Shown here piece after piece: positions 1-64,000 of a stretch of 64,000 nt of DNA. The notes beneath the pieces are model-generated. The model worked only from the letters and a program-made list of their open reading frames with translations. It made no database searches and was not told where the DNA came from. Made by a program: the position numbers and the translations under genes. Each line of letters opens with the position of its first letter. Within the stretch, counting starts at the first letter, position 1. The stretch is taken from NCBI GenBank assembly GCA_001724265.1, contig MEDY01000043.1, positions 1 through 64,000 on the forward strand. The letters are read 5' to 3'. Source of the stretch: Rhizaria sp. SCN 62-66 (Eukaryota).

Positions 1-1331
1 ACGCCGCAACTGCAGCCGCGGCGCACGCGGCACACAAAACGCACTCCGCATAGCTCCACTGCTCCGAGCACAACAGCGGCAGACGCAGACGTGAGGGACG
101 CGAGGGGGACATCTGCCTCGCAGGTTACCTCGCGCGGGGCCACGGCGGCGGCTGCGTCCGCGAACGTCGCCCCGAAGGCGGCGCGCGCAGCGGCCCAGTC
201 CGTACCGGCAAGCGCGGGCAGTCGGCCATCCCCAGCGCCGCCGCTGTTCCTGCCGTCGCCGCCGCCGTCGCAGTCGCCGTTGTCGGCGCTGTCGCCGGCG
301 CAGCCGCGGGTTCGCGGTGCGCGTGTGAGCAGCCGGCCGAGCCGCGCGACGCTCAGCGCGTCCTTGAACTCGTCAACCGCGCCGAGCGTCGCGTTCGCGT
401 TCGCAATCGCGGTGCGCTCGCGCGCTGCGCTCTGCGTGAGGAACGTCTTGAGCAGCTCGAGCTGCGCAGCGTACGGCGCGACTGCGAGCTCGTTGAAGGA
501 CGCAGTGCGGGTCTGCAGCTAAGCGAGCGACACTTCAGCGCGCTTGCGCAGCGCGGTCGTAAGCGCGGTCTCCTCCTCGAGCTGCTGCGTCAGCGTGGCG
601 ATGCGCGGGGTGAGCGTGGCAGCGTGGGTGCGGAGCTCGGTGTGTGTGTTTGTCGGCGATGGTGCGGCAGTTGTGGCCGCGGTGCTCGCCGTTGAGGACG
701 ACGCAGTGGCCGCAGAAGACGGCTTCGCACGTCTCGCACCAGTACATCATGGGGACGGGCTCGCCGTGTTTGTGGCAGGTCTGCGCGCGCGCGCGTGGGA
801 AGAAAGCAGTGAGAAGACAACGTGTCGCAAACGAGTGTAGCTGTGAGAGTTATCATTGGAACGTGCTCAGAGATGATGCGTCATGTCTAAGATTCGAAAC
901 AACGATGATGCAATATTTAGCACTAAAATAAAGCATGGAAAATAGTTCAAGGACGTACGCTCAGGGTGTGCAATGAGGACGCTGTCACGGCGGGTGCGGC
1001 AAGTGTGGCACTTTCTGAAGACTCTGACGATGATGCAGTGGCTGCGGGACTGGCTAAGCCTTGCAGCTCGCTCTCTGACTGTGTTGGAAAAGCGGGATGG
1101 GTGGAGGGATCGCAAACACAATGGTGTCGCTTGGTGTTGTGAATGTCTGTCAAGTGACTGGCAGTGTGGAGATGCGAGTTCGATGAAACGGGGGAGAGAA
1201 GGTTTTGGGTTGTGCAAAGAAATATCAACACGTACCTGCAAACATGCCTCACAGATGCGCGCGGGACGCTGTCCTGCAAGGGTGCGGATAATCTTACCGC
1301 ATAGCGCACAGCTGGATACTGCGCTCGCCAT
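1..1331 (-). CDS. B-box zinc finger + coiled-coil protein (TRIM37-like architecture), 3' end outside window; contains one frameshift and one in-frame TAG
   Basis: Exons 1331-1236, 1078-959 and 780-<1, with GTACGT..AG introns. The B-box reads CHKHGEPVPMMYWCETCEAVFCGHCVVLNGEHRGHNC. After a frame slip in the (GT)n run at 640-649 the frame reads TELRTHAATLTPRIATLTQQLEEETALTTALRKRAEVSLA[TAG]LQTRTASFNELAV..., coiled-coil like and open to the window edge. The start exon is uncertain. Confidence 0.7.
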
Positions 1332-4300
1332 GCAGGACCTGTAGACGTTGATGTACAGTTGAAAAAGTGATTTTACGCAAAAGGGATGAGGCGATTCATT
1401 GGATGCAAGAGTTGACGTAGAAGAATCGACTGTTCTTGGAAATCGACGGAGATTGACACTTATTTTGAGTATTGATGTTCATTATGACCAGTCTTGAATC
1501 TATAGATATTAACTAGAGGCTGTACAAATCGACTTTGTGAAGGTCCGGCGGAGCCTTCATTCACCCAAGCCGCCGACTCCCCAGTCATCATTCGGTCCCG
1601 TCTAAATTGGCACCCGAAATTCATGAACATGATTGAATACGGCGCCGATATCTGTGATTTTTTCGTCAATTGACACTAAAACTGCATTTTCCGATTTTAA
1701 CAGTGTTTGAAAATATAATCCCTTTATAATTTTCCTTACGTATATGTTTAACCCGGTCATCCAGCGCTCCGAGAAAATGGTGGCCAGTTCACAGGAAGTG
1801 CAGGCGCCGTCGGCGCCAGCGACGTGAGATGATCATCATAATGAATGTACGGTGCACTGGAGGGTCAAAGCCTATGTACAAAGCGTGGCAGCAACCGGTT
1901 TTTGTGTGCTTGTAAGCGCATTTATGCCTAAAATCTGGGTGGCAGGCAAGTGGACCATTGGACACCAACGTAATCATTTGTCATCGGAACAAATTTGATG
2001 CTTCATAGTTTTAACTTCTGGCGTTAGGTGTATATTATGTTTAATGTAAATTAATATTTCGTATATGTTCTTGGGTTTGCGATTTGACTTCAGTGAAGTG
2101 GTGAAATCGTTATCGGTAGTGTACGCCACGAGACGCTGTTTCACGATCCTCTCACCGGGCACCAAGGTTCTGATCAGGGACCTTTCCCAAATCAGTTAAA
2201 AATACGTGTTCTATTAATTTCATCAAATTTTGTCTAGTATATCTCATATTTTTACTCACAAGTACTTATACTGTGATTTTCGGCTCGTTTTAGATCCGTG
2301 TTTTGACACCAGGCCCACCTCGGGTTATCGTGGCCGGCACTGGCATCATATGATTGACGTTCATCACAAAATTCTGTCTTTAGGCACAAAATAAGACAAT
2401 AATTGGTTTATTACGATTTTTCGATCAAATTTTGTGTTTACCTGCTCTATCGTCGCAGATTGAGCATACTACGTTTCGCAGCCTCATGAAGCCTCGCAGC
2501 TACCGCGTCCACAACATTAAGGACGGCGCGACAACGCGTGATATTGCGGTGGCGACGCAAGCTTAGTGCGTGCTGACCACAACGCGCGGTGTTTTTGGCC
2601 TTTAAGAGTTTGGGATTCTCTTCACCAGGCCCGAGCCGTCGGTCGGCCCCAGTAACAGCTTTGGCCAGGGGCTGGCGTCACCACCCAGAGCAATGCTGAC
2701 GGCCTCGCGAATCACTTAGACGGTGAAGAGTCATTGCTATTTATTGCCATTAAGTCTCAGTGTGTTGGTTTCACTGCTTTGTTCCGTAATATCAGCGCTC
2801 AAGACATCGCTGCCCCGTCAACTGCGGTCTGTTACACCGGCGTTCAGGTGGTTTTACTGATATCACCTACTATAGATGACACGAGTAAACAATTGTGTGT
2901 ATATTTAATATTAATGCCGAATAATATGTTGTTCTATTGGCTTTATTTGATCGATCATCTCACTTTATGCAGCCAGCAGCTCCAACCCAGTCTCAGACAA
3001 GGAGGTTACGGTCAGTAAAGCTCAGATCATCGTCATTCTTATGACACATGTTGACATATGTGCGAGCTCGTCGAAAATAATTAATGATCTGCAATGTGTC
3101 CGTTATTACTGCTGTTTGAACATTGAATTGTACGATCTTGCGCAATATTAGCACATGTATGTTGTGATAATGTCATTTCGCGCCATTTGACTGTGGCAGT
3201 CACTGGGGCTTCACTGGCCGCGGGCTCATCATCATCGCACTTCTAAATCAAAAATTGACGCCACTAAAAACGTCAACACGTACCGTGTGCGCAACGCTTG
3301 TTTTCTGCGTCTTTTATGATACCTCCGCTCCGCTATGGGCCCTTTTTCCCGGCCGGCAGTGTCACCCCCTACGCACATCAGCTTATCCTGATAGTCAATA
3401 TCTCACAATAATGTGAAAATGTGTTTGGGGTTGTTTAATAACATGATTATGAGTAATAAGCCGGATGCATTGCTTCGTATAACCATTCAGACCTCGATTC
3501 ATCATGAGGGTCACACTCAGACTTGGCTGGCAAGGGGTGAATCGACGTCACTGAATGCTATCCACAGACTCGTGATGACACTCAGTTTTTACAATTCGCA
3601 CCTGTATTTGAATTCCATGAAGAGTGCTACCTTACAGTGGTGATTTACGTCACTCTGAGAAATCCCCTGATCAGAAGACCACCAAACGCTTGGTAGGTCA
3701 CTGGTGCGAAATCGGCTTCCTAACTATGACGGGCTATATCTCTTTATAATCAAACTTTAACTCAATAAATCTTGCTTTTTATAACGTGATGGCACTTTAG
3801 ATAGTAAATTAACTCGGTTATTTTTGTGTATTTACAATTTTTACAAATATATCCTTATTTTAAGTGCCCTGACTTGGACTCTGTAGTTACTTTTTCATAA
3901 ACTGACTTCAAGACGATGGGTCATGGCTAAGGTAGTTGCGGAATGGAAACTTAAACACAGAAATTTAAAATTCAAAAAGCGACCACAATCAAACAACGAG
4001 TTTCATATTCACCCCAAAGTGTATACACCGCGGTTTCGGCGATACAGTGTATTAGTTTTTTCGCAAATCCTGGATATGGACCTAAAAACGATTCTAACAA
4101 CAAATTTAAAATAGTTCATAATTTATTAAACAGAGGATTGCACATATCTCGGAAATAAGAATTCGTTCCATGATAATCTTCATCTATATTAATATTAAAA
4201 ACTGATTCGGACATCCCCTCAAATTGCCAAAAAATGACTCTGGCAGGCCTAATTGACATTTACAGCCCAACTGACTGGTCACCAGGAAAACGTTATAACT

Positions 4301-5581
4301 TCAAATTCAGTCTCTTTTGACGATTATTTCACGGCTGTGTTCTTGGTGAAGAAGGACCCCCCTACACCACCACAAACGCTTGTCACGGTCAGCAACAAAT
4401 TCTCTGGCAGGAGGTAAACAGGGTCTAGCGTAACGCTATCAATGGCTTCAAGTTTGAGATTGCACTATGCAATACTTATAATAACGTTAATATTTGAAAC
4501 ATCTTTATTTTTTGCGCATGCCTCAATTGGCGTTGCATATAGTCGTGATTCTGCGCATAGTCTTGGTCCAAGTGCTCTCGGTCATCTCAGTCTCTTCAGA
4601 CATGGCTTGAACGCACTATGTTGGGGCATCCGTTTGTTATCAATCAGATTGATTAGGGCTAAAGCGGCGTGTAAAGAGCAGACATGCTTAGGGTGTGCGC
4701 GACACGGCACAGCAAGGCGTAACAACGTGCACTGGGAAGAGCTTTGAGGGTCGCGAGGCACAGTGAGGCGGCGCGGCTAAGACAAACACAAACAAGCTTA
4801 GCAATGCAGTGGATACAGAAAGCCGCAGCGATGTAGCAATACAGACGGCTGCAAGGCCGATGGCAACGTTCCTGGAGCAGCAGCAAGACATGATACCAAC
4901 TGCTGTGACGAGCTTGAGATCGCTGGCAGCGCCAGAGCTCAGAGCGGCAGCGTGTGCGCACGTCAGCGGGGCGCGAGCGTACTAAGTTGGCGGTCGCTCA
5001 CCATAACGCATCGTAGCGTCTGGGCGCAACCTGCGCCTGTCTTGGCCCGCATGAGCGCCGGAGGCGGACGCGGACTGAGCCGGAATGGGGCGTACGAATA
5101 CATCTTTCCAGATTTGGCAAATACTAACACCATCATGCCGATTTACGCAATCATTTTCACTGTGACGTTTGTTCGGGCGGTTCAGCGCTTCAGCCCAGGC
5201 ATGCAAATCGCACGACGGCTCCACTGCGAAGCGACTTCTTTGTCAATATTGGTGACATCAACACGAAGCGCCGCAGCACTGACAGCCTTTGCGTTGACGT
5301 TCATCTCGTGCATGTGCATTGCAGTCACACAGCAGCTCCATCCTCGGCAGCGTATCTCACGCACATCGATCACCATCGCAGTGAGTGCGGCCGCGATGGC
5401 GGCGCGGTTAGTCAACAGCAGTGCGCTGAGGCCCAAGCACCGCGCAGTTGAGAGCGTAGACACGCCACTGAGAGAGTGGTAGTAGTTACTCTGGTAGTGA
5501 CGAGGCCGATTGCCAGAGACTAGAGCGGGTCACAACTCCGGAGTCAGAGTCATAATCAAATTATCGATGTCGCGCTTTCGT

Positions 5582-8433
5582 TTAAAGGTCCTATTGTTCC
5601 TCCTCCCGATTGAGAGTCATAAGCCGGAACCCAGCGAGCGTCGCCACGAGCCTGTTGGCGAGCACTCGACTGCGCTTGGCCACGCCCGCGCCGTCGGCGG
5701 CCAGCACGACGCGCAGGGCCGGGTGGATGCTGCTCGCCACAGCGGTCTTCGTGGCGGTGTCATAGGCCGTGGAACCGAAAAACACAGTCACCGTTTCTGC
5801 GAAGTAGGCAGCCAGAACTTGTTGTGGCGAGTCGGCTTCGGCCTTGAGCAGCGCCAGTACTTGGCCGCCGCCGCACAGCAGCGCCGGGACGTCTTTGTGT
5901 TCGACGGCGAGAAGCTGCCGCAGCACCCAATAGAGCGCGGCGACGAGGTCCAGCTCGCCGGCGTCGACCGCGGCCGCGACGTCCGCCTCAGAGCGCGGCA
6001 GCAGCTTCTGCAGCAGCGCCACCACGACCGCGACGTCGGCCTCTTTGAGCGCGCCGCGCTGTCGCGGCAGGAGCAGGCCCAGGAAGGACAGCGCGTGCAG
6101 CAGCGCCCCGCCGTCGGCCGCCGTGGCCACAACGCGCAGTGCCAGCGCGGCGGCCCCGGCCGCGCCGGGCGCCGAGGCCAGGTCGTCGCGCGCGGCCTCT
6201 GCGGCGGCCCACGGCATGCCCGCCGCGCCCGGGTCAAGCTGCCCCAGCGTCTGCAGCAGCAAGTATACGAACACGCGGTGCGCGCGCGCTGCGGCGGCGT
6301 TCACGGCGCCGTCCGCGGCGGGCGCGGGCGGCTTGTGCGCGAGCGCGAGCAGCGCGGGCAGCGCGGCCACCAAGGGCTTGCTGGCGAAGCAGCCCGTGGG
6401 GCGCGTGTGGTCGCCCCGCGCGGCCGTGCGGTGCGTGCTCATCGCAGCACCGGCGCTGCGGCCGCTGGCGCTCTGGCCGCGCAGCGCGGCGCGGCGCTCG
6501 GCCACGCGCAGCGCGTTGAAGCGCAGCAGCACGGCCGCGGCAACGGCGTGCGGCCACGCGCGCGGGGCCGCGCCGGGCGGCCGCTCACGCAGCCCAGGGC
6601 GCCGCCGGCAAAGCCTCCGCCGGCGAAGGCTCCGCTGGCAAAGCCGCGGCCGGAGTGCGCGAGGAAGGCGGCGCAGAAGGCGTCGCAACTGCACCACAGC
6701 AGCGCGTCGTCCGGGTGCGGAAACAGCGGCGCCGCTGCGGCCACTGGCGCACCCTTGCTTTTCCTCCCGTCAGCGGCGCCGGCTGCGGCTGCGGCCGTGG
6801 CTGCAACTGGGACCGTGAGCGGGCGGTGCGGCAGCGGGGCGAGGCGCGCGAGCCCCGCCATTGCGGCGGGCCGCGGGACGCCGACGCGGACGTCGGCCCG
6901 CTCTGAGGGCGGGCCGCCAAAGGGGTCGAAAGGCTGTGCTGACGCGCCGGCGGGGACAGCGCGCTCGAGGCGGCTGGCGCGCGGCCGCGGCGTGCGCGGG
7001 ATGACGGGCCCGCTCGTCACGCCCAGTCCGAGCCCAAGCCCCGTGCCGAGGCCCAGGCCACCTTGCTGCTGCTGCTGGGGCGGCAGTGGCGGCGGCGGCG
7101 GACTGCCAAAGCCGCCCCATCGGGGGGGCGGACTGTTGAGGGCCATGGCGGGCGTCACGGCCTGCCCCGCGCTGCGGAACTTGGCGTGGGAAGCCAGACG
7201 GACTGCAGCGCGGGCAGCGCCCCAGCCGCGGCAGCCGCCGCCGTTACCGTCGTCGTCGAACTCGTCGTCGCTCAGGACCCTCTGCTGCACGACGTCCGCG
7301 CTGTCGTCGGGCGCTGCGCCGTCCGCGCCCGCGCTCTCGTCCGCGCCAACCGCGGCCGCGGCGTCTGGTGTGACGGCGACCGCGGCGGCAGCAGCGGGCG
7401 TGAGCAGGTAGCGCGCGTCGTCGCCGGTCATGAGCGCGTCGGCCAGCTGCGAGAGGCGTGTGAACACAAAGCCCGCGGCCGGCCGCGACAGCGCAAACCG
7501 CGGGGACACTTGGCCACTGCTGCAGGAGCCGACGTCCAGAGCTGCGGTGTCCAGAGCGGCGGCGTCCAGAGCGGCGGCGTCCAGAGCGGCGGTGTTCAGA
7601 GACGTGGCTGAGGCGACTGTCGGCAACGTGCGAGAAAGACCAGGGACAACGGGTGCGCTAATGGGGGCAACTGGGCCGTGGTTGTCGCCGAAGGAAAAAC
7701 CAGCTTTGAGCGCACTCGCGGTCGCGTTAGCGGCTGCGTCAGAGGGGGCAGCGAAGCTGGTGCGGGGGACGAAGCTGAAGCCCGTCGCGGTAATCGAACT
7801 CGTGGGACCCATGCGGCTGAACGCATTGTTGATGTCGACGCGTCCGTCTTTGCGCGCTGCGGCGCCAGTGCCAGTGCCAGCGGAAGCAGCGAAAGCGGCA
7901 GCAGTCGAGCTTGTTGATAATCGCGTGTCGTGGTCGTCGCAAACGAGGGCGGCGTCGCGCTCCTAAACCGTGATGCCCAGGGAGGCCGCGGCGGAGCTAG
8001 CCACTGTCGCCGCGGGCACCTGTCTGGCCGGGTGCGCGGTGAAGCGCGCGAGGTAGGCGCTGAGGGGCTTGACTGCGCGGAAGAGCTGCCGGTGCACGGT
8101 GAGGACGAGGCGGAAGCGCGAGAGCTGAAACAGCGCCTCGGCCGCGGCCACGCGCGTCAGGTCGTCGGCGCTCTCGAGGAGCGGGAGTACGGTCGCGGCC
8201 ACGTCGTGCGCGGCGAAGAAGCCGCTGATGGCCTCGTCGAGCGCCGCCGCAGCCGCGCTGGAGACAGGGCGACCGTCGCGCGCAGTGGTGTCGAGGCTAG
8301 CGCGGTGCCGGCCTAGCTTGCGCAGCGCGGCGGGCAAGAGGTTGATCTTGGCAAAAGCAGTAGTGCCGCCATCTCCACTGGTCGCCGCGAGCGCAGACAC
8401 CGCCGCCTCCAGGTCCAGCAAACACTTCGTCAT
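5582..8433 (-). CDS. Uncharacterised ~950-aa protein with ARM/HEAT-like helical N- and C-terminal parts and a low-complexity middle
   Basis: ORFs 7963-8433 and 6439-7812 share a frame and are separated only by TAG (7963-7965). A 1-nt frame slip near 6575-6585 joins ORF 5591-6697, which reads ..REEEQ[TAG]DL[TAA], with TAA at 5582-5584. Confidence 0.6.
7534..7601. repeat. 15-bp coding tandem repeat, ~4 copies, encoding (T/A)AALD
   Basis: GTCCAGAGC(G/T)GCGG(C/T) units; the minus-strand translation is TAALDAAALDAAALDTAALD. Confidence 0.85.
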
Positions 8434-10185
8434 GTGAAAAGTGGCAGCAACCTGCTTGAGGGCACACAGGGATCAGGAAACGAAGTAAGGAAGAAAAACT
8501 CGAAAACATCGTAAAACAGCCAAACATTTCGATAAAGCACCACCCAGCGCACATGTTTCTTCTTGATTCCTTTCTCTCCTCTCTTCCACACAATCTGCAT
8601 GACGCCAAACGTGATTCAGTACAACAGGGTTGCAGACCAAAGAGCATTGGGTTTCTCAACCAAGGTTGTGCGAGCTAGGGACATTATTTAGAAGATATAA
8701 TAACAGACTCCCAGGGTATACGTTGATTCAGCCATGATATTATTGGTAGAGATGGGATGTATGAGTGTACACGTCAAAAACGACTTGATTTTGAGACACC
8801 ACGCTGCCTGTGATCGAGCTTGATGTGGTTGGAATAGGCCCACAAAAAGAAAATATCGGAAATACCGTAGTTACTTTGTGTCCATGTACATTTATAATAA
8901 GTATTACACATTTGTTACTAGTTTGAACGAGAAAGACAGTATACTATGAATATAAATAGTGGCATATGCTAAGTGTTACATATTTGATACGAGATTTAGC
9001 TTTGCACGGGAGTGTCCAGGCAGTCATAAGAATGACCCACCTGAGCGAGGGCTCTTATTGCATTTGTCAAAACAAAAGGGAGTAATCCTTTTAGTTTAAG
9101 GTATGAACCTGGACATTTGTTTGGTTATATCTGCTCAACTCACGTGAGATGAGCACCGCCAGCTTGTTGCTGGTGTTTCAATCAATCCAAATATTAAAAG
9201 CCGTTGCGATTTGGCGAAACAGAACATTGGTGGAACTCAAACTGATGCTGCCGCTCTTATTGCTGTTGCTGTTGCTACCGTTGCCCGGATCATGCATCTA
9301 TGCGAGAGCGAATGCCACCGCGGTGTGGGCGCTCGCGGGCGCTCACATCACAGGTTGTTACTAGTACTGTTCACATAGGCCGAGGTGTAGGCGTTGAGCT
9401 CCAGCGCCGCCGCAGAGAGCGACGATCGTATCATGTCTCACGGTAATACAGACCATGATAGCGGGAGAGAGAGTGCCTGTGCAGTGATTTTGATGAAGCT
9501 TTCGTTCTGGTTAAAATGCTTTTCATGCTGATGTTCGAGTGATTAGATGCATTCATGACGTATACACGCGACAATAAGAAGCTATCGCCCATTGATGCAA
9601 CGCTGTTCTATTAGCTATGAGCCAGTCCTACGTTGATGCAGAGTGGCAACGTTCAATACTAACCTTTTGCCGCGTTGTGCCGCGCAAAACGATGAAACTC
9701 AAACGACGCGTGCTACTACATATGCATGGTTTCAACATCATAGATCCTCACGCCTAAAATATTTAACTTGCCCACCACTTGAAAACTCAGACCACATACA
9801 ACATGTCAACATTTTATCTCTTAAACCATTTGCTGTGACCATGGGAGTGGCTGTAACGGCTCGGGAAAGCGCAAGACGATGGTTGCTGCTGCGTCGCGCA
9901 GAGCGACGTCATTCGGGTGGCCGAGGAGGCCTAACATTGCGGAACATACACGAGTCACCACATCTAACAACAAGAATTTAGCCAGCTAAACCCGTGAGAA
10001 AACTAGCTGATTGATGTGAGTTATGATTTCGTCGTCCGCCAATTTTCTTTTTTATTTGGCTAAACGGCAGCGACGCCAGAACACTTCCTCAACATAGCAA
10101 CCGCATCCTGATTTCTGCCCTCGGCCCCTCCAAACTCCTTACTCCCACTGTTTTCACACATCTTAACACGTTTCTCCTGATTCAG

Positions 10186-12121
10186 ATGGCCAAGAAGAAG
10201 AACTCTAGCCAGCTTGGCAGCGCAGCGCCTGCAAATGAGCCGCTTATGGCTGACGGAACGGTAAGTTCACGGGACTCGGCTCTTTTGCCGTGCCACGTCG
10301 ACACACCTTTCGCGTGCATTTAACCACGTTAGATTTCATCTTTTGTTGTTGCTGCGTGCTATATCATAGCCACTACGTTATAATAGCTTTATTTTCGCTG
10401 CTTGAACCTCACTGAACTCTTTCTTTTGTCCTGTATTTTAGTTCCCTGAAACCGATATCAACGGACTGACCCCGCCCGTTTCGCAGAGCGCTGGCCCTGC
10501 GGGCAGCGCGCGCGGCGTGCCGAACTACAACTACCATGCCTCCGTGGAGGACGACGATCTGATCGCGCCCGATATCGAGTCGATCAACGTGACTGGCGGC
10601 AAGTTCGCCGAGCTTGACCCGACGATGTCGAGCCTGGGCGGCATCGGCGACAAGGAGTCGGAGCCGCTGACATGGTGGCAGACTCTCGCGGTGCACTACC
10701 AGTACGTCACCGTCGGCTTCTTCTACGGCTCCATGCAGCCGCTGATGTACCCGATCTTCAACCACATGCTGGGCATGCAGTCGTACGCCGTCAAGGGCGG
10801 GTACCAGGTGATGACCATCTGGTGGACGCTCAAGATGTTCATCGGCGCCTTCTCCGACGCCTTCCCCATCATGGGCTACCGCCGCAAGCCGTACATCCTG
10901 ATCGGCTGGACGCTGGCCGTGGCGATGACCGTGGTGACAATCACGCTTGGTCAGCCGCACAAAGGCGACGCCGCGTGGCCCTACCTCATGTGCTTCTCCG
11001 CCATCAACTTCTTCTACATCATCGCCGACGTGGCGATGGACGGCATGGTCACGGACCTGGCGCAGCGCGAGAAGGAGTCGGACCGCGGCAAGCTGCAGTC
11101 GGGCATCTACTTCGCGCGCTTTATTGCCATGGCCGTCACCTCGGCGCTCATGGCCTTCGGCTTCTCCGACGAGCGCTACGGCGGCACCTTCAGCTGGTCC
11201 TTCGACCTCCCCGACTACCTGCTCATCCTCGTCGGCATCGGCCTGCTCGGCCTGTACCCCTACTACCGCATGGAGGAGGAGGGCGGCTACCAGCGCCAGT
11301 CGTACACGGGCCAGTTCGTGAAGCTGTTCAAGCGCGTGCAGCTCAACGCCGTGTGGCGCGTCGTGTGCTTCTCCTTTTCGGTCCACTTCTTCGCCTACAT
11401 CTCCAACGCGGCGTCGTACGACATCGTCAAGCAGTGGTGCAACACTGAGCCCTGGGTCAACGGACTCTTCTCCAACGTCCTGTCGAACCTCGTCATCGCG
11501 GGCGGCATCTGGATCACGAAGAAGTACCTGCTCAACACGTCGTGGCACAAGATCCTCTTCTGGTCCATCATTGGCATGTCTCTGCTGGCCTACATTCCTG
11601 CCATCATCGTCGACCTCGGCGTGACGCGCTCGCAGTACTTCTACGCCGCCGCGCCGCTCGTGTCGCAGCTCGTCATGGGCATCTTCTTCATCGTTTCGTC
11701 TTACTGCGCCGTCGAGGTCGCCGAGCCGGGCTCCGAGGCCATCATGTACGGCCTCATTACCACCGTCGGCAACCTCACCGTGCCTTTCACCACGCTCATC
11801 TCCTCCATGCTCGCCACGGCCTTCAACCTCTACGACAAGGACGGCAACCTGCACGACGACGACGCCGGCCGCAAGCGCATGCTCGCGCTCGACACGGTCA
11901 TCTTCTTCCTCCAGCTCTGCGCGCTTCCCACGCTGCTCATCCTGCCGCAGCAGAAGGCCCAGATCCAGGCCCTTATCGCCACCGGCGCGCGCTCCTACAA
12001 GATGGCCGTGCTTGTCGTCGTGCTCCTCACTTTCTGCATGATCTGGTCGCTCATGGGCAACTTCATGCAGATCTTCGAGGGCACCGCCTGCCTTAAGATC
12101 GTCGGCGGCTCCGGCTGCTAA
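10186..12121 (+). CDS. BT1-family folate/biopterin transporter (MFS)
   Basis: Exon 1 10186-10260, intron 10261-10486 (GTAAGT..CAG), exon 2 10487-12121 ending TAA. Contains the BT1-type motif WTLKMFIGAFSDAFPIMGYRRKPY, IADVAMDGMV and many hydrophobic segments. Confidence 0.9.
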
Positions 12122-13325
12122 GCGCTCGACAACACTACAACCCCTTCCGTGCATGCGCGCCCCTCGGTCAGCCAGTCAATCAGTTACCGACTGTGCTGTG
12201 GGGGCGCGCGGCGCGGCGGTCGACCCCCCCGCGGACGCAGTCATCACTGTAAAAGCACTGCCAGCACGTACTAAGCCCGTCTGCGTCCATCGGGTTCCGC
12301 CGACCAGTCCTACTACAAGCCGAACTTTTATCTTTTCTCGGCTCTGCGGATTTCACAATTATTATTCGCAACTTAAATCATGATCATATTAACCACCGGG
12401 CACCTCGCTGTGTGTGTTTCAGTCTGTCTCTGAGAACCAATGAATGAACCGGAGTGCGCACTAGTTGTTGCGCTGCGTGTGCCCGCGCTCACTCTCGCGC
12501 GTGCACCCCTCACACCCCTCACCTCCACGCCAACGCTCGCACTCGCACTCTCGTTGCAGCACTTACACAAGCAAGTGTCTTTTCAAGTGGTGTGTACATT
12601 GTTCTCTCTTTCAATCTGAATGGTTTTGTATTTATTCAAAATAGTAATAAGACAGATTCCGTCAGTCATGTTCTTCTCTTTCATCTATACATTAGGCATT
12701 TATAACCAAATCTGTTGCTTGATCCCGTATCTCATGCATATGAGTCGCTCAGCTTCTGAGAAGCAATTATAAGTTTTTTGTTCAAGTGGTCAACGAGCGA
12801 CAACAAGACATACATTCAGTTTTGTTTGCTGTGCGACGCGAGCAATACTGAGCCAATGCGACTCTGCTACTGTGGGTGCGCGGCGGCTGATGTGCTCACG
12901 GTCAACGCGGGTCAGAGGTAGCCACTTGAAGCTGCGTCGACGAGACGTTGACCCACGCATCAAGCCAGCTAGCAAAAAGCATCGTAGATCAAGCAACCAC
13001 GGTCGTCAAGAGAAGTTTTGCCGATGCGATTGGATTTAAATTGCAGTTTTAATCATATATGGTGAATTATACATCGTGTAATTGCGTTTGTTTTTCTGAA
13101 AAACATCTAGAAAAGTTTGATGTGAGTCCGGGTCTTTCCTTCATATCCCAGCCTTCTTGAATCATTGGCCCGGCCGTCTATAACATCTCGCAATGAAATT
13201 ATACGCCATATATCCAGAACTATATGTGATTGTGTCTTATATTCTATGTGATTTGTCCCTCCCCGTTTTGTTTCTGTTGCGTAGCACGCTTGACCCGTGC
13301 TGACAGGCTTGGCGTCCTCCAACCA

Positions 13326-15927
13326 ATGGTCACTCCTCCTTCGTCTACCGCGGTCGGTTCCGCGCCCTCCAAGGGGTCTTCGCGCTCCCCTCTGAGTCTT
13401 GTTCTGTCGCTGCCCAAGGGCATTGCAATTGCGTTTGCCATGGCGGCCATGTTGGTGCACTCGGCGTTCGTCACGGTGCTGCCGCTGGCAGCCGCGCTGT
13501 TCGAGAGCCTCACCGGCTCCGGTGACAGCGCCTCGCCCAGCGACGACGCCAACGCGTTCGTCACCGACTTTGTCAACTCCCAGGCCTCGGCCACCAAGTA
13601 CGTGCATTATTTCGTGTGTGCGTGTGTTTGTCTCACACTCTCGCTTTGCATCGCATCGACATCTCTCACATGATAACCCACAGACCATAGACCCCAACTT
13701 TCTCATCTCTTCTAACCTGTTGTTCTTCTCCTCGCACCCCGCGAACAGCTCTGACCCGCGCGCGTCGCGGCGCTTTGCGTGGCGGCTGCCGCATGGCGCG
13801 GGCCGCATGTCGAACCTGACGCTGACGGAGCAGTTCCTCGCGCCGCCCGGCGACATCCCCGCCGCCGCCGTCCCCATCACCGACGTCCGCACGCAGCGCA
13901 GCGCGCCCGCGGCCACAGAGGGCGTCGCCGCGGCGGCCGGGACTGGCGCGGCGTCAGCCGTGGCCTCGTACCAGGTCCAGGTTGAGGTGCGCGCTGTGGG
14001 ACTCAACTTCGCTGACGTTTTCGCCGTCCAGGGGTACGTGATCGTTCCATTATATTTATATATTCAGGATGCAGCACTCGTGCACTTGTGCTGTGCTGTG
14101 GGTTCTCTGTGTCTGCCCTCGAGATTGTTCCTGCCTTGTTGTCGTTTGTCTCTTGATAGAGACTATATTTGTCTTGCAACTTTTCAATCTCCCTCATCGC
14201 TATTGTTTTCCTATTGCACTGTTTCGCATCGACATTTGTTGCTTAGTCTGTACTCGGCGACCCCGCGCGGCGCCTTTGTGCCGGGGCTCGAGTTTGCGGG
14301 CGTTGTCTCCGCCGTCCCTGCGGCGCGCGCGGCCGAGTGCCCGTTCCGCGTGGGCGACCGCGTGATGGGCGTGACGCGTTTCAGCGCGCTGGCAACGCTC
14401 GTTAACGCCGACGTGCGCTGCATCTTCCCCGTCCCGGCCACGTGGACCTTCGCCGAGGCCGCGGCGTTCCTCGTGCAGGGGCTCACTGCGGCCTACGCGC
14501 TGCACTCGCAGGCGCGCGTCAAGCGCGGTGAGGTCGTGCTCGTGCACTCGGCCGCGGGCGGCGTCGGGCTTGCCGCGCTGCGCCTGTGCCAGCGCGTCGG
14601 CGCGCACCCCATCGCCACCGTCGGCTCGCCCGACAAGGCTGCATTCCTGTTGCGCCGCGACCCGGCGCTGCACGTCAACCAGGTCATCGACCGCTCGCAG
14701 TGCGGCCGCCTCCCGCGCGCGCGCCTCGCCGCCGCCGCCGCCGCGCTGCGCAGGCGCCTGCCCGACTCGGCCGCCGCGGGCGCGGTTGCCGCGGCGCTGA
14801 CGCTGGCCTCGGCCGTTGTCTCGCCCGTGCTCGACGCCGCGGCGCGCGTGCTGGCCCCCCGCGCGCGCGAGAGCGAGGACTTTGCGCTGCTGCTGGACCG
14901 TGCGTGCGCGGCGATCGAGGCCAAGCAGCGCGGCGCGTCGACGGCTGAGTTCGCGTCGGTGCTCGTGTCGAACGAGACAAGCGCGTTCGACGTCGTCGCC
15001 GCGCTGCTGCCGGGCACAGACACCGCGCGCGCCGTGCGCCCTGACGTCGGCGTCGACGCAGTGCGCACCCTCTCGCCCACCGGCGCCGCCACTGGCGCGA
15101 CGAACGCGACCAGTATCTCGAACGCCACGGTCAGTGTCACTGCGTCGGCTGCCGCCGGTGCCGGCGCGACGACTGCGATCGGCAGTGGGTCCGATGTGGT
15201 GCTGGCGGCCGTGGCCGCACACGGGACGCGCGTACGCGGCGTGGACGTGGTGCTGGACTCGCTGCTCGGCGCGACCTTCCCGGCGACGCTGCGCAAGCTC
15301 GCGCCCGAGGGCCGCGTCGTCGTCTTCGGCGCCGGCTGCTACGCCACGCCGGGCGACGGCCCTAACTACGTGCACTTGGCGCGCGAGTACCTGCTGCGGC
15401 CGACCGTGGACCCCATGGATCTGATTCCGCGCAACGTCTCGCTCTCGGGCTTCAACCTCATCTGGTTGTGGGAGAAGCTCGACGAGCTCCCGGGGCTTTT
15501 CGCGCTGCTCGTCGACTCGCTCGTCAACGCCGCCGAGCCCACGCCCTCAGCCGCGGCCGCCGCGGAGACATCGATGGCCGCCGCGGCCGCGGCGGCCGCG
15601 GGCGTGCCTACCGCGGGTGACGGCGTGCGTGCGGCGCTGGGCGCGATTGCGGGCGCCGTCGCGGCCGCGGCGTCGGCGGGCGTGCCGCTGGCCGTGGCCA
15701 ACCCGGCCGTGCACCGGCAGCTGCGCGCACTGCCGCCGCGCGCGCTCGCCACGGCCGTTGCCGCCGCCAAGGTCCCCGGGCCGCACGTCGGCAAGACGTT
15801 CCCGTTTGCGCAGCTGCCAGCGGCGCTGGCGTTCCTGCAGTCGGGCCGCTCCGTGGGTAAGGTCGTCGTCACGCTCGGCGAAAACGACGCAAAGAAGCTC
15901 GCGCCCATCGCGCTCCGTGCCGAGTAA
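13326..15927 (+). CDS. VAT1-like / quinone oxidoreductase (medium-chain dehydrogenase/reductase) with Ala-rich insertions
   Basis: Exons 13326-13597, 13749-14033 and 14247-15927 (GTACGT..AG introns), ending TAA. Motifs: VRAVGLNFADVFAVQGLY, PGLEFAGVV, VGDRVMG, VLVHSAAGGVG, SGRSVGKVVV. The start codon is tentative. Confidence 0.88.
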
Positions 15928-16691
15928 AGCTGCTGTGCGGCGCGGGTGGGCTGTGCGCGCGAGTTGAATGCACGAGGAGCCCGTGTTTGGGGAACGCGAG
16001 TGCGTTGACCTTGTTTGTCTTTTATATTCTGTGTCGTGCGTTAACTTCCCGGTGTCTCACAGTGAAGGATTGCAGGTCCAGGCATTCTCTTCGTGTACTT
16101 GGACATCAAAACATGTTGCTTCAAGTGCCTTTGTTATTTTTCAAGCTGTATTTTCTTAGTTATTTGTTTGATTGCTTGTTTTCTGTGTAAGATTGTTCAA
16201 AATTCAATACATTCTGCTTCATACATGCCAACTCAGACGTTGCGAGTGACGGTGAAGGATCCGGTCCGCGCGCACAGGCGACGGCACGGTTGATGCAACG
16301 CATCCAGTAACTTCGGAGCGACAGTTCTCCAGCTAAACCTCGCCAAAACTAGGCAAGCTTTCAATATGATATAATATGCGACATGTGTGATAATATATCA
16401 ATTTTATATATTTATGAGACTTCACTGCATACGAACCGAGACGCCGACCGAGGAGGACATTGTTTCTTCTCCTCTATGCCGATGAGAGCGATGAGAAACG
16501 GCGGCTACCGACTGCTAAGTATACTACCAAAGAAGAAGGGACATATTTTCACGAACACCAGCAACAATCAAACCTAACAAACACTATTTTGCGTAAACCT
16601 CTCTCTTTATAGAACCTCTTCTCTGCAAGGGACAATCTCGCCGGCAACCACTCCACAACCAGCCCACCGCAGCTGGAACTGCAGAGCCCAA

Positions 16692-19094
16692 ATGCATACC
16701 GCGCGGTGCTGGCCGTCACTCTTGCCGTGCATGGTTACACTTGCGTTTGCGTGCTTGTTGCTGCTCGCGGTGCTCTCCCCCGTCTGCGGCGCCGTGGTGA
16801 ACGCCGTAACGGGTCCGCGCGTGAGCGAGTCCTTGCGCGTGGCGCCCTCGCCGCTGAGCCTGGAGGACGACATGGCGCACCTGGCCTGGGTCTCGCTCAT
16901 CGGCGTCGTGCTCATGGCCTTTGTGCTGCTTTTTGCGTACATGCTGCGCAAGACTAAGGCGCGCTGGCTGCCCGACTCTTCCGTCGCGATCATCGCCGGC
17001 ACTGTCATCGGGCTCGTCGTGTACCTCTTTGACCCGGCGCTGGTGACGCCCTCGGACGGCTCGCCCTCGGTCTTCGCCTTCTCGCCGCGCATGTTCTTCT
17101 TCGTCTTCCTCCCGCCCATCATCCTCGACGCTGGCTACTCGCTGAACAAACGTTACTTCTTCTCCAACATCAGCACCGTGCTGCTGTACGCGGGGCCCGG
17201 CGTGGTAATCTCGACCTGCGTCGTGGGACTCGCCGCGCTCGCCGCCTCGCACGTCGGCGTCTTCGGCGGGACCCCGTTCGGGCTGCTTGAGTCGCTTATG
17301 TTTGGCTCGCTGCTCTCGGTCACCGACTCCGTGGCCACCATCTCCATCCTGGGCTCGCCCGACCTGGACTTCGACTCGTCGCTCTACTCGGTCGTCTTCG
17401 GCGAGTCCGTCTTCAACGACGCCGTCGGCATCCTCGTCTTCGACACGCTCGCCAAGTACTCGCGCGCCAACGCGCTTGCGTTTGACTTCCCCTCGCTGTC
17501 GGTGTCGCTGCTTGTCGTCTTCGCGGGCTCCATCCTGCTGGGCATCGCCGTCGGCTTCCTGGCGTCGTTCGTGTTCAAGAACCTCGACCTGCACGACTAC
17601 CCACACTTCGAGTTCCTGCTTATCTGCCTCTTTGCCTACACGGCCTACACGCTCGCGCTCGTGATGCAGCTCTCTGGCGTTATGTCGCTTTTCGTGTGCG
17701 GCGTCGTGCTCGGACACTACAATTGGCACAACATCTCCACGCCGTCCAAGACCTCCACTAAGTTCGGTTTCAAAGCCTTCTCCGTGGCCTGCGAGATGGC
17801 CGTGTTTGTGTACCTGGGCATCACGTTTACTTTTTCGCTGACGCCGCACTTCCACTTCCGCTGGTCGCTGCCGGGCTGCATCGTGGCCTTCATCCTCGTG
17901 TGGCTGGGCCGCGCCTCGTTCGTCTTCCCTATGTCCTGGCTCGCAAACACCTTCGTGCGCGCGCAGCCGTTGACGTGGCCCATGCAGGTCATCATCTTCG
18001 TGTCGGGGCTGCGCGGCGCCGTGTCGTTCGCGCTTGCGCTCAATATCCATGGCGAGCACTTCGACGTCATGATCACCACCACGCTCGCCATCGTCATCAT
18101 CACGTCCCTCGTTTGCGGTTCCTTCACCGACCGCATCATCCGCCACTACAGCGCGCAGATTAAGGCCGCGCGTGCCGCCGCCGCCGCCATTGCCGCGGGC
18201 GCCGACGCGGGCTTGGGTGCGACCGCGATCGCGATGAGCGCCGTCTCGGGAGCATCGTCGGGAGCCACCTCGCAGCAGCAGCAGCAGCAGCTCAAGGGTA
18301 TCTCGCGCGGCGGCGCGCGCGGCCCGGGCCTGGCGCTGGGGCTTGACCTGACTGACGCGCCGGGCAAGGGCGACGGCGTCCGCCGCAGTGAGAGCTGCCG
18401 TAGCGCTCCTGGCTCCGGCTCTGGCTCTGGCGCTGGCTCCAGCTCCGGCTCTGGCTCTGGGTTGCGCAAGCCGTTGGCGCCGCGCCGTACGAACAACGGC
18501 CAGGCTCATCTGCAGAGCGGCACGATGCGCAACGCGGTCCACGGCAACGGGCGCAGCAGCGGCGACGACTACGACTGCTACGACGACGATGACGACGACA
18601 GAGTTGCAGGAGATGACGACGATGTTGACCTCGACATCGATGTCGAGCTGGACCTTGAGTCCCCGCCACCGCGCCGCGTTTCACAGCGCGGGGGCTTGCG
18701 GCGCGGTGGGGGCAAGCGCGGCGTCGCGGGGGCTGGTGCGTCCGGTCCCGCGGCGCCGGCTGGTATCGCGACGGCGGTCGTGCGCGTCGCGCACGACGCC
18801 GACGCCGACGCCGACGCCGACGACGGCGAGGGCGACGCGGCGGCCGAGTCGGCGCGCGTGGCGCACCTGGCGCGCATCCTGCACGGCGACGCACCCGCGG
18901 GCGACGCGGCCGGCGGCGATCACGACGGCGAGGTTGACAGCATCGGCGCCGGCGACGGCGACAGCAACGGCGAGGGCGAGGGCGACGACGGCGCGGCCGA
19001 GGGCGGCCTGCAGTGGAAAAACTTCGCCTCGTGGGGAGCATTCGAGCGCGCTGTGCTGCAGGAGTATTTCGGCGGCCCTGCATCTGCCGATTGA
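16692..19094 (+). CDS. Na+/H+ exchanger, CPA1 family (NHE8/NHX-like), with an acidic low-complexity C-tail
   Basis: Motifs FFFVFLPPIILDAGYSL, TDSVA, VFGESVFNDAVGI, SGLRGAVSFALAL; multiple TM segments; ends TGA. Confidence 0.93.
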   Translation: MHTARCWPSLLPCMVTLAFACLLLLAVLSPVCGAVVNAVTGPRVSESLRVAPSPLSLEDDMAHLAWVSLIGVVLMAFVLLFAYMLRKTKARWLPDSSVAIIAGTVIGLVVYLFDPALVTPSDGSPSVFAFSPRMFFFVFLPPIILDAGYSLNKRYFFSNISTVLLYAGPGVVISTCVVGLAALAASHVGVFGGTPFGLLESLMFGSLLSVTDSVATISILGSPDLDFDSSLYSVVFGESVFNDAVGILVFDTLAKYSRANALAFDFPSLSVSLLVVFAGSILLGIAVGFLASFVFKNLDLHDYPHFEFLLICLFAYTAYTLALVMQLSGVMSLFVCGVVLGHYNWHNISTPSKTSTKFGFKAFSVACEMAVFVYLGITFTFSLTPHFHFRWSLPGCIVAFILVWLGRASFVFPMSWLANTFVRAQPLTWPMQVIIFVSGLRGAVSFALALNIHGEHFDVMITTTLAIVIITSLVCGSFTDRIIRHYSAQIKAARAAAAAIAAGADAGLGATAIAMSAVSGASSGATSQQQQQQLKGISRGGARGPGLALGLDLTDAPGKGDGVRRSESCRSAPGSGSGSGAGSSSGSGSGLRKPLAPRRTNNGQAHLQSGTMRNAVHGNGRSSGDDYDCYDDDDDDRVAGDDDDVDLDIDVELDLESPPPRRVSQRGGLRRGGGKRGVAGAGASGPAAPAGIATAVVRVAHDADADADADDGEGDAAAESARVAHLARILHGDAPAGDAAGGDHDGEVDSIGAGDGDSNGEGEGDDGAAEGGLQWKNFASWGAFERAVLQEYFGGPASAD

Positions 19095-19813
19095 GCTGAG
19101 ATGAGCCACAACGACTCGCTTTGTGGCACTCGTACTACGGTGCTTTATCTGTGTCAACAAAGAAGGAGCTTGAGCATTACAGTTTGCATCCAAGCCACTC
19201 TAATCTGACGTCGGGGGAGATCCCCGCTTGTTTGCTTACTTATTGTCTGTGTCGTTAACTCGTGTGAACCTATTTGCCTGGAACTACATTTCTTCTGCAA
19301 TTTGTACTGCTTTTGCGCGTTGTGACCCTTGCTCTGGGCTGCGGCGGGCCAAGACTCTATCATTTACCTATACATGTACAGAAGTACATGAAAAATACAC
19401 GTAGTTTGATTTTTATAGTTCTTCTCATGGCTGTTTAAAATATTCTATTATTTGAAACATCTTTGTTGGGCGAGGAGCGATTGATTTAAGCATTGATATT
19501 TGATCATGCGTGATGAACCACAAGATTCTTTTTTAGTTCAGATCCCCCTCCATCTCGTCATTTTTTGTTTGGCAAGGCATATTTCACTGAGTCCTCACTA
19601 AAGAGGCATGGGACAATATTGAACACGTTAAAATACTAGACGCACATATTCGACATTTGACGCACTATTCGATACCGTAATTACGGCGCGTTTATGCGCC
19701 GGATTAATCCAAGACCCTTGCCGCGATTGTCTCCTTGTCGGCAAACGCTGTCTCACACTGCCCGACGATGTTCCCCCGTGTTACTGCCCCAAGCCAAGAC
19801 AAGCACTTAGAAA

Positions 19814-20695
19814 ATGCTAGACCCCACCTATGACTATTCTATTTCTTCGGCTGTGGAGCCCCCTGTGGCCAAGACGGAGCCAGATCCGCCTCACATCATC
19901 GAACCACTTGAACAGGTCCGCTAACTTATCCCCCATCCTTGCGCGATAAACACATAGCATCGCAATAATTCACATTTCTAACTCCAAGAAACTATGATTT
20001 GCATTATCAATTCTATGTGTACATTAATTTAGACTCCTGGCAAGCGCATCACGGTGGTCTTCCTGCACGGCCTGGGCGGCTCTGCCAAGGACTGCATCCC
20101 GTTCGCCAAAGCATGGCACGAGAAGATGCCTGGGCTGCGCTTCGTGCTGCCCAACGCGCCGCACATGCCCGTGACGATGAACTTTGGCATGGTGATTCCG
20201 GCGTGGCACGACGTCTTTGTGTTGGGCACGCGCGAGCTGCCGACGCAGGGCTGGCCCGGCTTGCGTCACTCGGTGCGCCGTGTGCGCAGCATCGTGTTCG
20301 ACGAGCTCGACACGGGCGCGGACGCCGTCGTGCTGGGCGGCTTCTCGCAGGGCGCGGTTACGGCGCTGGCGACAGCGTTCCATTCCGAGGCCAAACTGGC
20401 CGCCGTGCTCGCTCTCTCCGGCTTCTACCCCAACCCCGACAAGGAGAACGCAAAGGCTGAGCTCCGGCTCTCGGCGAACCGCGAGACGCCGGTCTTCGTC
20501 GGCCACGGCACGGCGGACCCCATCGTGCTGGATGAGGCCGCGGACTGCACACACGCGGCGCTGAGCGAGGCTGGCGTGCCAGTCACTTTCCGCAAGTACG
20601 CGGGCATGCAGCACACGGTCAGTGTGGCTGAGATCGAAGACGTTTCCACCTTCCTCCAGCGTTACGTCTGTAGCAGCGGCGACAATAAGAACTAA
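19814..20695 (+). CDS. Phospholipase/carboxylesterase (acyl-protein thioesterase APT1/LYPLA-like); possible upstream start at 19694 through a TAG
   Basis: Exon 19814-19915, intron 19916-20032, exon 20033-20695 ending TAA. Motifs VFLHGLG, GGFSQG (nucleophile Ser), HGTADPIV (Asp), MQHTV (His). Confidence 0.9.
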
Positions 20696-21246
20696 GCTTA
20701 GGTAGTACATGTGAGTTTACATACCTTGTGTTGTGTTAAAGAACTATAGTGTGATATGTTAGTCTGTTAGCTGTGTTTCTGAGCTTTCTGTAAGCAGCTG
20801 TTACGCGCTGATACAACCCGCGTTATCAGATGCAAAACAACGCAACTGACTTGAAGTTGAGTTTTTATAACAATTTACAAGTACAATAAATAACATACTG
20901 TGAAGTCAGCTCAAGCAATGCTTGGACTCATCTGGTTGCACTGCTAAAAGATCTTGACAGGCAAGACCTAGCGAAGAAACCAACAATTGCTTGTGGCGAG
21001 GGAATCGAAAGTTGGTGCTTCAATAGAGGCGGTCTCAACAGATGTGTTCATCGTTAATGCCGATGATGATTGAATTTATAGATTTCATACGTACGCTTAA
21101 TTTTTTGTAATTCTTGTTTTGTCATGAAATAGTATTTACACCACACAGTCTTTGAATTTAGCTTGCCCAGTCCAGACACATCCAACTGTTGTTTCGGTCC
21201 AACTTTCCCGGCATCTCTACCGCGTCGCGGCTCGCTCTTTTGCCGG

Positions 21247-23325
21247 ATGAGCTCGTCTCAGCGGAACACGTCTGCGGTTGCCCGGCGTAATCAGCGCTTT
21301 GCAGCACATGCTGAGCTTGCGGCCGTTCCTGAGCCTGCGTCGGCGGCGACGGACGCGCAGACTCCTTTCTTCAATACAGGTCCTATCGTGGGCACGTGCA
21401 CCGTGATGTGCGATCCTCGCGAGGCGAAAGACCGTGAGGAGTCGCGCGACCTCTCTGTGTTTGAGCGCATTCCCGGTACGGGCTCGTCTGAGCACGGTAA
21501 CACACCCCTCGTGGACTACGATCTGGCCGTGAAGAAGTTCAAACGCCCCGCGGCAGGCAAGAGTATTGACCCGTCGACAGTGCGCACGCCCGAGACGCTG
21601 ACACGCGTCGTAAACTACCTCGTTTTTTCCGTGCTGGACCGCACCGAGGTTGACTTCCGCGAGGTTTTCCTGTTTCTCTCTGACCGCTTCCGCGCTGTGC
21701 GCGGCGACTTTTCGTGCCAGGGCATCAAGACCGTTGCGCACGTGTCGGCGCTGGAGACGATCGTGCGCTTCCACCTCTACTCGATGCACGCGCTGCTGGA
21801 CGTGCCCGACGTTGCGGCGACGCAGAACATTACCGAAGGCACCAAGGCGCTGACCTCACTACTGGAGCTTTACGACGACGGCGTCCCGTCACCGCACGAG
21901 GATGAGTTCCGCGCCTACAACCTGCTTTTTTCCGTGCAAAAGAAGCGCGGCCACGAGCAGCACACCATGGCGCCCATCGCCGTGCTCGCCAAGCTCTCCG
22001 CGCGCTCGCTCGAGTCCCCGCTGGTGGAGTCGGCGCTGGGAGCGCTGACCGCGATCCACGCCAACGACTGGGCACGGTTCTTCAAGTCCGAGCTGCCTTG
22101 CCTGCCCTTTCTGCAGGCCTGCGCCGTGCTGCCGTCGCTGCCCGTGCTGCGCAAGTGCGCCGTCGCGTCCATCGCCTTCGCCGTGCGCAGCGACTACTCG
22201 CTGCCGCAGCTCGCCACCACGCTGCTGCTCTCGGTGCCCGACGCGGCCGCGCTGTGTCAGAGCCTCGGCCACGGCGTCCGCTTTGCACCCTCGAACCTGC
22301 CACCCGACGCCGACGTCGACGCCGCGCGCGACGCCTGCGCCGGCGACTGCTCCGCCTGGTACTTTATACGCACCAAAACGGACGACGACTGGGGCGTCGC
22401 CGCGCCGCCGCCGCGCCGTCTGTTCGCGCTCGACGCGCTCTGCATCGGCCTCTCGCGCGCCGACATCGTTGCGCCCGGCGGCGCGGCCGACATGTAGCGG
22501 CCCGATGCGCATGCTCCTCTGTTTCCGCCGTCGCAGCGCGCTCTGCCGCCGCCACCCCACCAGCAGCAGCCGCTGCACGCCCATGCTCCCATGGCTGCGG
22601 CCCGTCCCGCACCTGCTGCGGCAGCGACGGCCGCACCCGAAGCGGCGGCGTTGGCCCTCTCTGCACCTGCGCCCGTGCCTGCAGCGCAGGTGCGCGCGTC
22701 CGCCCCAAGCGCCGCTGCTGTGGACGCCGGCGCAGCCGCGCTGAGCGGACTGGGCAGCGGCACCTTTGTGCCCGTGGCCGCCGCGGCGCCCGCCGACGCC
22801 GACGCCGCCCTGGGGGCGCGCCGCATCATGAAGGTCCGCGGCGCCGCCGGTGCGCCGCCCACCGCGCCTGCCGCGACAATATACCCATCCCCCGCTGCTG
22901 CGGCCGCTGCGGCGTTGGCGCTCACGGCGGGCGTCCCCGTTGCGTCCGCGAAGCCGGCGCCTGCCGCTGCGTCGGCCTCCGCGAGCTCAGGAGCCCGCGC
23001 GGCTGTCGCCGCTCAGCCTGCGACCGAGGCCGAGCATGCGGCCGCGATCGCCGATGCCGAGGCGGTTCAGCGCAAGGCCGCGCTGCTCAAACAGCAGCTG
23101 CGCGAGCGTCTGGCCGCGCAGATCCAGAGCCAGAGTCAGCACCAAGGCCAAAACCAAAGCCAAAGCCAGGCCGTCTCTTCAGCGGCCACTGCGTCCGCCG
23201 CAGCCCCGGCGGGCTTTGCGGCGGACTTTGCGCTATCAGCTACAGCGGAGACGCTGGCAGGCCGCCGTGTCATCATCACGACGTCGCGCGCCGCCAACGC
23301 CGCTGCCGCTGCCGCTGCCGCTGCC

Positions 23326-23370
<45 letters not shown>

Positions 23371-26300
23371 GCGGTTGCTGATCCCCCAGCCACTCCTGGC
23401 GCCCCCGCGACTTCACAGGCGCGCCCGGGCCCCGCTGCGGCACTCAACCTGGCCGCAACCGCGCCTTTCCACTCCGCAACCACTGCTGCAGCTGCGGCAC
23501 GCGCGGCGACGCCGCTCGCGGACGTGCTGGCCGAGCTGTCGAGTCCGCAGGCCAGAGGCGCCGCGAGTCTGGCCGGTTTGCCGCTCGTCCCCGCGCCCGT
23601 GGCGCGCTCCTCCACGGCGTCCGCGGCAGGACCTGCGACGGGGACTGCCCCAGGGAACGCGGTCGCGTCCACGGCTGCGGCTGCTGTGTCCGCCCCCGCG
23701 AGCGCGGCGTCTGCGGCGTCCGCGGCGCTCGCTGCCGCGCTGAACGCGCTGCTGGCTGCGCGCGGCGCCGAGAAGGCGCGGCAGCGCGCGGAGCGACTGG
23801 CATTGCTGCACGAGGAAGAGGCGCGCCGCGCGGAGGAGCTGCGCATGGAACAGGAGGAGCTCCGCGCGCGGCAGATGGCCGAGCGCCAGCGCCGCATCGT
23901 CGCCGCGTGCACACGTCTGGGCGAGGGACTGGAGCGCGCCGCGGCGCAGGTCGCCGTGCGCCGCACGCGCGCGCTGGCCGCCGACGGGCTGCGGCGCGTG
24001 CGCACCGTGTTCCGCCGCATCGCGCGTAGGGAGCAGCTCGCGTGGCAGTTCCGCGCAGGCCGGCTGCTCGCGCGCTGGGCCGAGGCCAACGCCGCCAGCG
24101 TGCTGCTGCGCCGCCGCGCGGCCGGCGCCGCTCACGCCGTGCTCGCCTCGATGCACTCGCGCGAAAACGTCGCTGCCGAGGCCGCAGTCGCGCACTCGAC
24201 CGCGGTCGAGGAGGCCGATGTGGCGCAATCGGTATGGGAGCTCGCAGTCCGTGTTGCCCCACGCCCGCTCGTACTGTGCTGCCTGCCGCCTACGGGGGCG
24301 CAGGTGGAGATGGGCGCGCTCGTCGACTGGACGGCCGCGCGCGCGGTTTGGGCCGTGGCGTCGCGCAATGGCGCCGCACCCGGCGCTGTGACGCGCCCAC
24401 TGCCGCTGCCGTGGCTGCTCCGCGCCGCGCTGGGTGCCGAGTCGCGCTATCACGAGCGCGTGCTGGACTCGTACTTCGGTCCGCACGCGCCACCCGCGAA
24501 CTTGCCCGCGCGACAGCAGCTCGAGGCCGTGGCTCGCGACGCCGTGCTCTGCGCGCGCGCGCGCGGCCGCACGCTGCGCGTCACGCTGGCCGTCTCGCGC
24601 GCGCTGCTGCTGCCGCGCGAGGGCGCGCGGCTTGACGGTGCGCCGAGTCACGACGGCACTGGCTGGGAGGCCGACTACGACGGCGTATCAACGCTTGCGC
24701 TTGCGGATGCGATGCATCCCACACAGGGCGCGGCCGCAGCGGCCCTCGCTGCGCGCGCGGTGGCCGCGCGGCTCGGACTGACCTTGGTCCCCGCGACCGT
24801 GCCTGCGCTCTGGGGGCCCGACTGCGTGCAGCTGTTGGCCGATGCGCGCGACGGGGACAACAACGCCGACTACTTTGATGATGTTGACGTTGATGGCGCG
24901 GATGAGAGCGATCTTGATGGAGCATTGGGCGAGGGCGATGGTTACGCCGATGATGGCGAATACAACGACGCCGAAGACGACAGCGCAAATGAAAACGTCT
25001 ACGACCGCGACTGGGACGCCCGCGCCAACGACGGCGACGACTACGGCGGGGCTGCTGATGGGCAGTCGATGATCGACGTTGACAGCGACATGAACGGCGC
25101 AGATGGCCACGACGACGGATTCGGTGACGAGGCGGAGGCTGAGTCTGAGCACATCGTCGTGCCTGCATGGAGCATGTACTCCGAGAATGGCGCCGAGCAA
25201 GACGACCTGGACGACGATCACGACGACGCACAGCCGGGCTCGATGCTTTGGGACGGCGTGCGCAGCGACGACGCGCACGAGCTCGGCGCCCCTGCCGCTG
25301 TCCCTACTCCGACACTCGCCGTCGCAACCGCCGCCGGCGCCGCCGAGGCGTTCCCAGTGTTCGCTGCGGACCCTGCAGCGCCGGTGCCGCGGCTCGAGGG
25401 CGCGCAGACGTCGATCCTGCCCGTGGCCTCGGCCAGCGGCGCGGCGTTGTCAGTGCCCATCGCGGTCCACACCACCGTCGCTGACGGGCCCGAGGCCGGC
25501 TCGCCGGAGCAGCCCGAGAGCGTGTTCCCGACCGGCGCGGAGGAGCCCGCGGACATCTGCGTGGCGGTGCTGTCGCAGGTGTTCTCGGACCAGGTCCTCG
25601 AGCTGGCTTCGCGCGCGGCGCCGCGCGAGCTGCTGCTGTGGAGCGAGTCGCTGCGCGCTCGTTTGGCGCCCGACGCGGCGCGGCTGCGCGCGGTCGAGGC
25701 CTCCGTGGCCGACGCCGCGGCCGCGGAGGCCGACTTGGCCGTGCAGCTGCAGCGGCGCGCCTCGGCGCTGCCGCAGGGCGCGCTGGCGCTGCGCGATGTG
25801 AGCGGGCTGCCCGCCGTGCGGCCCGCGCCCGCGCTGGGCGGCGTACTGACCGCGCGCCCGCCCGCCAACGCGCCGCTCGTGGTGCTGTGCCCCGTCACGG
25901 CGGCGTTCGCGGCGCAGCTCGCCGCGCTGCCCGAGGCGGCGCCCGCGGATGCGCCCTCGCGCGCGCGCGCGCTGTCGCGCCTCGCGAGCGTGGTGGGCCT
26001 GGCGCTGGGCGTGGGCTCCGCCGCGGTGTCGTCCCACGCCTCGCCCTGGGCGCAGGTGCGCGTGGTTCCGCTGCTGGCGGCCGCTGACGCCGCGGGCTCA
26101 CCCTTCGCCTCCGAGTCGGTCGTCGCGGCCGCGCTCGAGTGGGCCGCCGCGTTCGTGCCCGCGCGCCCGCTGCTGCGCCTGCTTGCCTCCGCGGCGCTGC
26201 TCGACCGCGCCGTGCTGGCCTACGACAACCTCGTCACCGAGGCCGACGCCGACGCCGCTGCCGGCGCTGCAGCGGCCGCCGCGTCTGCCGCGCGCTTCGC

Positions 26301-26817
26301 CTCGCCACAGGCGCGCAAGCGGCACCGCGATGTCGGCCGCAGCGCGGCGCGCCTGGCCGGCCTTGTCCTTGAGGTCGGCGAACGCGCTTTCGCCAGCCCG
26401 CCCGCGCGCGTCGCGGGGCTCACCACCACTGCCGCCGCGCGTGTCGGCGCGGAGATGCCCGTTCCCGGTCTCGCCAGTGCGGCCGAGGCCGACTGTGAGA
26501 AGGCGCCCGCGTCGCCAGAGGGGCTCTCGCCCGAGCCCTCGGTTAAGCGCGGGCGCGGCGCGGCGACGCCGCTGCGGGTCGGTGTGCTTGCCGCCACGCC
26601 TCGTCTCACCGTTGGACCTGCATTCGCTGCGTCTGCGTCCGCGTCCGCGTCTGCCTCTGCGGACGCTTGTGGCGCGTCGCTGTCGGCGCGGTTGGACGCG
26701 GCGGCGGCGCTGCTGGCGACTGAGTGGGCGCGCACGCAGGACCTGGCTGAGTCGCTCGAAGACGTTGATCTGCCTGCGCCCACGCTCGCGCTCGACCTCA
26801 GCGAGTACGGCTGGTGA
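21247..26817 (+). CDS. SAC3/GANP family mRNA export factor, ~1,856 aa, read through an in-frame TAG at 22495-22497
   Basis: SAC3/GANP core motifs GTCTVMC..E..RE, AVKKFKRPAAG, VRTPETL, FLSDRFRAVRGDF..Q, EFRAYNLL. The frame continues past TAG directly into ORF 22591-26817, which has a coiled coil and an Arg/Trp helix, and ends TGA. Confidence 0.85.
23297..23372 (+). repeat. GCY trinucleotide run encoding a poly-Ala tract in SAC3/GANP
   Basis: gccgctgccgct... followed by (gct)n. Confidence 0.9.
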
Positions 26818-27102
26818 GGACGGAGCAGCAGGAGCAAGAGCATGTTCGAGGAGCTATTTGACTAAGAAAGCATTGCGAAGTTGCATGCAGTTACTTCAAG
26901 TTAAAACATAATCCACCCTAATACACAACGTCTACGAAATAATACGTCTTATATGAACAATCATGTCTGTGTATTCACTCTGAGCAATCCATGAGTGCCG
27001 ATATGATGGCCTTCGCCGTGGCCTGTCTGTTGATCATTCACATTGGCCTGGTTTCACACCGACACGCTGCGAGGTATCGGGACAACCTATGCACTGATAA
27101 GC

Positions 27103-28817
27103 TCACTTGCCGGCCAGCGTGGGCTGTACAGTCTTGACGTCGCGCATATATGTCGTCTGGTAGTGGTCACGAGCTATATGAGAGGAAAAGCAGGAGTAAG
27201 AAAAGAGAGACAGTGAGTAAACAGATTGACATGAACAAATAACTATATCAGATCAACGCAAGAATGAAAGCAATACATTACAATGCTAAGACGTACACAC
27301 GCCGCCGTTGAAGATGAGTCCGCGGCCTGCGCTGGCGCGGTGCCAGTCCTGGTTGACCCACACGAGGTTGGGGAACTCAGGTGCCCGCGGCGCGCCGTCG
27401 GGACCCACCGCCAGCGGCTGCTGCTGCAAGTTCTGCTGCTGCTGCGGGTGGCCGCCGAAAATGTGCGGCTGCGGCGCGCCAACGGCCTGCGCCGTGAAGG
27501 CTCTGCGAGCCTCGGTGGTGTATGCGTCTGCGGCCTGCTGCTGCGCGCGCTCTGGCTCCACCAGCGTGACGTGCGAGGCGTACTTGAACTCCTGCTTGCG
27601 GTCCCAGTTGAGCTGCCGCTGCTCATTGCGCTCGCGCTGCGGCGGGAGCTGCGGGCGCTGGTACGACGCGTGAGTGGTGGTGCCCCAGGCGCCCGCGCCG
27701 GCGCCGAAGTAGCGCGACGAGTCACTTTGCAGCAGGCCGCGCGTGGTGATGCCATGGTCGACGACGAGCCCGTTGTTGCGCACGGCGGACGCGCCCGTCA
27801 CCGCGTACGACGACACCGCCGTGCCCTGGCGCTGCTTCATTGTCGCCACGGGCGCGGCCTCAGTCACACCAGCGCCTGCGCCCGTGCGTGAGCCTGCGCC
27901 TGCGTACGAGGCAGCTGCGGAGTCGGACTGCTGCGAAGCGGGCTCGCGCGCGCCGGGGGGGCGGGAGCCGGGTAGCACGGTGTGGAAGCCAACGGGAACG
28001 CGGTCCGTGCCCGCAGCGTCGGCGACTGAGGGCTGCATCATCTTCCAGCTGTTTTTGAACCCGCGGCGGTTCTCTGGGTGCGGCGCCTGGCGCTCCTCGT
28101 ACGCGCGCTGGTTCGTTGTCTGCGGGGCCCAGTCGCCGCGCTCGCCGCCGATGCTCCAGTGGCTCTGCCGCAGGTTATGCCGCAGAAACATGTTCTCGCT
28201 CGCCGCGCGCGCGTCCGCGGACGGGTCGGCGCCGCCGCGCAGCGCCACCACCGCCGCGGGGGGCTCGGCGCGCAGCCGTTCCATGCGCTTGTTCTGCGGC
28301 GGTGCCGTAACAAGCCGCGCGGCGTCCGCGTGCGCCGGGGAAAAGTTCCCGATGTCGCCCGAGACTGAGGTAAAGCGCGAGGCCGCACCGGCGGGCTCGG
28401 AGGAGCCGATGGAGAACTGGTGCTGGCGCAGTTGCAGCATCTGGGCCACGCTGTTGCGCTTCGTGGCCAGCTGCTCATCCAGGTCGATGGGCGGCGCCGT
28501 CGCGTACTGCGCCGCGGTTTCAGTCACCCACGCATCAGCTGCGTCAACGGGGCGGCATCCAGCCGTCGACCATGAAGAGCGCTGCAGTTTCACCGTGCCG
28601 GACCGGTCCCTCGTGCCAACGGGTTGCATTGCTACGAAGGAAGCGGTGAAGAGAATTTCATGAGTGAATTGTGAAGGTTCCTGGTCAATTGAAGGCGTGT
28701 AAAATAAGCATCAAATATCATAATACACATTGAAATGCAACGCGCGCGTATCATATTCATTGACGGTTGGTGTAAGGCATGTATTTGCGTAACGTTTTCA
28801 GACTCACATCGTCCCAT
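27103..28817 (-). CDS. TEX45/SAXO5-like axonemal microtubule inner protein, 471 aa
   Basis: Exons 28817-28808, 28631-27297 and 27173-27103 join in frame (GTGAGT..TAG and GTACGT..TAG introns) and end TGA. Repeated QHQFSIG/QSHWSIG/SHVTL units alternate with TTxxxx(Y/F) units (QTTNQRAY, TTTHASY, YTTEARRAF, YQTTYMRD). Confidence 0.6.
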
Positions 28818-29000
28818 TGCTTCTTCAGTCCGATTGGTCTTTGACTGATGGCGGACTCTCAGTCATTTGATTTCAGATATTGTGTCGTCACCGAAACGTA
28901 ATTTCCTGCCTACACATTTTAAATGATGCATTCTATATTCTGCTGCTGGATCACCTTCTATCTTGCTTTCTGATCTTCTCTCGCGCTTGTTTTCAGTTCG

Positions 29001-30329
29001 ATGTCTGGAGCTACCGCTGCTCACGATGTTGCTGCCGCCTTCAAGGCTGTCAAGGCACAGGCCAAAAGTGCTATGGCTGCTGCTGGTGTGACTCGCGATG
29101 TACGTCCTTAACAACACACTGTTTAGATGTGCCTTTTTACTGACCTGTGGCTTTCTTCGCTGTCGCTCGCCTTTCTCCCTGTGCTCATCACGTGCTCCAT
29201 TTGTCTCGTCTTCGATCACACCTTCTCGTCACAGGTTCTGGTGCTTGCTGTGAGCAAGACCAAGACTCCCGCCATGGTTAAGGAGGTCTACGACCTTGGA
29301 CATCGCCACTTCGGCGAGAACTATGTACGTACTACGTCCTACTATTTCTTGTCCTCCGCCAAAGTCCGTCGCATCTATCCGCATTGCTCGCGCTCACCCT
29401 CTCACACACTGACTCTTACGCATCCATATTCCTGCTCCTTGCCGGCCGCCGCTGGCCCGCGCGCAGGTGAACGAGCTGCTGGCCAAGGCGCCCAAGTGCC
29501 CGGCGGACGTCAAATGGCACTTCATCGGGCACCTACAGTCGAACAAGGCGGCGCGCCTTGTGCAAGTGCCGAACCTCTACATGGTCGAAAGCGTCGACTC
29601 GCTTAAGCTTGCACAAAAGCTTGACCAGGCCTGCAAGAAGGCCGGGCGCACTGAGAAGCTTAACGTACGTCAACACAGCGCAACGACATATCCCTTCCAT
29701 CTTAAGTTATCTGATACTTGCTCTGCGATCACTCGAAAGCGTCATTTCAACGTCACATGATATCATTGCTTGCTTACGTCTCTCTTGCCTATGTACACGT
29801 TTTCATGCGATATAATAACTAATCGCGTTTTTTTATATCTTCAATACTTTATGATATATCTTTGTTTCTCTGCCTATGTTTCGCTGCGCAGGTAATGATC
29901 CAGGTCAACACCTCCGGCGAGGCCTCTAAGTCCGGCTGCGAGCCCTCTGCGTGCGCAGGGCTGGTGCGCGCCGTGGCCGCGACGTGCCCCGCGCTGTCGG
30001 TGCGCGGACTCATGACCATCGGGGAGTACGAGGCCGCACCCTCGCGGCGCTTCTTCGACACACTCTCGGCCTGCCGTGCCGAGACGGCCGCGCTGCTCCG
30101 CGCCGACCGCGCTGCTGCGGGGACGCGTGGCGCTGAGAAGGATGCACAGGAGGAGGGCGCGCAGGAGGAGGATGCGCAGGAGGTTGAGCTGGAGCTGAGC
30201 ATGGGCATGAGCCACGACATGGAACTGGCCATAGCGTCGGGCTCCACCGAGGTCCGCGTCGGCACCGCCATCTTCGGCGCCCGCGGCGCGCCCTTTGTCG
30301 CGGACCCGGAGTCGGACGGCGACGAGTGA
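29001..30329 (+). CDS. PLPBP: Pyridoxal phosphate homeostasis protein (YggS/PROSC family)
   Basis: Exons 29001-29099, 29235-29324, 29467-29664 and 29892-30329, with three GTACGT..CAG introns; ends TGA. Motifs AVSKTK, FGENYV, WHFIGHLQSNK, QVNTSGEASKSG, GLMTIG, LSMGMS, GSTEVRVGTAIFGAR. Confidence 0.95.
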
Positions 30330-30419
30330 GTGATGAAGCGCGAATGCTGAGACGTAGCTGCAGTATGAAGTTGACGAACGAAGAATCTTTTACGGAAGCT
30401 TCGCTTACGTAAAAACGAT

Positions 30420-30490
30420 TCTTGTACATATATACTACGTACATGTACATTGTACATGTACAAACGTGCACTGTATATGTATATGTACTG
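30420..30490. repeat. Low-complexity TGTACA/GTACAT palindrome cluster downstream of PLPBP
   Basis: cttgtacatatatactacgtacatgtacattgtacatgtaca. Confidence 0.6.
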
Positions 30491-31062
30491 TTTCGCAAGT
30501 GGCCAGTTTGTTTTTCCGGGAATTCTATTACTGACTGAAATATATGCACATCATTATACAACTCTTTTATTTACAAGACAATCCATTTGCGATTTGATGT
30601 TGTGATGCAGATAGCAACGTCCATGTTGTTGTCATCGATGTTTTGTGGTGAGTTGACTTTTTCGGTCCTGCAAGTGAGCGACCGACGAACGAACACGAAC
30701 GAACAAAGGAGCGGTCGACTCGTCAAAAGAAGCTATGTTTCGGGGGTTTCTGTTCATATTCCGGAGTTCTATGATATTTAGTACATGCCACTGTGTGGGC
30801 CATTCCATTTTCTTATTTCTGTGTCCGCTCCGCGGTTTTGATGACGTTTTTTTGTGCATGGTAGGCCTCGTGAAGGTGCTTCAAGGGCTGCTCTCTGTCG
30901 ACAAACGACTCATTTTTCCTAACATATTACTCTCTTTTTGCTTCCCTGAAGTGGTTATCTGCCTAGTGGTGCTATTGAATTTGTGTGTAGATCTGCTTTT
31001 GGCTCTCTCTGCTTTGGTAGTGACGCACTCCACTGGCCCCCCAGAACACAGCATCCTCCGCG

Positions 31063-34000
31063 ATGCTCCGCTTTGCTCTCTTTGGGGTGGCGATCCTCCT
31101 CGCCACACTCCAAGCCGCATATGCGGCCAGTTTCTCAGCCACCGTCACGGTATGTTGCATTCTCCATACTTGCATTATCTAATCCATGCTCCCCTGGTTG
31201 CACCCCCCCACCCCTAGCGTCACTCACCCCCTCCCTCTTCCTAACTCTTGTTCACTCCTAGACTTCGGCTTCCTCACTTACACAACACACACCTGTCTCG
31301 GTGATGATTAACATGAACATTCCACTACAAGAGCTTAATTCTACGACCAAGGTACGCTGCCTTTCTTCTGGCACCATCACGCTTGTCGTTCTCACCTCCA
31401 TTCTTTTCCTCGCTCACCTTCTTTGCCTCACCTCTTTTGGCCGTTCTCTTGCATGTGCTCAGTTCAAATTTCACTGTGGTGACAGCATTCTTTGTTTGGC
31501 TACGAATAGTACCACGGCAGTGATTGGAGGCCAACTCAAGTATGTTGGTGTTGTGCGCGACCTCGGCGGGTGGATGACTCTGGTTAGCTCCGACTTGAGC
31601 ACGTTTGAGGTGAGTCTTTCATCGACGTCAGACACAGCGGTCAATGTGGCGCTGAACGTGGCCTTTCTTGAAGTTGGCCCCGTGCAGCCCTTCACCGTGC
31701 GATGCGTGCCCACGTCTATCTCGACGGAGCTGACGGCCACGACCTCGTCCGTGCCTTCGCTGTCGGTCGGCGCAAGCTCGCGCTTCGTGGTGCATGAGAG
31801 CCAGGGCACGGCGTACGCGACCTTCTACACGCCTTTTGTGCCCTACGACGCGTTCCTGTCGGCCGAGCTCCCCGGCCAGCTCACCGCCACGGCCATGACT
31901 ATTGTCTCGCCGGCCGACTGTCTTTCCACCAGCGCGACGGGATGGACCTTCGGCGACGTCACACTCGGCCCCTCTGGCCCTGGCGTCAACGACTTCCGTT
32001 TCCAACTCAACTGCACCGCGGCCTGCAACCCCTGCGTGGTGGAGTTCAGTGGCGTCACCAACGCTGTGACCAAGTCTGACGAAGGCCGCGTCGAGCGCGC
32101 CGGTTTCCTGCGCGTGACTAGCGGCGAGTACTACTACCCGCTCTTCACGGCACTCTACGCGCAGCCGCAGCCCTCGGTGCCGGCCTTTAAGATGACGCCC
32201 ACGTTGTCCAACAGCGTCCCCATCGGCCGCGCGCAGACGGAAGTGATCACGTTTGACTCGTCATTCGGTTCCACGATGCTCGACAACGTGACGTACGTCG
32301 CTATCTCTTTCCCGGCCGCCGCCATCCCGTCTTCGCTGGCGACGGGCGCGCTCGTCGCGGTCATCGTCACGCTCTCGCCCTCCGGGTCCGCCAATCTGAC
32401 CTGCCCGACAACCGACGCGTTGCCGGCGACGCTGGCCACGACGGAGCTCTACTGTTACAGCTCCTCCTACACGCCGCTCATGATCACCGGGCTGACGCTT
32501 AAAGCGACGAACCTGTTCGTGGGCCCCACTCCCGGGCTGAGCGCGAGCATCGACATGCGCCTGCTCGACCACCGCTTCCTGCCCGTGGGCACGGTCGAGG
32601 GCCAGATCCCGCTGCATCGCACGCAGCTCACCGCCTCGTGCGCCGCCGCGACGACCTCACTCGACCTTACCGTGGACGCACCCAAGCTCGCGGTGCCCTG
32701 CACGGTCGATTTCTACCCGTTCCTACTCAACATTAACACGACTGTGTTCATCGCTGTGGTTTTTCCGCATGATGTCGCGGCACTGATCAACATTACGATG
32801 TCTTCGGTGTCCACTCTGGTGTCTGTTTCCAACGTTACGACCGACGATTCATTCTTTCTCATCGAGGCCCAGGGCACGTCGGCCATTGTTGCCGACGCGC
32901 AGATCTCGTTATTTTCAGCCTGTACGAGTTCCTGCGCGGTTACCTTCACGCTGACATACACCTTTAATGCCGAGTATCTGCGCACACTCTCGACTCTTCC
33001 GCTTGCAGTGGGCTTCAAGCTGCTGTCATCGAACGACCGCGCGGCAAACAAGGTGATTGCGCGGTCGGCGACGCTGGCGCTGCCCATGCATGACGTTGCA
33101 TCGTACACTGGCTTCGATGCCACCTCGATCACCTTCTCGGACATCTCGCTTGATTCGGTCTCGACCATGACTCCTGTCGTATCCTCCAGCGTCACGCTCA
33201 AGGTGCCATCCTCCCTTCTCTATGGGCAGTCCTTCTACGTCGACTTCGACTTGATCAACGCCAATAATGTCGAGGTTCAACTGGACTGTCTTTCCGGGCA
33301 CGACGACTGCGTCATGGTTGACTATAGCACGAGGTTCTTGGTCCGCGACTACAATGACACTGTTTTGTCGACTTCTAGCGGCACGTTCGGTGTCCTCACT
33401 TTGACTGCGTACCAGTTGGATCTCGCTGCGATGTTGGACCGCTTTGTGTCCTTCCGTGTGTCGCTCCTACAATCCCCGGACACCGCCATTCCTTTTGCCG
33501 TGTCGGCGCAGCTCCCGATCTACGTTGACTTCGTCTCCACCACGGACGGCAATGCGAACATTGTGGATCCGCACCGTATCGTCCCGTCACCCGGGCTCTA
33601 CTACTTCAACACGGCGCTTACTAACATGGATGTTGTCGAGTTCCGCTTCTCTTCTTCATTCTTCGTTGTTGACGCCTCGTCTATCACCACCTCCAGCAAC
33701 GAGTGCTTCCCGGCAGTGAGCCCCGACACGAGTGTGTGGGACTCTGTCACCCGTACGCTAACCTTGCTCCCTGTCGCGAACGCTTCGTCTACTTGCAGCC
33801 AGCTTACGTTTGATTTTAGTGGCATCACCCTGGACATCGGTTCTGACTACGAGGCTGCTGCGGCCACCAATATTTTCGCCAGCGCCACCATTACTGGTAT
33901 TGTGCGGCGCACCGACAGCGTCACGCGCGCGTCGTCAGTCGTGGAGACGATCACGTGGCCCTATGTCGCTCAGTTTCGGGACACGACCAACGCCACCGCC

Positions 34001-37000
34001 GTCAATTCCGCGATGGTGAGTACGTCGCCCTCTCCCTTCTACCCAGCCCAGCTCAACTCGTTCGACATCTATCTTGATATCACCTCTGACATGAAGGGTT
34101 TTTTCCTCTCCAAGAATGAGGCCCTGCGGATCACGTTCCCAGCCAGGATGACGCTGTTGACTGCGCCCACGCTCACAGCGCCCGTCAACGCTGCGTTTAC
34201 CCGCGCTGGTCTCGAGACGACGACGACGGGCGCGTCCATCTTCGTCGCTGAGTACGACAACGACATCCCCATGCCATCCGCGGCCTATAATGGCGTCATC
34301 ATCAACGTGCCTTCGGTCGAGCTGGCGTGGGATACGACCTCCGCGGTGACCTCGGATATGATCACCATCGAGGTCGTGTCGCGGAGCAACGCATTGCGCG
34401 TGCTCGAGTTTTGGCGGACCGACCCGCTCACCTATGCTGATCCCGCGCCCGCGAATGCGACGTCGACCTACGCCGAGTCGCGCTGGAGCAGGGAGATCAC
34501 CACGATTGTGCCGACTTACCACGCTTTTTATTTCACGCTACAGTTTGCGTCACCGCGCCTGGTGCGCAGTCGCACGACATCTAGTCCGTACATCACGGTC
34601 CAGTTTCCTACCAATGACACCTGCAACAGCACGGCCACTGGTATCGGCTACCTGGTCTCGGGCAAAGTTACTTTTAACTACGGCAGCAACTGTTCTTTCA
34701 ATGCCATGCTGAGTACACCATACGAGCATGACATCTTTGTCGGCGACACGATTCGCATCGAGTTCGGCGACGTTATCGGTGCCACGTCCAGCACCAGCGC
34801 CTCGCGCCAGCCCATTGTGGTGACACTCCACCTTGGTGGGGGGGCGCAGGATGTCGCTCTCGTCACTGCGAGCTTGACGACGGACACGGTCGCAGTGGTC
34901 CAAGAGGTCTCAAGTGCTCCCTCATTCACGATTCAGTCTCTCGACGGAGCGGCATCACCCACACAATCTCTGATGAAGCTCAGTTTCACGATGACATTTT
35001 TGGATAAGACAAGTCTAGTCTCTTTCAATTTGCAAGATGCTAGTCTTGCCCTCGTTTCAGGGTCTGCCCCTACTTCGACGCTATCTGGTTGCGCGCCTGA
35101 CTATACGAATAATTTGTACTCTTGCACCGTGCCGGCCTCCACCGCGAGTGCGAGTTTCACTTTGACTTTGTTACCGCACTACCCGCCGCGCCTGAGCACT
35201 GCCATGTTGCAGAAAAACCCCCTTGGCCAGTCTGTTGCGCTGATGAGCCCGTACGCGCTGCTTGTCACAGTCACTGTGAATGGGAAGAGCGCGACTTCGC
35301 GCGGGACGTTTACGACCCTTCCGAGACGCGTTGAAGTCAACACCGTGCCCTATTATCGGACGACCACAGATCCTGACGCATCAATGTTCATTCTCGATCT
35401 TGAAATGACATCTCTGACTACAGTGTCCAGCATTACGCCCTACAGTTTTACTCTGATCGGTCCCTCACCACTATTTCTAAATGGGTTCATGGGCGATATT
35501 TTAGGTACATACGCGCTGCTTAGCGATATGACCTCTCTCAACTCTAGCACTCCAACTGAGTTTCCTCCTGGCACTGCTGTTTTTACTGGGGATGGTAGTT
35601 ACACATCCTTTGTGACCCAAATTAAGTATCCAATTACGATGACCAACACATTGCACTCAGCTGCTCGTTTTAGTACTCCCAATGGGCCGAACATGTTTGG
35701 CCGCCACCTGGTCATCCGCATGCAGAAGAATGACAGTGAGGTATATGTTGCTAATGTGACTACTCCATACGCGTTCAGCCCTGCGTTCACCATGGTCGGC
35801 CCCGGCCCTGCGCGCTTCAACCCCGTAGCGCTGACGAAGGCTGAGAGTCTGACTTTCTCTGTAGTGTCCCTCGTGTCGTCTCTCGATGGCGCCGCTCTTC
35901 TGGTGGGGAACAGCACCCATCTGTGCATGTACCAGCGCAAAAGTCTGTGGGCTCTCTCAAGCGAGCATGGAATGCTGTCTGGCTCTCAGTGCTCGACCGC
36001 CTTTGGCGAGCTGTCGTTTGTGGTGCCGTCGCACGACTCACGCTTTGTGTTTATTGTTAACAAGGCGGCCCCGAGCGAGATCAAGGTCGTCGCCCTGCGC
36101 ACGCTCACTTTGGTGTCGGCTGCGAGCACCAACACTGCTGCGACGGCGGATCGTATTACGGCTATCAGCTATCTTGGTTTGCACTCCATGAACCAAGACG
36201 GTGACTACCTGCTTGCGTGCGGCACTCCTGCCTGTGTTCTCATTCAGTTTGACGCACACAACGGTCTGCTGACGACTACGATCGTTGGTGGCATTCCTTC
36301 CGCGATGACCTCTCCTGCCATCTTCCCGCGCGGTGTGTCGGTCGCGTACGCCGGCACGCGCTCCTCTGATTACGTGAGGATCCTCACTGCTGACGGACAA
36401 CTTCTTCAGTTGTCTGCCTCGACTAGTACGATGAGTTCTATCAAGCCCCTCTTCGGTACCTATGTCATCGCCGACTTGACGACCCTGGCCAGCCTCTGCT
36501 CCGACATCGCTGGCAACACGTTGATGCTGGGCGCGACCTCCCGTGGTGTGATCCATGTTCTCGGAGGGGATGGCGTCTCGAAGGCGACCTGGACCGTTCC
36601 TGTCTGCAATGGCCCCTGCCCTGTGCGCCAGATTCAGGTCATGTCCTCGCAGGGCAGTGCGGACCACTTCGCGTTCGTGGTTGACGCATATGGCTCCCTC
36701 CACGTTCTCTCTGTGACGACCTCTGGCACCACTGCCTCAATCGCGCTGCTCACATCGACGCCCTTCGCCTCGTCGTCAGTGTGTGCGGGTGAGGTGACTC
36801 GTATCGCGCTGTCATCGGACAACTCCCAGCTGTATGTGGGCACCACCACCACCCTGTGCACCTACACGATCCCCGCGCAACCGGTCACTTCGACCGTTTC
36901 CACGAAGCTCACCGCGTCGCCGTGGGGTTCCTCGTTTCTGCCCGCGATTAACCCCACGTTGCTGCCCGCCGGTGGCACTCTGTCCGTCACGGTGAGCATC

Positions 37001-40000
37001 ACCACACCCGCCCAGTTGGCTGCAGGTGACGTCATCGATGTTGTACTTCCTCTTGGGGCCACGACTGCCTCTGGTGCGCTCCTCACCATCACTCCCTCAG
37101 TCAATCGCATCAGCTCTTCGGTTGTGAATTCTACGACATTCGTAAGCAATACTACAACTGGTCGTATCGCTTGCAGGTACACCGTGACTAGTGACCCTAC
37201 GATCGGTGCGAATGGCTTTGTGCTTCAGATGGACGGCATCGTTCTGTCAACGATTGACATGGCCAACGCCGACGACCGTGCCGCGCGCACTGCACTGACG
37301 GTCCGCTTTGCGAGTGCTTCTGGCGCTGTTTTCATGGGGCTGTTCAATACGAACCTGGGCACACTTGTTTTCGCCGACCCTTTTCAGAAGATTGCTTTCT
37401 CTGTCATTCGCAACAGGCACTTGATGGGCCGGCGGTCAACGCATGTTGTCGAATTGGTTTTGCACTCGTCGTACATCGATGCCGTCTCTGCCCTTTCGTG
37501 TACAATCACAATGCCCACTGGCTCTATTATTGAACTGCCTAACTATAGCGATGGCGGTTGGTATGGAACGTCGAAATTGGCACCACCTACTTTTTCCGGA
37601 AACGTTATTAGTTTCTCGAGCAAGAGCAATGTAAGCAATGTATTACAGCCGAGTGATTCGCTGTCATGGACTTTCACATTTTTGTCCACTCCCCTTGCGG
37701 CTGACACTGCTACTCAGGTAACTCTTGCGTGTACAGTCTTGATGGGCGATGCCGATCACAGCACAACGTCGACCGCGTGGCTGCCCGTGCCTTACCGCCC
37801 TACGTCGACAGGATGGTCTAGCATCACCCAGGCAAACCCGACATTTGCGGGCTCCGCCTTGATTACGTCTGCGGTGTTTAGCGCCGACGACCGCCGTGCT
37901 GTCGCTGTCACTGACGACAGCAACGTGCTGTCGTACACCAAGAATACAACGACTGGTGTCTACCAGCTTGATGCGACTCTGTTTATCAATGTGGGCTCCT
38001 TGGTTCATGTCGCGGGCTCCGGTGACCTGAACGCCATCTACGTCTCCGCGTCTGATGGCAACGTCTACCGCTTCCCGCGCAATGCCGCGACCACGACTAC
38101 GACCTTCTATGTTTCTCGTGACTTGAAGCAGCACATGCTCGGCAATGCCGCGTCGCTGTTCGACGCAAGTGCCCCGCAGACGAGCGGCTCGATGCGCGCT
38201 CCTTTTCGCATTCTACAGGTTCTCACTGTTGCAACGCCCAAATCACCGACGAACGCTTCTTCCGGCTTTACTTACTACGCCGACAAGGACGAGGTCGCGA
38301 GCGTCGTTGCAGTCACCGAGCGCGGCTTACTCTCCTTGGGCGTGAATGGTGGCGCTGTTACTTCGAGTCTTTTCCCGATCAAGCTTGCTCCTGCAGGCTG
38401 CGCGACGGGCTTCGACCGCATCAACACTCTTGGGGCCCCGTTTATCATCTGCGCATTTAGCTCTGGTCTTGTCCATAACGCATACTATGACCGCACTAAT
38501 ATGACTCCTTTGCCCCCATCGTGGTCCACATTCACTGTCTCGGATGATAAGCGCGCTTTTGGTGAGGCTGTGTTCCTTGCACACTACCGCTTGCCACCTG
38601 ATGACCCCCCCGTCGTCTCCACCGTTGACTACGTGTGGGTTGGCACCAAGGCGGGATACGTTCTTATCTACCAGCTCGACGTTGCGACTGGTGTTGCGAC
38701 CCGCTCTCTGGCATCCACGGCTGTTGTGGAAGGTATGACTACAATGGCAGCGTCTCCTGACGGACGGGCTATCTTTGTTGGCACGAGTGGTGGCGGTATC
38801 TATCGGATCATTGGAAAGGGCAACGTTTTATCTGCGATGCTCGCTTCATTTGACAAGACTCTTCTTGCCACCGACGTGGGCTCGAATCCCATTGTCCGCC
38901 TGAGGGTCACCGCTGATGGCTCAAAGCTTCTCGTTGTGACGACGAAGTCTCTCTATGCCATCTCTCTATACGAGTACATGGGCGACACGAAGGTGACCTT
39001 TGCACCAGTCGAAGATCTCCGCCAATATAGCGATGGTAATAGTGCTCGCGCGACTTCGATGCAGATTAAGTTCGACTGGTCGCAGACTACCACTTCGCCA
39101 TTAGCTACGCTCGCGACCACTCCAGTTCTTGTCGTCGACTTGACTCTCGACGCGTCCTTGCGCACACGTCACGGCAACCTTGTCGATTTCCGCCGCGAGG
39201 ACTCGACAGCCAACACGCAATACTCACTTCTCGCCACGCCGTCGAATGCGACGTTGTCCTCCAATCCCTATTTTGTGACAAGTCCTCCGGTTGTGACATG
39301 TGTAATGCCAACGACTCTGCGTTTCGTCTGCACATTTTCTGACTTTACGACCTTCCTCACTCAACTTCAGAATGCTTCATCGTATGTAACGTCAGCAACA
39401 TTGACAGTCACCAATGTTGTCACCCCCAACTACATCATCACTGACAGCTACGTGAGCGCTGCGATGACGAACGATGTTAACCTGAGTACTATTTCGCAAT
39501 TCTCGTCCGCTGTTGAGTACACGGGCGCCGGTGGCTTGCTGCATCTTGTTGTCGCAGGAGGTGACCCGGCTGACGCACTGTTGACCAGCATCGCGGCTTC
39601 AGTCACTTCGCCCCAGAAGCTGCAGATTGTCATGAACCCTCCGCTCGTGTACCGCGACGGCTCGTTCAGTACGTACTCAATTCGCATCTCCAACGACGCC
39701 AATTGTACTGACTCCTACTACGATGAGTCGGGCTATCCCAAAAACGGTCTTGGCGTGACGTGCTGCGCATTCGGCTCAGGTTCAAGCTACACGAAGTCCT
39801 TGGATCGTGAGGTTCCGTCTGAGAGCTTTGCTTCGCGCCTCGACCTTTTCGCAATCTGCGCTCTCGACAAGCTTGGCGCTTTAATCACACTGTCGGCTGT
39901 ACCAACGAATCAACGCACGGAGCAGCGCCGCTACTCTCCTATCTCGTTCCGCCTACGCTCTCGTGCAAGGTTCTCAATGATTATTAACGATGCCTTGAAC

Positions 40001-43000
40001 GCCGGTTCCGCTGTTGAAGTGACCATGAAGGCTGGTACCCACTATCCGGTTCTGCTTTCATTCTTAGCAGGTTATGGACCGTCGAACGACCCAATGACAT
40101 TGAATTTAGTTGCGCCCGATACTTGTCTCGTATGCGCGACCACAGCCTCTAGTTCATGCGCAAATAAGGGTGTCGTGACAGTATCGACAACTTCGACCTT
40201 TTCAAACATCTACATTCGCTGCAATGTGGCTGGTTTTACCCCTCTTAAGTTTTATCTTGATTATGACCCAGCCACGGATGATGTTATGTACGACACTGCC
40301 TCAATCTCTGTGTACGAAGTTACGGGTAGTTTGACTTTCTCCGCTCTGGCCATGCCGATCGCCACGGGTGTTGACGTTCCGGTCACACTTTCAGTGGATA
40401 CTCCCGCCATCACTGCGATCGATATTTCTGTTGCGACATTCAACACGAAATGTTTTGTTCACAACGGCAACAACGCAACAGCCATGCCGTTCAACAGCAC
40501 AATTGCACAGGGCACGACGAGTACGTCTTTCTTTTTCCGATGCACGGAGATGCTTCACCAAGAAGATGCGTTCGTCTTAACTGCAACAGACAAGTCAGAT
40601 GGTATGTCCCCCGGTAAATCGACCGTGATCTACACATTCGGTACTTCAGGCATCGTTGCTGTTCAGACTGACCTTGCTACAAATCTCGTCACAAACGTGC
40701 CCGTGACTGGGAATGAGACGTATAGTATCATTGCTGCCGATGTGCAGCCGTTCCGCGTGTTGATGACTCCACCCCCGACACGTGGTTCACTGTTTCAGGT
40801 CACGGTAGCACAGTCTGTCGCAACAGGTCACTGCTCGATCTCATATTCGGATAACGCGGCCACATTTGTTCTCGCTTCCAATGGCACGACACTTAACGTT
40901 GTCGGTTATGTTAATGAGTATTACTCTGAGGCATTCTATGTTATCTGTGAGTCACCGACAGCTGGTTCCGACTCGTTGAAGCTCAGTGTCACGCAGATCG
41001 CCGGTGACCAGTACCGCTACTCTAAGAATGTGAGCGATACTCTGTGCACGCTTAATCTCCGCTCCAAGGGTGAGCTGCGTCTCTACCGCATCACAGATGA
41101 GTCTGAGGAAAACCTTAACCGTGCCGACCTGGCAAGCTCAACATACTACATCCCTGTCTTGTCTGAGACGTTGCTGCGGCTTGAGTTCCTCCCCGCTACT
41201 GGCCAGATCATGCCGTTTAACTTTGCTTGGAACAGTCCCAACGGTTGTGTTGTGAAGCTACCCAACACGGCGGCTACAGGAACGGTTGCTTACAATGTCC
41301 CCGCGTTGGTGTCTCAGCTGAGCTTTACCGTGGCGTGTAGCGAGGCTATTACAACTGGGGTGGCGGAAACTTCCGTCTCCCGGCTTACTATCACTGACCC
41401 GTACAACAACTATCCCAGCTTCACCGTGGAGTTGCGTGTCGAGCTTGCACTTGACCTGGTGCTCTCCGACGAGACTGAGATTCCGACTGGTCTATCCGTC
41501 AATGCACCTTTACACGTCCACGTCACCTCTCTGTACACAGCAAAGGCCTACGGGATCAAGATCGCTATCACCACTACGAACGGTATGTGCAAGCTCATGA
41601 TCAGCGGCATTGCGGGGTACACTCAGAGTATCACCACAACAGTGACAAGTGGCCAGTCAACTTCGCTGTATATTATGTGCACAGCCATCTCGACTGGTGG
41701 TGGCACAAACATCCTCATCACCTCCAACGACACCACCTCGTACCGCATTCAGCCGTGGGAGTTCGTTGGCCTCACTTCGTCCGGTTCTATTTACATCTCG
41801 CCGTCGTCGGCCTACACGAGCTACGACGCGACACTGCCGTCCATCGTGCAGGTCAGTGTGCCACAGGAGCTTAACGTGCACCTGGTGCCGGCTTGCGTCG
41901 AGAACACGGACTTCACGTTTAAGAAGACAGCGGCTGCTGGTACAACCCAGCCCCTTTGTGGGTTCACGCTCATCAACTCTGCTTCGTCGACAATCTACGA
42001 CACGCTGACAATTACGATCAATATTGGGTACAACATTTCGTCTTCGCCCGTCTACTTCCGCTGTGACTCCGTCACTCGCGGTGGTCCTTCGATCATCGTG
42101 TCACCAAGCAACTCAGCCTATATTGAATACTACGGTTCCACACTTTTGCCGCGTGGCTCTTATGCATTCTTGGGAGAAAACAGCATTGCTCTTGGGGATT
42201 ACTTGCCATTCATGGTTCCATATTTCATTAGGATTCGCCTGCTCCCTGCTGCTGATGGTACCCTTGGTGCTGTATTCACTGTCAGTCTCTCATCGTTTGC
42301 TGCAGAATGCACACTCGCAGTTGCTGAAGCTCAGGCAATCAATGGCACTTCTTCAATCTTGTTTAATCTTACGCAATCGTCTAATAAGGAATTCCTCGAC
42401 TTCTACATTTATTGTGCGAAGGCCGCAACTGTCGGTCCAGCGCTGGTCGTCAATCCTGGCACGAACGTACTTTATGCTGTCGGTGCATCGAACCAATTCG
42501 CGGTGACCGGTCTCGTGCGTGCTGTCGATCTTGATAGCTCCAACTATCCCCTAATCAACACTCCGTTCCAGTCGGAGATTGCGATTGATACGTACACTGC
42601 CTTCACACTCTACATGATGCCCGCCCCTGCAGAGGATGTCACACTCAATCTCACTCTTTCTCCTACCGATGATTGCGTGCTCGTGCGCAAGGATCTCCTG
42701 ACCGGTGGTATTAACTCAACGTTGAGCACTAAAACGCTGCTACTTGTCGTGTCAAAGGGTGTCACGTCGCCGTCGATTCCTGTCACCACCGGGGCTGCTC
42801 GCAATGCGATTGTGATTTATTGCAACGCATTGCCTGGTAGCAAAGCTAGCCCCGTGCTGTACTCGAAGCAGGTCTCCGGTCCGCACTCGATCAACTACGC
42901 TGACTATACTGCTCACATTGCATTCACCATCTATGGTCGTATGCAGGTGTTGCGCCCCAATAACGACGTCGTTGGCTCTTCTATCGAAGCAGGTGTGCCG

Positions 43001-46000
43001 ACCCAGATGATGGTTGTTTTGAACCCGAAGCCAGGCACGAACACGAACATCGCAGTCAGTCTAAGTTCAAGCAGCACTATCGCTGGTATTTGCTATGTTG
43101 GCACGACCACGGCCGTCGGTACAGCTTTGAATCTTGTGCTGACTTTTGGAGCGGGCTCTGATGGAAAGTCGTACTTTTACGTCACATGCAATCGTGTTAT
43201 CAAGCCCAACACGTTCCAGATCAACCTTGCCTCGACGTCTGGTGAAAAATACTTTGCGTTCTCGTCGACTGCGGTCACAGCTGTCTCTGCCCCTGTAGTG
43301 TATTCATATGGCACGACGACACGCCCCAATATTATCGAATCGCACACAGCTACCTACCTGACTGTTTCTTTGCCTGTGGCTCCCGGTGCGACGACGAACA
43401 TGACTGTAGTGCTCAACAACACAGCTAACCCTCTCACTGATTATTGCCGGTACTCGACCTCTTCGAACTTCGCGGCTTTCGCGACGCTTCCAAGTTCTTT
43501 TCAAGCCTCATTTGGCGCTACGGCGAAAGAGCTGCATTTTTACATCTACTGTACGCTCCCTGTTCATTCCGGGAACCTGCCTTTTTTCACTGTGACGACA
43601 ACTTCTGGTACTAAATACGATGACTACACATCTACCGGAGTCATTATTCGTGCCCGCCGTTGCTCCGCGTACACGGGTCCTGATTATAGTGTTGTTGTTG
43701 TGTCAAAAGAAGCGGGTGGATTTTACAACCCGGCTGTATATGACGGTATTCAAGAAGACCAACTTTTTGTTTTGAACAACACGTTGACTTATTCGTGTGT
43801 CGAGGGATATTTCTTACCTACGAATATCACGTATCTTAACACAACACTTCGCTGTGATGGCTCAACGGGCTCTTGGGTTGGTACACAGTACCAGTGTACA
43901 CCGGCATCGTGTGGCGACTTGACGTTCGACGCAGTCTCTCTGAACGTCAACACCAGTGTGACGTACGTAAAACGTAGTACGTCCAACAAGACGATTGATA
44001 CCACCAAATCATACCTTGCTGTCGCAACAGTGCGCTGTGTCACGGGTTTTGCATATAATCAGGTGAAAAACGAGGCTGTTCGTCTCACCCAGACGAGCAC
44101 ATGTCAGGCGAGCGGATTGTGGTCTCCCGTGCCCGCGCAATGTAATATCATCGACTGTTATGATATTTCCGCTTTGCCTGACGGTGGTTCAACGCCTAAG
44201 TTGCTTAACTCAACGACAACGTATGGATCGTATGCGGAGTTCGAGTGCTTAGAGGGTTATGCTATTTATCATAAAGAGCGTCTCTCGACCTGCACGATCA
44301 CTGGCTTTTGGTCATCCGACTCTTTGCCGTATTGTGAGTCGCTCGACTGCATCGACCTCACTCCCCCGAAGAATGGCTCCATTAGCTACACGAACCCGAT
44401 AAGTAACGGTTTATACCCGAACGATACGATAGCACAGTACTACTGCAACAAGGGTTACCGTCTGGAGACGCCCTCGATCAACAGCCGTGTATGTGGGACC
44501 GGTGGTTGGGAAGGATCACTACCTTCGTGCACACCGGTCGTGTGTGCACAGTCTGCCGAGGCGGAAAATTATATTCCGCACGAGCACGGTGTTGACGTTA
44601 CCATTGTATCTGAAACTGGTGCTGAGTACCTTCCACATGAACTGAATGGGCCGATTACATACGGCATGAAACTTAACTTCTCATGCGACTTGGGCTACGA
44701 CGCCCTTGTTGAACTCAAGTGTGATGACACTGACTCGGTTAGCGATGTTGGTGAGTTTACTGGTGGTCCCGCGTTATGTACACTACACGTATGTCCGTTC
44801 CTCAGCGTCAGCGACACTCATTTGGCAGGGATTAACTATGAGGTGACTCCTCCCGTTTATATGACCGATGCCTCGTACCAATGTAACAGCGGTTTCCGCG
44901 CCAGTCCTCCATCGGCGGCAGTCAAGTCGTGCTACCAGCGTTTTGTCGAGTGGCAGCCCACGACGGAGGTTTCTTGTGTAGCGGTTTCATGCCCGACTCT
45001 TCTGCCCATTCTTAACGGTGCAGCCACGAATCCGATCGTGTATAGCAATGGAACCTACGGTAAGATGAAATATCTGTCGACTGCGACGTACGCTTGCCAG
45101 TCAGACTACTATATCGCTGAAGCAGGGACCGCAGTGCGCACTTGCACGGCCAGTGGCACGTGGAGTGGTTCTGCGCCCGTGTGTATCCCGTACAACTGCG
45201 GCGAGTTCCCTTCGCAGTCCAACGTCGTTGTAGCGTACACCTCCAATGGATTTGGTCCCACCTCGCTGAAGGCAACTGCATCGATCAGCTGCGTCGAAGG
45301 CTATCGTCTGACATCCAGCTCATCGAGCACATGCACGGGATCCGGCTGGAACGTCACTGTTGCAACTTGTGTCGATATCGATGAGTGTGCGTACGTTAAC
45401 TGTGCTGAGGTCTACGGTGCCGGTTCTTACTGTATGAATACCATTGGCAGCTACGTCTGTGCGCCGTACATTGTTTCTGGTACTGTCTCTGTGTCTGGTT
45501 ACTCGAAGCTGGTCACTGTTCAGTACCCCCTGGTTGGCGTTGTTGACGAGACCACTAAGAACATCAACATTATTGACACGGCTGGTCGTGACTTGCTCAC
45601 GTTTAATGTCTACGTCGGTTATGGTCTTGCACTGCAGTCTGGTCCTTCAGCTGGTGGTACTATCAAGACTATTCAGTATGAGCAGACAATCTCGCCCTAC
45701 CTCAGCTTCAGTTGTGGTATTCAGAGTATTGCCAACACCCTCTATCCGCAGTATCAAAAGGTCTCTTGTCTGACCTCCGCGGCAGCTGGCCTCGTTCTTC
45801 CTGTCAAGATGGAGTTCTGCTCCACGAACCCATGGGCTGATGACCCAACTGGCGATTTGTGTCGCTGGACACCTGTGCGTCCGACCAGTAACCCAGAGGA
45901 CCGCAGCACATATCCGTTTGTGTACCGTCTCAACTATCCTGCACCGACGACGGCGCGCGCGACGCTGCGCTCCGTGACGTATTTAGACCGCACCGGTCGT

Positions 46001-49000
46001 GCTAACCTTGTCGGTCGTTCATTCAAGGGCGAGACGGTGGCTATCTACGGTACCGGCTTCCTTAACCTTACGGGTGCCATGCAGGTGACGTATGGACCAT
46101 CGGGACAGGAGGATATGTACGTCTGCACGGTGAACACGCTGATCAGCACACCGACGATCATGGCCTGCACAACACAAGATGATATTGTTGGTGTTGATCT
46201 CCTTTTCCGCATCACCGTCAGTGGGCAGTCCGTTATTTCGACTGATCGTTTCTCTTACCCTCTCCAGCTTGTTCTCACCGAAGTTTCTGGTTGCGAGAAG
46301 ACAAGCGACACGCTCACCGCGATGACGACGGTAAACTGCCCTACCGCGGGTCAGAGTTTGCTTACAATCACTGGTGACGGTTTCCTCGATCCTACTGCCG
46401 CCTACGTCAATGGTGTTGAGTGTCCACTTGTGCAGCGTCAGAATAAGGTACTTCAGTGCACTCTGCCGGTTGGCACAGGCCAGGACGTTTCCGTCATTGT
46501 TTCCTCGGGTACGCAGTACATTGAAGGTCCTGCAATGCTTTCGTATGCAGCTCCGTCTATTACGTCGATCACGAGTGGGTCATGCAGTGCTGTCAATGAC
46601 ACCTACCTCTACGACTGCCCTCGCTCGTCCGACACGGCAGCTGTGCTAACGTTGATCGGCAGTAATTTTGGTGCGGAGGGTGCTATTGTCTACGTCGGCG
46701 GTTCTCCCTGCGCGAACGCGCGGCACCACTCTGACGTCGTCACGGCCCACAGCCTTGTCACGTGCGAGCTACCGTCGGGCACGCTGATGGAGAACCGCGT
46801 GTCGATTGTGCAGATGTATGGTGAGATGTCGGTGGAGGACATGTACGTCTCGTACATGCAATGTCGCCCTGGCTACTTCTCATTCGGCACCGTTTGTGAT
46901 GTTTGCCCGAGCGGTATGTACAGCTCCGATTCTGGTCAGACTGAGTGTAAGTCGTGCCCCGCCGGGTCTTATAATGCGGTGGCAGGTGCGTCCTCGTGCG
47001 TCGCTTGCCCTGCTGGTACGTACTCCTCCATTGGCTCCCAGGTGTGCACTCCCTGCCCTAAGGGAACATACTCTGGTGCCTCAGCTGGCCTTTGCACAAC
47101 TTGCGCTGTCGGCACCTACTCGGACAGGACGCGTTCGACAACGTGCTTGCCCTGCTCCTATGGCGGTTCGAGTGACCCTGACTACGCTGGGTGCCGTTGC
47201 AACCCGGGTTTCTACATGAGCCCCGCTGGCACATGTGACGCGTGTATGGAGGGTGGCGATTGCGACTCCCCGTTCACGACCTACTTCAACGTCAAGACGC
47301 GCCCCGGCTATTACCCGACGGCACTGGCGACCAATACCGACGCTCCGTCGGTGATGCGGTATGAGCTTGACTTGGCGCTTGACGTTGATCTCTCGGACGA
47401 CTACTCGACTCAGGTGTTTTTGTCGAGCTGGTATACGGCGCTGTTCAACGAAACTGACATTGCACGCAACCGCATTCACATTGTCTCCACAACCAAGGCG
47501 CTTGTCGCGCCCGTCAATGCAACGAGCGCGACGACCAATGGCACCAGCAGTAGTGGCAGTGGCGGCACGTCCGGTGGCAGTGAGTCCATGGTTGCTCCCG
47601 GCAAGGTCAACATTGTTGCTGTGCCGCGGAGTCTGACATTCTCCCCGCTGAACGACACGACCCAGAGCACTGCTGTTTCTGGTGTGCGCGTCGTTCTTGA
47701 CGTCTACCCTCAAATCATGCGCACGGACCCGTCCGCGGCAGAAGTTGCCCAGAAGCTTTGGGCGCTGATTGGGGACAAGACATCAAACATGGGTCAGACC
47801 TTCTCAAGCGTGATTTCCGCCGTCCGTGCTCAGGACAGCTACTCCCGCAGCGCCTACGTCACTTTTGAGGCGTGCTTGACTGATGCTTGTCTTGGTGGAG
47901 ATACTCTCTGCTCTGAGGCCTACACGGGCCCGCTCTGCACGGTATGTACTGCTGGCTACGGTAAGCGTACGACGTACAAGTGCGAGTCGTGCGGCTCGCT
48001 GGGCACTCGTATTGGCTGGATGCTTCTCTCGTTCTTTCTTGCCATTATTATTATCGGTGTGCTGGCCGTGCTGTCTATCCGCGACACAACTAAGAACTTG
48101 CACCTGCCGCGCGCCATCCGCCCGTCGTCGATCGCCGCGTTTGCCAAGATCATCGTCGTCACGATCCAGGTCTGGGCCATCGCGGCGCAGTACGACTTGA
48201 TCTGGCCCAACATCCTCAGTGGCCTCTTGGACGCTGCAGATGCGGCTGGTAGTGTCGGTATGCGTGCTAGTTCGCTCGACTGCTTCACATCGGCGGGCAA
48301 CACCTACGGTGACAAGTGGTCCGCGGCGATGCGTCCCCTGTTCTTAACCTCGGTGGCCGTGTTTATTCTCCCGTTCCTGTCCGTGGTTGTCCCACTGATG
48401 TTCCTCATCCCGCTCTGGTACTTCCACCGCCGCCGTTACTCGACTGTGCTGGCGGGTGTCAAGTACACCACGACGTGGTCTTCGCAGATGGAGACGGAGC
48501 TTCGTGCGCAGCGCGATGCCATGCAGCGCGAGCTTGATGCCAAGCAGGCCAAGCCCCAGGCAGAACGCTTCCAAGGCATGGATGAAGACCAAATGAGGAA
48601 CGATAAGTATATCCACGCGCGTTCAGCCTTTGCGGCTCGTAAGGATCTCGTTGCGTCTGGCACTGCGACGGCAGATATTGATGTTCCCGAGGAGTTCCGC
48701 GCGAGCTTCCACAACCAGTCGTTCGACCTTAACGCTCGGGGCAAGCGCCCGCTCGCTCCTCCTGTGGTGCCTCCTAGTCCTGCCGACGGCGATGTCGCCC
48801 CGGATGACGACGTGTCGCAGCAGTTCTTCCACGTTGATGACTTCGCGGATGGCCCTCTTCCGCCGTCGAGCAGCTCGCAGTTCGATATGCCCTCCCGCGT
48901 GCGCCCGTCGGTGAGCCAGCGCAGTATGCTTCGCAGCCGGTCACGCCTCAACCGCGAGCAGTCGTTCCGCGATGCGCTGACGGTTGGCGACCGCATTTCC

Positions 49001-51682
49001 AACAAGGGCTTGCGCCTTCGTGATGTTGCGATGGAGTCATCATCGTCGAACCTTTTGGCCGGCACTGCGGATGAGAAAGGTGACGGCGTGTCGCGCACAG
49101 GCAAGTTCTCGCGCGCCAACACGATCACTATGATGAACGGTAACCGCAAGACGACGGAAAACAGCACGACGCTGTCCGGAACATCACAACGCGCACCATC
49201 GTTGCACAAGATTTCGCAGCAGGTCGACGACCAGTCAGCCGAGGACTACATGAAGTTCCAGCGTGACAAGCGCGTGTACCGTCTTATGATTGAGAAGCTC
49301 GCAGATCTGCGCAGCTACTACATCTGTGCCTACATGTGTTGTATCGTTGTTGCGATGTACTTGTTGCACCCCAACCTTACTTTTGCCTTCTTCCGCATTG
49401 TGGGTTGCAAGACTGTCGGTGGTGCTTCTGAGACTGCACTCACTGCGAGTTTACTCTCGTCTTCCGTCGCTTTGTCGGACGTTGTCCTGCCTCACTCTTC
49501 GATGCGCTTTGTGCTGGCCGACATGTCGATGCAGTGTTTCAGCACTGAGCACATCATCTGGGTCTGTACGCTTGGCCTCGTCATCTTTGCCCTTTGGGTC
49601 GTTGGTATCCCGCTTGTGTATTTCATGTTCACTCACCGCAATCGCGTCATTCTTCGTGCACAGCCCAACGCGCTGCCCTCGAACGAGCTGCGTCTGCGCC
49701 GCAACCTTGAGTACACATTTGCATTCATCTTCCTGGGTTATGACTCTCGCTCCTACTACTGGTTCCTGGTTGATATGATCAGCAAGGTTCTCTATGTGGC
49801 GATCGGAATCTTCTTCCCTGGTGAGATGCACGTTCAGTTCTTGCTTGCATCCTTCGTGGCGTTCGCAGTTATCTCTGGTCAGACCGCTATTCGTCCCTTT
49901 GACAGCATCCTGCTCGAGCAGCTTCAGTTCGCGGCTCTGCTGTGCACCTTTATCAGCTTCTTCCTGGCCAACTTCTTCGTCGTTGACACCGAGCTCTCGT
50001 CGTATGGCGTTGATATCATTAGCTACGTCGTCTTTATTGTGATCATCTTGTTCTTCGTCATCGCTGCCATCACCGTTGTGCTTATGTACCGTCACGACCG
50101 CCGCACGCGTGAGATTCGCGAGGCAGTGTCGACGGCGATCCGCCGCAACCTCGATCCTATTCCTCTACTGCAGGAGTGGCAGCGCAACGAGATCGAGCGC
50201 AAGTCCGCCAAGCGCAGCGCCCATGCTGCCGGCATCACCACCAACCTGCGCGAGATCAACATCCGCGACGTTGCGGCCGATGTCCAGGAGGAGCTGGAGC
50301 AGTACCTCGACAACCACAGCCGCTCCGAGTCCCTCAACGGCGCCGAGCTGGAGGAGGACGCTGGCGCGACCGAGGAGCAGAAGCGTCAGCGCCTCAAGCG
50401 CCACCACGAGATGCTCGATGCAGAGATTGGCAACGTTTTTGCCCGTGCCGAGGCCGGCGATGACGATGACAGCGCTAAGGAGCACAGTGATGAGGGCGAC
50501 GACGATGCAGCCACGACCAACAACAAGGCGAAGAAGCGCACGCGCGGCCACAAGGCTGGTAAGGATGCCGAGGATGAGTACACTGGCGACTTCATCACCA
50601 AGGACCTGCGTGACATGACCGAGGAGCGTCTGGAGCGTGGCCGCATTGACCAGTCCAACGCTGTTGTGCGCTCGCGCAAGGAGGTGCTGCAGCGCGAGTT
50701 GCTCGCCAAGGTTCCTGAGCACGAGCTGCACGGCAAGACGCAGGCCGAGATGGACCAGATTGCCGCCAAGCACTTCATTCTGCCCCGGCAGGCGCACGAC
50801 AAGAACCAGCATGAGCGCGCGCTGCACGCCTCTGGTGTGCAGGAGGTTGGTGGCACGGCAGACGACGATGGCGAGGCCGAACGCCTCTTCTACACGGCCG
50901 ACGACGACGACGCCTTCATCGCTTCATCGACCGGCATGACGCCGGAGGAGCTGGTAGCCTACAATGCTCAGCAGGAGCAGCTGATGCTCGAGGAGGAGGC
51001 TGCGGCCGCCGCGCTGCGCGACCATGTGCCCGTCCGTGGCCCACTCATGGTGTCTGCCGACGGTTCCTACGCCCCTCTGCCCGAGGCGTCTCCTGCGGCG
51101 GCGCGTCTGGCGCCGCAGCGTAACTCTATCTCGATGTCCTCGACTCCGCGCGCCTCCATCACTGCAGGTGCCGCACCGCGCTCTTCCACCATTGTGCACA
51201 AGGCCGATGGCTCGACTGAGGTGCGTGTGGGCAACCGTACGCACGTTGTTCGCCTTGTCAAGAAGTCTAAGACTGGCAAGGTGCTTGCGAAGAAGAAATC
51301 CGTCACTCCTGCAACAGCACCTATCGCTGAGGTGGACGAGCCTTTCGCGCAGGACGAAGAAGAGGAGGGCGTGCGTCGTGTTGGCGATGCGGAGACGGTC
51401 TCGTCCGGCGTTAGCGAACCGAGCACCAATTCAACGATTGCCGCGGCGGCGGCTGTGGCCGCGGTCACTGGTGCGGGTGACAAGATGACCCCGTCGCCTG
51501 AGGTGTCCACCAACTCGCGCTCGTCGCACTCACATGGCTCCAGCAACGATCCCGCGCGCACGGAGCTGAGTACGACGGCGCCCGAGACGGAGACCGAGAC
51601 CTCGCGTGCGACTCAGTCATCTGCTGGCGCAAACAGTGGCTCGACGGAGGACGATGGCGGCAGTGAAGATCTATCGGTGTAA
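31063..51682 (+). CDS. Giant (~6,800 aa) multi-pass cell-surface protein: signal peptide, beta-rich ectodomain, Sushi/CCP repeats, Ca-binding EGF, IPT/TIG, Cys-rich repeats, multi-TM C-terminal region
   Basis: Exon 1 31063-31149 encodes the signal peptide MLRFALFGVAILLATLQAAYA. Exon 2 is 31262-31351 and exon 3 is 31463-51682, ending TAA. Sushi-type C..GY/F..C..G.W..C repeats at ~43660-45370; DIDEC..C.NTIGSYVC at ~45375; ITGDGF/LIGSNFG TIG motifs; CPAGTYS repeats at ~46860-47320; hydrophobic helices at ~48010-48420 and ~49320-50090. Confidence 0.88.
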
Positions 51683-52463
51683 GAAGTGATCCAGATATAA
51701 TAATCTGTTCCTCTTCATATTCAGTCATAGTTCTTTTAAAGCCATCAGTCTTCACTAAGATTTTTTCAATTGGTCATGATTTGATGTGTTTGTTTTGTTT
51801 GATGTTTTAACACTCCCAAGTGATCGATATGTAAGTATTTCTCTATTCTACATAATTGTTTGTCTGTATGTCTATCAAATATTTGTTGGGTTTTTAATGG
51901 TGTTTTTTGTTTTGTTTTGTAGTTGTTGTGTTCATTCGTCATCACTCAAAGACAGTTGAGAACCAGCTGTTCATTTCATGGTGTGCACGTGTGTGTGTCG
52001 GTGTGTTAAGCGCCATTCACATCATAAGCACATCATCTCTTTGACTTGCGTTGGCAGTCCAGCTAAAGGCACTCCCGTAGCAAAGATGAGTCTACCGTGT
52101 TTCAATGTTCCTTCCTGAGTTGAATTTTGATGTTTCGTTTTCTTGCTCGGTTCATATTCTATATTAATGGTCATCGTTATTTTTCACTCGTATGATACTA
52201 AAACATCGGGCCGTGATGGGATCTAGGTACAGTTTACAAAGCATCGAAACAACATGGTTGTCTACCATCACCGTCGTACTTTGTGGTTGTTGTTTTCCAG
52301 AACGATCCTAAGTGAAAGCTCACAAGATACGAAGCATTCGAATACAGATGTACGTGTATATTAATTTCTTATCACTTGATAATGAGCTTACAAAATTTCG
52401 TCAATTTAATAATCTAGATAGCCTTGCCATTCATTTGTACAAAAATGTAATTCCACGTCAGAT

Positions 52464-55400
52464 TCAATAAAGCGTTATGTGCCGTGTCATCGCTTTGATG
52501 CGGGCGTGGATGCCTGACAGCAATTCGAGTCGATCCATCGATGCATCTGTGGGGTCGAACGCCACCTCCGTCGTCGAGAATGGACGGTGTACGAGGAGGT
52601 ACTTGGGCGGCATCACGGCACCAGGAGCGAGCAGCTCCTTCTCTGCCTTGGCAACAGCGGCGGCAACTGTAGATGATTCATGTACTCGCATGCGGTTGCT
52701 GCTGATAACAAACGTCTTTACGCCTGATGCTTGCGCAGATCCGGGGTTAAGCGCGAACGCCTCTTCCTCGGCCAGCACGCCCATCTCATCACTGGCGCGC
52801 AGAGAGACCATGCCGCGACCGCGGATCCAGCCCTGTTGCAGTCCGTCTGACGAAAGCACTGCAACAGGCGAGGTGGAGATCGACACCACGTCGCGGATCA
52901 TTGCCATGCGCTGCGCGTCGTTGGCGCCAATCAGCAGCGGTGGCATCACGTTGCTCGCCATCGACATCAGAGGGAAAAATCGCATCACGGTGCTGTAGAA
53001 CAAGTCTTTCACAAGCGGATTCGCTCCCGACACTCCGTCGCGCCGCTTAAACACACTGATCTCCTTGCGCGCCGCCTCCCACGTCTCGGAAAGAACTTGG
53101 CTCACGTCCTGGTGCTGTGCGCAAAACAGCAGCGTCTGAACCATGGGTGAGTGAATCGGGCTCAGCCGCGCCGAGCGCTGCGCCGAGCGCATCGCCAGCT
53201 CGTCCGCGAGCGCTTCCTGGAAGTTGCGCAGCACACGGCACATGTGCGTGGGAACGACGACGTCGACGGGCAGCGTCTGCACGAGCTCCGCGACGCGCGA
53301 GCCTGCCTTGAGCTTCTCCAACGGCGTCACCTGCACCACAAGCGCGGGCGCGCGCTGGTCATTGCCCTTGGCAGAGCGCAGTGCTGAGGGCGGGAAGGCC
53401 TCCTCGGCGAGGAACGTGCCCGCGTGCAGCGGTAGTGTGACCTTGCGCGCGCCCAGGTCCGACGTGTCAAGCAGGTCATTGAGCGAGATGTCGAGCTGCG
53501 CCCATCCGAGGCTCAGCTCTGTCACGCCCGGCAGCCCGCCCACGGCGGCCGCGCCGGAGGGCGGGGCGCCGAGGCTCGCGGGGGCCAGCGCCTGCCGCGG
53601 GTCATTAGCCATGACCGTGAGCTCGAAGATGAGCGACGTGTTGCTGCGGTCTGTTTTGATGAGCATCTGGCTCCAGTCGTCATTGTCATTCCCGCCGGGC
53701 GCCGAGGCGGCGTCGGGGAACAGCCACTTGGACTGGTCTTTCTTGGTGTTGCAGGCACCCTTGGCGATGTGGAGGTTCGACACTGGCATCCGCTTATCAA
53801 ACAGGCAGCAGCGCACGCGGTAGCCCACCGCCAGCGCCGTCGCAGCCGTATCCAGCGCGGGCATGTTGACCGCGCTGAGCAGCGAGACCTCAACCGCGGC
53901 GCTGGGGTCCTTGGCGCCCCACACACCGAGCTCGTCGCCCTGTAGACTCGCGGCCGGCGCGCTCGACAGCCACTTGTCGGCCACGCTCTGCAGCCCAGAG
54001 GCCACGGTCACCGCACCGCCAGTCACAATCTCGGCCGCCGCGCCGGAGCCGGCTCCGTTGCCAGTGCTGGTGAGTGACGAGGCTGCGGAGACGTCGCCCT
54101 TGAGCAGCGTGCCCGTCGCTGCCCACAGCGCGACTTCGTCCACAACGGCGGGACCGCAGGGCAAGCCCTTGGGCAGCGCCGCGGCGCCGTGCGCGCCGCG
54201 CTGCGAGCGCACGGGGTCGAGCACGGCCGCGCCGGCGCCCAGCGCGGTGGGCGGCGCGTGCCGCGTGAGGTCGAGCGGGACCGGGACAAGCGCGCCCGTC
54301 GCCGGGTCTGTGCGCAAGTGGCGGAAGCCGAGCCCCGTGTGGTCGAGCACGGGCACCAGGCGCGACGCGAGCGAGAAACGCGGCGACGCGTCGAGCACGG
54401 CCAGCAGTGGCACACGCGCGTGGCTGGGCACGGCGGCGAAGAGCTCCAGCGCGGCGAGTGGCGGCGCCAGACGCGCGCGCACAAGCTTGTGCAGCAGCAG
54501 AGTCGCGCAATGCAGCGCTGCGGGCGCGCCCGCGGCCAGCGGCTTAGAGGCGAGTAGTGCCCAGAGCTGCGTGAACTCACCGGGCGACACGGCGCCGTCG
54601 TCGTTGACGTCAGCGAGCGCGGTCAACAGCGCCAGGTCCGTGGCAGTGAAGACGCAGCGCGGCGCGGGCACGGTCACCGTCACCACAGGCACGCGCGCCG
54701 AGGCGCCCGGGAAGAGCGTGGCGGGCAGCGGGGCCGTCGTGGCCGCGGTCGCGGAGCGGAACAGCAGCTGGCTCACCGCGTCGTCGCTGAGGGACGAGTC
54801 GAGAGCAGTCGCCGACGCAGTCGAGGGGTGGCCATACGCGGCGCCGGCGGAGGCTGCAGCGGAGGACGAGGAGGACGATGACGGTGCGGCGCCAATCCAG
54901 ACGTCGTGCATGGAGGTCTCCGGTGGGAGATCGTGCACATACGCGTCGCCGCAAAGCGTCTGCACACCGAGCGCGAACTCTGCCGCGTCCAGCTCGCCGT
55001 CTCCATTGGTGTCGCACGCGCGGAAGAAGGTGCTGAGCCCGGCCGCGTCGGCGCCCTCGGCCGCATGCGCCGCGAACAGCAGCCGGTACAGCGCGGCGAA
55101 GAGCGGGAACGGGACGACGCTCAGCGGCAGCCCCTTGCCGCCCGCGGCCGCGGCCGAGACGCCCAGTCCGCGCGCGGCCCACGCCCGGCTCGACGCGCCC
55201 CCGGGCTACGACGCCGCGACCGCCGCCGGCCCCCTAGTGACCGCGACGGCAGGGGTGGCGTGGTGGGCCGCGAGGGCGTCTGCAGTGACTGGCAGCAGCG
55301 CGCCGGACGCAAGGAGAAAGTCCGTCCCCGACTGCGGCATCGCGAGCCCCAGCGCGGCCATGGCGCGGCGCACGTCGGGCACGAGCAGCCCGCCGAACTG

Positions 55401-55850
55401 CGCGCGGCCGAACGCAGCCGTGCACAGCGCGTACGCCTGCGACAGGAACGCAAGCTCTTCCGCGATCAGCCGCGGCAGCGCGCGGGCCAGCGCAGGCGGC
55501 AGCGACGCGCGCTCGCGGAGGTACGCGCTCTCGGCCGCGCACGACGGCGCTACGGCCACCGCGCCGCTTGCAGAGTTCGCGGAGTTAAGAGAGGGTTCAG
55601 CGCGGAAATTTGCGTAGTAGCTGCGCAGCTGTGCCAAGTGCGCGTGTTGCGGCGTCAGCTCGCAGTAACGGCCCTGTAGTCGCTGCTCGAGGGTCTGCAA
55701 ATCGCTCGGCAGCGTCGGCTTCTGCTGAAGCTGAGGCTGCGGCTGATACGGTTGCTGAAGCGAATACTGCTGTTGCTGTTGCTGTGGCTGGGGTGCGGCG
55801 TACTGCGCCTGGGGAGGAAACGAGATGCCGCGGCTCTCCGCATACCCATC

Positions 55851-55887
<37 letters not shown>

Positions 55888-57137
55888 TGCTTTGGGGGGA
55901 TGGCAGCAAGTCCTGCGCGCAGCTCCGCCTCCGCTGCGGTGTAATCTACACGCCCGTTGCCGTCGACAGAGACGAGATGCGAGAGCGCGGCGAGCAGCGC
56001 GGGCGTCACGGCCCCCGCAGCCGCGGCGCCGCCGGCCTCGTGCGTGATGACGACGGAGAGCGCTCGCAACCGCGCCGAAACCTGCTCGTGTAGCGTAAGG
56101 AAAACGCGTGCGAAAAGGTAAAACGCGTCCGGGGAAAGTCCGCGCGCAAGCGCAGCCGCCGCGCCCGCCGCGCCGCCCGCTGGGGGCGCGCCCGCGACGT
56201 CCATGTCGAAGGTGAGGCGGTAGAGGCGCGCGAGGAACACTTCGCTGTAGGGGTAGCCGAGCGTGCGGACGAGCGCGACGAGCTCCGGCAACGAGAGGTG
56301 GCCGTCGGCGTCGGCATCGAAGCGTGCAAACGACTGCCGCAGCCGCCACGCCTCGGACGGCGAGAACGCGTGCAGCTCGCCGGCGCCAGGGCCCGCGCTT
56401 TCAACAGCAGCGCCAGCAGCACCAGTGTCGGTATTCGCGGGAGCGGCAGGGGTGGCATCGGCGGCGGCGGCGGGCTGGAAAGCAGTGTTCATGGGTGAAA
56501 ACGCGGTAAACCCATGTGCTGGCGCATTGGAGGACAAAGCCGTCGCGCCATGACCGTTCTGAGGTGCCGCGTTGCTGTACGGGGCAGCGTTGTTGTTGTA
56601 AGCGTTGACTGCTGGAGCGGCGGCGGTGGGGCCTGCGTAGGTGGCGACCGCCAAGGCCGTAGTAACGGGCGCCTGCACGGGGTCGAAGTGGAGGTAACTG
56701 CCGGGCGGGACCGCAGCCGCGCTGCCGCTGTTCGCGGCCACAGCAGCCTGATCCGCATGTGGGGCCGGAGAAGCCGAGGCGGGCGGCGGGGCCAGGTGCG
56801 CGTGGAACGAGGGCGCGACGGGCGAGCCGGGGCCTCCGACGGGCGGCAGCGCCGGTGCCGCGGCCTGTGTGCTGGCGGGCTGCGCGGCGGAGTTTGCGGT
56901 TGCTGCTGCAGGAGGGTAGAATGGACTGTTATAGAAGGGTGCGATGTTGCTGGCATCCACGGGGCGCGATAGCGTGGTGGGAGGCAGGCCGGACTCGCTC
57001 GCATAAGACGGCTGCAAGTAAGCGTACGTAGGCGCGTATTCGTACCCTGCAAGAGGCTGTGGTCCGGGGTAGTTGTGTGGAGCTTGGACTTGTGGAGTCA
57101 GCGCCTTCTGCGAGCCGCTACCGCCATGAAACGACAT
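52464..57137 (-). CDS. NPHP1: EF-hand + nephrocystin-1 homology domain protein, ~1,557 aa, read through an in-frame TAG at 55206-55208
   Basis: EF-hand loops DADADGHLSLPE, DTNGDGELDAAE and DVNDDGAVSPGE. The C-terminal motifs RVRCCLFD..VSNLH, KWLF, LIFEL, ELSLGW, LHAGT and HRPF match the NPHP1 C-terminal domain as I recall it. ORFs 55206-57137 and 52464-54965 are in the same frame; ends TGA. Confidence 0.78.
55852..55890 (-). repeat. CAG repeat encoding poly-Gln (13 residues)
   Basis: (tgc)n on the + strand inside the NPHP1-like gene. Confidence 0.9.
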
Positions 57138-57686
57138 CGAGGCCTAGCTTAGCCCAGACACAGCGCGTTTAGAAAGATATAATTCAAGGAGAAGATGCTA
57201 GATGAGTATTTTTGTTAATATCCATTGCTCATATTCAAATATACGGTGCGTATATCTTAAGCTGATGCGAATTTAGTCGGCGTCCATCGTAACGGCTCTA
57301 TTGCCACCCCCTGCCATCGACCGGTGGCTCGTCGCTGGGGGTAGCTGGGTGCAATGCAAAAGGCCGAATCAAATGCACCAGCGATTGATCGTCAACATGG
57401 GGCTTCAACAGGAATAGAAACTCTACGGTCTATTTTAGGGCTGTTGCAATCACGGTATTCTCTCAATCTGATGTCTTTTTGCTCGAAGCGCGATGCCTCA
57501 AAAGTCGACGTATGCATGTCCTCATCGACACTGCCAGCCCGAACTCCTTATTTATACCGTGACGTAGGTGCCCATGAAGATGGAAGCACGGCCATATCAG
57601 CATGCTATAGACTGACTCCCCACTATTTTGCTCTAATGCATCTTGCATTACCTTTTCTCTTTGAGTTCTTGCTTTCAGACCAGGAT

Positions 57687-58474
57687 ATGCCGAACGAGCA
57701 TATCACGGTGGATACGCTCGCCTTCGCCCCCGCGACGCGGGAGCTCATCGAGCCCGTTCTGGAGTGCGTCAACGACGCATTTATTGCTGATGCGTTTTTC
57801 AAGAAGCCCGCCTACGTGAACCGCATGTCACTCGCTGGTACGTTTGTTTTCCGTCTCGTTTAACAACTCTGTTATCGCGCATAATGCTTGCTACTTACCA
57901 TTCGCACTCATTGTATTGTCGTGCTGCTTTGTTTTTTTGTTCTTCCGTAGACATCCGCGACGCCGTCCTGGGCAACCTGGACGAGGGCAAGTCCGAGACC
58001 TACTTCGCCGCGACCCACACCGATGCTGCCACGGGCGCCTTGACCGTGGTCGGCGCAGTCCACCTCAAGTGGGGCGTGCGTAAAGATGACACGCCGGGCG
58101 TCATCACCGTCCACGGCACCTTCAGCGTTGTCGCCGTCGGCACGGCTTACCGCGAGCGCGGCTTCGGCAAGTACCTGATCCGCTCCGTCGAGTCGTTTCT
58201 GCTCTCTGAGGCCAAGCGCGCCGCGGAGTCTGCGGCGGAGCTGGCTGCTCGGTCCACTCAGCAGGCCGCTGCGGAGCGCGTGCGGTGCGAGAGCGGTGCG
58301 CTAGTGCTGGATGTGCGCACGGAGCTGCCGCCGTGGTACGCGCGCCAGGGCTACGCCACCGTCGAGACGGGGCTGCCGTTCCCCTACCCCGAGATGCTCA
58401 ACGAGCAGTATAGTAACGTGACGGGAATGCGCATCCTCAAGGTGCTCAGTGAGGACGTCGCAGCGACCGCGTAA
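57687..58474 (+). CDS. GNAT-family N-acetyltransferase
   Basis: Exon 57687-57837, intron 57838-57950 (GTACGT..TAG), exon 57951-58474 ending TAA. Motif A VAVGTAYRERGFGKYL and WYARQGY. A short upstream exon from 57471 is possible. Confidence 0.85.
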
Positions 58475-59102
58475 GATGCGTGCCGCCAAATACCGGCAGC
58501 TGGCTCGACTCCACGGCGCCCCGCTTGGCCGGGCTTGGACTGAAGAGCGGGCCACACTGCAGCTGCACACACACATCGAGAGAAGGAGGATGACGAGAGC
58601 GGGCTAGGCCGCTCGGAAACTGTTACATATTCTTATTATCAAGACAAAATACACGCACGCGAACTTTAAACGCATTGTTTCTGCTATATTCATAGCTGTT
58701 TTTGAGCTCCTGCGACAATGCGCCGTGGGTTAACACATTTTTTGGGTTTCGCAACTTGACAACGGTGAGAATATGAGTTGTGGTTGCGAGCTATCCAGGT
58801 TTTTGCCAAGTGTTTATCGACACATCGTGATTGTAAAAGCATGTTTTGGTACATTCATGTCATATAACAAGTAATATTTAACTCTAGGTTATTATTAAAT
58901 GACGAATAATACTCAACGTAGTATCTCCGTGTTTCCGTTTTCGATTCCTGTTTCCCAAGTAGATTTTGAGTCGCTCATTGAGCAGCACGCTGAGCGCTCT
59001 AACACACTATCTTCAAGGGTCGCCCGTTCATAACGCTGCATAACGGTCACGTTTTCTGTTACATCGTTTGTCCCGAGATAATCTGTTGGAACATAAGTTC
59101 TG

Positions 59103-62100
59103 ATGAGTGCCAGCGAATAGTCTGCAGCCGCGATACTGGTGCGGTGCCAGGAAATCTGCGACTACCGTCCGCGTCCGCCGGCGCCGTCTGAGAGCGAGTT
59201 CCGCCGCATCGGCGTGCTTATCTGCAGCGCATGCAAGGCTTGCGAGTTTCCCGGTTGCGACGACGGACACATCGACACCGGCAGCCTGCTCACAGTGCCT
59301 CTGGGCAACGGCCATGCTGCCTGCGCCGCGTGTCTTGCGGCGGGCCACCTCACCAGCACTGACCTGGCTGCGCCCTGGTGCGAGGCTTGCCGCTACTGCA
59401 ACATGCTGCCTTGCGTCGTGCACCACTGGCTGCTGCGCGATGCCACGCTGGTTGCCGCCATGGTCCGCTTCGACGCGGCGCTCGCGCGCGGGGCGTTCCC
59501 CGACGCCGACCCCAGCGACCCATCAGCGCTCGTGATCGCGCTCACCTGCGACACATGCGCCGCGACAGAGATCCCCATTACGGCACCTGGATCAGACGCC
59601 GTCCTTACGCGCCGCCTTTTTGCCCAGCTCTTGCGCGCGGCCAAGGCCTCGGTAGCCACCGGTGCATCTGTTGGCGCTACAGCAACATATGTTGCTAATG
59701 CTTCTGCTAACGAATCTGTGAGCGCGTCTGCTGATGGCGCACCTTGTCCGGTGCCGATTGTCCACTACCTGCCCGCGTGCGCCGGCGCCGTGCGCGCGCG
59801 CGAAGTGTTGATGTTGCGCTCCGAGCTGGTCTACGCGCTCGAAACGCTGCGCGACACGCCGCGCATGCCTCTGCCGGCCGCGCTGGCGCGCCGCTTCCGC
59901 GCCCCGCGGCGCTGGCGCACTCACCCTGCGCTCGACGCCGCCGTCGCCGCCGCGCGCGCGTTCCGCGGTGTGCAAGACCTGCTCTCCCCGCTGTCTCCGC
60001 TCTCGCCGCTGTCTCCGCGCAGTCCGCTGAGCGCACCCAACGCGCTCACTGCGCCCGGTGCGAATGGACCGCGTTCTCTCACAGTCACTCCGGTCGGACT
60101 GGCCGTGGACAAGGGCGCGGCCACGGACGCCGGCGCGCTGCGGGGGGCTGAGTTCGCGCTGGCCGACGCGTCTGTTCCGTGGCCGCGGCCGGTGTGGCGC
60201 AGCGGCGCATTCGCAGGTCAGTTCGGCGACGCCTTCCTGCGCAACACGGAGCTAGAGGGCGGGAACGTTGCCGCGTCGCTGGCGTTTGTTGCGCGCGCGC
60301 TGCGCAGGCTTGCCCCGCATGCGCGCGCACTGCTGTCGCTGCCGGAACATGTCTACGCCGCCGCCGAGGCCGCTGCGGAGGCGCTTGAAGGCGCGGTCGT
60401 GGCGGCGCGCGCGCTCGACGCAGTGGCCGCGCTGCCCGAGGAGCCGCTCGAGGAGCTGTGTGTTGTGCGCGGGCGCGTGCAGCGGCTGCCCGTGAAACGT
60501 GGCGCGGCGGTGAAGCAAAGCGCTGACGCCCAGGCCCAGGCCCGCGGTGACGGCAGCATCCTCAATGACGAGGAAGGCGAGGGCTGCGACGGTCTGCTGT
60601 CTTCGGTCGCTGCGGTGCGCGTCGCGAGCGGGAGCCGTATTGGCCCCGGCTCCGCGTCTGACAGCGAGAGCGCGGACGCCAGCGACGACGACGGCGGCGC
60701 CAGCGACGAGTCCGACCTCGAGAGCACCGACTGCGACGGTGCCGACGACGACAGTGAGGACGACGATTGCTCCGACGACGAAGACGAGCCGCGCGAGAAC
60801 CGCGCTGTGGGCGGTGCAAAGACTGTGGCGGCGGACGGTGATGTCGAGGCGTTTTGCGAGTCGTACTGGCGCGCTGTGTGGGGTACTGACGCGGCTGCGG
60901 CAGCGGATGATTCACACGCTCCCGCGGACGACGGGGCTGATGATGAGACCGCCAGTGCCGACGGCGAGGACGAAGATGATGCGGCGATGCCGCTCTCTGC
61001 GGCGGGTGCCGAAAGCGACGACGACGGCGACGGTTTGGGCGGCGAGGATGAGAAGGCTGCCGCCACTGCGCTCTCAGCGCGTCGCTTGCGCGCGCGCATG
61101 GGCCTCTCGACGGCGTCTGCGGCCGAAATGAACCGACGGCTGGACTCGGCAGCGCAAGCGCGGCAGCGCAGTGGCGTGGGCGCCGCGGAGATCAAGGACC
61201 GCGCGCTGCTGCTTCTCGTGCGCGCGCACGTCCGGCGTCTGCGCGCGCTCGCGCCAGGTGAGCTGGCAGTGTTTCCGGGCGGCTATCTGCGCGAGGGCAG
61301 CCGCGGCGGCCACGTGGTGATGCACATTGCCGTGCGAGGCCGCTCTGACGGGCTGCCTCTGCTGACGGGTACGACGACGGGCGCTGACGCGTTTGACATC
61401 ATCACGTGTAACACAGGAAACGGGCTTGCGCACCATCCCTTTAAGCTCTCGCCGACGGGCCCGCGCTTTGTGACGACGCTGTGTTTGCCCAACGTACCGG
61501 CTCCTCGCGCGTGTTCCGCGGCCGCGTGGGCCGTTGCTCTGCGCGGCGCCGCATTCCGCTCTTCAGACCACGACCCCGACGTTGTGTATCGCGTGCTGTT
61601 GCCGTTTCTTGCCGGCGGACCCAACGGCGGGCTCCTGCGCGACCGCGGCACGACGGAGCCCGCCGCCTTGCACGGTGTTGCGCGCACACCGCAGCGCGCG
61701 GGCATGTGTTTCCACCGCGCGTCTCTTGAAGCGGCGCGCGCTGTGATGGCGTACCATGGTGCAACTGGGCGCGATTGGTCGCGCGTCACCTATCTGATCC
61801 GCTTCTTGGCACTGCAGGACGCTGTCGCAGATCTCCGCGTGTGCGCTGCACTCGGCGCGGCGCTGAGCGAGTCGTCAGACATCCCGCTGCTGCGTCTGGC
61901 CACGAAGCAGACTGCGCGCGCGCTTGCACGCGTGATGCCCGACGATGCGCGCGTTGCGGAGGCGCTGCGTAGGACGATCGTTCAGATCAACGCCGCAATC
62001 GAGGCCTCGCCCGCGCCCGCCGCGTTGCGCTGGCATCCCAACATGCTTGCCGCCGAGTTTCACGCGCTTTCAAGAACTGACTGTGAAGCTCGTTCTGTGC

Positions 62101-64000
62101 CTGTTTTGGAGTTCGCAGCCCAGGAGGATCTGCTTTTGCCGACAGCGTCGCTCGCCACCCTGCCGGTGGCGCACGAGCGCGCGTACCTGCCCCCGCCGCT
62201 GCACGCTGAGGTCGCGTGCTCTGCAGCCTGGGCCCTGCACGGCGGTTTCGACGCGGTGATGACGGACCACTCTGCGGCGCAGAACGCGGCTGCTGGGTCA
62301 GAGGCCGAGATCGCGCCAGAGGCCGTGGTTGACGCGCTTATCGTTGCGGGCGACAGTTCCGCCGTAGAAACGGTGAGTTTGGTTGATCGGCGTCTCGCTG
62401 CGGTCGCAGTGCTGAAGCAGGTGACTGACGCCGCGAAGAAGCTGTTGTCGCGCACCACCGTGGCCGACTACGACGCCGCAGCACGCCTACTTGTCGCCAC
62501 GATTGCCGAGCGCGTCCCCGTCCCGTGCACACACCGCGAGCGTGGGCTGCCGCTCACGGTGTCGACTTCGGACGGACGCAACGAGCTCCCACCGACGCGC
62601 GAGCGCACGCTCTGCTGTCCTTGGCTCGACGCTTCCATTACGCGCGCCGAGCTTGTGGCGGCCGCGGTGGCGCTGCACGAGGCCGCGGTGACGCTTGTGG
62701 CGGCATTGCTGGGCTCTAGTGGGGATGTTGCTGCCGGTGCGGGCCGCGGACTCATAGCTATGGCGGCGTTGTTTGCAGTTAGCGATGCCCTTGTACGCGT
62801 TTGTCCGACTGACTGTGAGAATCCGTGGGCTGTGCTGGTCGACAATGCACCGCGCCACGGACTTGAGCACGGCCCACGGTCTCCACGCTCTCCACTGTCG
62901 TCTGACACTTCTGCGCTGCCGCAGAGCCCACCGGACGTTGTTGTTGCGAATCCAACTTGTAATGGAGCTGAAAAGCCGACTACGGCGGGTCCGTTGGCGA
63001 TGTTTTCGTCGACCTGGTCTGATCCTGCTTTGGCGACGCTGCTGGCGCTGCTGCCACTGACGGAGCCTGCGCTGGCCATCGCGCGTGGCCGCGCGCTCGC
63101 GTACATCAGCGAGCGCGAGGCTGCAGCGGAGCACGTGCTGTTCCGCGGGGTCCAGGATCCGATTTTGTCGTCGTCGCCTGAAGCGCTGTTGATGCACGCG
63201 TACGCGGAACTGACGGAGACCCCGCTCAGCGCATCGCGCGCCGGCGGCGCGGTTGACATTCCTTCGACTGTGGGTTCGTGGCTGTGCTCGCCCTATTGGG
63301 CGGAGGACACGTACACGAGCACGCTCACCCCTATCACACGCTGGCACGGCGAGTTCGCTGTGTGGCGTGATCTCGGTTTCTATGTGTGCTTTTTGCGCTA
63401 CCGTTTACGTGATCGCGGCAACGATAGCGGCGACACCGCACCGCAGCTGCGCCGCCCGCGTGCGATGCGGCCCCGCTGGGAGTCGGGCGTTGACGACGGT
63501 ATCATCTCACTCGATATTTCCGTGGGTCGTTTCTCAGACGTCTTTGCTCACGAGGGGGTTGTTGTCGCCACGCCGGCTTGGTCGACGTACTACTTGCCCG
63601 CACCCGCGCAATCCCGCGTGGTCGCGCCCGCGATCCAGGCCTGGGGCACGCTCCCCGCTGTGGTCACACCACATGAGCTGCACAGCTCTGGCGTCGTCAT
63701 GGGAGGCTCTACATCCGCGCACGGCGGCGGAGGATACGCCGGACGCTGGGACGATATGCAAGACTTGTCGGCGCTCGGGCGGGCCTGTGACGAAGCCGCG
63801 GCGTCTGTCACGCTTTCACGCAAATCCCGCGAGTCTCGCACTGGTGCCGTCGCCACCCCGCATTTGTTTGAGGCGCGTAAGCCGCTCACTTTATCGACCG
63901 CAGGCAGGATTTTGTTCTCAGCACTTGCTGACTTTGATCTGCGACTTGACGATCCCGCGCCAGAGGAGACAGTGCTCCTATCCGCCCACCTGCCAAGTTT
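59103..64000 (+). CDS. Giant protein (>1,630 aa, truncated by the window): Cys/His-rich RING-like N-terminus, acidic linker, putative cysteine protease/deubiquitinase-like domain
   Basis: ATG 59103 follows an in-frame TAA and reads MSASE[TAG]SAAAILVRC. The frame appears open to 64000: the segments I translated are stop-free, and it is absent from the ORF track, consistent with no stop being reached. Motifs GHAACAAC, PGGY..GGHVVMH, TCNTGNGLAHHP, VYRVLLPFL, TPQRAGMCF, PEETVLLSAHLPS. Confidence 0.72.

Follow-up and report, generated by a model that had tools for sequence, protein, structure and literature searches.

The question raised by this locus is whether UAG is translated into an amino acid whereas UAA and UGA still terminate translation. 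We analyzed a 64,000-nucleotide stretch of DNA (the window), a GC-rich, intron-poor contig of an uncultured microbial eukaryote that is present in bioreactor and wastewater metagenome runs. GC content is 50–70% across the window and introns are 117–213 nt long, features that are not ciliate-like. The gene sample comprises about 13 genes, in which 15,827 in-frame codons were counted; one gene of 6,806 codons carries Sushi, TIG and Ephrin-receptor-like domains (Pfam). From comparison of the predicted proteins with those of relatives, we consider it probable that UAG is decoded as an amino acid and that UAA and UGA are the stop codons.

The original prediction proposed seven TAG codons as sense codons. 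All seven are present in the window at the coordinates and on the strands listed below. Four of them (22495, 55206, 7963 and 519) are supported as sense codons, two (5591 and 59118) are ambiguous, and 19808 is not one.

5582–8433, minus strand: gene with no family named; ATG at 8431–8433; TAG at 5591–5593, then TAA at 5582–5584
7963–7965, minus strand: in-frame TAG, codon 157 of gene 5582–8433
5591–5593, minus strand: TAG at the end of the same gene, two codons before the TAA
21247–26817, plus strand: SAC3/GANP-domain gene, 1,856 codons, TGA end at 26815–26817
22495–22497, plus strand: TAG within the SAC3/GANP frame, as codon 417
52464–57137, minus strand: EF-hand protein gene, 1,557 codons, TGA end at 52464–52466
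55206–55208, minus strand: TAG in frame as codon 644, counting from the ATG at 57135–57137 (aa 646 in a 1,559-aa translation that begins at 57143)
519–521, minus strand: TAG in frame within the coiled-coil region of a B-box protein gene, which extends beyond the window
19808–19810, plus strand: TAG in non-coding, low-GC sequence; rejected
59118–59120, plus strand: TAG that follows the 59103 ATG by five codons; codon 6 or the 3′ end of an intron

TAG 19808 had tentatively been taken as in frame; it lies in low-GC, non-coding sequence with a TAA and a TGA nearby in the same frame. TAG 59118 could equally be the 3′ end of an intron, because the TAGs at 10439, 20030 and 31259, which precede ORFs, are splice acceptors. 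The evidential weight placed on 59118 and on 5591 is not supported, the one being a possible 3′ splice site and the other the earliest stop in frame where its gene ends.

UAG codons within conserved genes

The SAC3/GANP gene encodes a Pfam SAC3_GANP domain at aa 54–341. Its orthologue in a relative (P0042, 1,835 aa) has the same domain and can be aligned over its full length including the C-terminus, with 199/349 residues identical upstream of TAG 22495 and 573/1,296 downstream. Counting the TAG as one residue, and only then, puts 20 residues between the IVAP and RAL anchors in both proteins. The idea that the gene ends at TAG 22495 and that the downstream ORF is a second gene had been prompted by the likeness of the first 416 aa to SAC3D1 proteins of 349–438 aa (Atlas) and by a pyrimidine run and AG 3′ of the TAG. 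It is ruled out by P0042, whose alignment takes in all 1,856 codons. An X3 DNA contig that comes from a different study spans 20841–22939 with 0 differences, and in seven contigs the N-terminal ORF stops at an identical ...GGAADM. One contig of run X5 has a loose end at 22488 that we attribute to another organism, its sequence being absent from the window at up to 3 mismatches; most X5 records placed on the window are partial matches.

In the EF-hand gene, Pfam EF-hands flank TAG 55206 on both sides, and one of them (aa 706–723) lies past the TAG (aa 646) but ahead of the next ATG. The orthologue P0006 (1,349 aa) is continuous across the TAG, with 218/381 identical residues upstream and 598/897 downstream, and its C-terminus matches that of the EF-hand gene. 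The flanks DFLLASGAL (upstream) and LPLS.VPFPLFAALYR (downstream) are kept in P0006, and in-frame GC3 is 0.83–0.97 in 90-nt windows on either side of the TAG. The proteins P0002 and P0003 begin at the first ATG past TAG 55206, in 6 + 1 contigs. A search for misbinned copies with the C-terminal 678 aa of the protein against genome contigs and viral contigs found none, and a protein search with 561 aa around 55206, dominated by low-complexity words, returned only the window's own fragment.

For gene 5582–8433, the parts before and after TAG 7963 are joined in one ORF in the relative (P0047/P0048, 732 aa). P0048 aligns with the 130 aa before the TAG and with the protein after it (P0046); the linker around 7963 is not alignable.

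TAG 519 is probably inside the frame of a fourth gene, as judged from composition rather than from an orthologue: GC3 is 0.80–0.93 on both sides, and the 172 codons downstream contain no ATG or stop. A Pfam zf-B_box lies just upstream, at 535–849, with a frame offset at a CA repeat.

Comparison with relatives shows at least three genes (SAC3/GANP, EF-hand and 5582–8433) whose reading frames each contain one UAG, and these frames are unbroken, conserved and equally long in the relatives. An internal UAG opposite an unbroken orthologue was found at 3/3 testable sites (22495, 55206 and 7963), and the central proposal of the original prediction, that UAG is a sense codon, is supported by the conservation on both sides of these TAGs, by their recurrence in independent assemblies and by TGA ends that match orthologue C-termini. 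The frames remain open for 913, 1,439 and about 790 codons past the three TAGs; stops occupy 804/31,629 (2.5%) of off-frame codons. Because the sequence past TAGs 55206 and 22495 is conserved at the protein level, the downstream parts would be expressed as protein.

Gene ends and introns

Eleven gene ends had been described as TAA or TGA. Ten of these are unambiguous, five with TAA and five with TGA; the eleventh (5582) is preceded by TAG 5591.

12119–12121, plus strand: TAA stop of a BT1-family transporter gene
15925/15927, 20693/20695, 51680/51682 and 58472/58474: other TAA ends
19092–19094, plus strand: TGA stop of a Na+/H+ exchanger gene
26815–26817, 27103, 30327/30329 and 52464–52466: other TGA ends

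At 26815 and 52464 the TGA falls where P0042 and P0006, respectively, have their C-termini, and the TAA ends of the Abhydrolase_2 gene (20693) and the ADH-like gene (15925) lie 11 and 18 residues past the end of the Pfam domain. The TGA end at 27103 depends on a predicted 123-nt intron at 27296–27174 (GTACGT...CATAG); TAG 27286, considered as a true stop of that gene, falls within the intron and was discarded. Internal TAA or TGA was found in none of the 15,827 in-frame codons, as had been claimed, though largely by construction, the counted segments being ORFs bounded by TAA or TGA. Together, orthologue C-termini, domain ends and this partly constructed absence indicate that UAA and UGA act as terminators. 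TAG is found at 0/10 ends, too few to show that UAG no longer terminates at all: were one stop in five a TAG, which is an assumed fraction, this outcome would still have a probability of about 0.1.

The RNA-supported introns (n = 3) are 117–213 nt long with a GC content of 0.36–0.49. We found 69 in-frame GT..AG segments of 30–240 nt that contain one of the four TAGs (10, 16, 17 and 26 segments), all with a GC content of at least 0.62. The sole candidate with a donor like the known ones would remove 74 conserved codons. No plausible intron covers the internal TAGs, and the candidates are not typical introns.

Alternative explanations for the internal UAGs

UAG could be a leaky or context-dependent stop, with near-cognate read-through inside genes and termination at their ends, an ambiguous code as in some ciliates and trypanosomatids. 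TAG 5591 fits this scheme, as it sits exactly at a gene end with a back-up TAA two codons on. It is ambiguous between a true stop and a read-through relic, the C-terminal alignment with P0048 not being decisive, and given that it is the first stop where the gene ends, UAG may still terminate. In-frame TAG is also about 100 times rarer than CAG (4–5 versus 390 in 15,827 codons, or about 0.03%), as expected under inefficient decoding, and the +4 nucleotide is C, the weakest termination context, at three of the four well-supported sites. On the other hand, 4 of about 13 genes would need read-through for most of their length, and none of the ten unambiguous ends is a TAG. Local RNA folds around six TAGs showed no structure beyond that of shuffled sequences and no read-through-stimulating fold (z from +0.3 to +1.3 at five of the six, −0.39 at 5591). 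We regard a leaky stop as unlikely. The ambiguous stop/sense codes of Condylostoma, karyorelicts and Blastocrithidia (PMC4967479, 10.1101/2022.04.12.488043, PMC12153298) are alike in that one codon is both sense and stop, as TAG 5591 would allow; in the available text of these sources they differ from our case, with its single, rare codon, in involving two or three stop codons that are abundant as sense codons.

A second explanation takes the TAGs for genuine stops of alleles that are broken or truncated, through recent nonsense mutations or metagenome assembly errors, with downstream sequence that has not yet decayed; it is very improbable. The assembly does contain two frame-breaking defects: a gap near 6520–6545 in gene 5582–8433 and a probable lost CA unit near 650. 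The first is missing from another assembly, whose P0046 crosses the break with 13 extra residues that are conserved in P0048. The original prediction took the finding of TAG alone as an argument against decay, an argument that is weak: with this codon usage 61–64% of random nonsense changes yield TAG, and four TAGs out of four are not significant (P about 0.15). Against decay, the TAGs are seen in several independent assemblies from different studies, the assembly free of the frame break among them. In 7, 7 and 2 contigs, respectively (Logan and ENA assemblies), an ORF ends or restarts at 22495, 55206 and 7963. By this recurrence the internal TAGs are real and reproducible. Moreover, it would be very unlikely for about 13 genes to include 3–4 with a recent nonsense hit that 790–1,439 open, conserved codons still follow.

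Repair at the RNA level under a standard code, for example the 'restorative' A-to-I editing that turns premature UAG into UGG (Trp) in filamentous ascomycetes, is a highly improbable third explanation. A contig from polyA-RNA run X6 (contig record 24), the only contig from RNA runs over 7963, has one unplaced mismatch that could be attributed to editing; it is ungapped over 7876–8287, and the library may contain DNA. Among the differences listed between read contigs and the window, over positions 7000–26999, none falls at 7963–7965 or 22495–22497, and none of the RNA-run contigs listed spans 22495. The Fusarium genome holds roughly 14,000 genes, and 3–4 of about 13 genes in our sample is far more than the 71 genes edited in this way there, about 0.5% of that total. 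Hairpins at the TAG sites are no more stable than those of shuffled sequences, and the window shows no sign of a filamentous ascomycete: it has the 6,806-codon Sushi/TIG/Ephrin-receptor-like gene, and Atlas gave 'Eukaryota' only, without a consistent phylum. As described in the available text, fungal editing prefers U at −1, hence UAG, with Fusarium graminearum as the source of the 71 genes, and intact-looking genes are interrupted nearly only by this codon, as here; the repair differs in being RNA-level and specific to the sexual stage (PMC11156358, PMC10776026).

Removal of each TAG with a short, GC-rich in-frame intron is scarcely credible, for although GT..AG pairs surround every site (e.g. 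8019–7963, 57 nt, ending in TTTAG, and 22468–22536, 69 nt, with a pyrimidine run before CAG) and the linker at 7963 cannot be aligned with the relative, the candidates exceed the known introns in GC content, would cut the orthologue-conserved residues IVAP and LAA.H at 22495 and 55206, respectively, adjoin in-frame sequence of persistently high GC3 at 55206, and leave no gap in the X6 contig over 7963.

Translation of UAG accounts for these data: since the orthologues are unbroken, the TAGs recurrent, plausible introns absent and the clear gene ends TAA or TGA, UAG is probably translated. Its reader would be a suppressor tRNA with a CUA anticodon or a near-cognate tRNA, and the release factor would recognize UAG poorly, the mechanism proposed for other UAG-only codes. 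The window contains no tRNA genes or Rfam families, and Pfam scans of window proteins gave no eRF1 gene.

The encoded residue and comparison with known codes

Glutamine had been proposed as the residue encoded by UAG. TAG occurs neither in a poly-Q run nor at a conserved glutamine, and the two alignable sites lie opposite Gly and Gly, both in variable linkers. No amino acid is assignable because no TAG occupies a conserved residue; glutamine would be the likeliest by precedent only. The rarity of TAG and its absence from the giant gene were confirmed, the 6,806-codon gene having no TAG although the frequency in the other genes predicts about 3 (P about 0.02–0.05). The relatives' three orthologues (3,916 aa) also contain no TAG, a count biased by their having been called as unbroken ORFs, as broken ones would escape detection as long hits.

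Sparse UAG use confined to fast-evolving linkers suggests a young or inefficient reassignment. We put forward, as a tentative possibility only, an early-stage reassignment in a GC-rich non-ciliate, in which UAG would be translated yet rare, confined to disordered, fast-evolving linkers, perhaps still a stop (5591) and absent from the orthologues of close relatives. The residue need not be glutamine in this case, because both alignable sites lie opposite Gly.

Reassignment of UAG apart from UAA is rare among eukaryotes: the available parts of the literature describe it only for a fornicate, a rhizarian and some ciliates (PMC5304391, PMC11687900). In the fornicate Iotanema spirale, UAG encodes glutamine and UAA and UGA are stops. 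The accessible text reports 126 genes with 204 UAGs in frame, many of these at hyperconserved glutamines, and no UAG at a bona fide gene end (Panek et al. 2017, PMC5304391). UAG alone is in frame and UAA and UGA end genes in both systems, whereas our GC-rich sample has 4–5 UAGs in about 13 genes and none at a conserved position. The rhizarian exLh (Sainouroidea) reads UAG as leucine, with 384 UAGs in 71 genes, 56 UAA and 15 UGA stops, and UAG as the commonest leucine codon in its proteasome genes, according to the same partial source (PMC5304391). The two cases share reassignment of UAG alone, beyond the ciliates, while UAA and UGA stay stops; exLh differs in its frequent use of UAG, which is far rarer than CAG here; we found no evidence for leucine in the window. 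In phyllopharyngean ciliates UAG encodes leucine (one clade) or glutamine (Hartmannula, Trochilia), and the available text describes widespread UAG, genes for suppressor tRNAs and a preference for UAA stops (McGowan et al. 2024, PMC11687900). There too UAG alone is reassigned and some cases came from mining environmental genomes; the GC content and introns of our window, its lack of tRNA genes and its equal use of TAA and TGA set it apart.

If UAG is translated here, this would be a further independent case, in a GC-rich, non-ciliate-like genome, and the lineages able to uncouple UAG from UAA would span a wider range. Low UAG use and UAG-free orthologues in relatives may reflect early or inefficient reassignment, which bears on the debate between codon capture and an ambiguous intermediate. 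A pair of near relatives with and without in-frame UAG would allow the first steps of a code change to be studied (tRNA, eRF1, loss of UAG at gene ends). Gene callers that use the standard code split the genes of this genome at each UAG, and such fragments are already public (P0002, P0004, P0005 and P0046).

The window also contains an element of high depth at 9031–9181. A 25-nt pattern from it had no match in genome contigs or viral contigs; in metagenome contigs it was found in two short contigs of one locus (L001 and L002), which have only the 153-nt element in common with the window.

In-frame TAG codons and the genes that contain them

We found all seven in-frame TAG codons of the original prediction, at 519(-), 5591(-), 7963(-), 19808(+), 22495(+), 55206(-) and 59118(+), in the window (7/7). 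Four of the seven (519, 7963, 22495 and 55206) were retained after sorting. The TAG at 19808 lies in low-GC surroundings with same-frame TAA and TGA codons close by and was rejected as a sense codon. At two further sites the TAG is present and its proposed sense reading is ambiguous. At a gene end, the TAG at 5591 is the first stop in frame, with a TAA two codons on. The TAG at 59118 lies five codons past an ATG, but other TAGs directly preceding ORFs (10439, 20030 and 31259) mark the 3' ends of introns. Site 519, in a B-box/coiled-coil gene, is supported by composition and reading frame, with in-frame GC3 of 0.80-0.93 on both sides and 172 downstream codons that contain neither a stop nor an ATG. 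The orthologue comparison covers 22495, 55206 and 7963.

For the TAG at 55206, in the EF-hand gene 52464-57137(-), a full HMMER search with a 1,200-residue query across the codon returned a relative's orthologue, P0006 (1,349 aa), in one continuous alignment across the TAG position. Identity is 62% in this search and 64% to the first sequence of the multiple alignment, with 218/381 identical residues upstream of the TAG and 598/897 downstream, and the two C-termini fall at the same alignment column. The same search returned more distant full-length homologues (P0007-P0009). The TAG at 22495 lies in the SAC3/GANP gene 21247-26817(+), all 1,856 codons of which are spanned by the alignment with P0042 (1,835 aa), a relative's protein that shares the SAC3_GANP domain (199/349 identical upstream of the TAG, 573/1296 downstream). 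The spacing from IVAP to RAL at this site is exactly 20 residues in both proteins if the TAG is counted as one. For gene 5582-8433(-), P0047 and P0048 (732 aa), which belong to one cluster, unite the 130 residues preceding the TAG at 7963 with the long part following it in a single ORF. These unbroken orthologues indicate that the TAGs at 55206, 22495 and 7963 are internal to single genes whose downstream parts are kept as protein. There was no TAG in the three orthologues of the relatives (3,916 aa).

The TAG-bearing linkers (window 7603-7962 and 22498-23600) are replaced or much shortened in P0048 and P0042; in gene 5582-8433 the linker is ~190 aa in the window and ~35 aa in the relative. 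Since the adjoining domains are up to ~95% identical to the relatives by eye, these disordered regions turn over very fast.

Codon counts, gene ends and the meaning of UAG

UAG is probably a sense codon in this genome, with UAA and UGA as stops. The 10 unambiguous gene ends comprise five TAA, five TGA and no TAG; two of the TGA ends match the orthologues' C-termini, and two of the TAA ends lie 11 and 18 residues past Pfam domain ends. Codons were counted in 13 coding segments picked by ORF and GC3; small exons were not among them, nor were the low-GC regions at ~1500-5500, 8500-10400 and 12200-13400.

Stop-type codons in the 13 coding segments of the window
In-frame, 15,827 codons: TAG 5 (5591 included), TAA 0, TGA 0
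Off-frame, 31,629 codons: TAG 79, TAA 131, TGA 594

The originally noted lack of internal TAA and TGA is borne out in number (zero in 15,827 codons), though mostly as a consequence of how the segments were defined, each being an ORF delimited by TAA or TGA. In-frame TAG is rare beside 390 CAG and 69 CAA codons. As originally noted, it is absent from the longest gene, for which the TAG frequency in the other genes would predict about three:

31262-51682, + strand, giant ORF of 6,806 codons, whose 2,800 C-terminal residues include Pfam matches to Sushi, TIG, Ephrin-receptor-like, ELAPOR-type TNFR and EGF_CA

None of the TAGs coincides with a conserved residue or a poly-Q tract. The relatives have Gly opposite the TAG at both alignable sites, which lie in variable linkers, and we do not take this as pointing to any particular residue. 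Gln, as originally proposed for UAG, is a candidate by precedent only.

A UAG that is leaky or has a dual meaning, a mechanism that differs little from that of a sense UAG, is unlikely; the TAG at the gene end at 5591 and the rarity of TAG favor it, and folding around the sites revealed no local RNA structure marking them as read-through signals, which speaks against it. Broken alleles are very unlikely, since the TAGs recur across assemblies and 790-1,439 open, conserved codons follow each of them. The stretch 20841-22939 is identical, with zero differences, to a contig from a DNA run of another study (X3). Among Logan and ENA assemblies, an ORF ending in ...GGAADM at 22495 is recorded in 2+5 contigs, an ORF restarting at the first ATG past 55206 in 6+1 contigs, and one restarting past 7963 in 2 contigs; a gene caller would give longer ORFs if there were no stop. 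The original argument that finding only TAG disfavors decay is weak: with the codon usage seen here, TAG would be the outcome of 61-64% of random nonsense substitutions, so the TAG-only pattern is not significant by itself. Editing of UAG in RNA, known in ascomycetes (PMC10776026, PMC11156358), would be very unlikely here.

With UAG as probably the only reassigned stop, the window would join an already described class. UAG encodes Leu in the rhizarian exLh (384 UAGs in 71 genes, as given in PMC5304391), Gln in Iotanema spirale (204 UAGs in 126 genes, same source), and Leu or Gln in phyllopharyngean ciliates, as stated in PMC11687900. The window organism is unusual in its sparing use of UAG. 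Among the papers listed by full-text literature searches on this subject, none describes a UAG-only reassignment in a wastewater organism or in a non-ciliate with GC-rich DNA.

Introns

Short GC-rich introns removing the TAGs are the remaining alternative, and a very unlikely one. Spliced contigs of an RNA run (X5) revealed three GT..AG introns (151, 213 and 117 nt; GC 0.36-0.49) and an additional 3' splice site at 10440. We searched 519, 7963, 22495 and 55206 for GT..AG candidates of 30-240 nt that contain the TAG and have a length that is a multiple of three. All 69 candidates (10, 16, 17 and 26 at the four sites) have GC of at least 0.62, and only one of the 69 has a donor hexamer resembling an RNA-supported one; its removal would cost 74 codons conserved in P0042. 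The orthologue alignments speak against such introns, as the shorter candidates at 55206 and 22495 overlap conserved residues. A 57-nt candidate at 7963 (8019-7963, ending in TTTAG) falls in a linker that does not align with the relative, and it may be an intron as far as the alignment goes. A contig of the polyA RNA run X6 (record 24) is ungapped across 7876-8287, with one mismatch at an unplaced position, in a library that may contain DNA. One further TAG, at 27286, is in frame and read as a stop by a standard ORF scan, and lies inside a putative intron:

27174-27296, - strand, putative intron of 123 nt (GTACGT...CATAG), close to where gene 27103-28600 ends on its 3' side

X6 contains contigs that nearly match the window and others of only 90-92% identity to it (11639-12007, 16956-17291 and 19867-20643; records 25, 26 and 28), and one of the latter continues unspliced through the intron 19916-20032. 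These more divergent contigs may derive from a related species in the same plant, or from DNA or pre-mRNA.

Source, gene content and assembly defects of the contig

The stretch 20000-27000 is present in at least nine public runs of six studies (bioreactor, wastewater, activated-sludge and fuel-cell metagenomes), and the contig therefore belongs to an uncultured organism. GC is 0.35-0.45 between genes as compared to 0.6-0.8 inside them, with ~90% G+C at third codon positions. Pfam identified eukaryote-type genes (SAC3/GANP, EF-hand, BT1 transporter, Na+/H+ exchanger, Abhydrolase_2, ADH-like, B-box and a YggS-like C-terminus), and lineage assignment of the window proteins via Atlas gave Eukaryota and nothing finer. 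The first 4,000 residues of the giant ORF matched no Pfam family. Its gene probably begins with small exons, because an ATG and a GTACGC donor lie directly past 31262.

Gene 5582-8433 has a frame break at ~6520-6545(-), with no intron to account for it. The post-TAG protein of this gene from another assembly (P0046) lacks the break and carries 13 further residues at this point, SCEAWLGAALGPD. Because these are conserved in P0048, the window has a gap of ~34 nt here: either the assembly is wrong at this point or the allele carries a deletion. At the ACACACACAC run at ~645-665(-), the reading frame shifts between the B-box domain (in the frame of 535-849) and the coiled coil that follows it (in the frame of 3-641). 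The window seems to be one CA unit short near 650, and one added CA would restore the frame.

We also identified a conserved intergenic element:

9031-9181, + strand, conserved ~150-nt element, also at 731-882 of L001 and 1203-1354 of L002, both short metagenome contigs

Its k-mer depth in DNA runs is very high, at 232 versus about 6 (X3) and 1,292 versus about 7 (X4). It recurs at 93% identity in an unrelated metagenome locus with unrelated flanking sequence. The element, which has no match in Rfam, has a stable fold on the + strand (z = -3.7). Its features include the sequence ...TTTAGTTTAAG|GTATGAAC, a stretch rich in U (ACAUUUGUUUGG) and a terminal hairpin. A small RNA gene present in multiple copies is one possible identity, and we speculate that the RNA may be spliced-leader-like.

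Follow-up and report, generated by a model that had tools for sequence, protein, structure and literature searches.

We consider it a real possibility, somewhat short of probable, that UAG terminates translation leakily or ambiguously in the organism studied here and that full-length proteins are made from genes carrying this codon in frame. Translation past the codon, its mechanism, and the residue inserted are what we infer from the DNA. The window, by which we mean the whole 64,000-nucleotide stretch analysed, is eukaryotic DNA of 72% G+C with about 13 genes that lie on both strands in alternation, an arrangement that led us to reject a trypanosomatid origin. A look-up of the Na/H exchanger gave Eukaryota as its only placement. 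The DNA belongs to an uncultured organism recovered from wastewater and bioreactor metagenomes, and runs dated between 2015 and 2025 carry it at about 99.9% identity. The genome is intron-poor, as judged from an ORF of 6807 codons and from near-full-length Pfam matches that lie inside single ORFs. Three genes in the 64 kb each contain exactly one in-frame TAG when compared with an uninterrupted relative.

A single in-frame TAG in an NPHP1-like gene

The NPHP1-like gene occupies a frame of 1557 codons on the minus strand (57137..52464), as do all features of it given below. A sequence-only reading of this DNA had placed a TAG inside the gene, and this TAG (55206..55208, codon 644; CTA in plus-strand letters) is indeed the sole stop between 57137 and 52467. 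The part before it (55209..57137) is an ORF of 643 codons that begins with the ATG at 57137-57135 and includes a low-complexity N-terminus, a sub-threshold EF-hand, a poly-Q tract, and a conserved helix-loop-helix region. Its in-frame codon score is 0.244 under a model trained on the other genes of the window, for which coding windows average 0.31. The true end of the gene is a TGA (52464..52466), and the 90 bases that follow have a G+C content of 0.30. Because the DNA is 72% G+C and an antisense ORF of 584 amino acids overlaps the TAG site, an open frame alone carries little weight at this locus.

The 80 codons directly behind the TAG (54966..55205) include no Met codon. They are followed by an ORF start at 54965 that is GTG (Val), and the first ATG (54909..54911, codon 743) is the start of an 815-residue gene call, P0003. 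The codon score of these 80 codons is 0.344, a value reached by none of the 80-codon windows in wrong frames, and conservation with the relative P0002 begins at codon 1 behind the TAG (PGG.S..W.AR.L). Four long relatives (P0002, P0004, P0005, and P0007) have no interruption at the TAG position.

As the sequence-only reading had stated, the ATG-less stretch includes a canonical EF-hand (codons 704-726, FFRACDTNGDGELDAAEFALGV, 54960..55028). This motif passes the curated Pfam cut-offs for EF-hand_5 (28.1 bits versus 25.9) and EF-hand_1 (26.7 versus 25.4), and its residues D709, N711, D713, G714, E720, and F721 are invariant in five of five aligned sequences. No ATG precedes the EF-hand behind the TAG, and no intron fits. 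The argument that production of this domain depends on passage of the TAG is therefore logically sound, and at least two further genes with a like anatomy add to its strength. The claim that EF-hands lie on both sides of the codon holds by sequence, but the upstream EF-hand (residues 265-294, loop DADADGHLSLPE, 56256..56345) scores under the Pfam cut-offs (EF-hand_6, 21.2 bits versus 25; EF-hand_1, 20.4 versus 25.4). This upstream motif is aligned in P0002, P0004, and P0005.

Homology and predicted fold of the NPHP1-like product

[quoted passage not shown] The assignment of the gene as NPHP1-like, made from sequence by the earlier reading, agrees with a Nephrocystin-1 homology region at codons 836-1421 (52875..54632) that was detected by both hhalign and phmmer. 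In hhalign, the family profile matched a nephrocystin-1-like set with a probability of 99.94 and an E value of 8.6e-37 over 424 columns, where the set consists of three nephrocystin-1(-like) proteins (Oscarella, Ciona, and Bulinus) and three protist or fungal hits and was assembled from this query's own hits. Searches with phmmer gave E values of 2.8e-7, 1.9e-6, and 1.2e-5 against proteins named nephrocystin-1-like (library of 1.84 billion). Among named sequences, those closest to the NPHP1 domain come from rhizarians (Spongospora and Nonionella), which is not enough to assign the organism to a group.

The likeness to nephrocystin-1 lies in the C-terminal NPHP1 homology domain, composed of a C2 and a helical part. 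No SH3 family was found in either part of the frame by Pfam at E values up to 1. The present gene differs from animal NPHP1 in that Pfam detects neither SH3 nor a metazoan-type N-terminus, in its long low-complexity inserts, and in the TAG interruption. According to the excerpted text of PMC3495828, some eukaryotic clades have an EF-hand-bearing form of NPHP1 with EF-hands instead of SH3, and the N-terminal EF-hands in place of SH3 make our gene resemble that variant.

In an AlphaFold model (overall pLDDT 56.6, pTM 0.44), the TAG position falls within a linker predicted to be disordered (pLDDT about 32), and the helices on either side of it (pLDDT 70-85) are packed by the model as one EF-hand-like lobe. 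The best 50 solved chains that match the model are all EF-hand proteins, and they match model residues about 31-165, across the linker, with Z values of 7.7 to 5.4, a range that is common for helical models. Judging from this model, a stop at the linker would leave the EF-hand-like lobe incomplete.

Presence of the TAG in separate assemblies and RNA cover around the site

The TAG in the NPHP1-like gene is real DNA: a separately assembled contig carries it and the gene calls in databases fit. That contig (1120 bases; from runs X2 and X3, apparently a single data set submitted two times) matches 54760-55840 over 1081 bases with 0 differences. The 815-residue P0003 is found on 6 contigs, and a variant with two changed residues, P0034, is likewise 815 residues long. 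A further gene product, P0040 (156 residues), ends exactly at the third TAG described below and is present on 6 contigs (Logan and ENA). The exact 643-residue upstream ORF, both pieces of the SAC3 gene, and one shorter start variant are absent from the protein collection.

Contigs from a poly(A) metatranscriptome (X8) cover both halves of the NPHP1-like gene, without 54581-55758, and the cover from X4 begins at 55216, beside the TAG and not over it. Joints in read contigs have sides of 20-27 letters, and those that skip the TAG come from DNA runs; among the joints listed, none is a canonical joint with a long side across the NPHP1-like TAG. One X8 record (depth 2.4) reaches both 54203 and 56159 and has 28 letters of unrelated sequence in the middle; it was taken to reflect repeats or other organisms. 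The sole relative of the window in a metagenome scan, L001, is distant (33% identity), has no in-frame TAG, and includes one gene closed by TAG TAG. Relatives were absent from the genome contigs and viral contigs scanned.

In-frame TAG codons in other genes of the window

The second in-frame TAG (22495..22497, plus strand) is codon 455 of the stop-to-stop frame from 21133 and is the one internal TAG of a SAC3/GANP gene that extends from the ATG at 21244 to the TGA at 26815-26817. Its relative P0036 (1835 residues) is continuous and aligned on both sides of the TAG, with conservation that reaches the codon itself (IVAP.G..D), and an A+T-rich spacer is absent at the site. The first 31 codons behind this TAG lack codon bias (-0.13), and the score then rises to 0.294.

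The third TAG (7963..7965, minus strand) interrupts an unnamed gene whose relatives P0039 and P0041 are continuous. This gene starts with an ATG at 8433, changes frame near 6580, and ends with a TAG at 5591-5593. Codons directly behind the internal TAG score 0.223, which is reached by 2.2% of wrong-frame windows, and the C-terminal part of the product shares 86.7% identity with its counterpart in a sister organism over 203 residues. A systematic scan gave a fourth candidate (519..521, minus strand), with codon scores of 0.29 upstream and 0.48 downstream. It falls within the coiled coil of a B-box gene at the left window edge, and this gene has no in-frame ATG upstream of its B-box.

The frame is therefore still coding-like directly behind the TAG in two of the three genes tested (the NPHP1-like and unnamed genes, not SAC3). 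In the NPHP1-like, SAC3, and unnamed genes, respectively, an ATG follows the TAG after 98, 31, and 50 codons, and the parts behind the TAG comprise 914, 1440, and about 790 codons. Every in-frame TAG falls in an interval between conserved blocks where the sequence is variable or poorly conserved. The orthologue residue at the NPHP1-like TAG, which the sequence-only reading had proposed as a check, is a sense residue in relatives (G and S), as is that at the SAC3 TAG (G), but the alignment is weak; as no TAG falls at a conserved column, the decoded residue cannot be inferred.

Stop codon usage across the window

When TGA or TAA was read as sense, no pair of coding ORFs in the window became joined. 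A scan of all 3480 stop triplets passed five: four TAGs, one weak TAA, and no TGA. Two of these five, the TAA and one TAG, are weak hits on the antisense strand. Of five coding ORFs closed by TAG, three continue in frame past the stop, and of eight that end in TAA or TGA, none does (Fisher p 0.035). The density of in-frame TAGs is 3-4 in roughly 16,000 coding codons, as estimated from ORF lengths, and the ORF of 6807 codons holds none. At the 10 gene ends examined, UAA is the commonest terminator (5/10), and TAG apparently closes two genes, at 5591 and 27286, where G+C content falls directly behind the codon. Back-up stops lie 3 and 11 codons past these two ends, and a short extension is possible.

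Two frame changes were also found, near 6580 and near 650. Both are at repeats, and both fall in genes that carry a TAG as well, indicating that other kinds of lesion occur in genes of the window. The indel near 6580 is seen in comparison with another assembly, and for one of the frame changes P0038, from another assembly, represents an intact form whose 14 additional residues agree with the sister organism's sequence.

No tRNA genes and no Rfam families were found in the 64-kb window, and eRF1 is not among its genes. The three TAGs share no common sequence context (TAG CCC, TAG CGG, and TAG GAG), and the 120 bases behind each, the downstream side being the one folded, form no structure more stable than shuffled sequences (z scores of +0.90, +0.64, and +1.20).

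Discussion

If UAG is leaky or ambiguous, it would not act as a strict terminator in this organism, while UAA and UGA would remain normal stops. The ribosome would pass the few in-frame UAGs, which lie where long genes are variable or poorly conserved. This might result from a suppressor tRNA, from a near-cognate tRNA, or from an eRF1 that recognizes UAG less well. The NPHP1-like product would then be a single protein of 1557 residues in which EF-hands are followed by the NPHP1 C2 and helical domain. More tentatively, the pattern could represent an early, ambiguous stop codon reassignment, in which UAG is sense at rare internal linker sites (about 1 per 4,000 codons) and still ends some genes, with UAA and UGA strict.

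The main rival, which we regard as unlikely though deserving serious attention, is that each TAG truly truncates its gene. The genome would then be rich in lesions, heterozygous or polyploid, or relaxed, and would carry loss-of-function or hypomorphic alleles that arose, for example, by CAG-to-TAG change; the downstream parts would be untranslated or made from an allele missing in the assemblies. A C-to-T change in CAG makes TAG, by our reasoning, the likeliest nonsense codon in G+C-rich coding DNA, and for this reason the finding that TAG is the only codon involved is weaker evidence than it appears. The two frame changes at repeats in TAG-carrying genes, the intact form of one of them elsewhere, and the use of TAG as an ordinary gene end twice all agree with such lesions. 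The TAGs also lie in variable stretches, where recent mutation is least visible, and contigs lose minority variants. However, a load of three to four nonsense mutations across about 13 genes would be very high for a free-living organism, and this organism persists across a decade of runs, from 2015 to 2025, with near identity. Each long downstream part keeps its frame, codon bias, and high conservation, the gene calls on 6 contigs and the two-residue variant fit identical stops, and no TAG-free form of full length turned up among 5.8 billion clusters. We judge it improbable that each TAG instead closes a gene whose downstream part is made separately, such as an 815-residue NPHP1 protein from the ATG at 54911 without the EF-hand. 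Each TAG is followed by an ATG, and gene callers placed exactly such pieces (P0003 and P0038), but the A+T-rich spacer typical of real intergenic regions is lacking, codon bias and conservation extend through the 80 and 50 codons that lack an ATG, and the 80-codon stretch carries the one EF-hand above the Pfam cut-offs. Internal initiation or an internal promoter would be needed three times in a eukaryote.

RNA editing of UAG to UGG or CAG, which we also hold to be quite improbable, would account for the fact that every interruption is a TAG, and it has a fungal precedent (PMC5496914 and PMC11156358, as excerpted). Against it, the fungal system favors hairpin loops, which the folding of the downstream bases does not reveal, and we are dealing with a flagellate-type eukaryote that has an NPHP1 gene, not with an ascomycete. 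Removal of the TAG by splicing, the outcome that the sequence-only reading had itself raised against its claim, is very hard to sustain. GT and AG dinucleotides are frequent in the sequence, and the left-edge gene, with its missing upstream ATG, leaves room for rare introns. Yet conservation abuts the NPHP1-like and SAC3 TAGs, from which we conclude that they do not lie in a removed intron; both flanks are in one frame with frame-specific codon bias across the sites, the genome is intron-poor, and the only TAG-skipping joints listed are the short-sided ones from DNA runs. Tiny introns that end at the AG of the TAG or start from GTAG were considered and set aside, because the candidate stretches encode conserved residues. 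Sequencing or assembly error is equally hard to credit: the window has a depth of only about 6 and differs from another assembly by the indel near 6580, but the separately assembled contig is identical around the TAG, exact TAG-bounded gene products occur on 6 contigs from two sources, and the error would have to be repeated three to four times, yielding TAG on each occasion.

To our knowledge, the well-described stop codon reassignments in eukaryotes have all reached an end state, in which many codons are reassigned, and the route by which lineages pass through a harmful intermediate is an open question. A leaky or ambiguous UAG in this organism, if true, would offer a living example of such an intermediate, with a few UAGs tolerated in linkers while UAG still closes other genes. 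The proteome of the lineage would also be mis-annotated if the TAGs are read through, as gene callers split the genes (into pieces of 815, 751, and 156 residues, for example). If the TAGs are true lesions, the window would hold an ordinary set of broken alleles.

Comparison with known recoding systems

Two hallmarks of UAG reassignment are not seen in the window. In-frame UAGs are few (three TAGs and one candidate) and lie in variable stretches rather than at conserved columns, and UAG is not absent from gene ends, as it closes 2 of the 10 examined. Programmed read-through would be marked by a shared 3′ context or RNA structure, neither of which was found at the three TAGs, and by a coding signature past the stop, which is present in the NPHP1-like (0.344) and unnamed (0.223) genes and, after an initial stretch at -0.13, in SAC3 (0.294). 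As excerpted, PMC5304391 describes UAG as Gln in Iotanema spirale and as Leu in the rhizarian exLh, with UAA and UGA kept as stops, and names the NIKS and YxCxxxF motifs of eRF1. Our window resembles these codes in having UAG as the only in-frame stop codon, in closing genes with UAA and UGA, and in using UAA most often as terminator. In-frame UAG is far rarer here than in exLh, for which the same text gives 384 UAG codons in 71 genes, and the window further differs from the UAG-sense codes in that its in-frame UAGs avoid conserved columns and that TAG also stands at 2 of 10 gene ends.

Editing that corrects premature stops by A-to-I conversion, UAG to UGG, in Fusarium and Neurospora (PMC5496914 and PMC11156358, in the excerpted text) is similar in that otherwise intact genes carry a single in-frame TAG and a full-length product is needed, and it differs in lineage and in a hairpin context that the downstream stretch folded here does not support. 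Stops with dual meaning are described in the excerpted texts for Condylostoma magnum (PMC5304391) and, for UAA, in Blastocrithidia (PMC12153298). The likeness to our proposal is that one codon is sense inside genes and a stop at their ends. Those genomes are A+T-rich, have very many in-frame stops, and involve two or three stop codons, whereas the genome studied here is G+C-rich and would use a single rare codon, UAG, in this way.

An in-frame TAG interrupts an NPHP1-like gene

The NPHP1-like frame runs on the minus strand from an ATG at 57137 to a TGA at 52464-52466, a span of 1557 codons whose sole interruption is the TAG at 55206-55208 (codon 644). When the sequence was re-read, the coordinates and description that the sequence-only reading had given for this TAG and the EF-hand stretch behind it proved right. 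Directly after the TAG come 80 codons without methionine (55205..54966, minus strand); position 54965, formerly taken as the next ORF start, is a GTG, and the first ATG past the TAG is codon 743 (54911-54909). The Met-less stretch contains FFRACDTNGDGELDAAEFALGV, which clears the curated Pfam cut-offs for both EF-hand_5 (28.1 bits versus 25.9) and EF-hand_1 (26.7 bits versus 25.4). By sequence, EF-hands do lie on both sides of the TAG, but the upstream one, at residues 265-294, scores 21.2 bits against a Pfam cut-off of 25 and is sub-threshold.

A homology search of 1.84 billion representatives returned 30 matches with E values up to 0.001, of which the named ones include nephrocystin-1-like proteins of Oscarella, Ciona, and Bulinus and EF-hand proteins of Spongospora and Nonionella. 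Profile-profile comparison with the named matches gave a probability of 99.94 (E 8.6e-37, 424 columns) for codons 836-1421. A Pfam search of the gene found no SH3 domain. According to Zhang and Aravind (PMC3495828), NPHP1 carries either SH3 or EF-hands, depending on the clade. The gene is therefore, as judged from its sequence, the EF-hand form of NPHP1.

The TAG site is uninterrupted in all four long relatives (P0002, P0004, P0005, and P0007) among the 30 matches. The residue at the TAG column is G in P0002 and S in P0007, and the whole linker is missing from P0004 and P0005. P0002 (1349 aa) is 63% identical over 1099 residues, and its similarity picks up at the codon one past the TAG (PGGASSRAWAARGL versus PGGGS--WGARAL). 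The downstream piece of the gene exists as a database gene call of its own, P0003 (815 aa), which begins at the codon-743 ATG. A distant relative's metagenome contig, L001, carries an NPHP1-like gene that is 33% identical at about 52% G+C. No in-frame TAG is present within the four long ORFs of this contig, where a neighboring gene closes with TAG TAG (9422-9427).

Coding signal and predicted structure across the TAG

The region of the TAG is 72% G+C and the opposite strand holds a 584-aa ORF, so an open frame by itself says little. We scored codons by log-odds, with 10,834 codons from six further genes in the window as the training set. The part ahead of the TAG scores 0.244, the 80 codons past it 0.344, and the remainder of the gene 0.319. 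Continuing in frame past three true stops gives -0.39 to -0.16. Among 80-codon wrong-frame windows from comparably G+C-rich genes, none reached 0.344.

Codons 527-760 were folded with the four relatives as the alignment and the TAG read as Q. In the model, helices (pLDDT 70-85) flank a disordered linker that spans model residues 87-144 at a pLDDT of about 32, with the TAG at residue 118. Confidence in the model as a whole is modest (mean pLDDT 56.6, pTM 0.44). The best 50 matches listed from a structure search against 48,161 solved chains are all EF-hand proteins, including centrin, troponin C, calmodulin, and S100, and their alignments span model residues about 31-165 on both sides of the linker. 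These matches may hint at one EF-hand lobe straddling the TAG, if weakly, since their Z scores (7.7 to 5.4) are common for helical models.

Other genes in the window carry in-frame TAGs

Reading TAG as sense joined further coding ORFs, whereas reading TGA or TAA as sense joined none. On the plus strand, a SAC3/GANP gene (window 21244-26817; SAC3_GANP domain, Pfam E 9.9e-58) starts with the ATG at 21244, meets a TAG at 22495-22497, and continues in frame up to the TGA at 26815-26817. Its TAG lacks the A+T-rich spacer of the window's real intergenic regions, which fall to 36-46% G+C. The relative P0036 (1835 aa) is a single continuous protein on both sides, aligning up to and across the TAG (54% over 377 residues, with G at the TAG column) and again far past it (70% over 47 residues). 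The 31 codons from this TAG to the next ATG are without codon bias (-0.13).

An unnamed minus-strand gene (window 5591-8433, ATG at 8433) retains coding potential in frame past a TAG at 7963-7965. Two related proteins, P0039 and P0041 (the latter 732 aa, from a sister organism), share the gene's MTK start, continue unbroken to their ends, and lack the insert of about 150 residues that holds the TAG. Six database contigs carry the 156-aa piece whose end coincides exactly with this TAG. A fourth candidate TAG (519-521, minus strand) falls within the coiled-coil stretch of a B-box zinc finger gene at the left edge (window 6-849, minus strand; Pfam E 7.9e-8).

We scanned all 3480 stop triplets for those where each flank has 60 codons without a stop and a codon score above zero. 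Five passed: the TAGs at 55206, 7963, and 519, together with an antisense TAG at 17384 and an antisense TAA at 520, both weak; no TGA did. Of five coding ORFs closed by TAG, three continue in frame; of eight that end in TAA or TGA, none does (Fisher p 0.035).

Occurrence of the TAG in metagenome contigs

The stretch was found in metagenome runs from bioreactors and wastewater. Separately assembled contigs from runs X2 and X3 show no differences across 54760-55840; these two runs, identical in record lengths and depths, are probably one data set, and the window itself may derive from run X1. P0003 is present on six contigs (Logan and ENA), and P0034, from another ENA contig, differs by two residues and is again 815 aa long. 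A search limited to 856-2725 residues found no TAG-free full-length form. The contig from run X4 starts at 55216, and contigs from the poly(A) metatranscriptome X8 match both halves of the gene, leaving 54581-55758 uncovered.

Between 2015 and 2025 the organism reappears with almost no change. In the NPHP1-like gene, the X4 and X8 contigs, which date from 2025 and belong to a separate study, differ from the window at four single bases. By codon position, that at 54154 alters a residue and that at 56591 most likely does, and those at 55434 and 56130 are third-position changes. At a CAG (poly-Q) tract of this gene (55841-55896, minus strand) the X2 and X3 contigs break and the X4 and X8 contigs show a gap of 15 bases, an indication that strains differ there by five codons in length.

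Explanations for the in-frame TAGs

The window thus has several reproducible in-frame TAGs, confirmed here. They lie where the sequence is variable or poorly conserved, within genes that are conserved and, apart from such interruptions, intact. The likeliest explanation would be that UAG is read through or decoded ambiguously, a tentative reading to which we give a little less than an even chance. None of the TAGs falls at a conserved column, which counts against decoding and keeps the residue from being inferred. What probability decoding and truncation leave is divided among separately translated halves, RNA editing, an intron, and error. An intron is opposed by the alignment of TAG-flanking residues with relatives, by frame-specific codon bias across the TAG sites, and by an intron-poor genome with a 6807-codon ORF and near-complete single-ORF Pfam matches (Na_H_Exchanger 3-372/375, SAC3_GANP 1-284/289, Abhydrolase_2 15-214/217). 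This long ORF (31262-51682, plus strand) is uninterrupted and without TAG; its last 1893 residues hold TIG, ephrin-receptor-like, and TNFR-like repeats and a weak ion-channel-like membrane region.

The second choice, with clearly less than an even chance, is that the TAGs are real truncating alleles in a lesion-rich genome. We reason that in G+C-rich coding sequence mutation would create TAG more readily than the other stop codons; this counts against decoding, as do two frame changes. One lies near 6580 in the unnamed gene (window about 6560-6610, minus strand), where P0038 (751 aa), from another assembly, has 14 additional residues that agree with those of the sister organism and preserve the frame. 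The window has therefore lost a number of bases not divisible by three, through either variation between strains or the collapse of a G+C-rich repeat during assembly. The other lies at a (CA)5 run near 650 in the edge gene, between the B-box and the coiled coil, and the coiled-coil frame with TAG 519-521 comes after it. No in-frame ATG precedes the B-box within the window, and the 5′ end of this gene may involve an intron or another frame change. Thus, lesions or assembly differences of other kinds fall in precisely such genes as also carry a TAG.

Further points count against decoding. The TAGs share no sequence context, no RNA fold behind them is more stable than shuffles, and the window has no tRNA gene. 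TAG also closes two genes at apparent true ends, at 5591 (TAA 3 codons on; G+C falling to 0.50) and at 27286 (TGA 11 codons on; G+C falling to 0.32). Ten gene ends comprise five TAA, three TGA, and two TAG; TAA is the commonest terminator although third codon positions are about 65-93% G+C.

The literature consulted comprises PMC5304391, PMC12153298, PMC5496914, PMC11156358, PMC8104407, and PMC3495828. Among the UAG-sense codes described in PMC5304391, that of the rhizarian exLh has 384 UAG codons in 71 genes; TAGs in the window are much sparser, at 3-4 in roughly 16,000 codons, and this low density argues against decoding.
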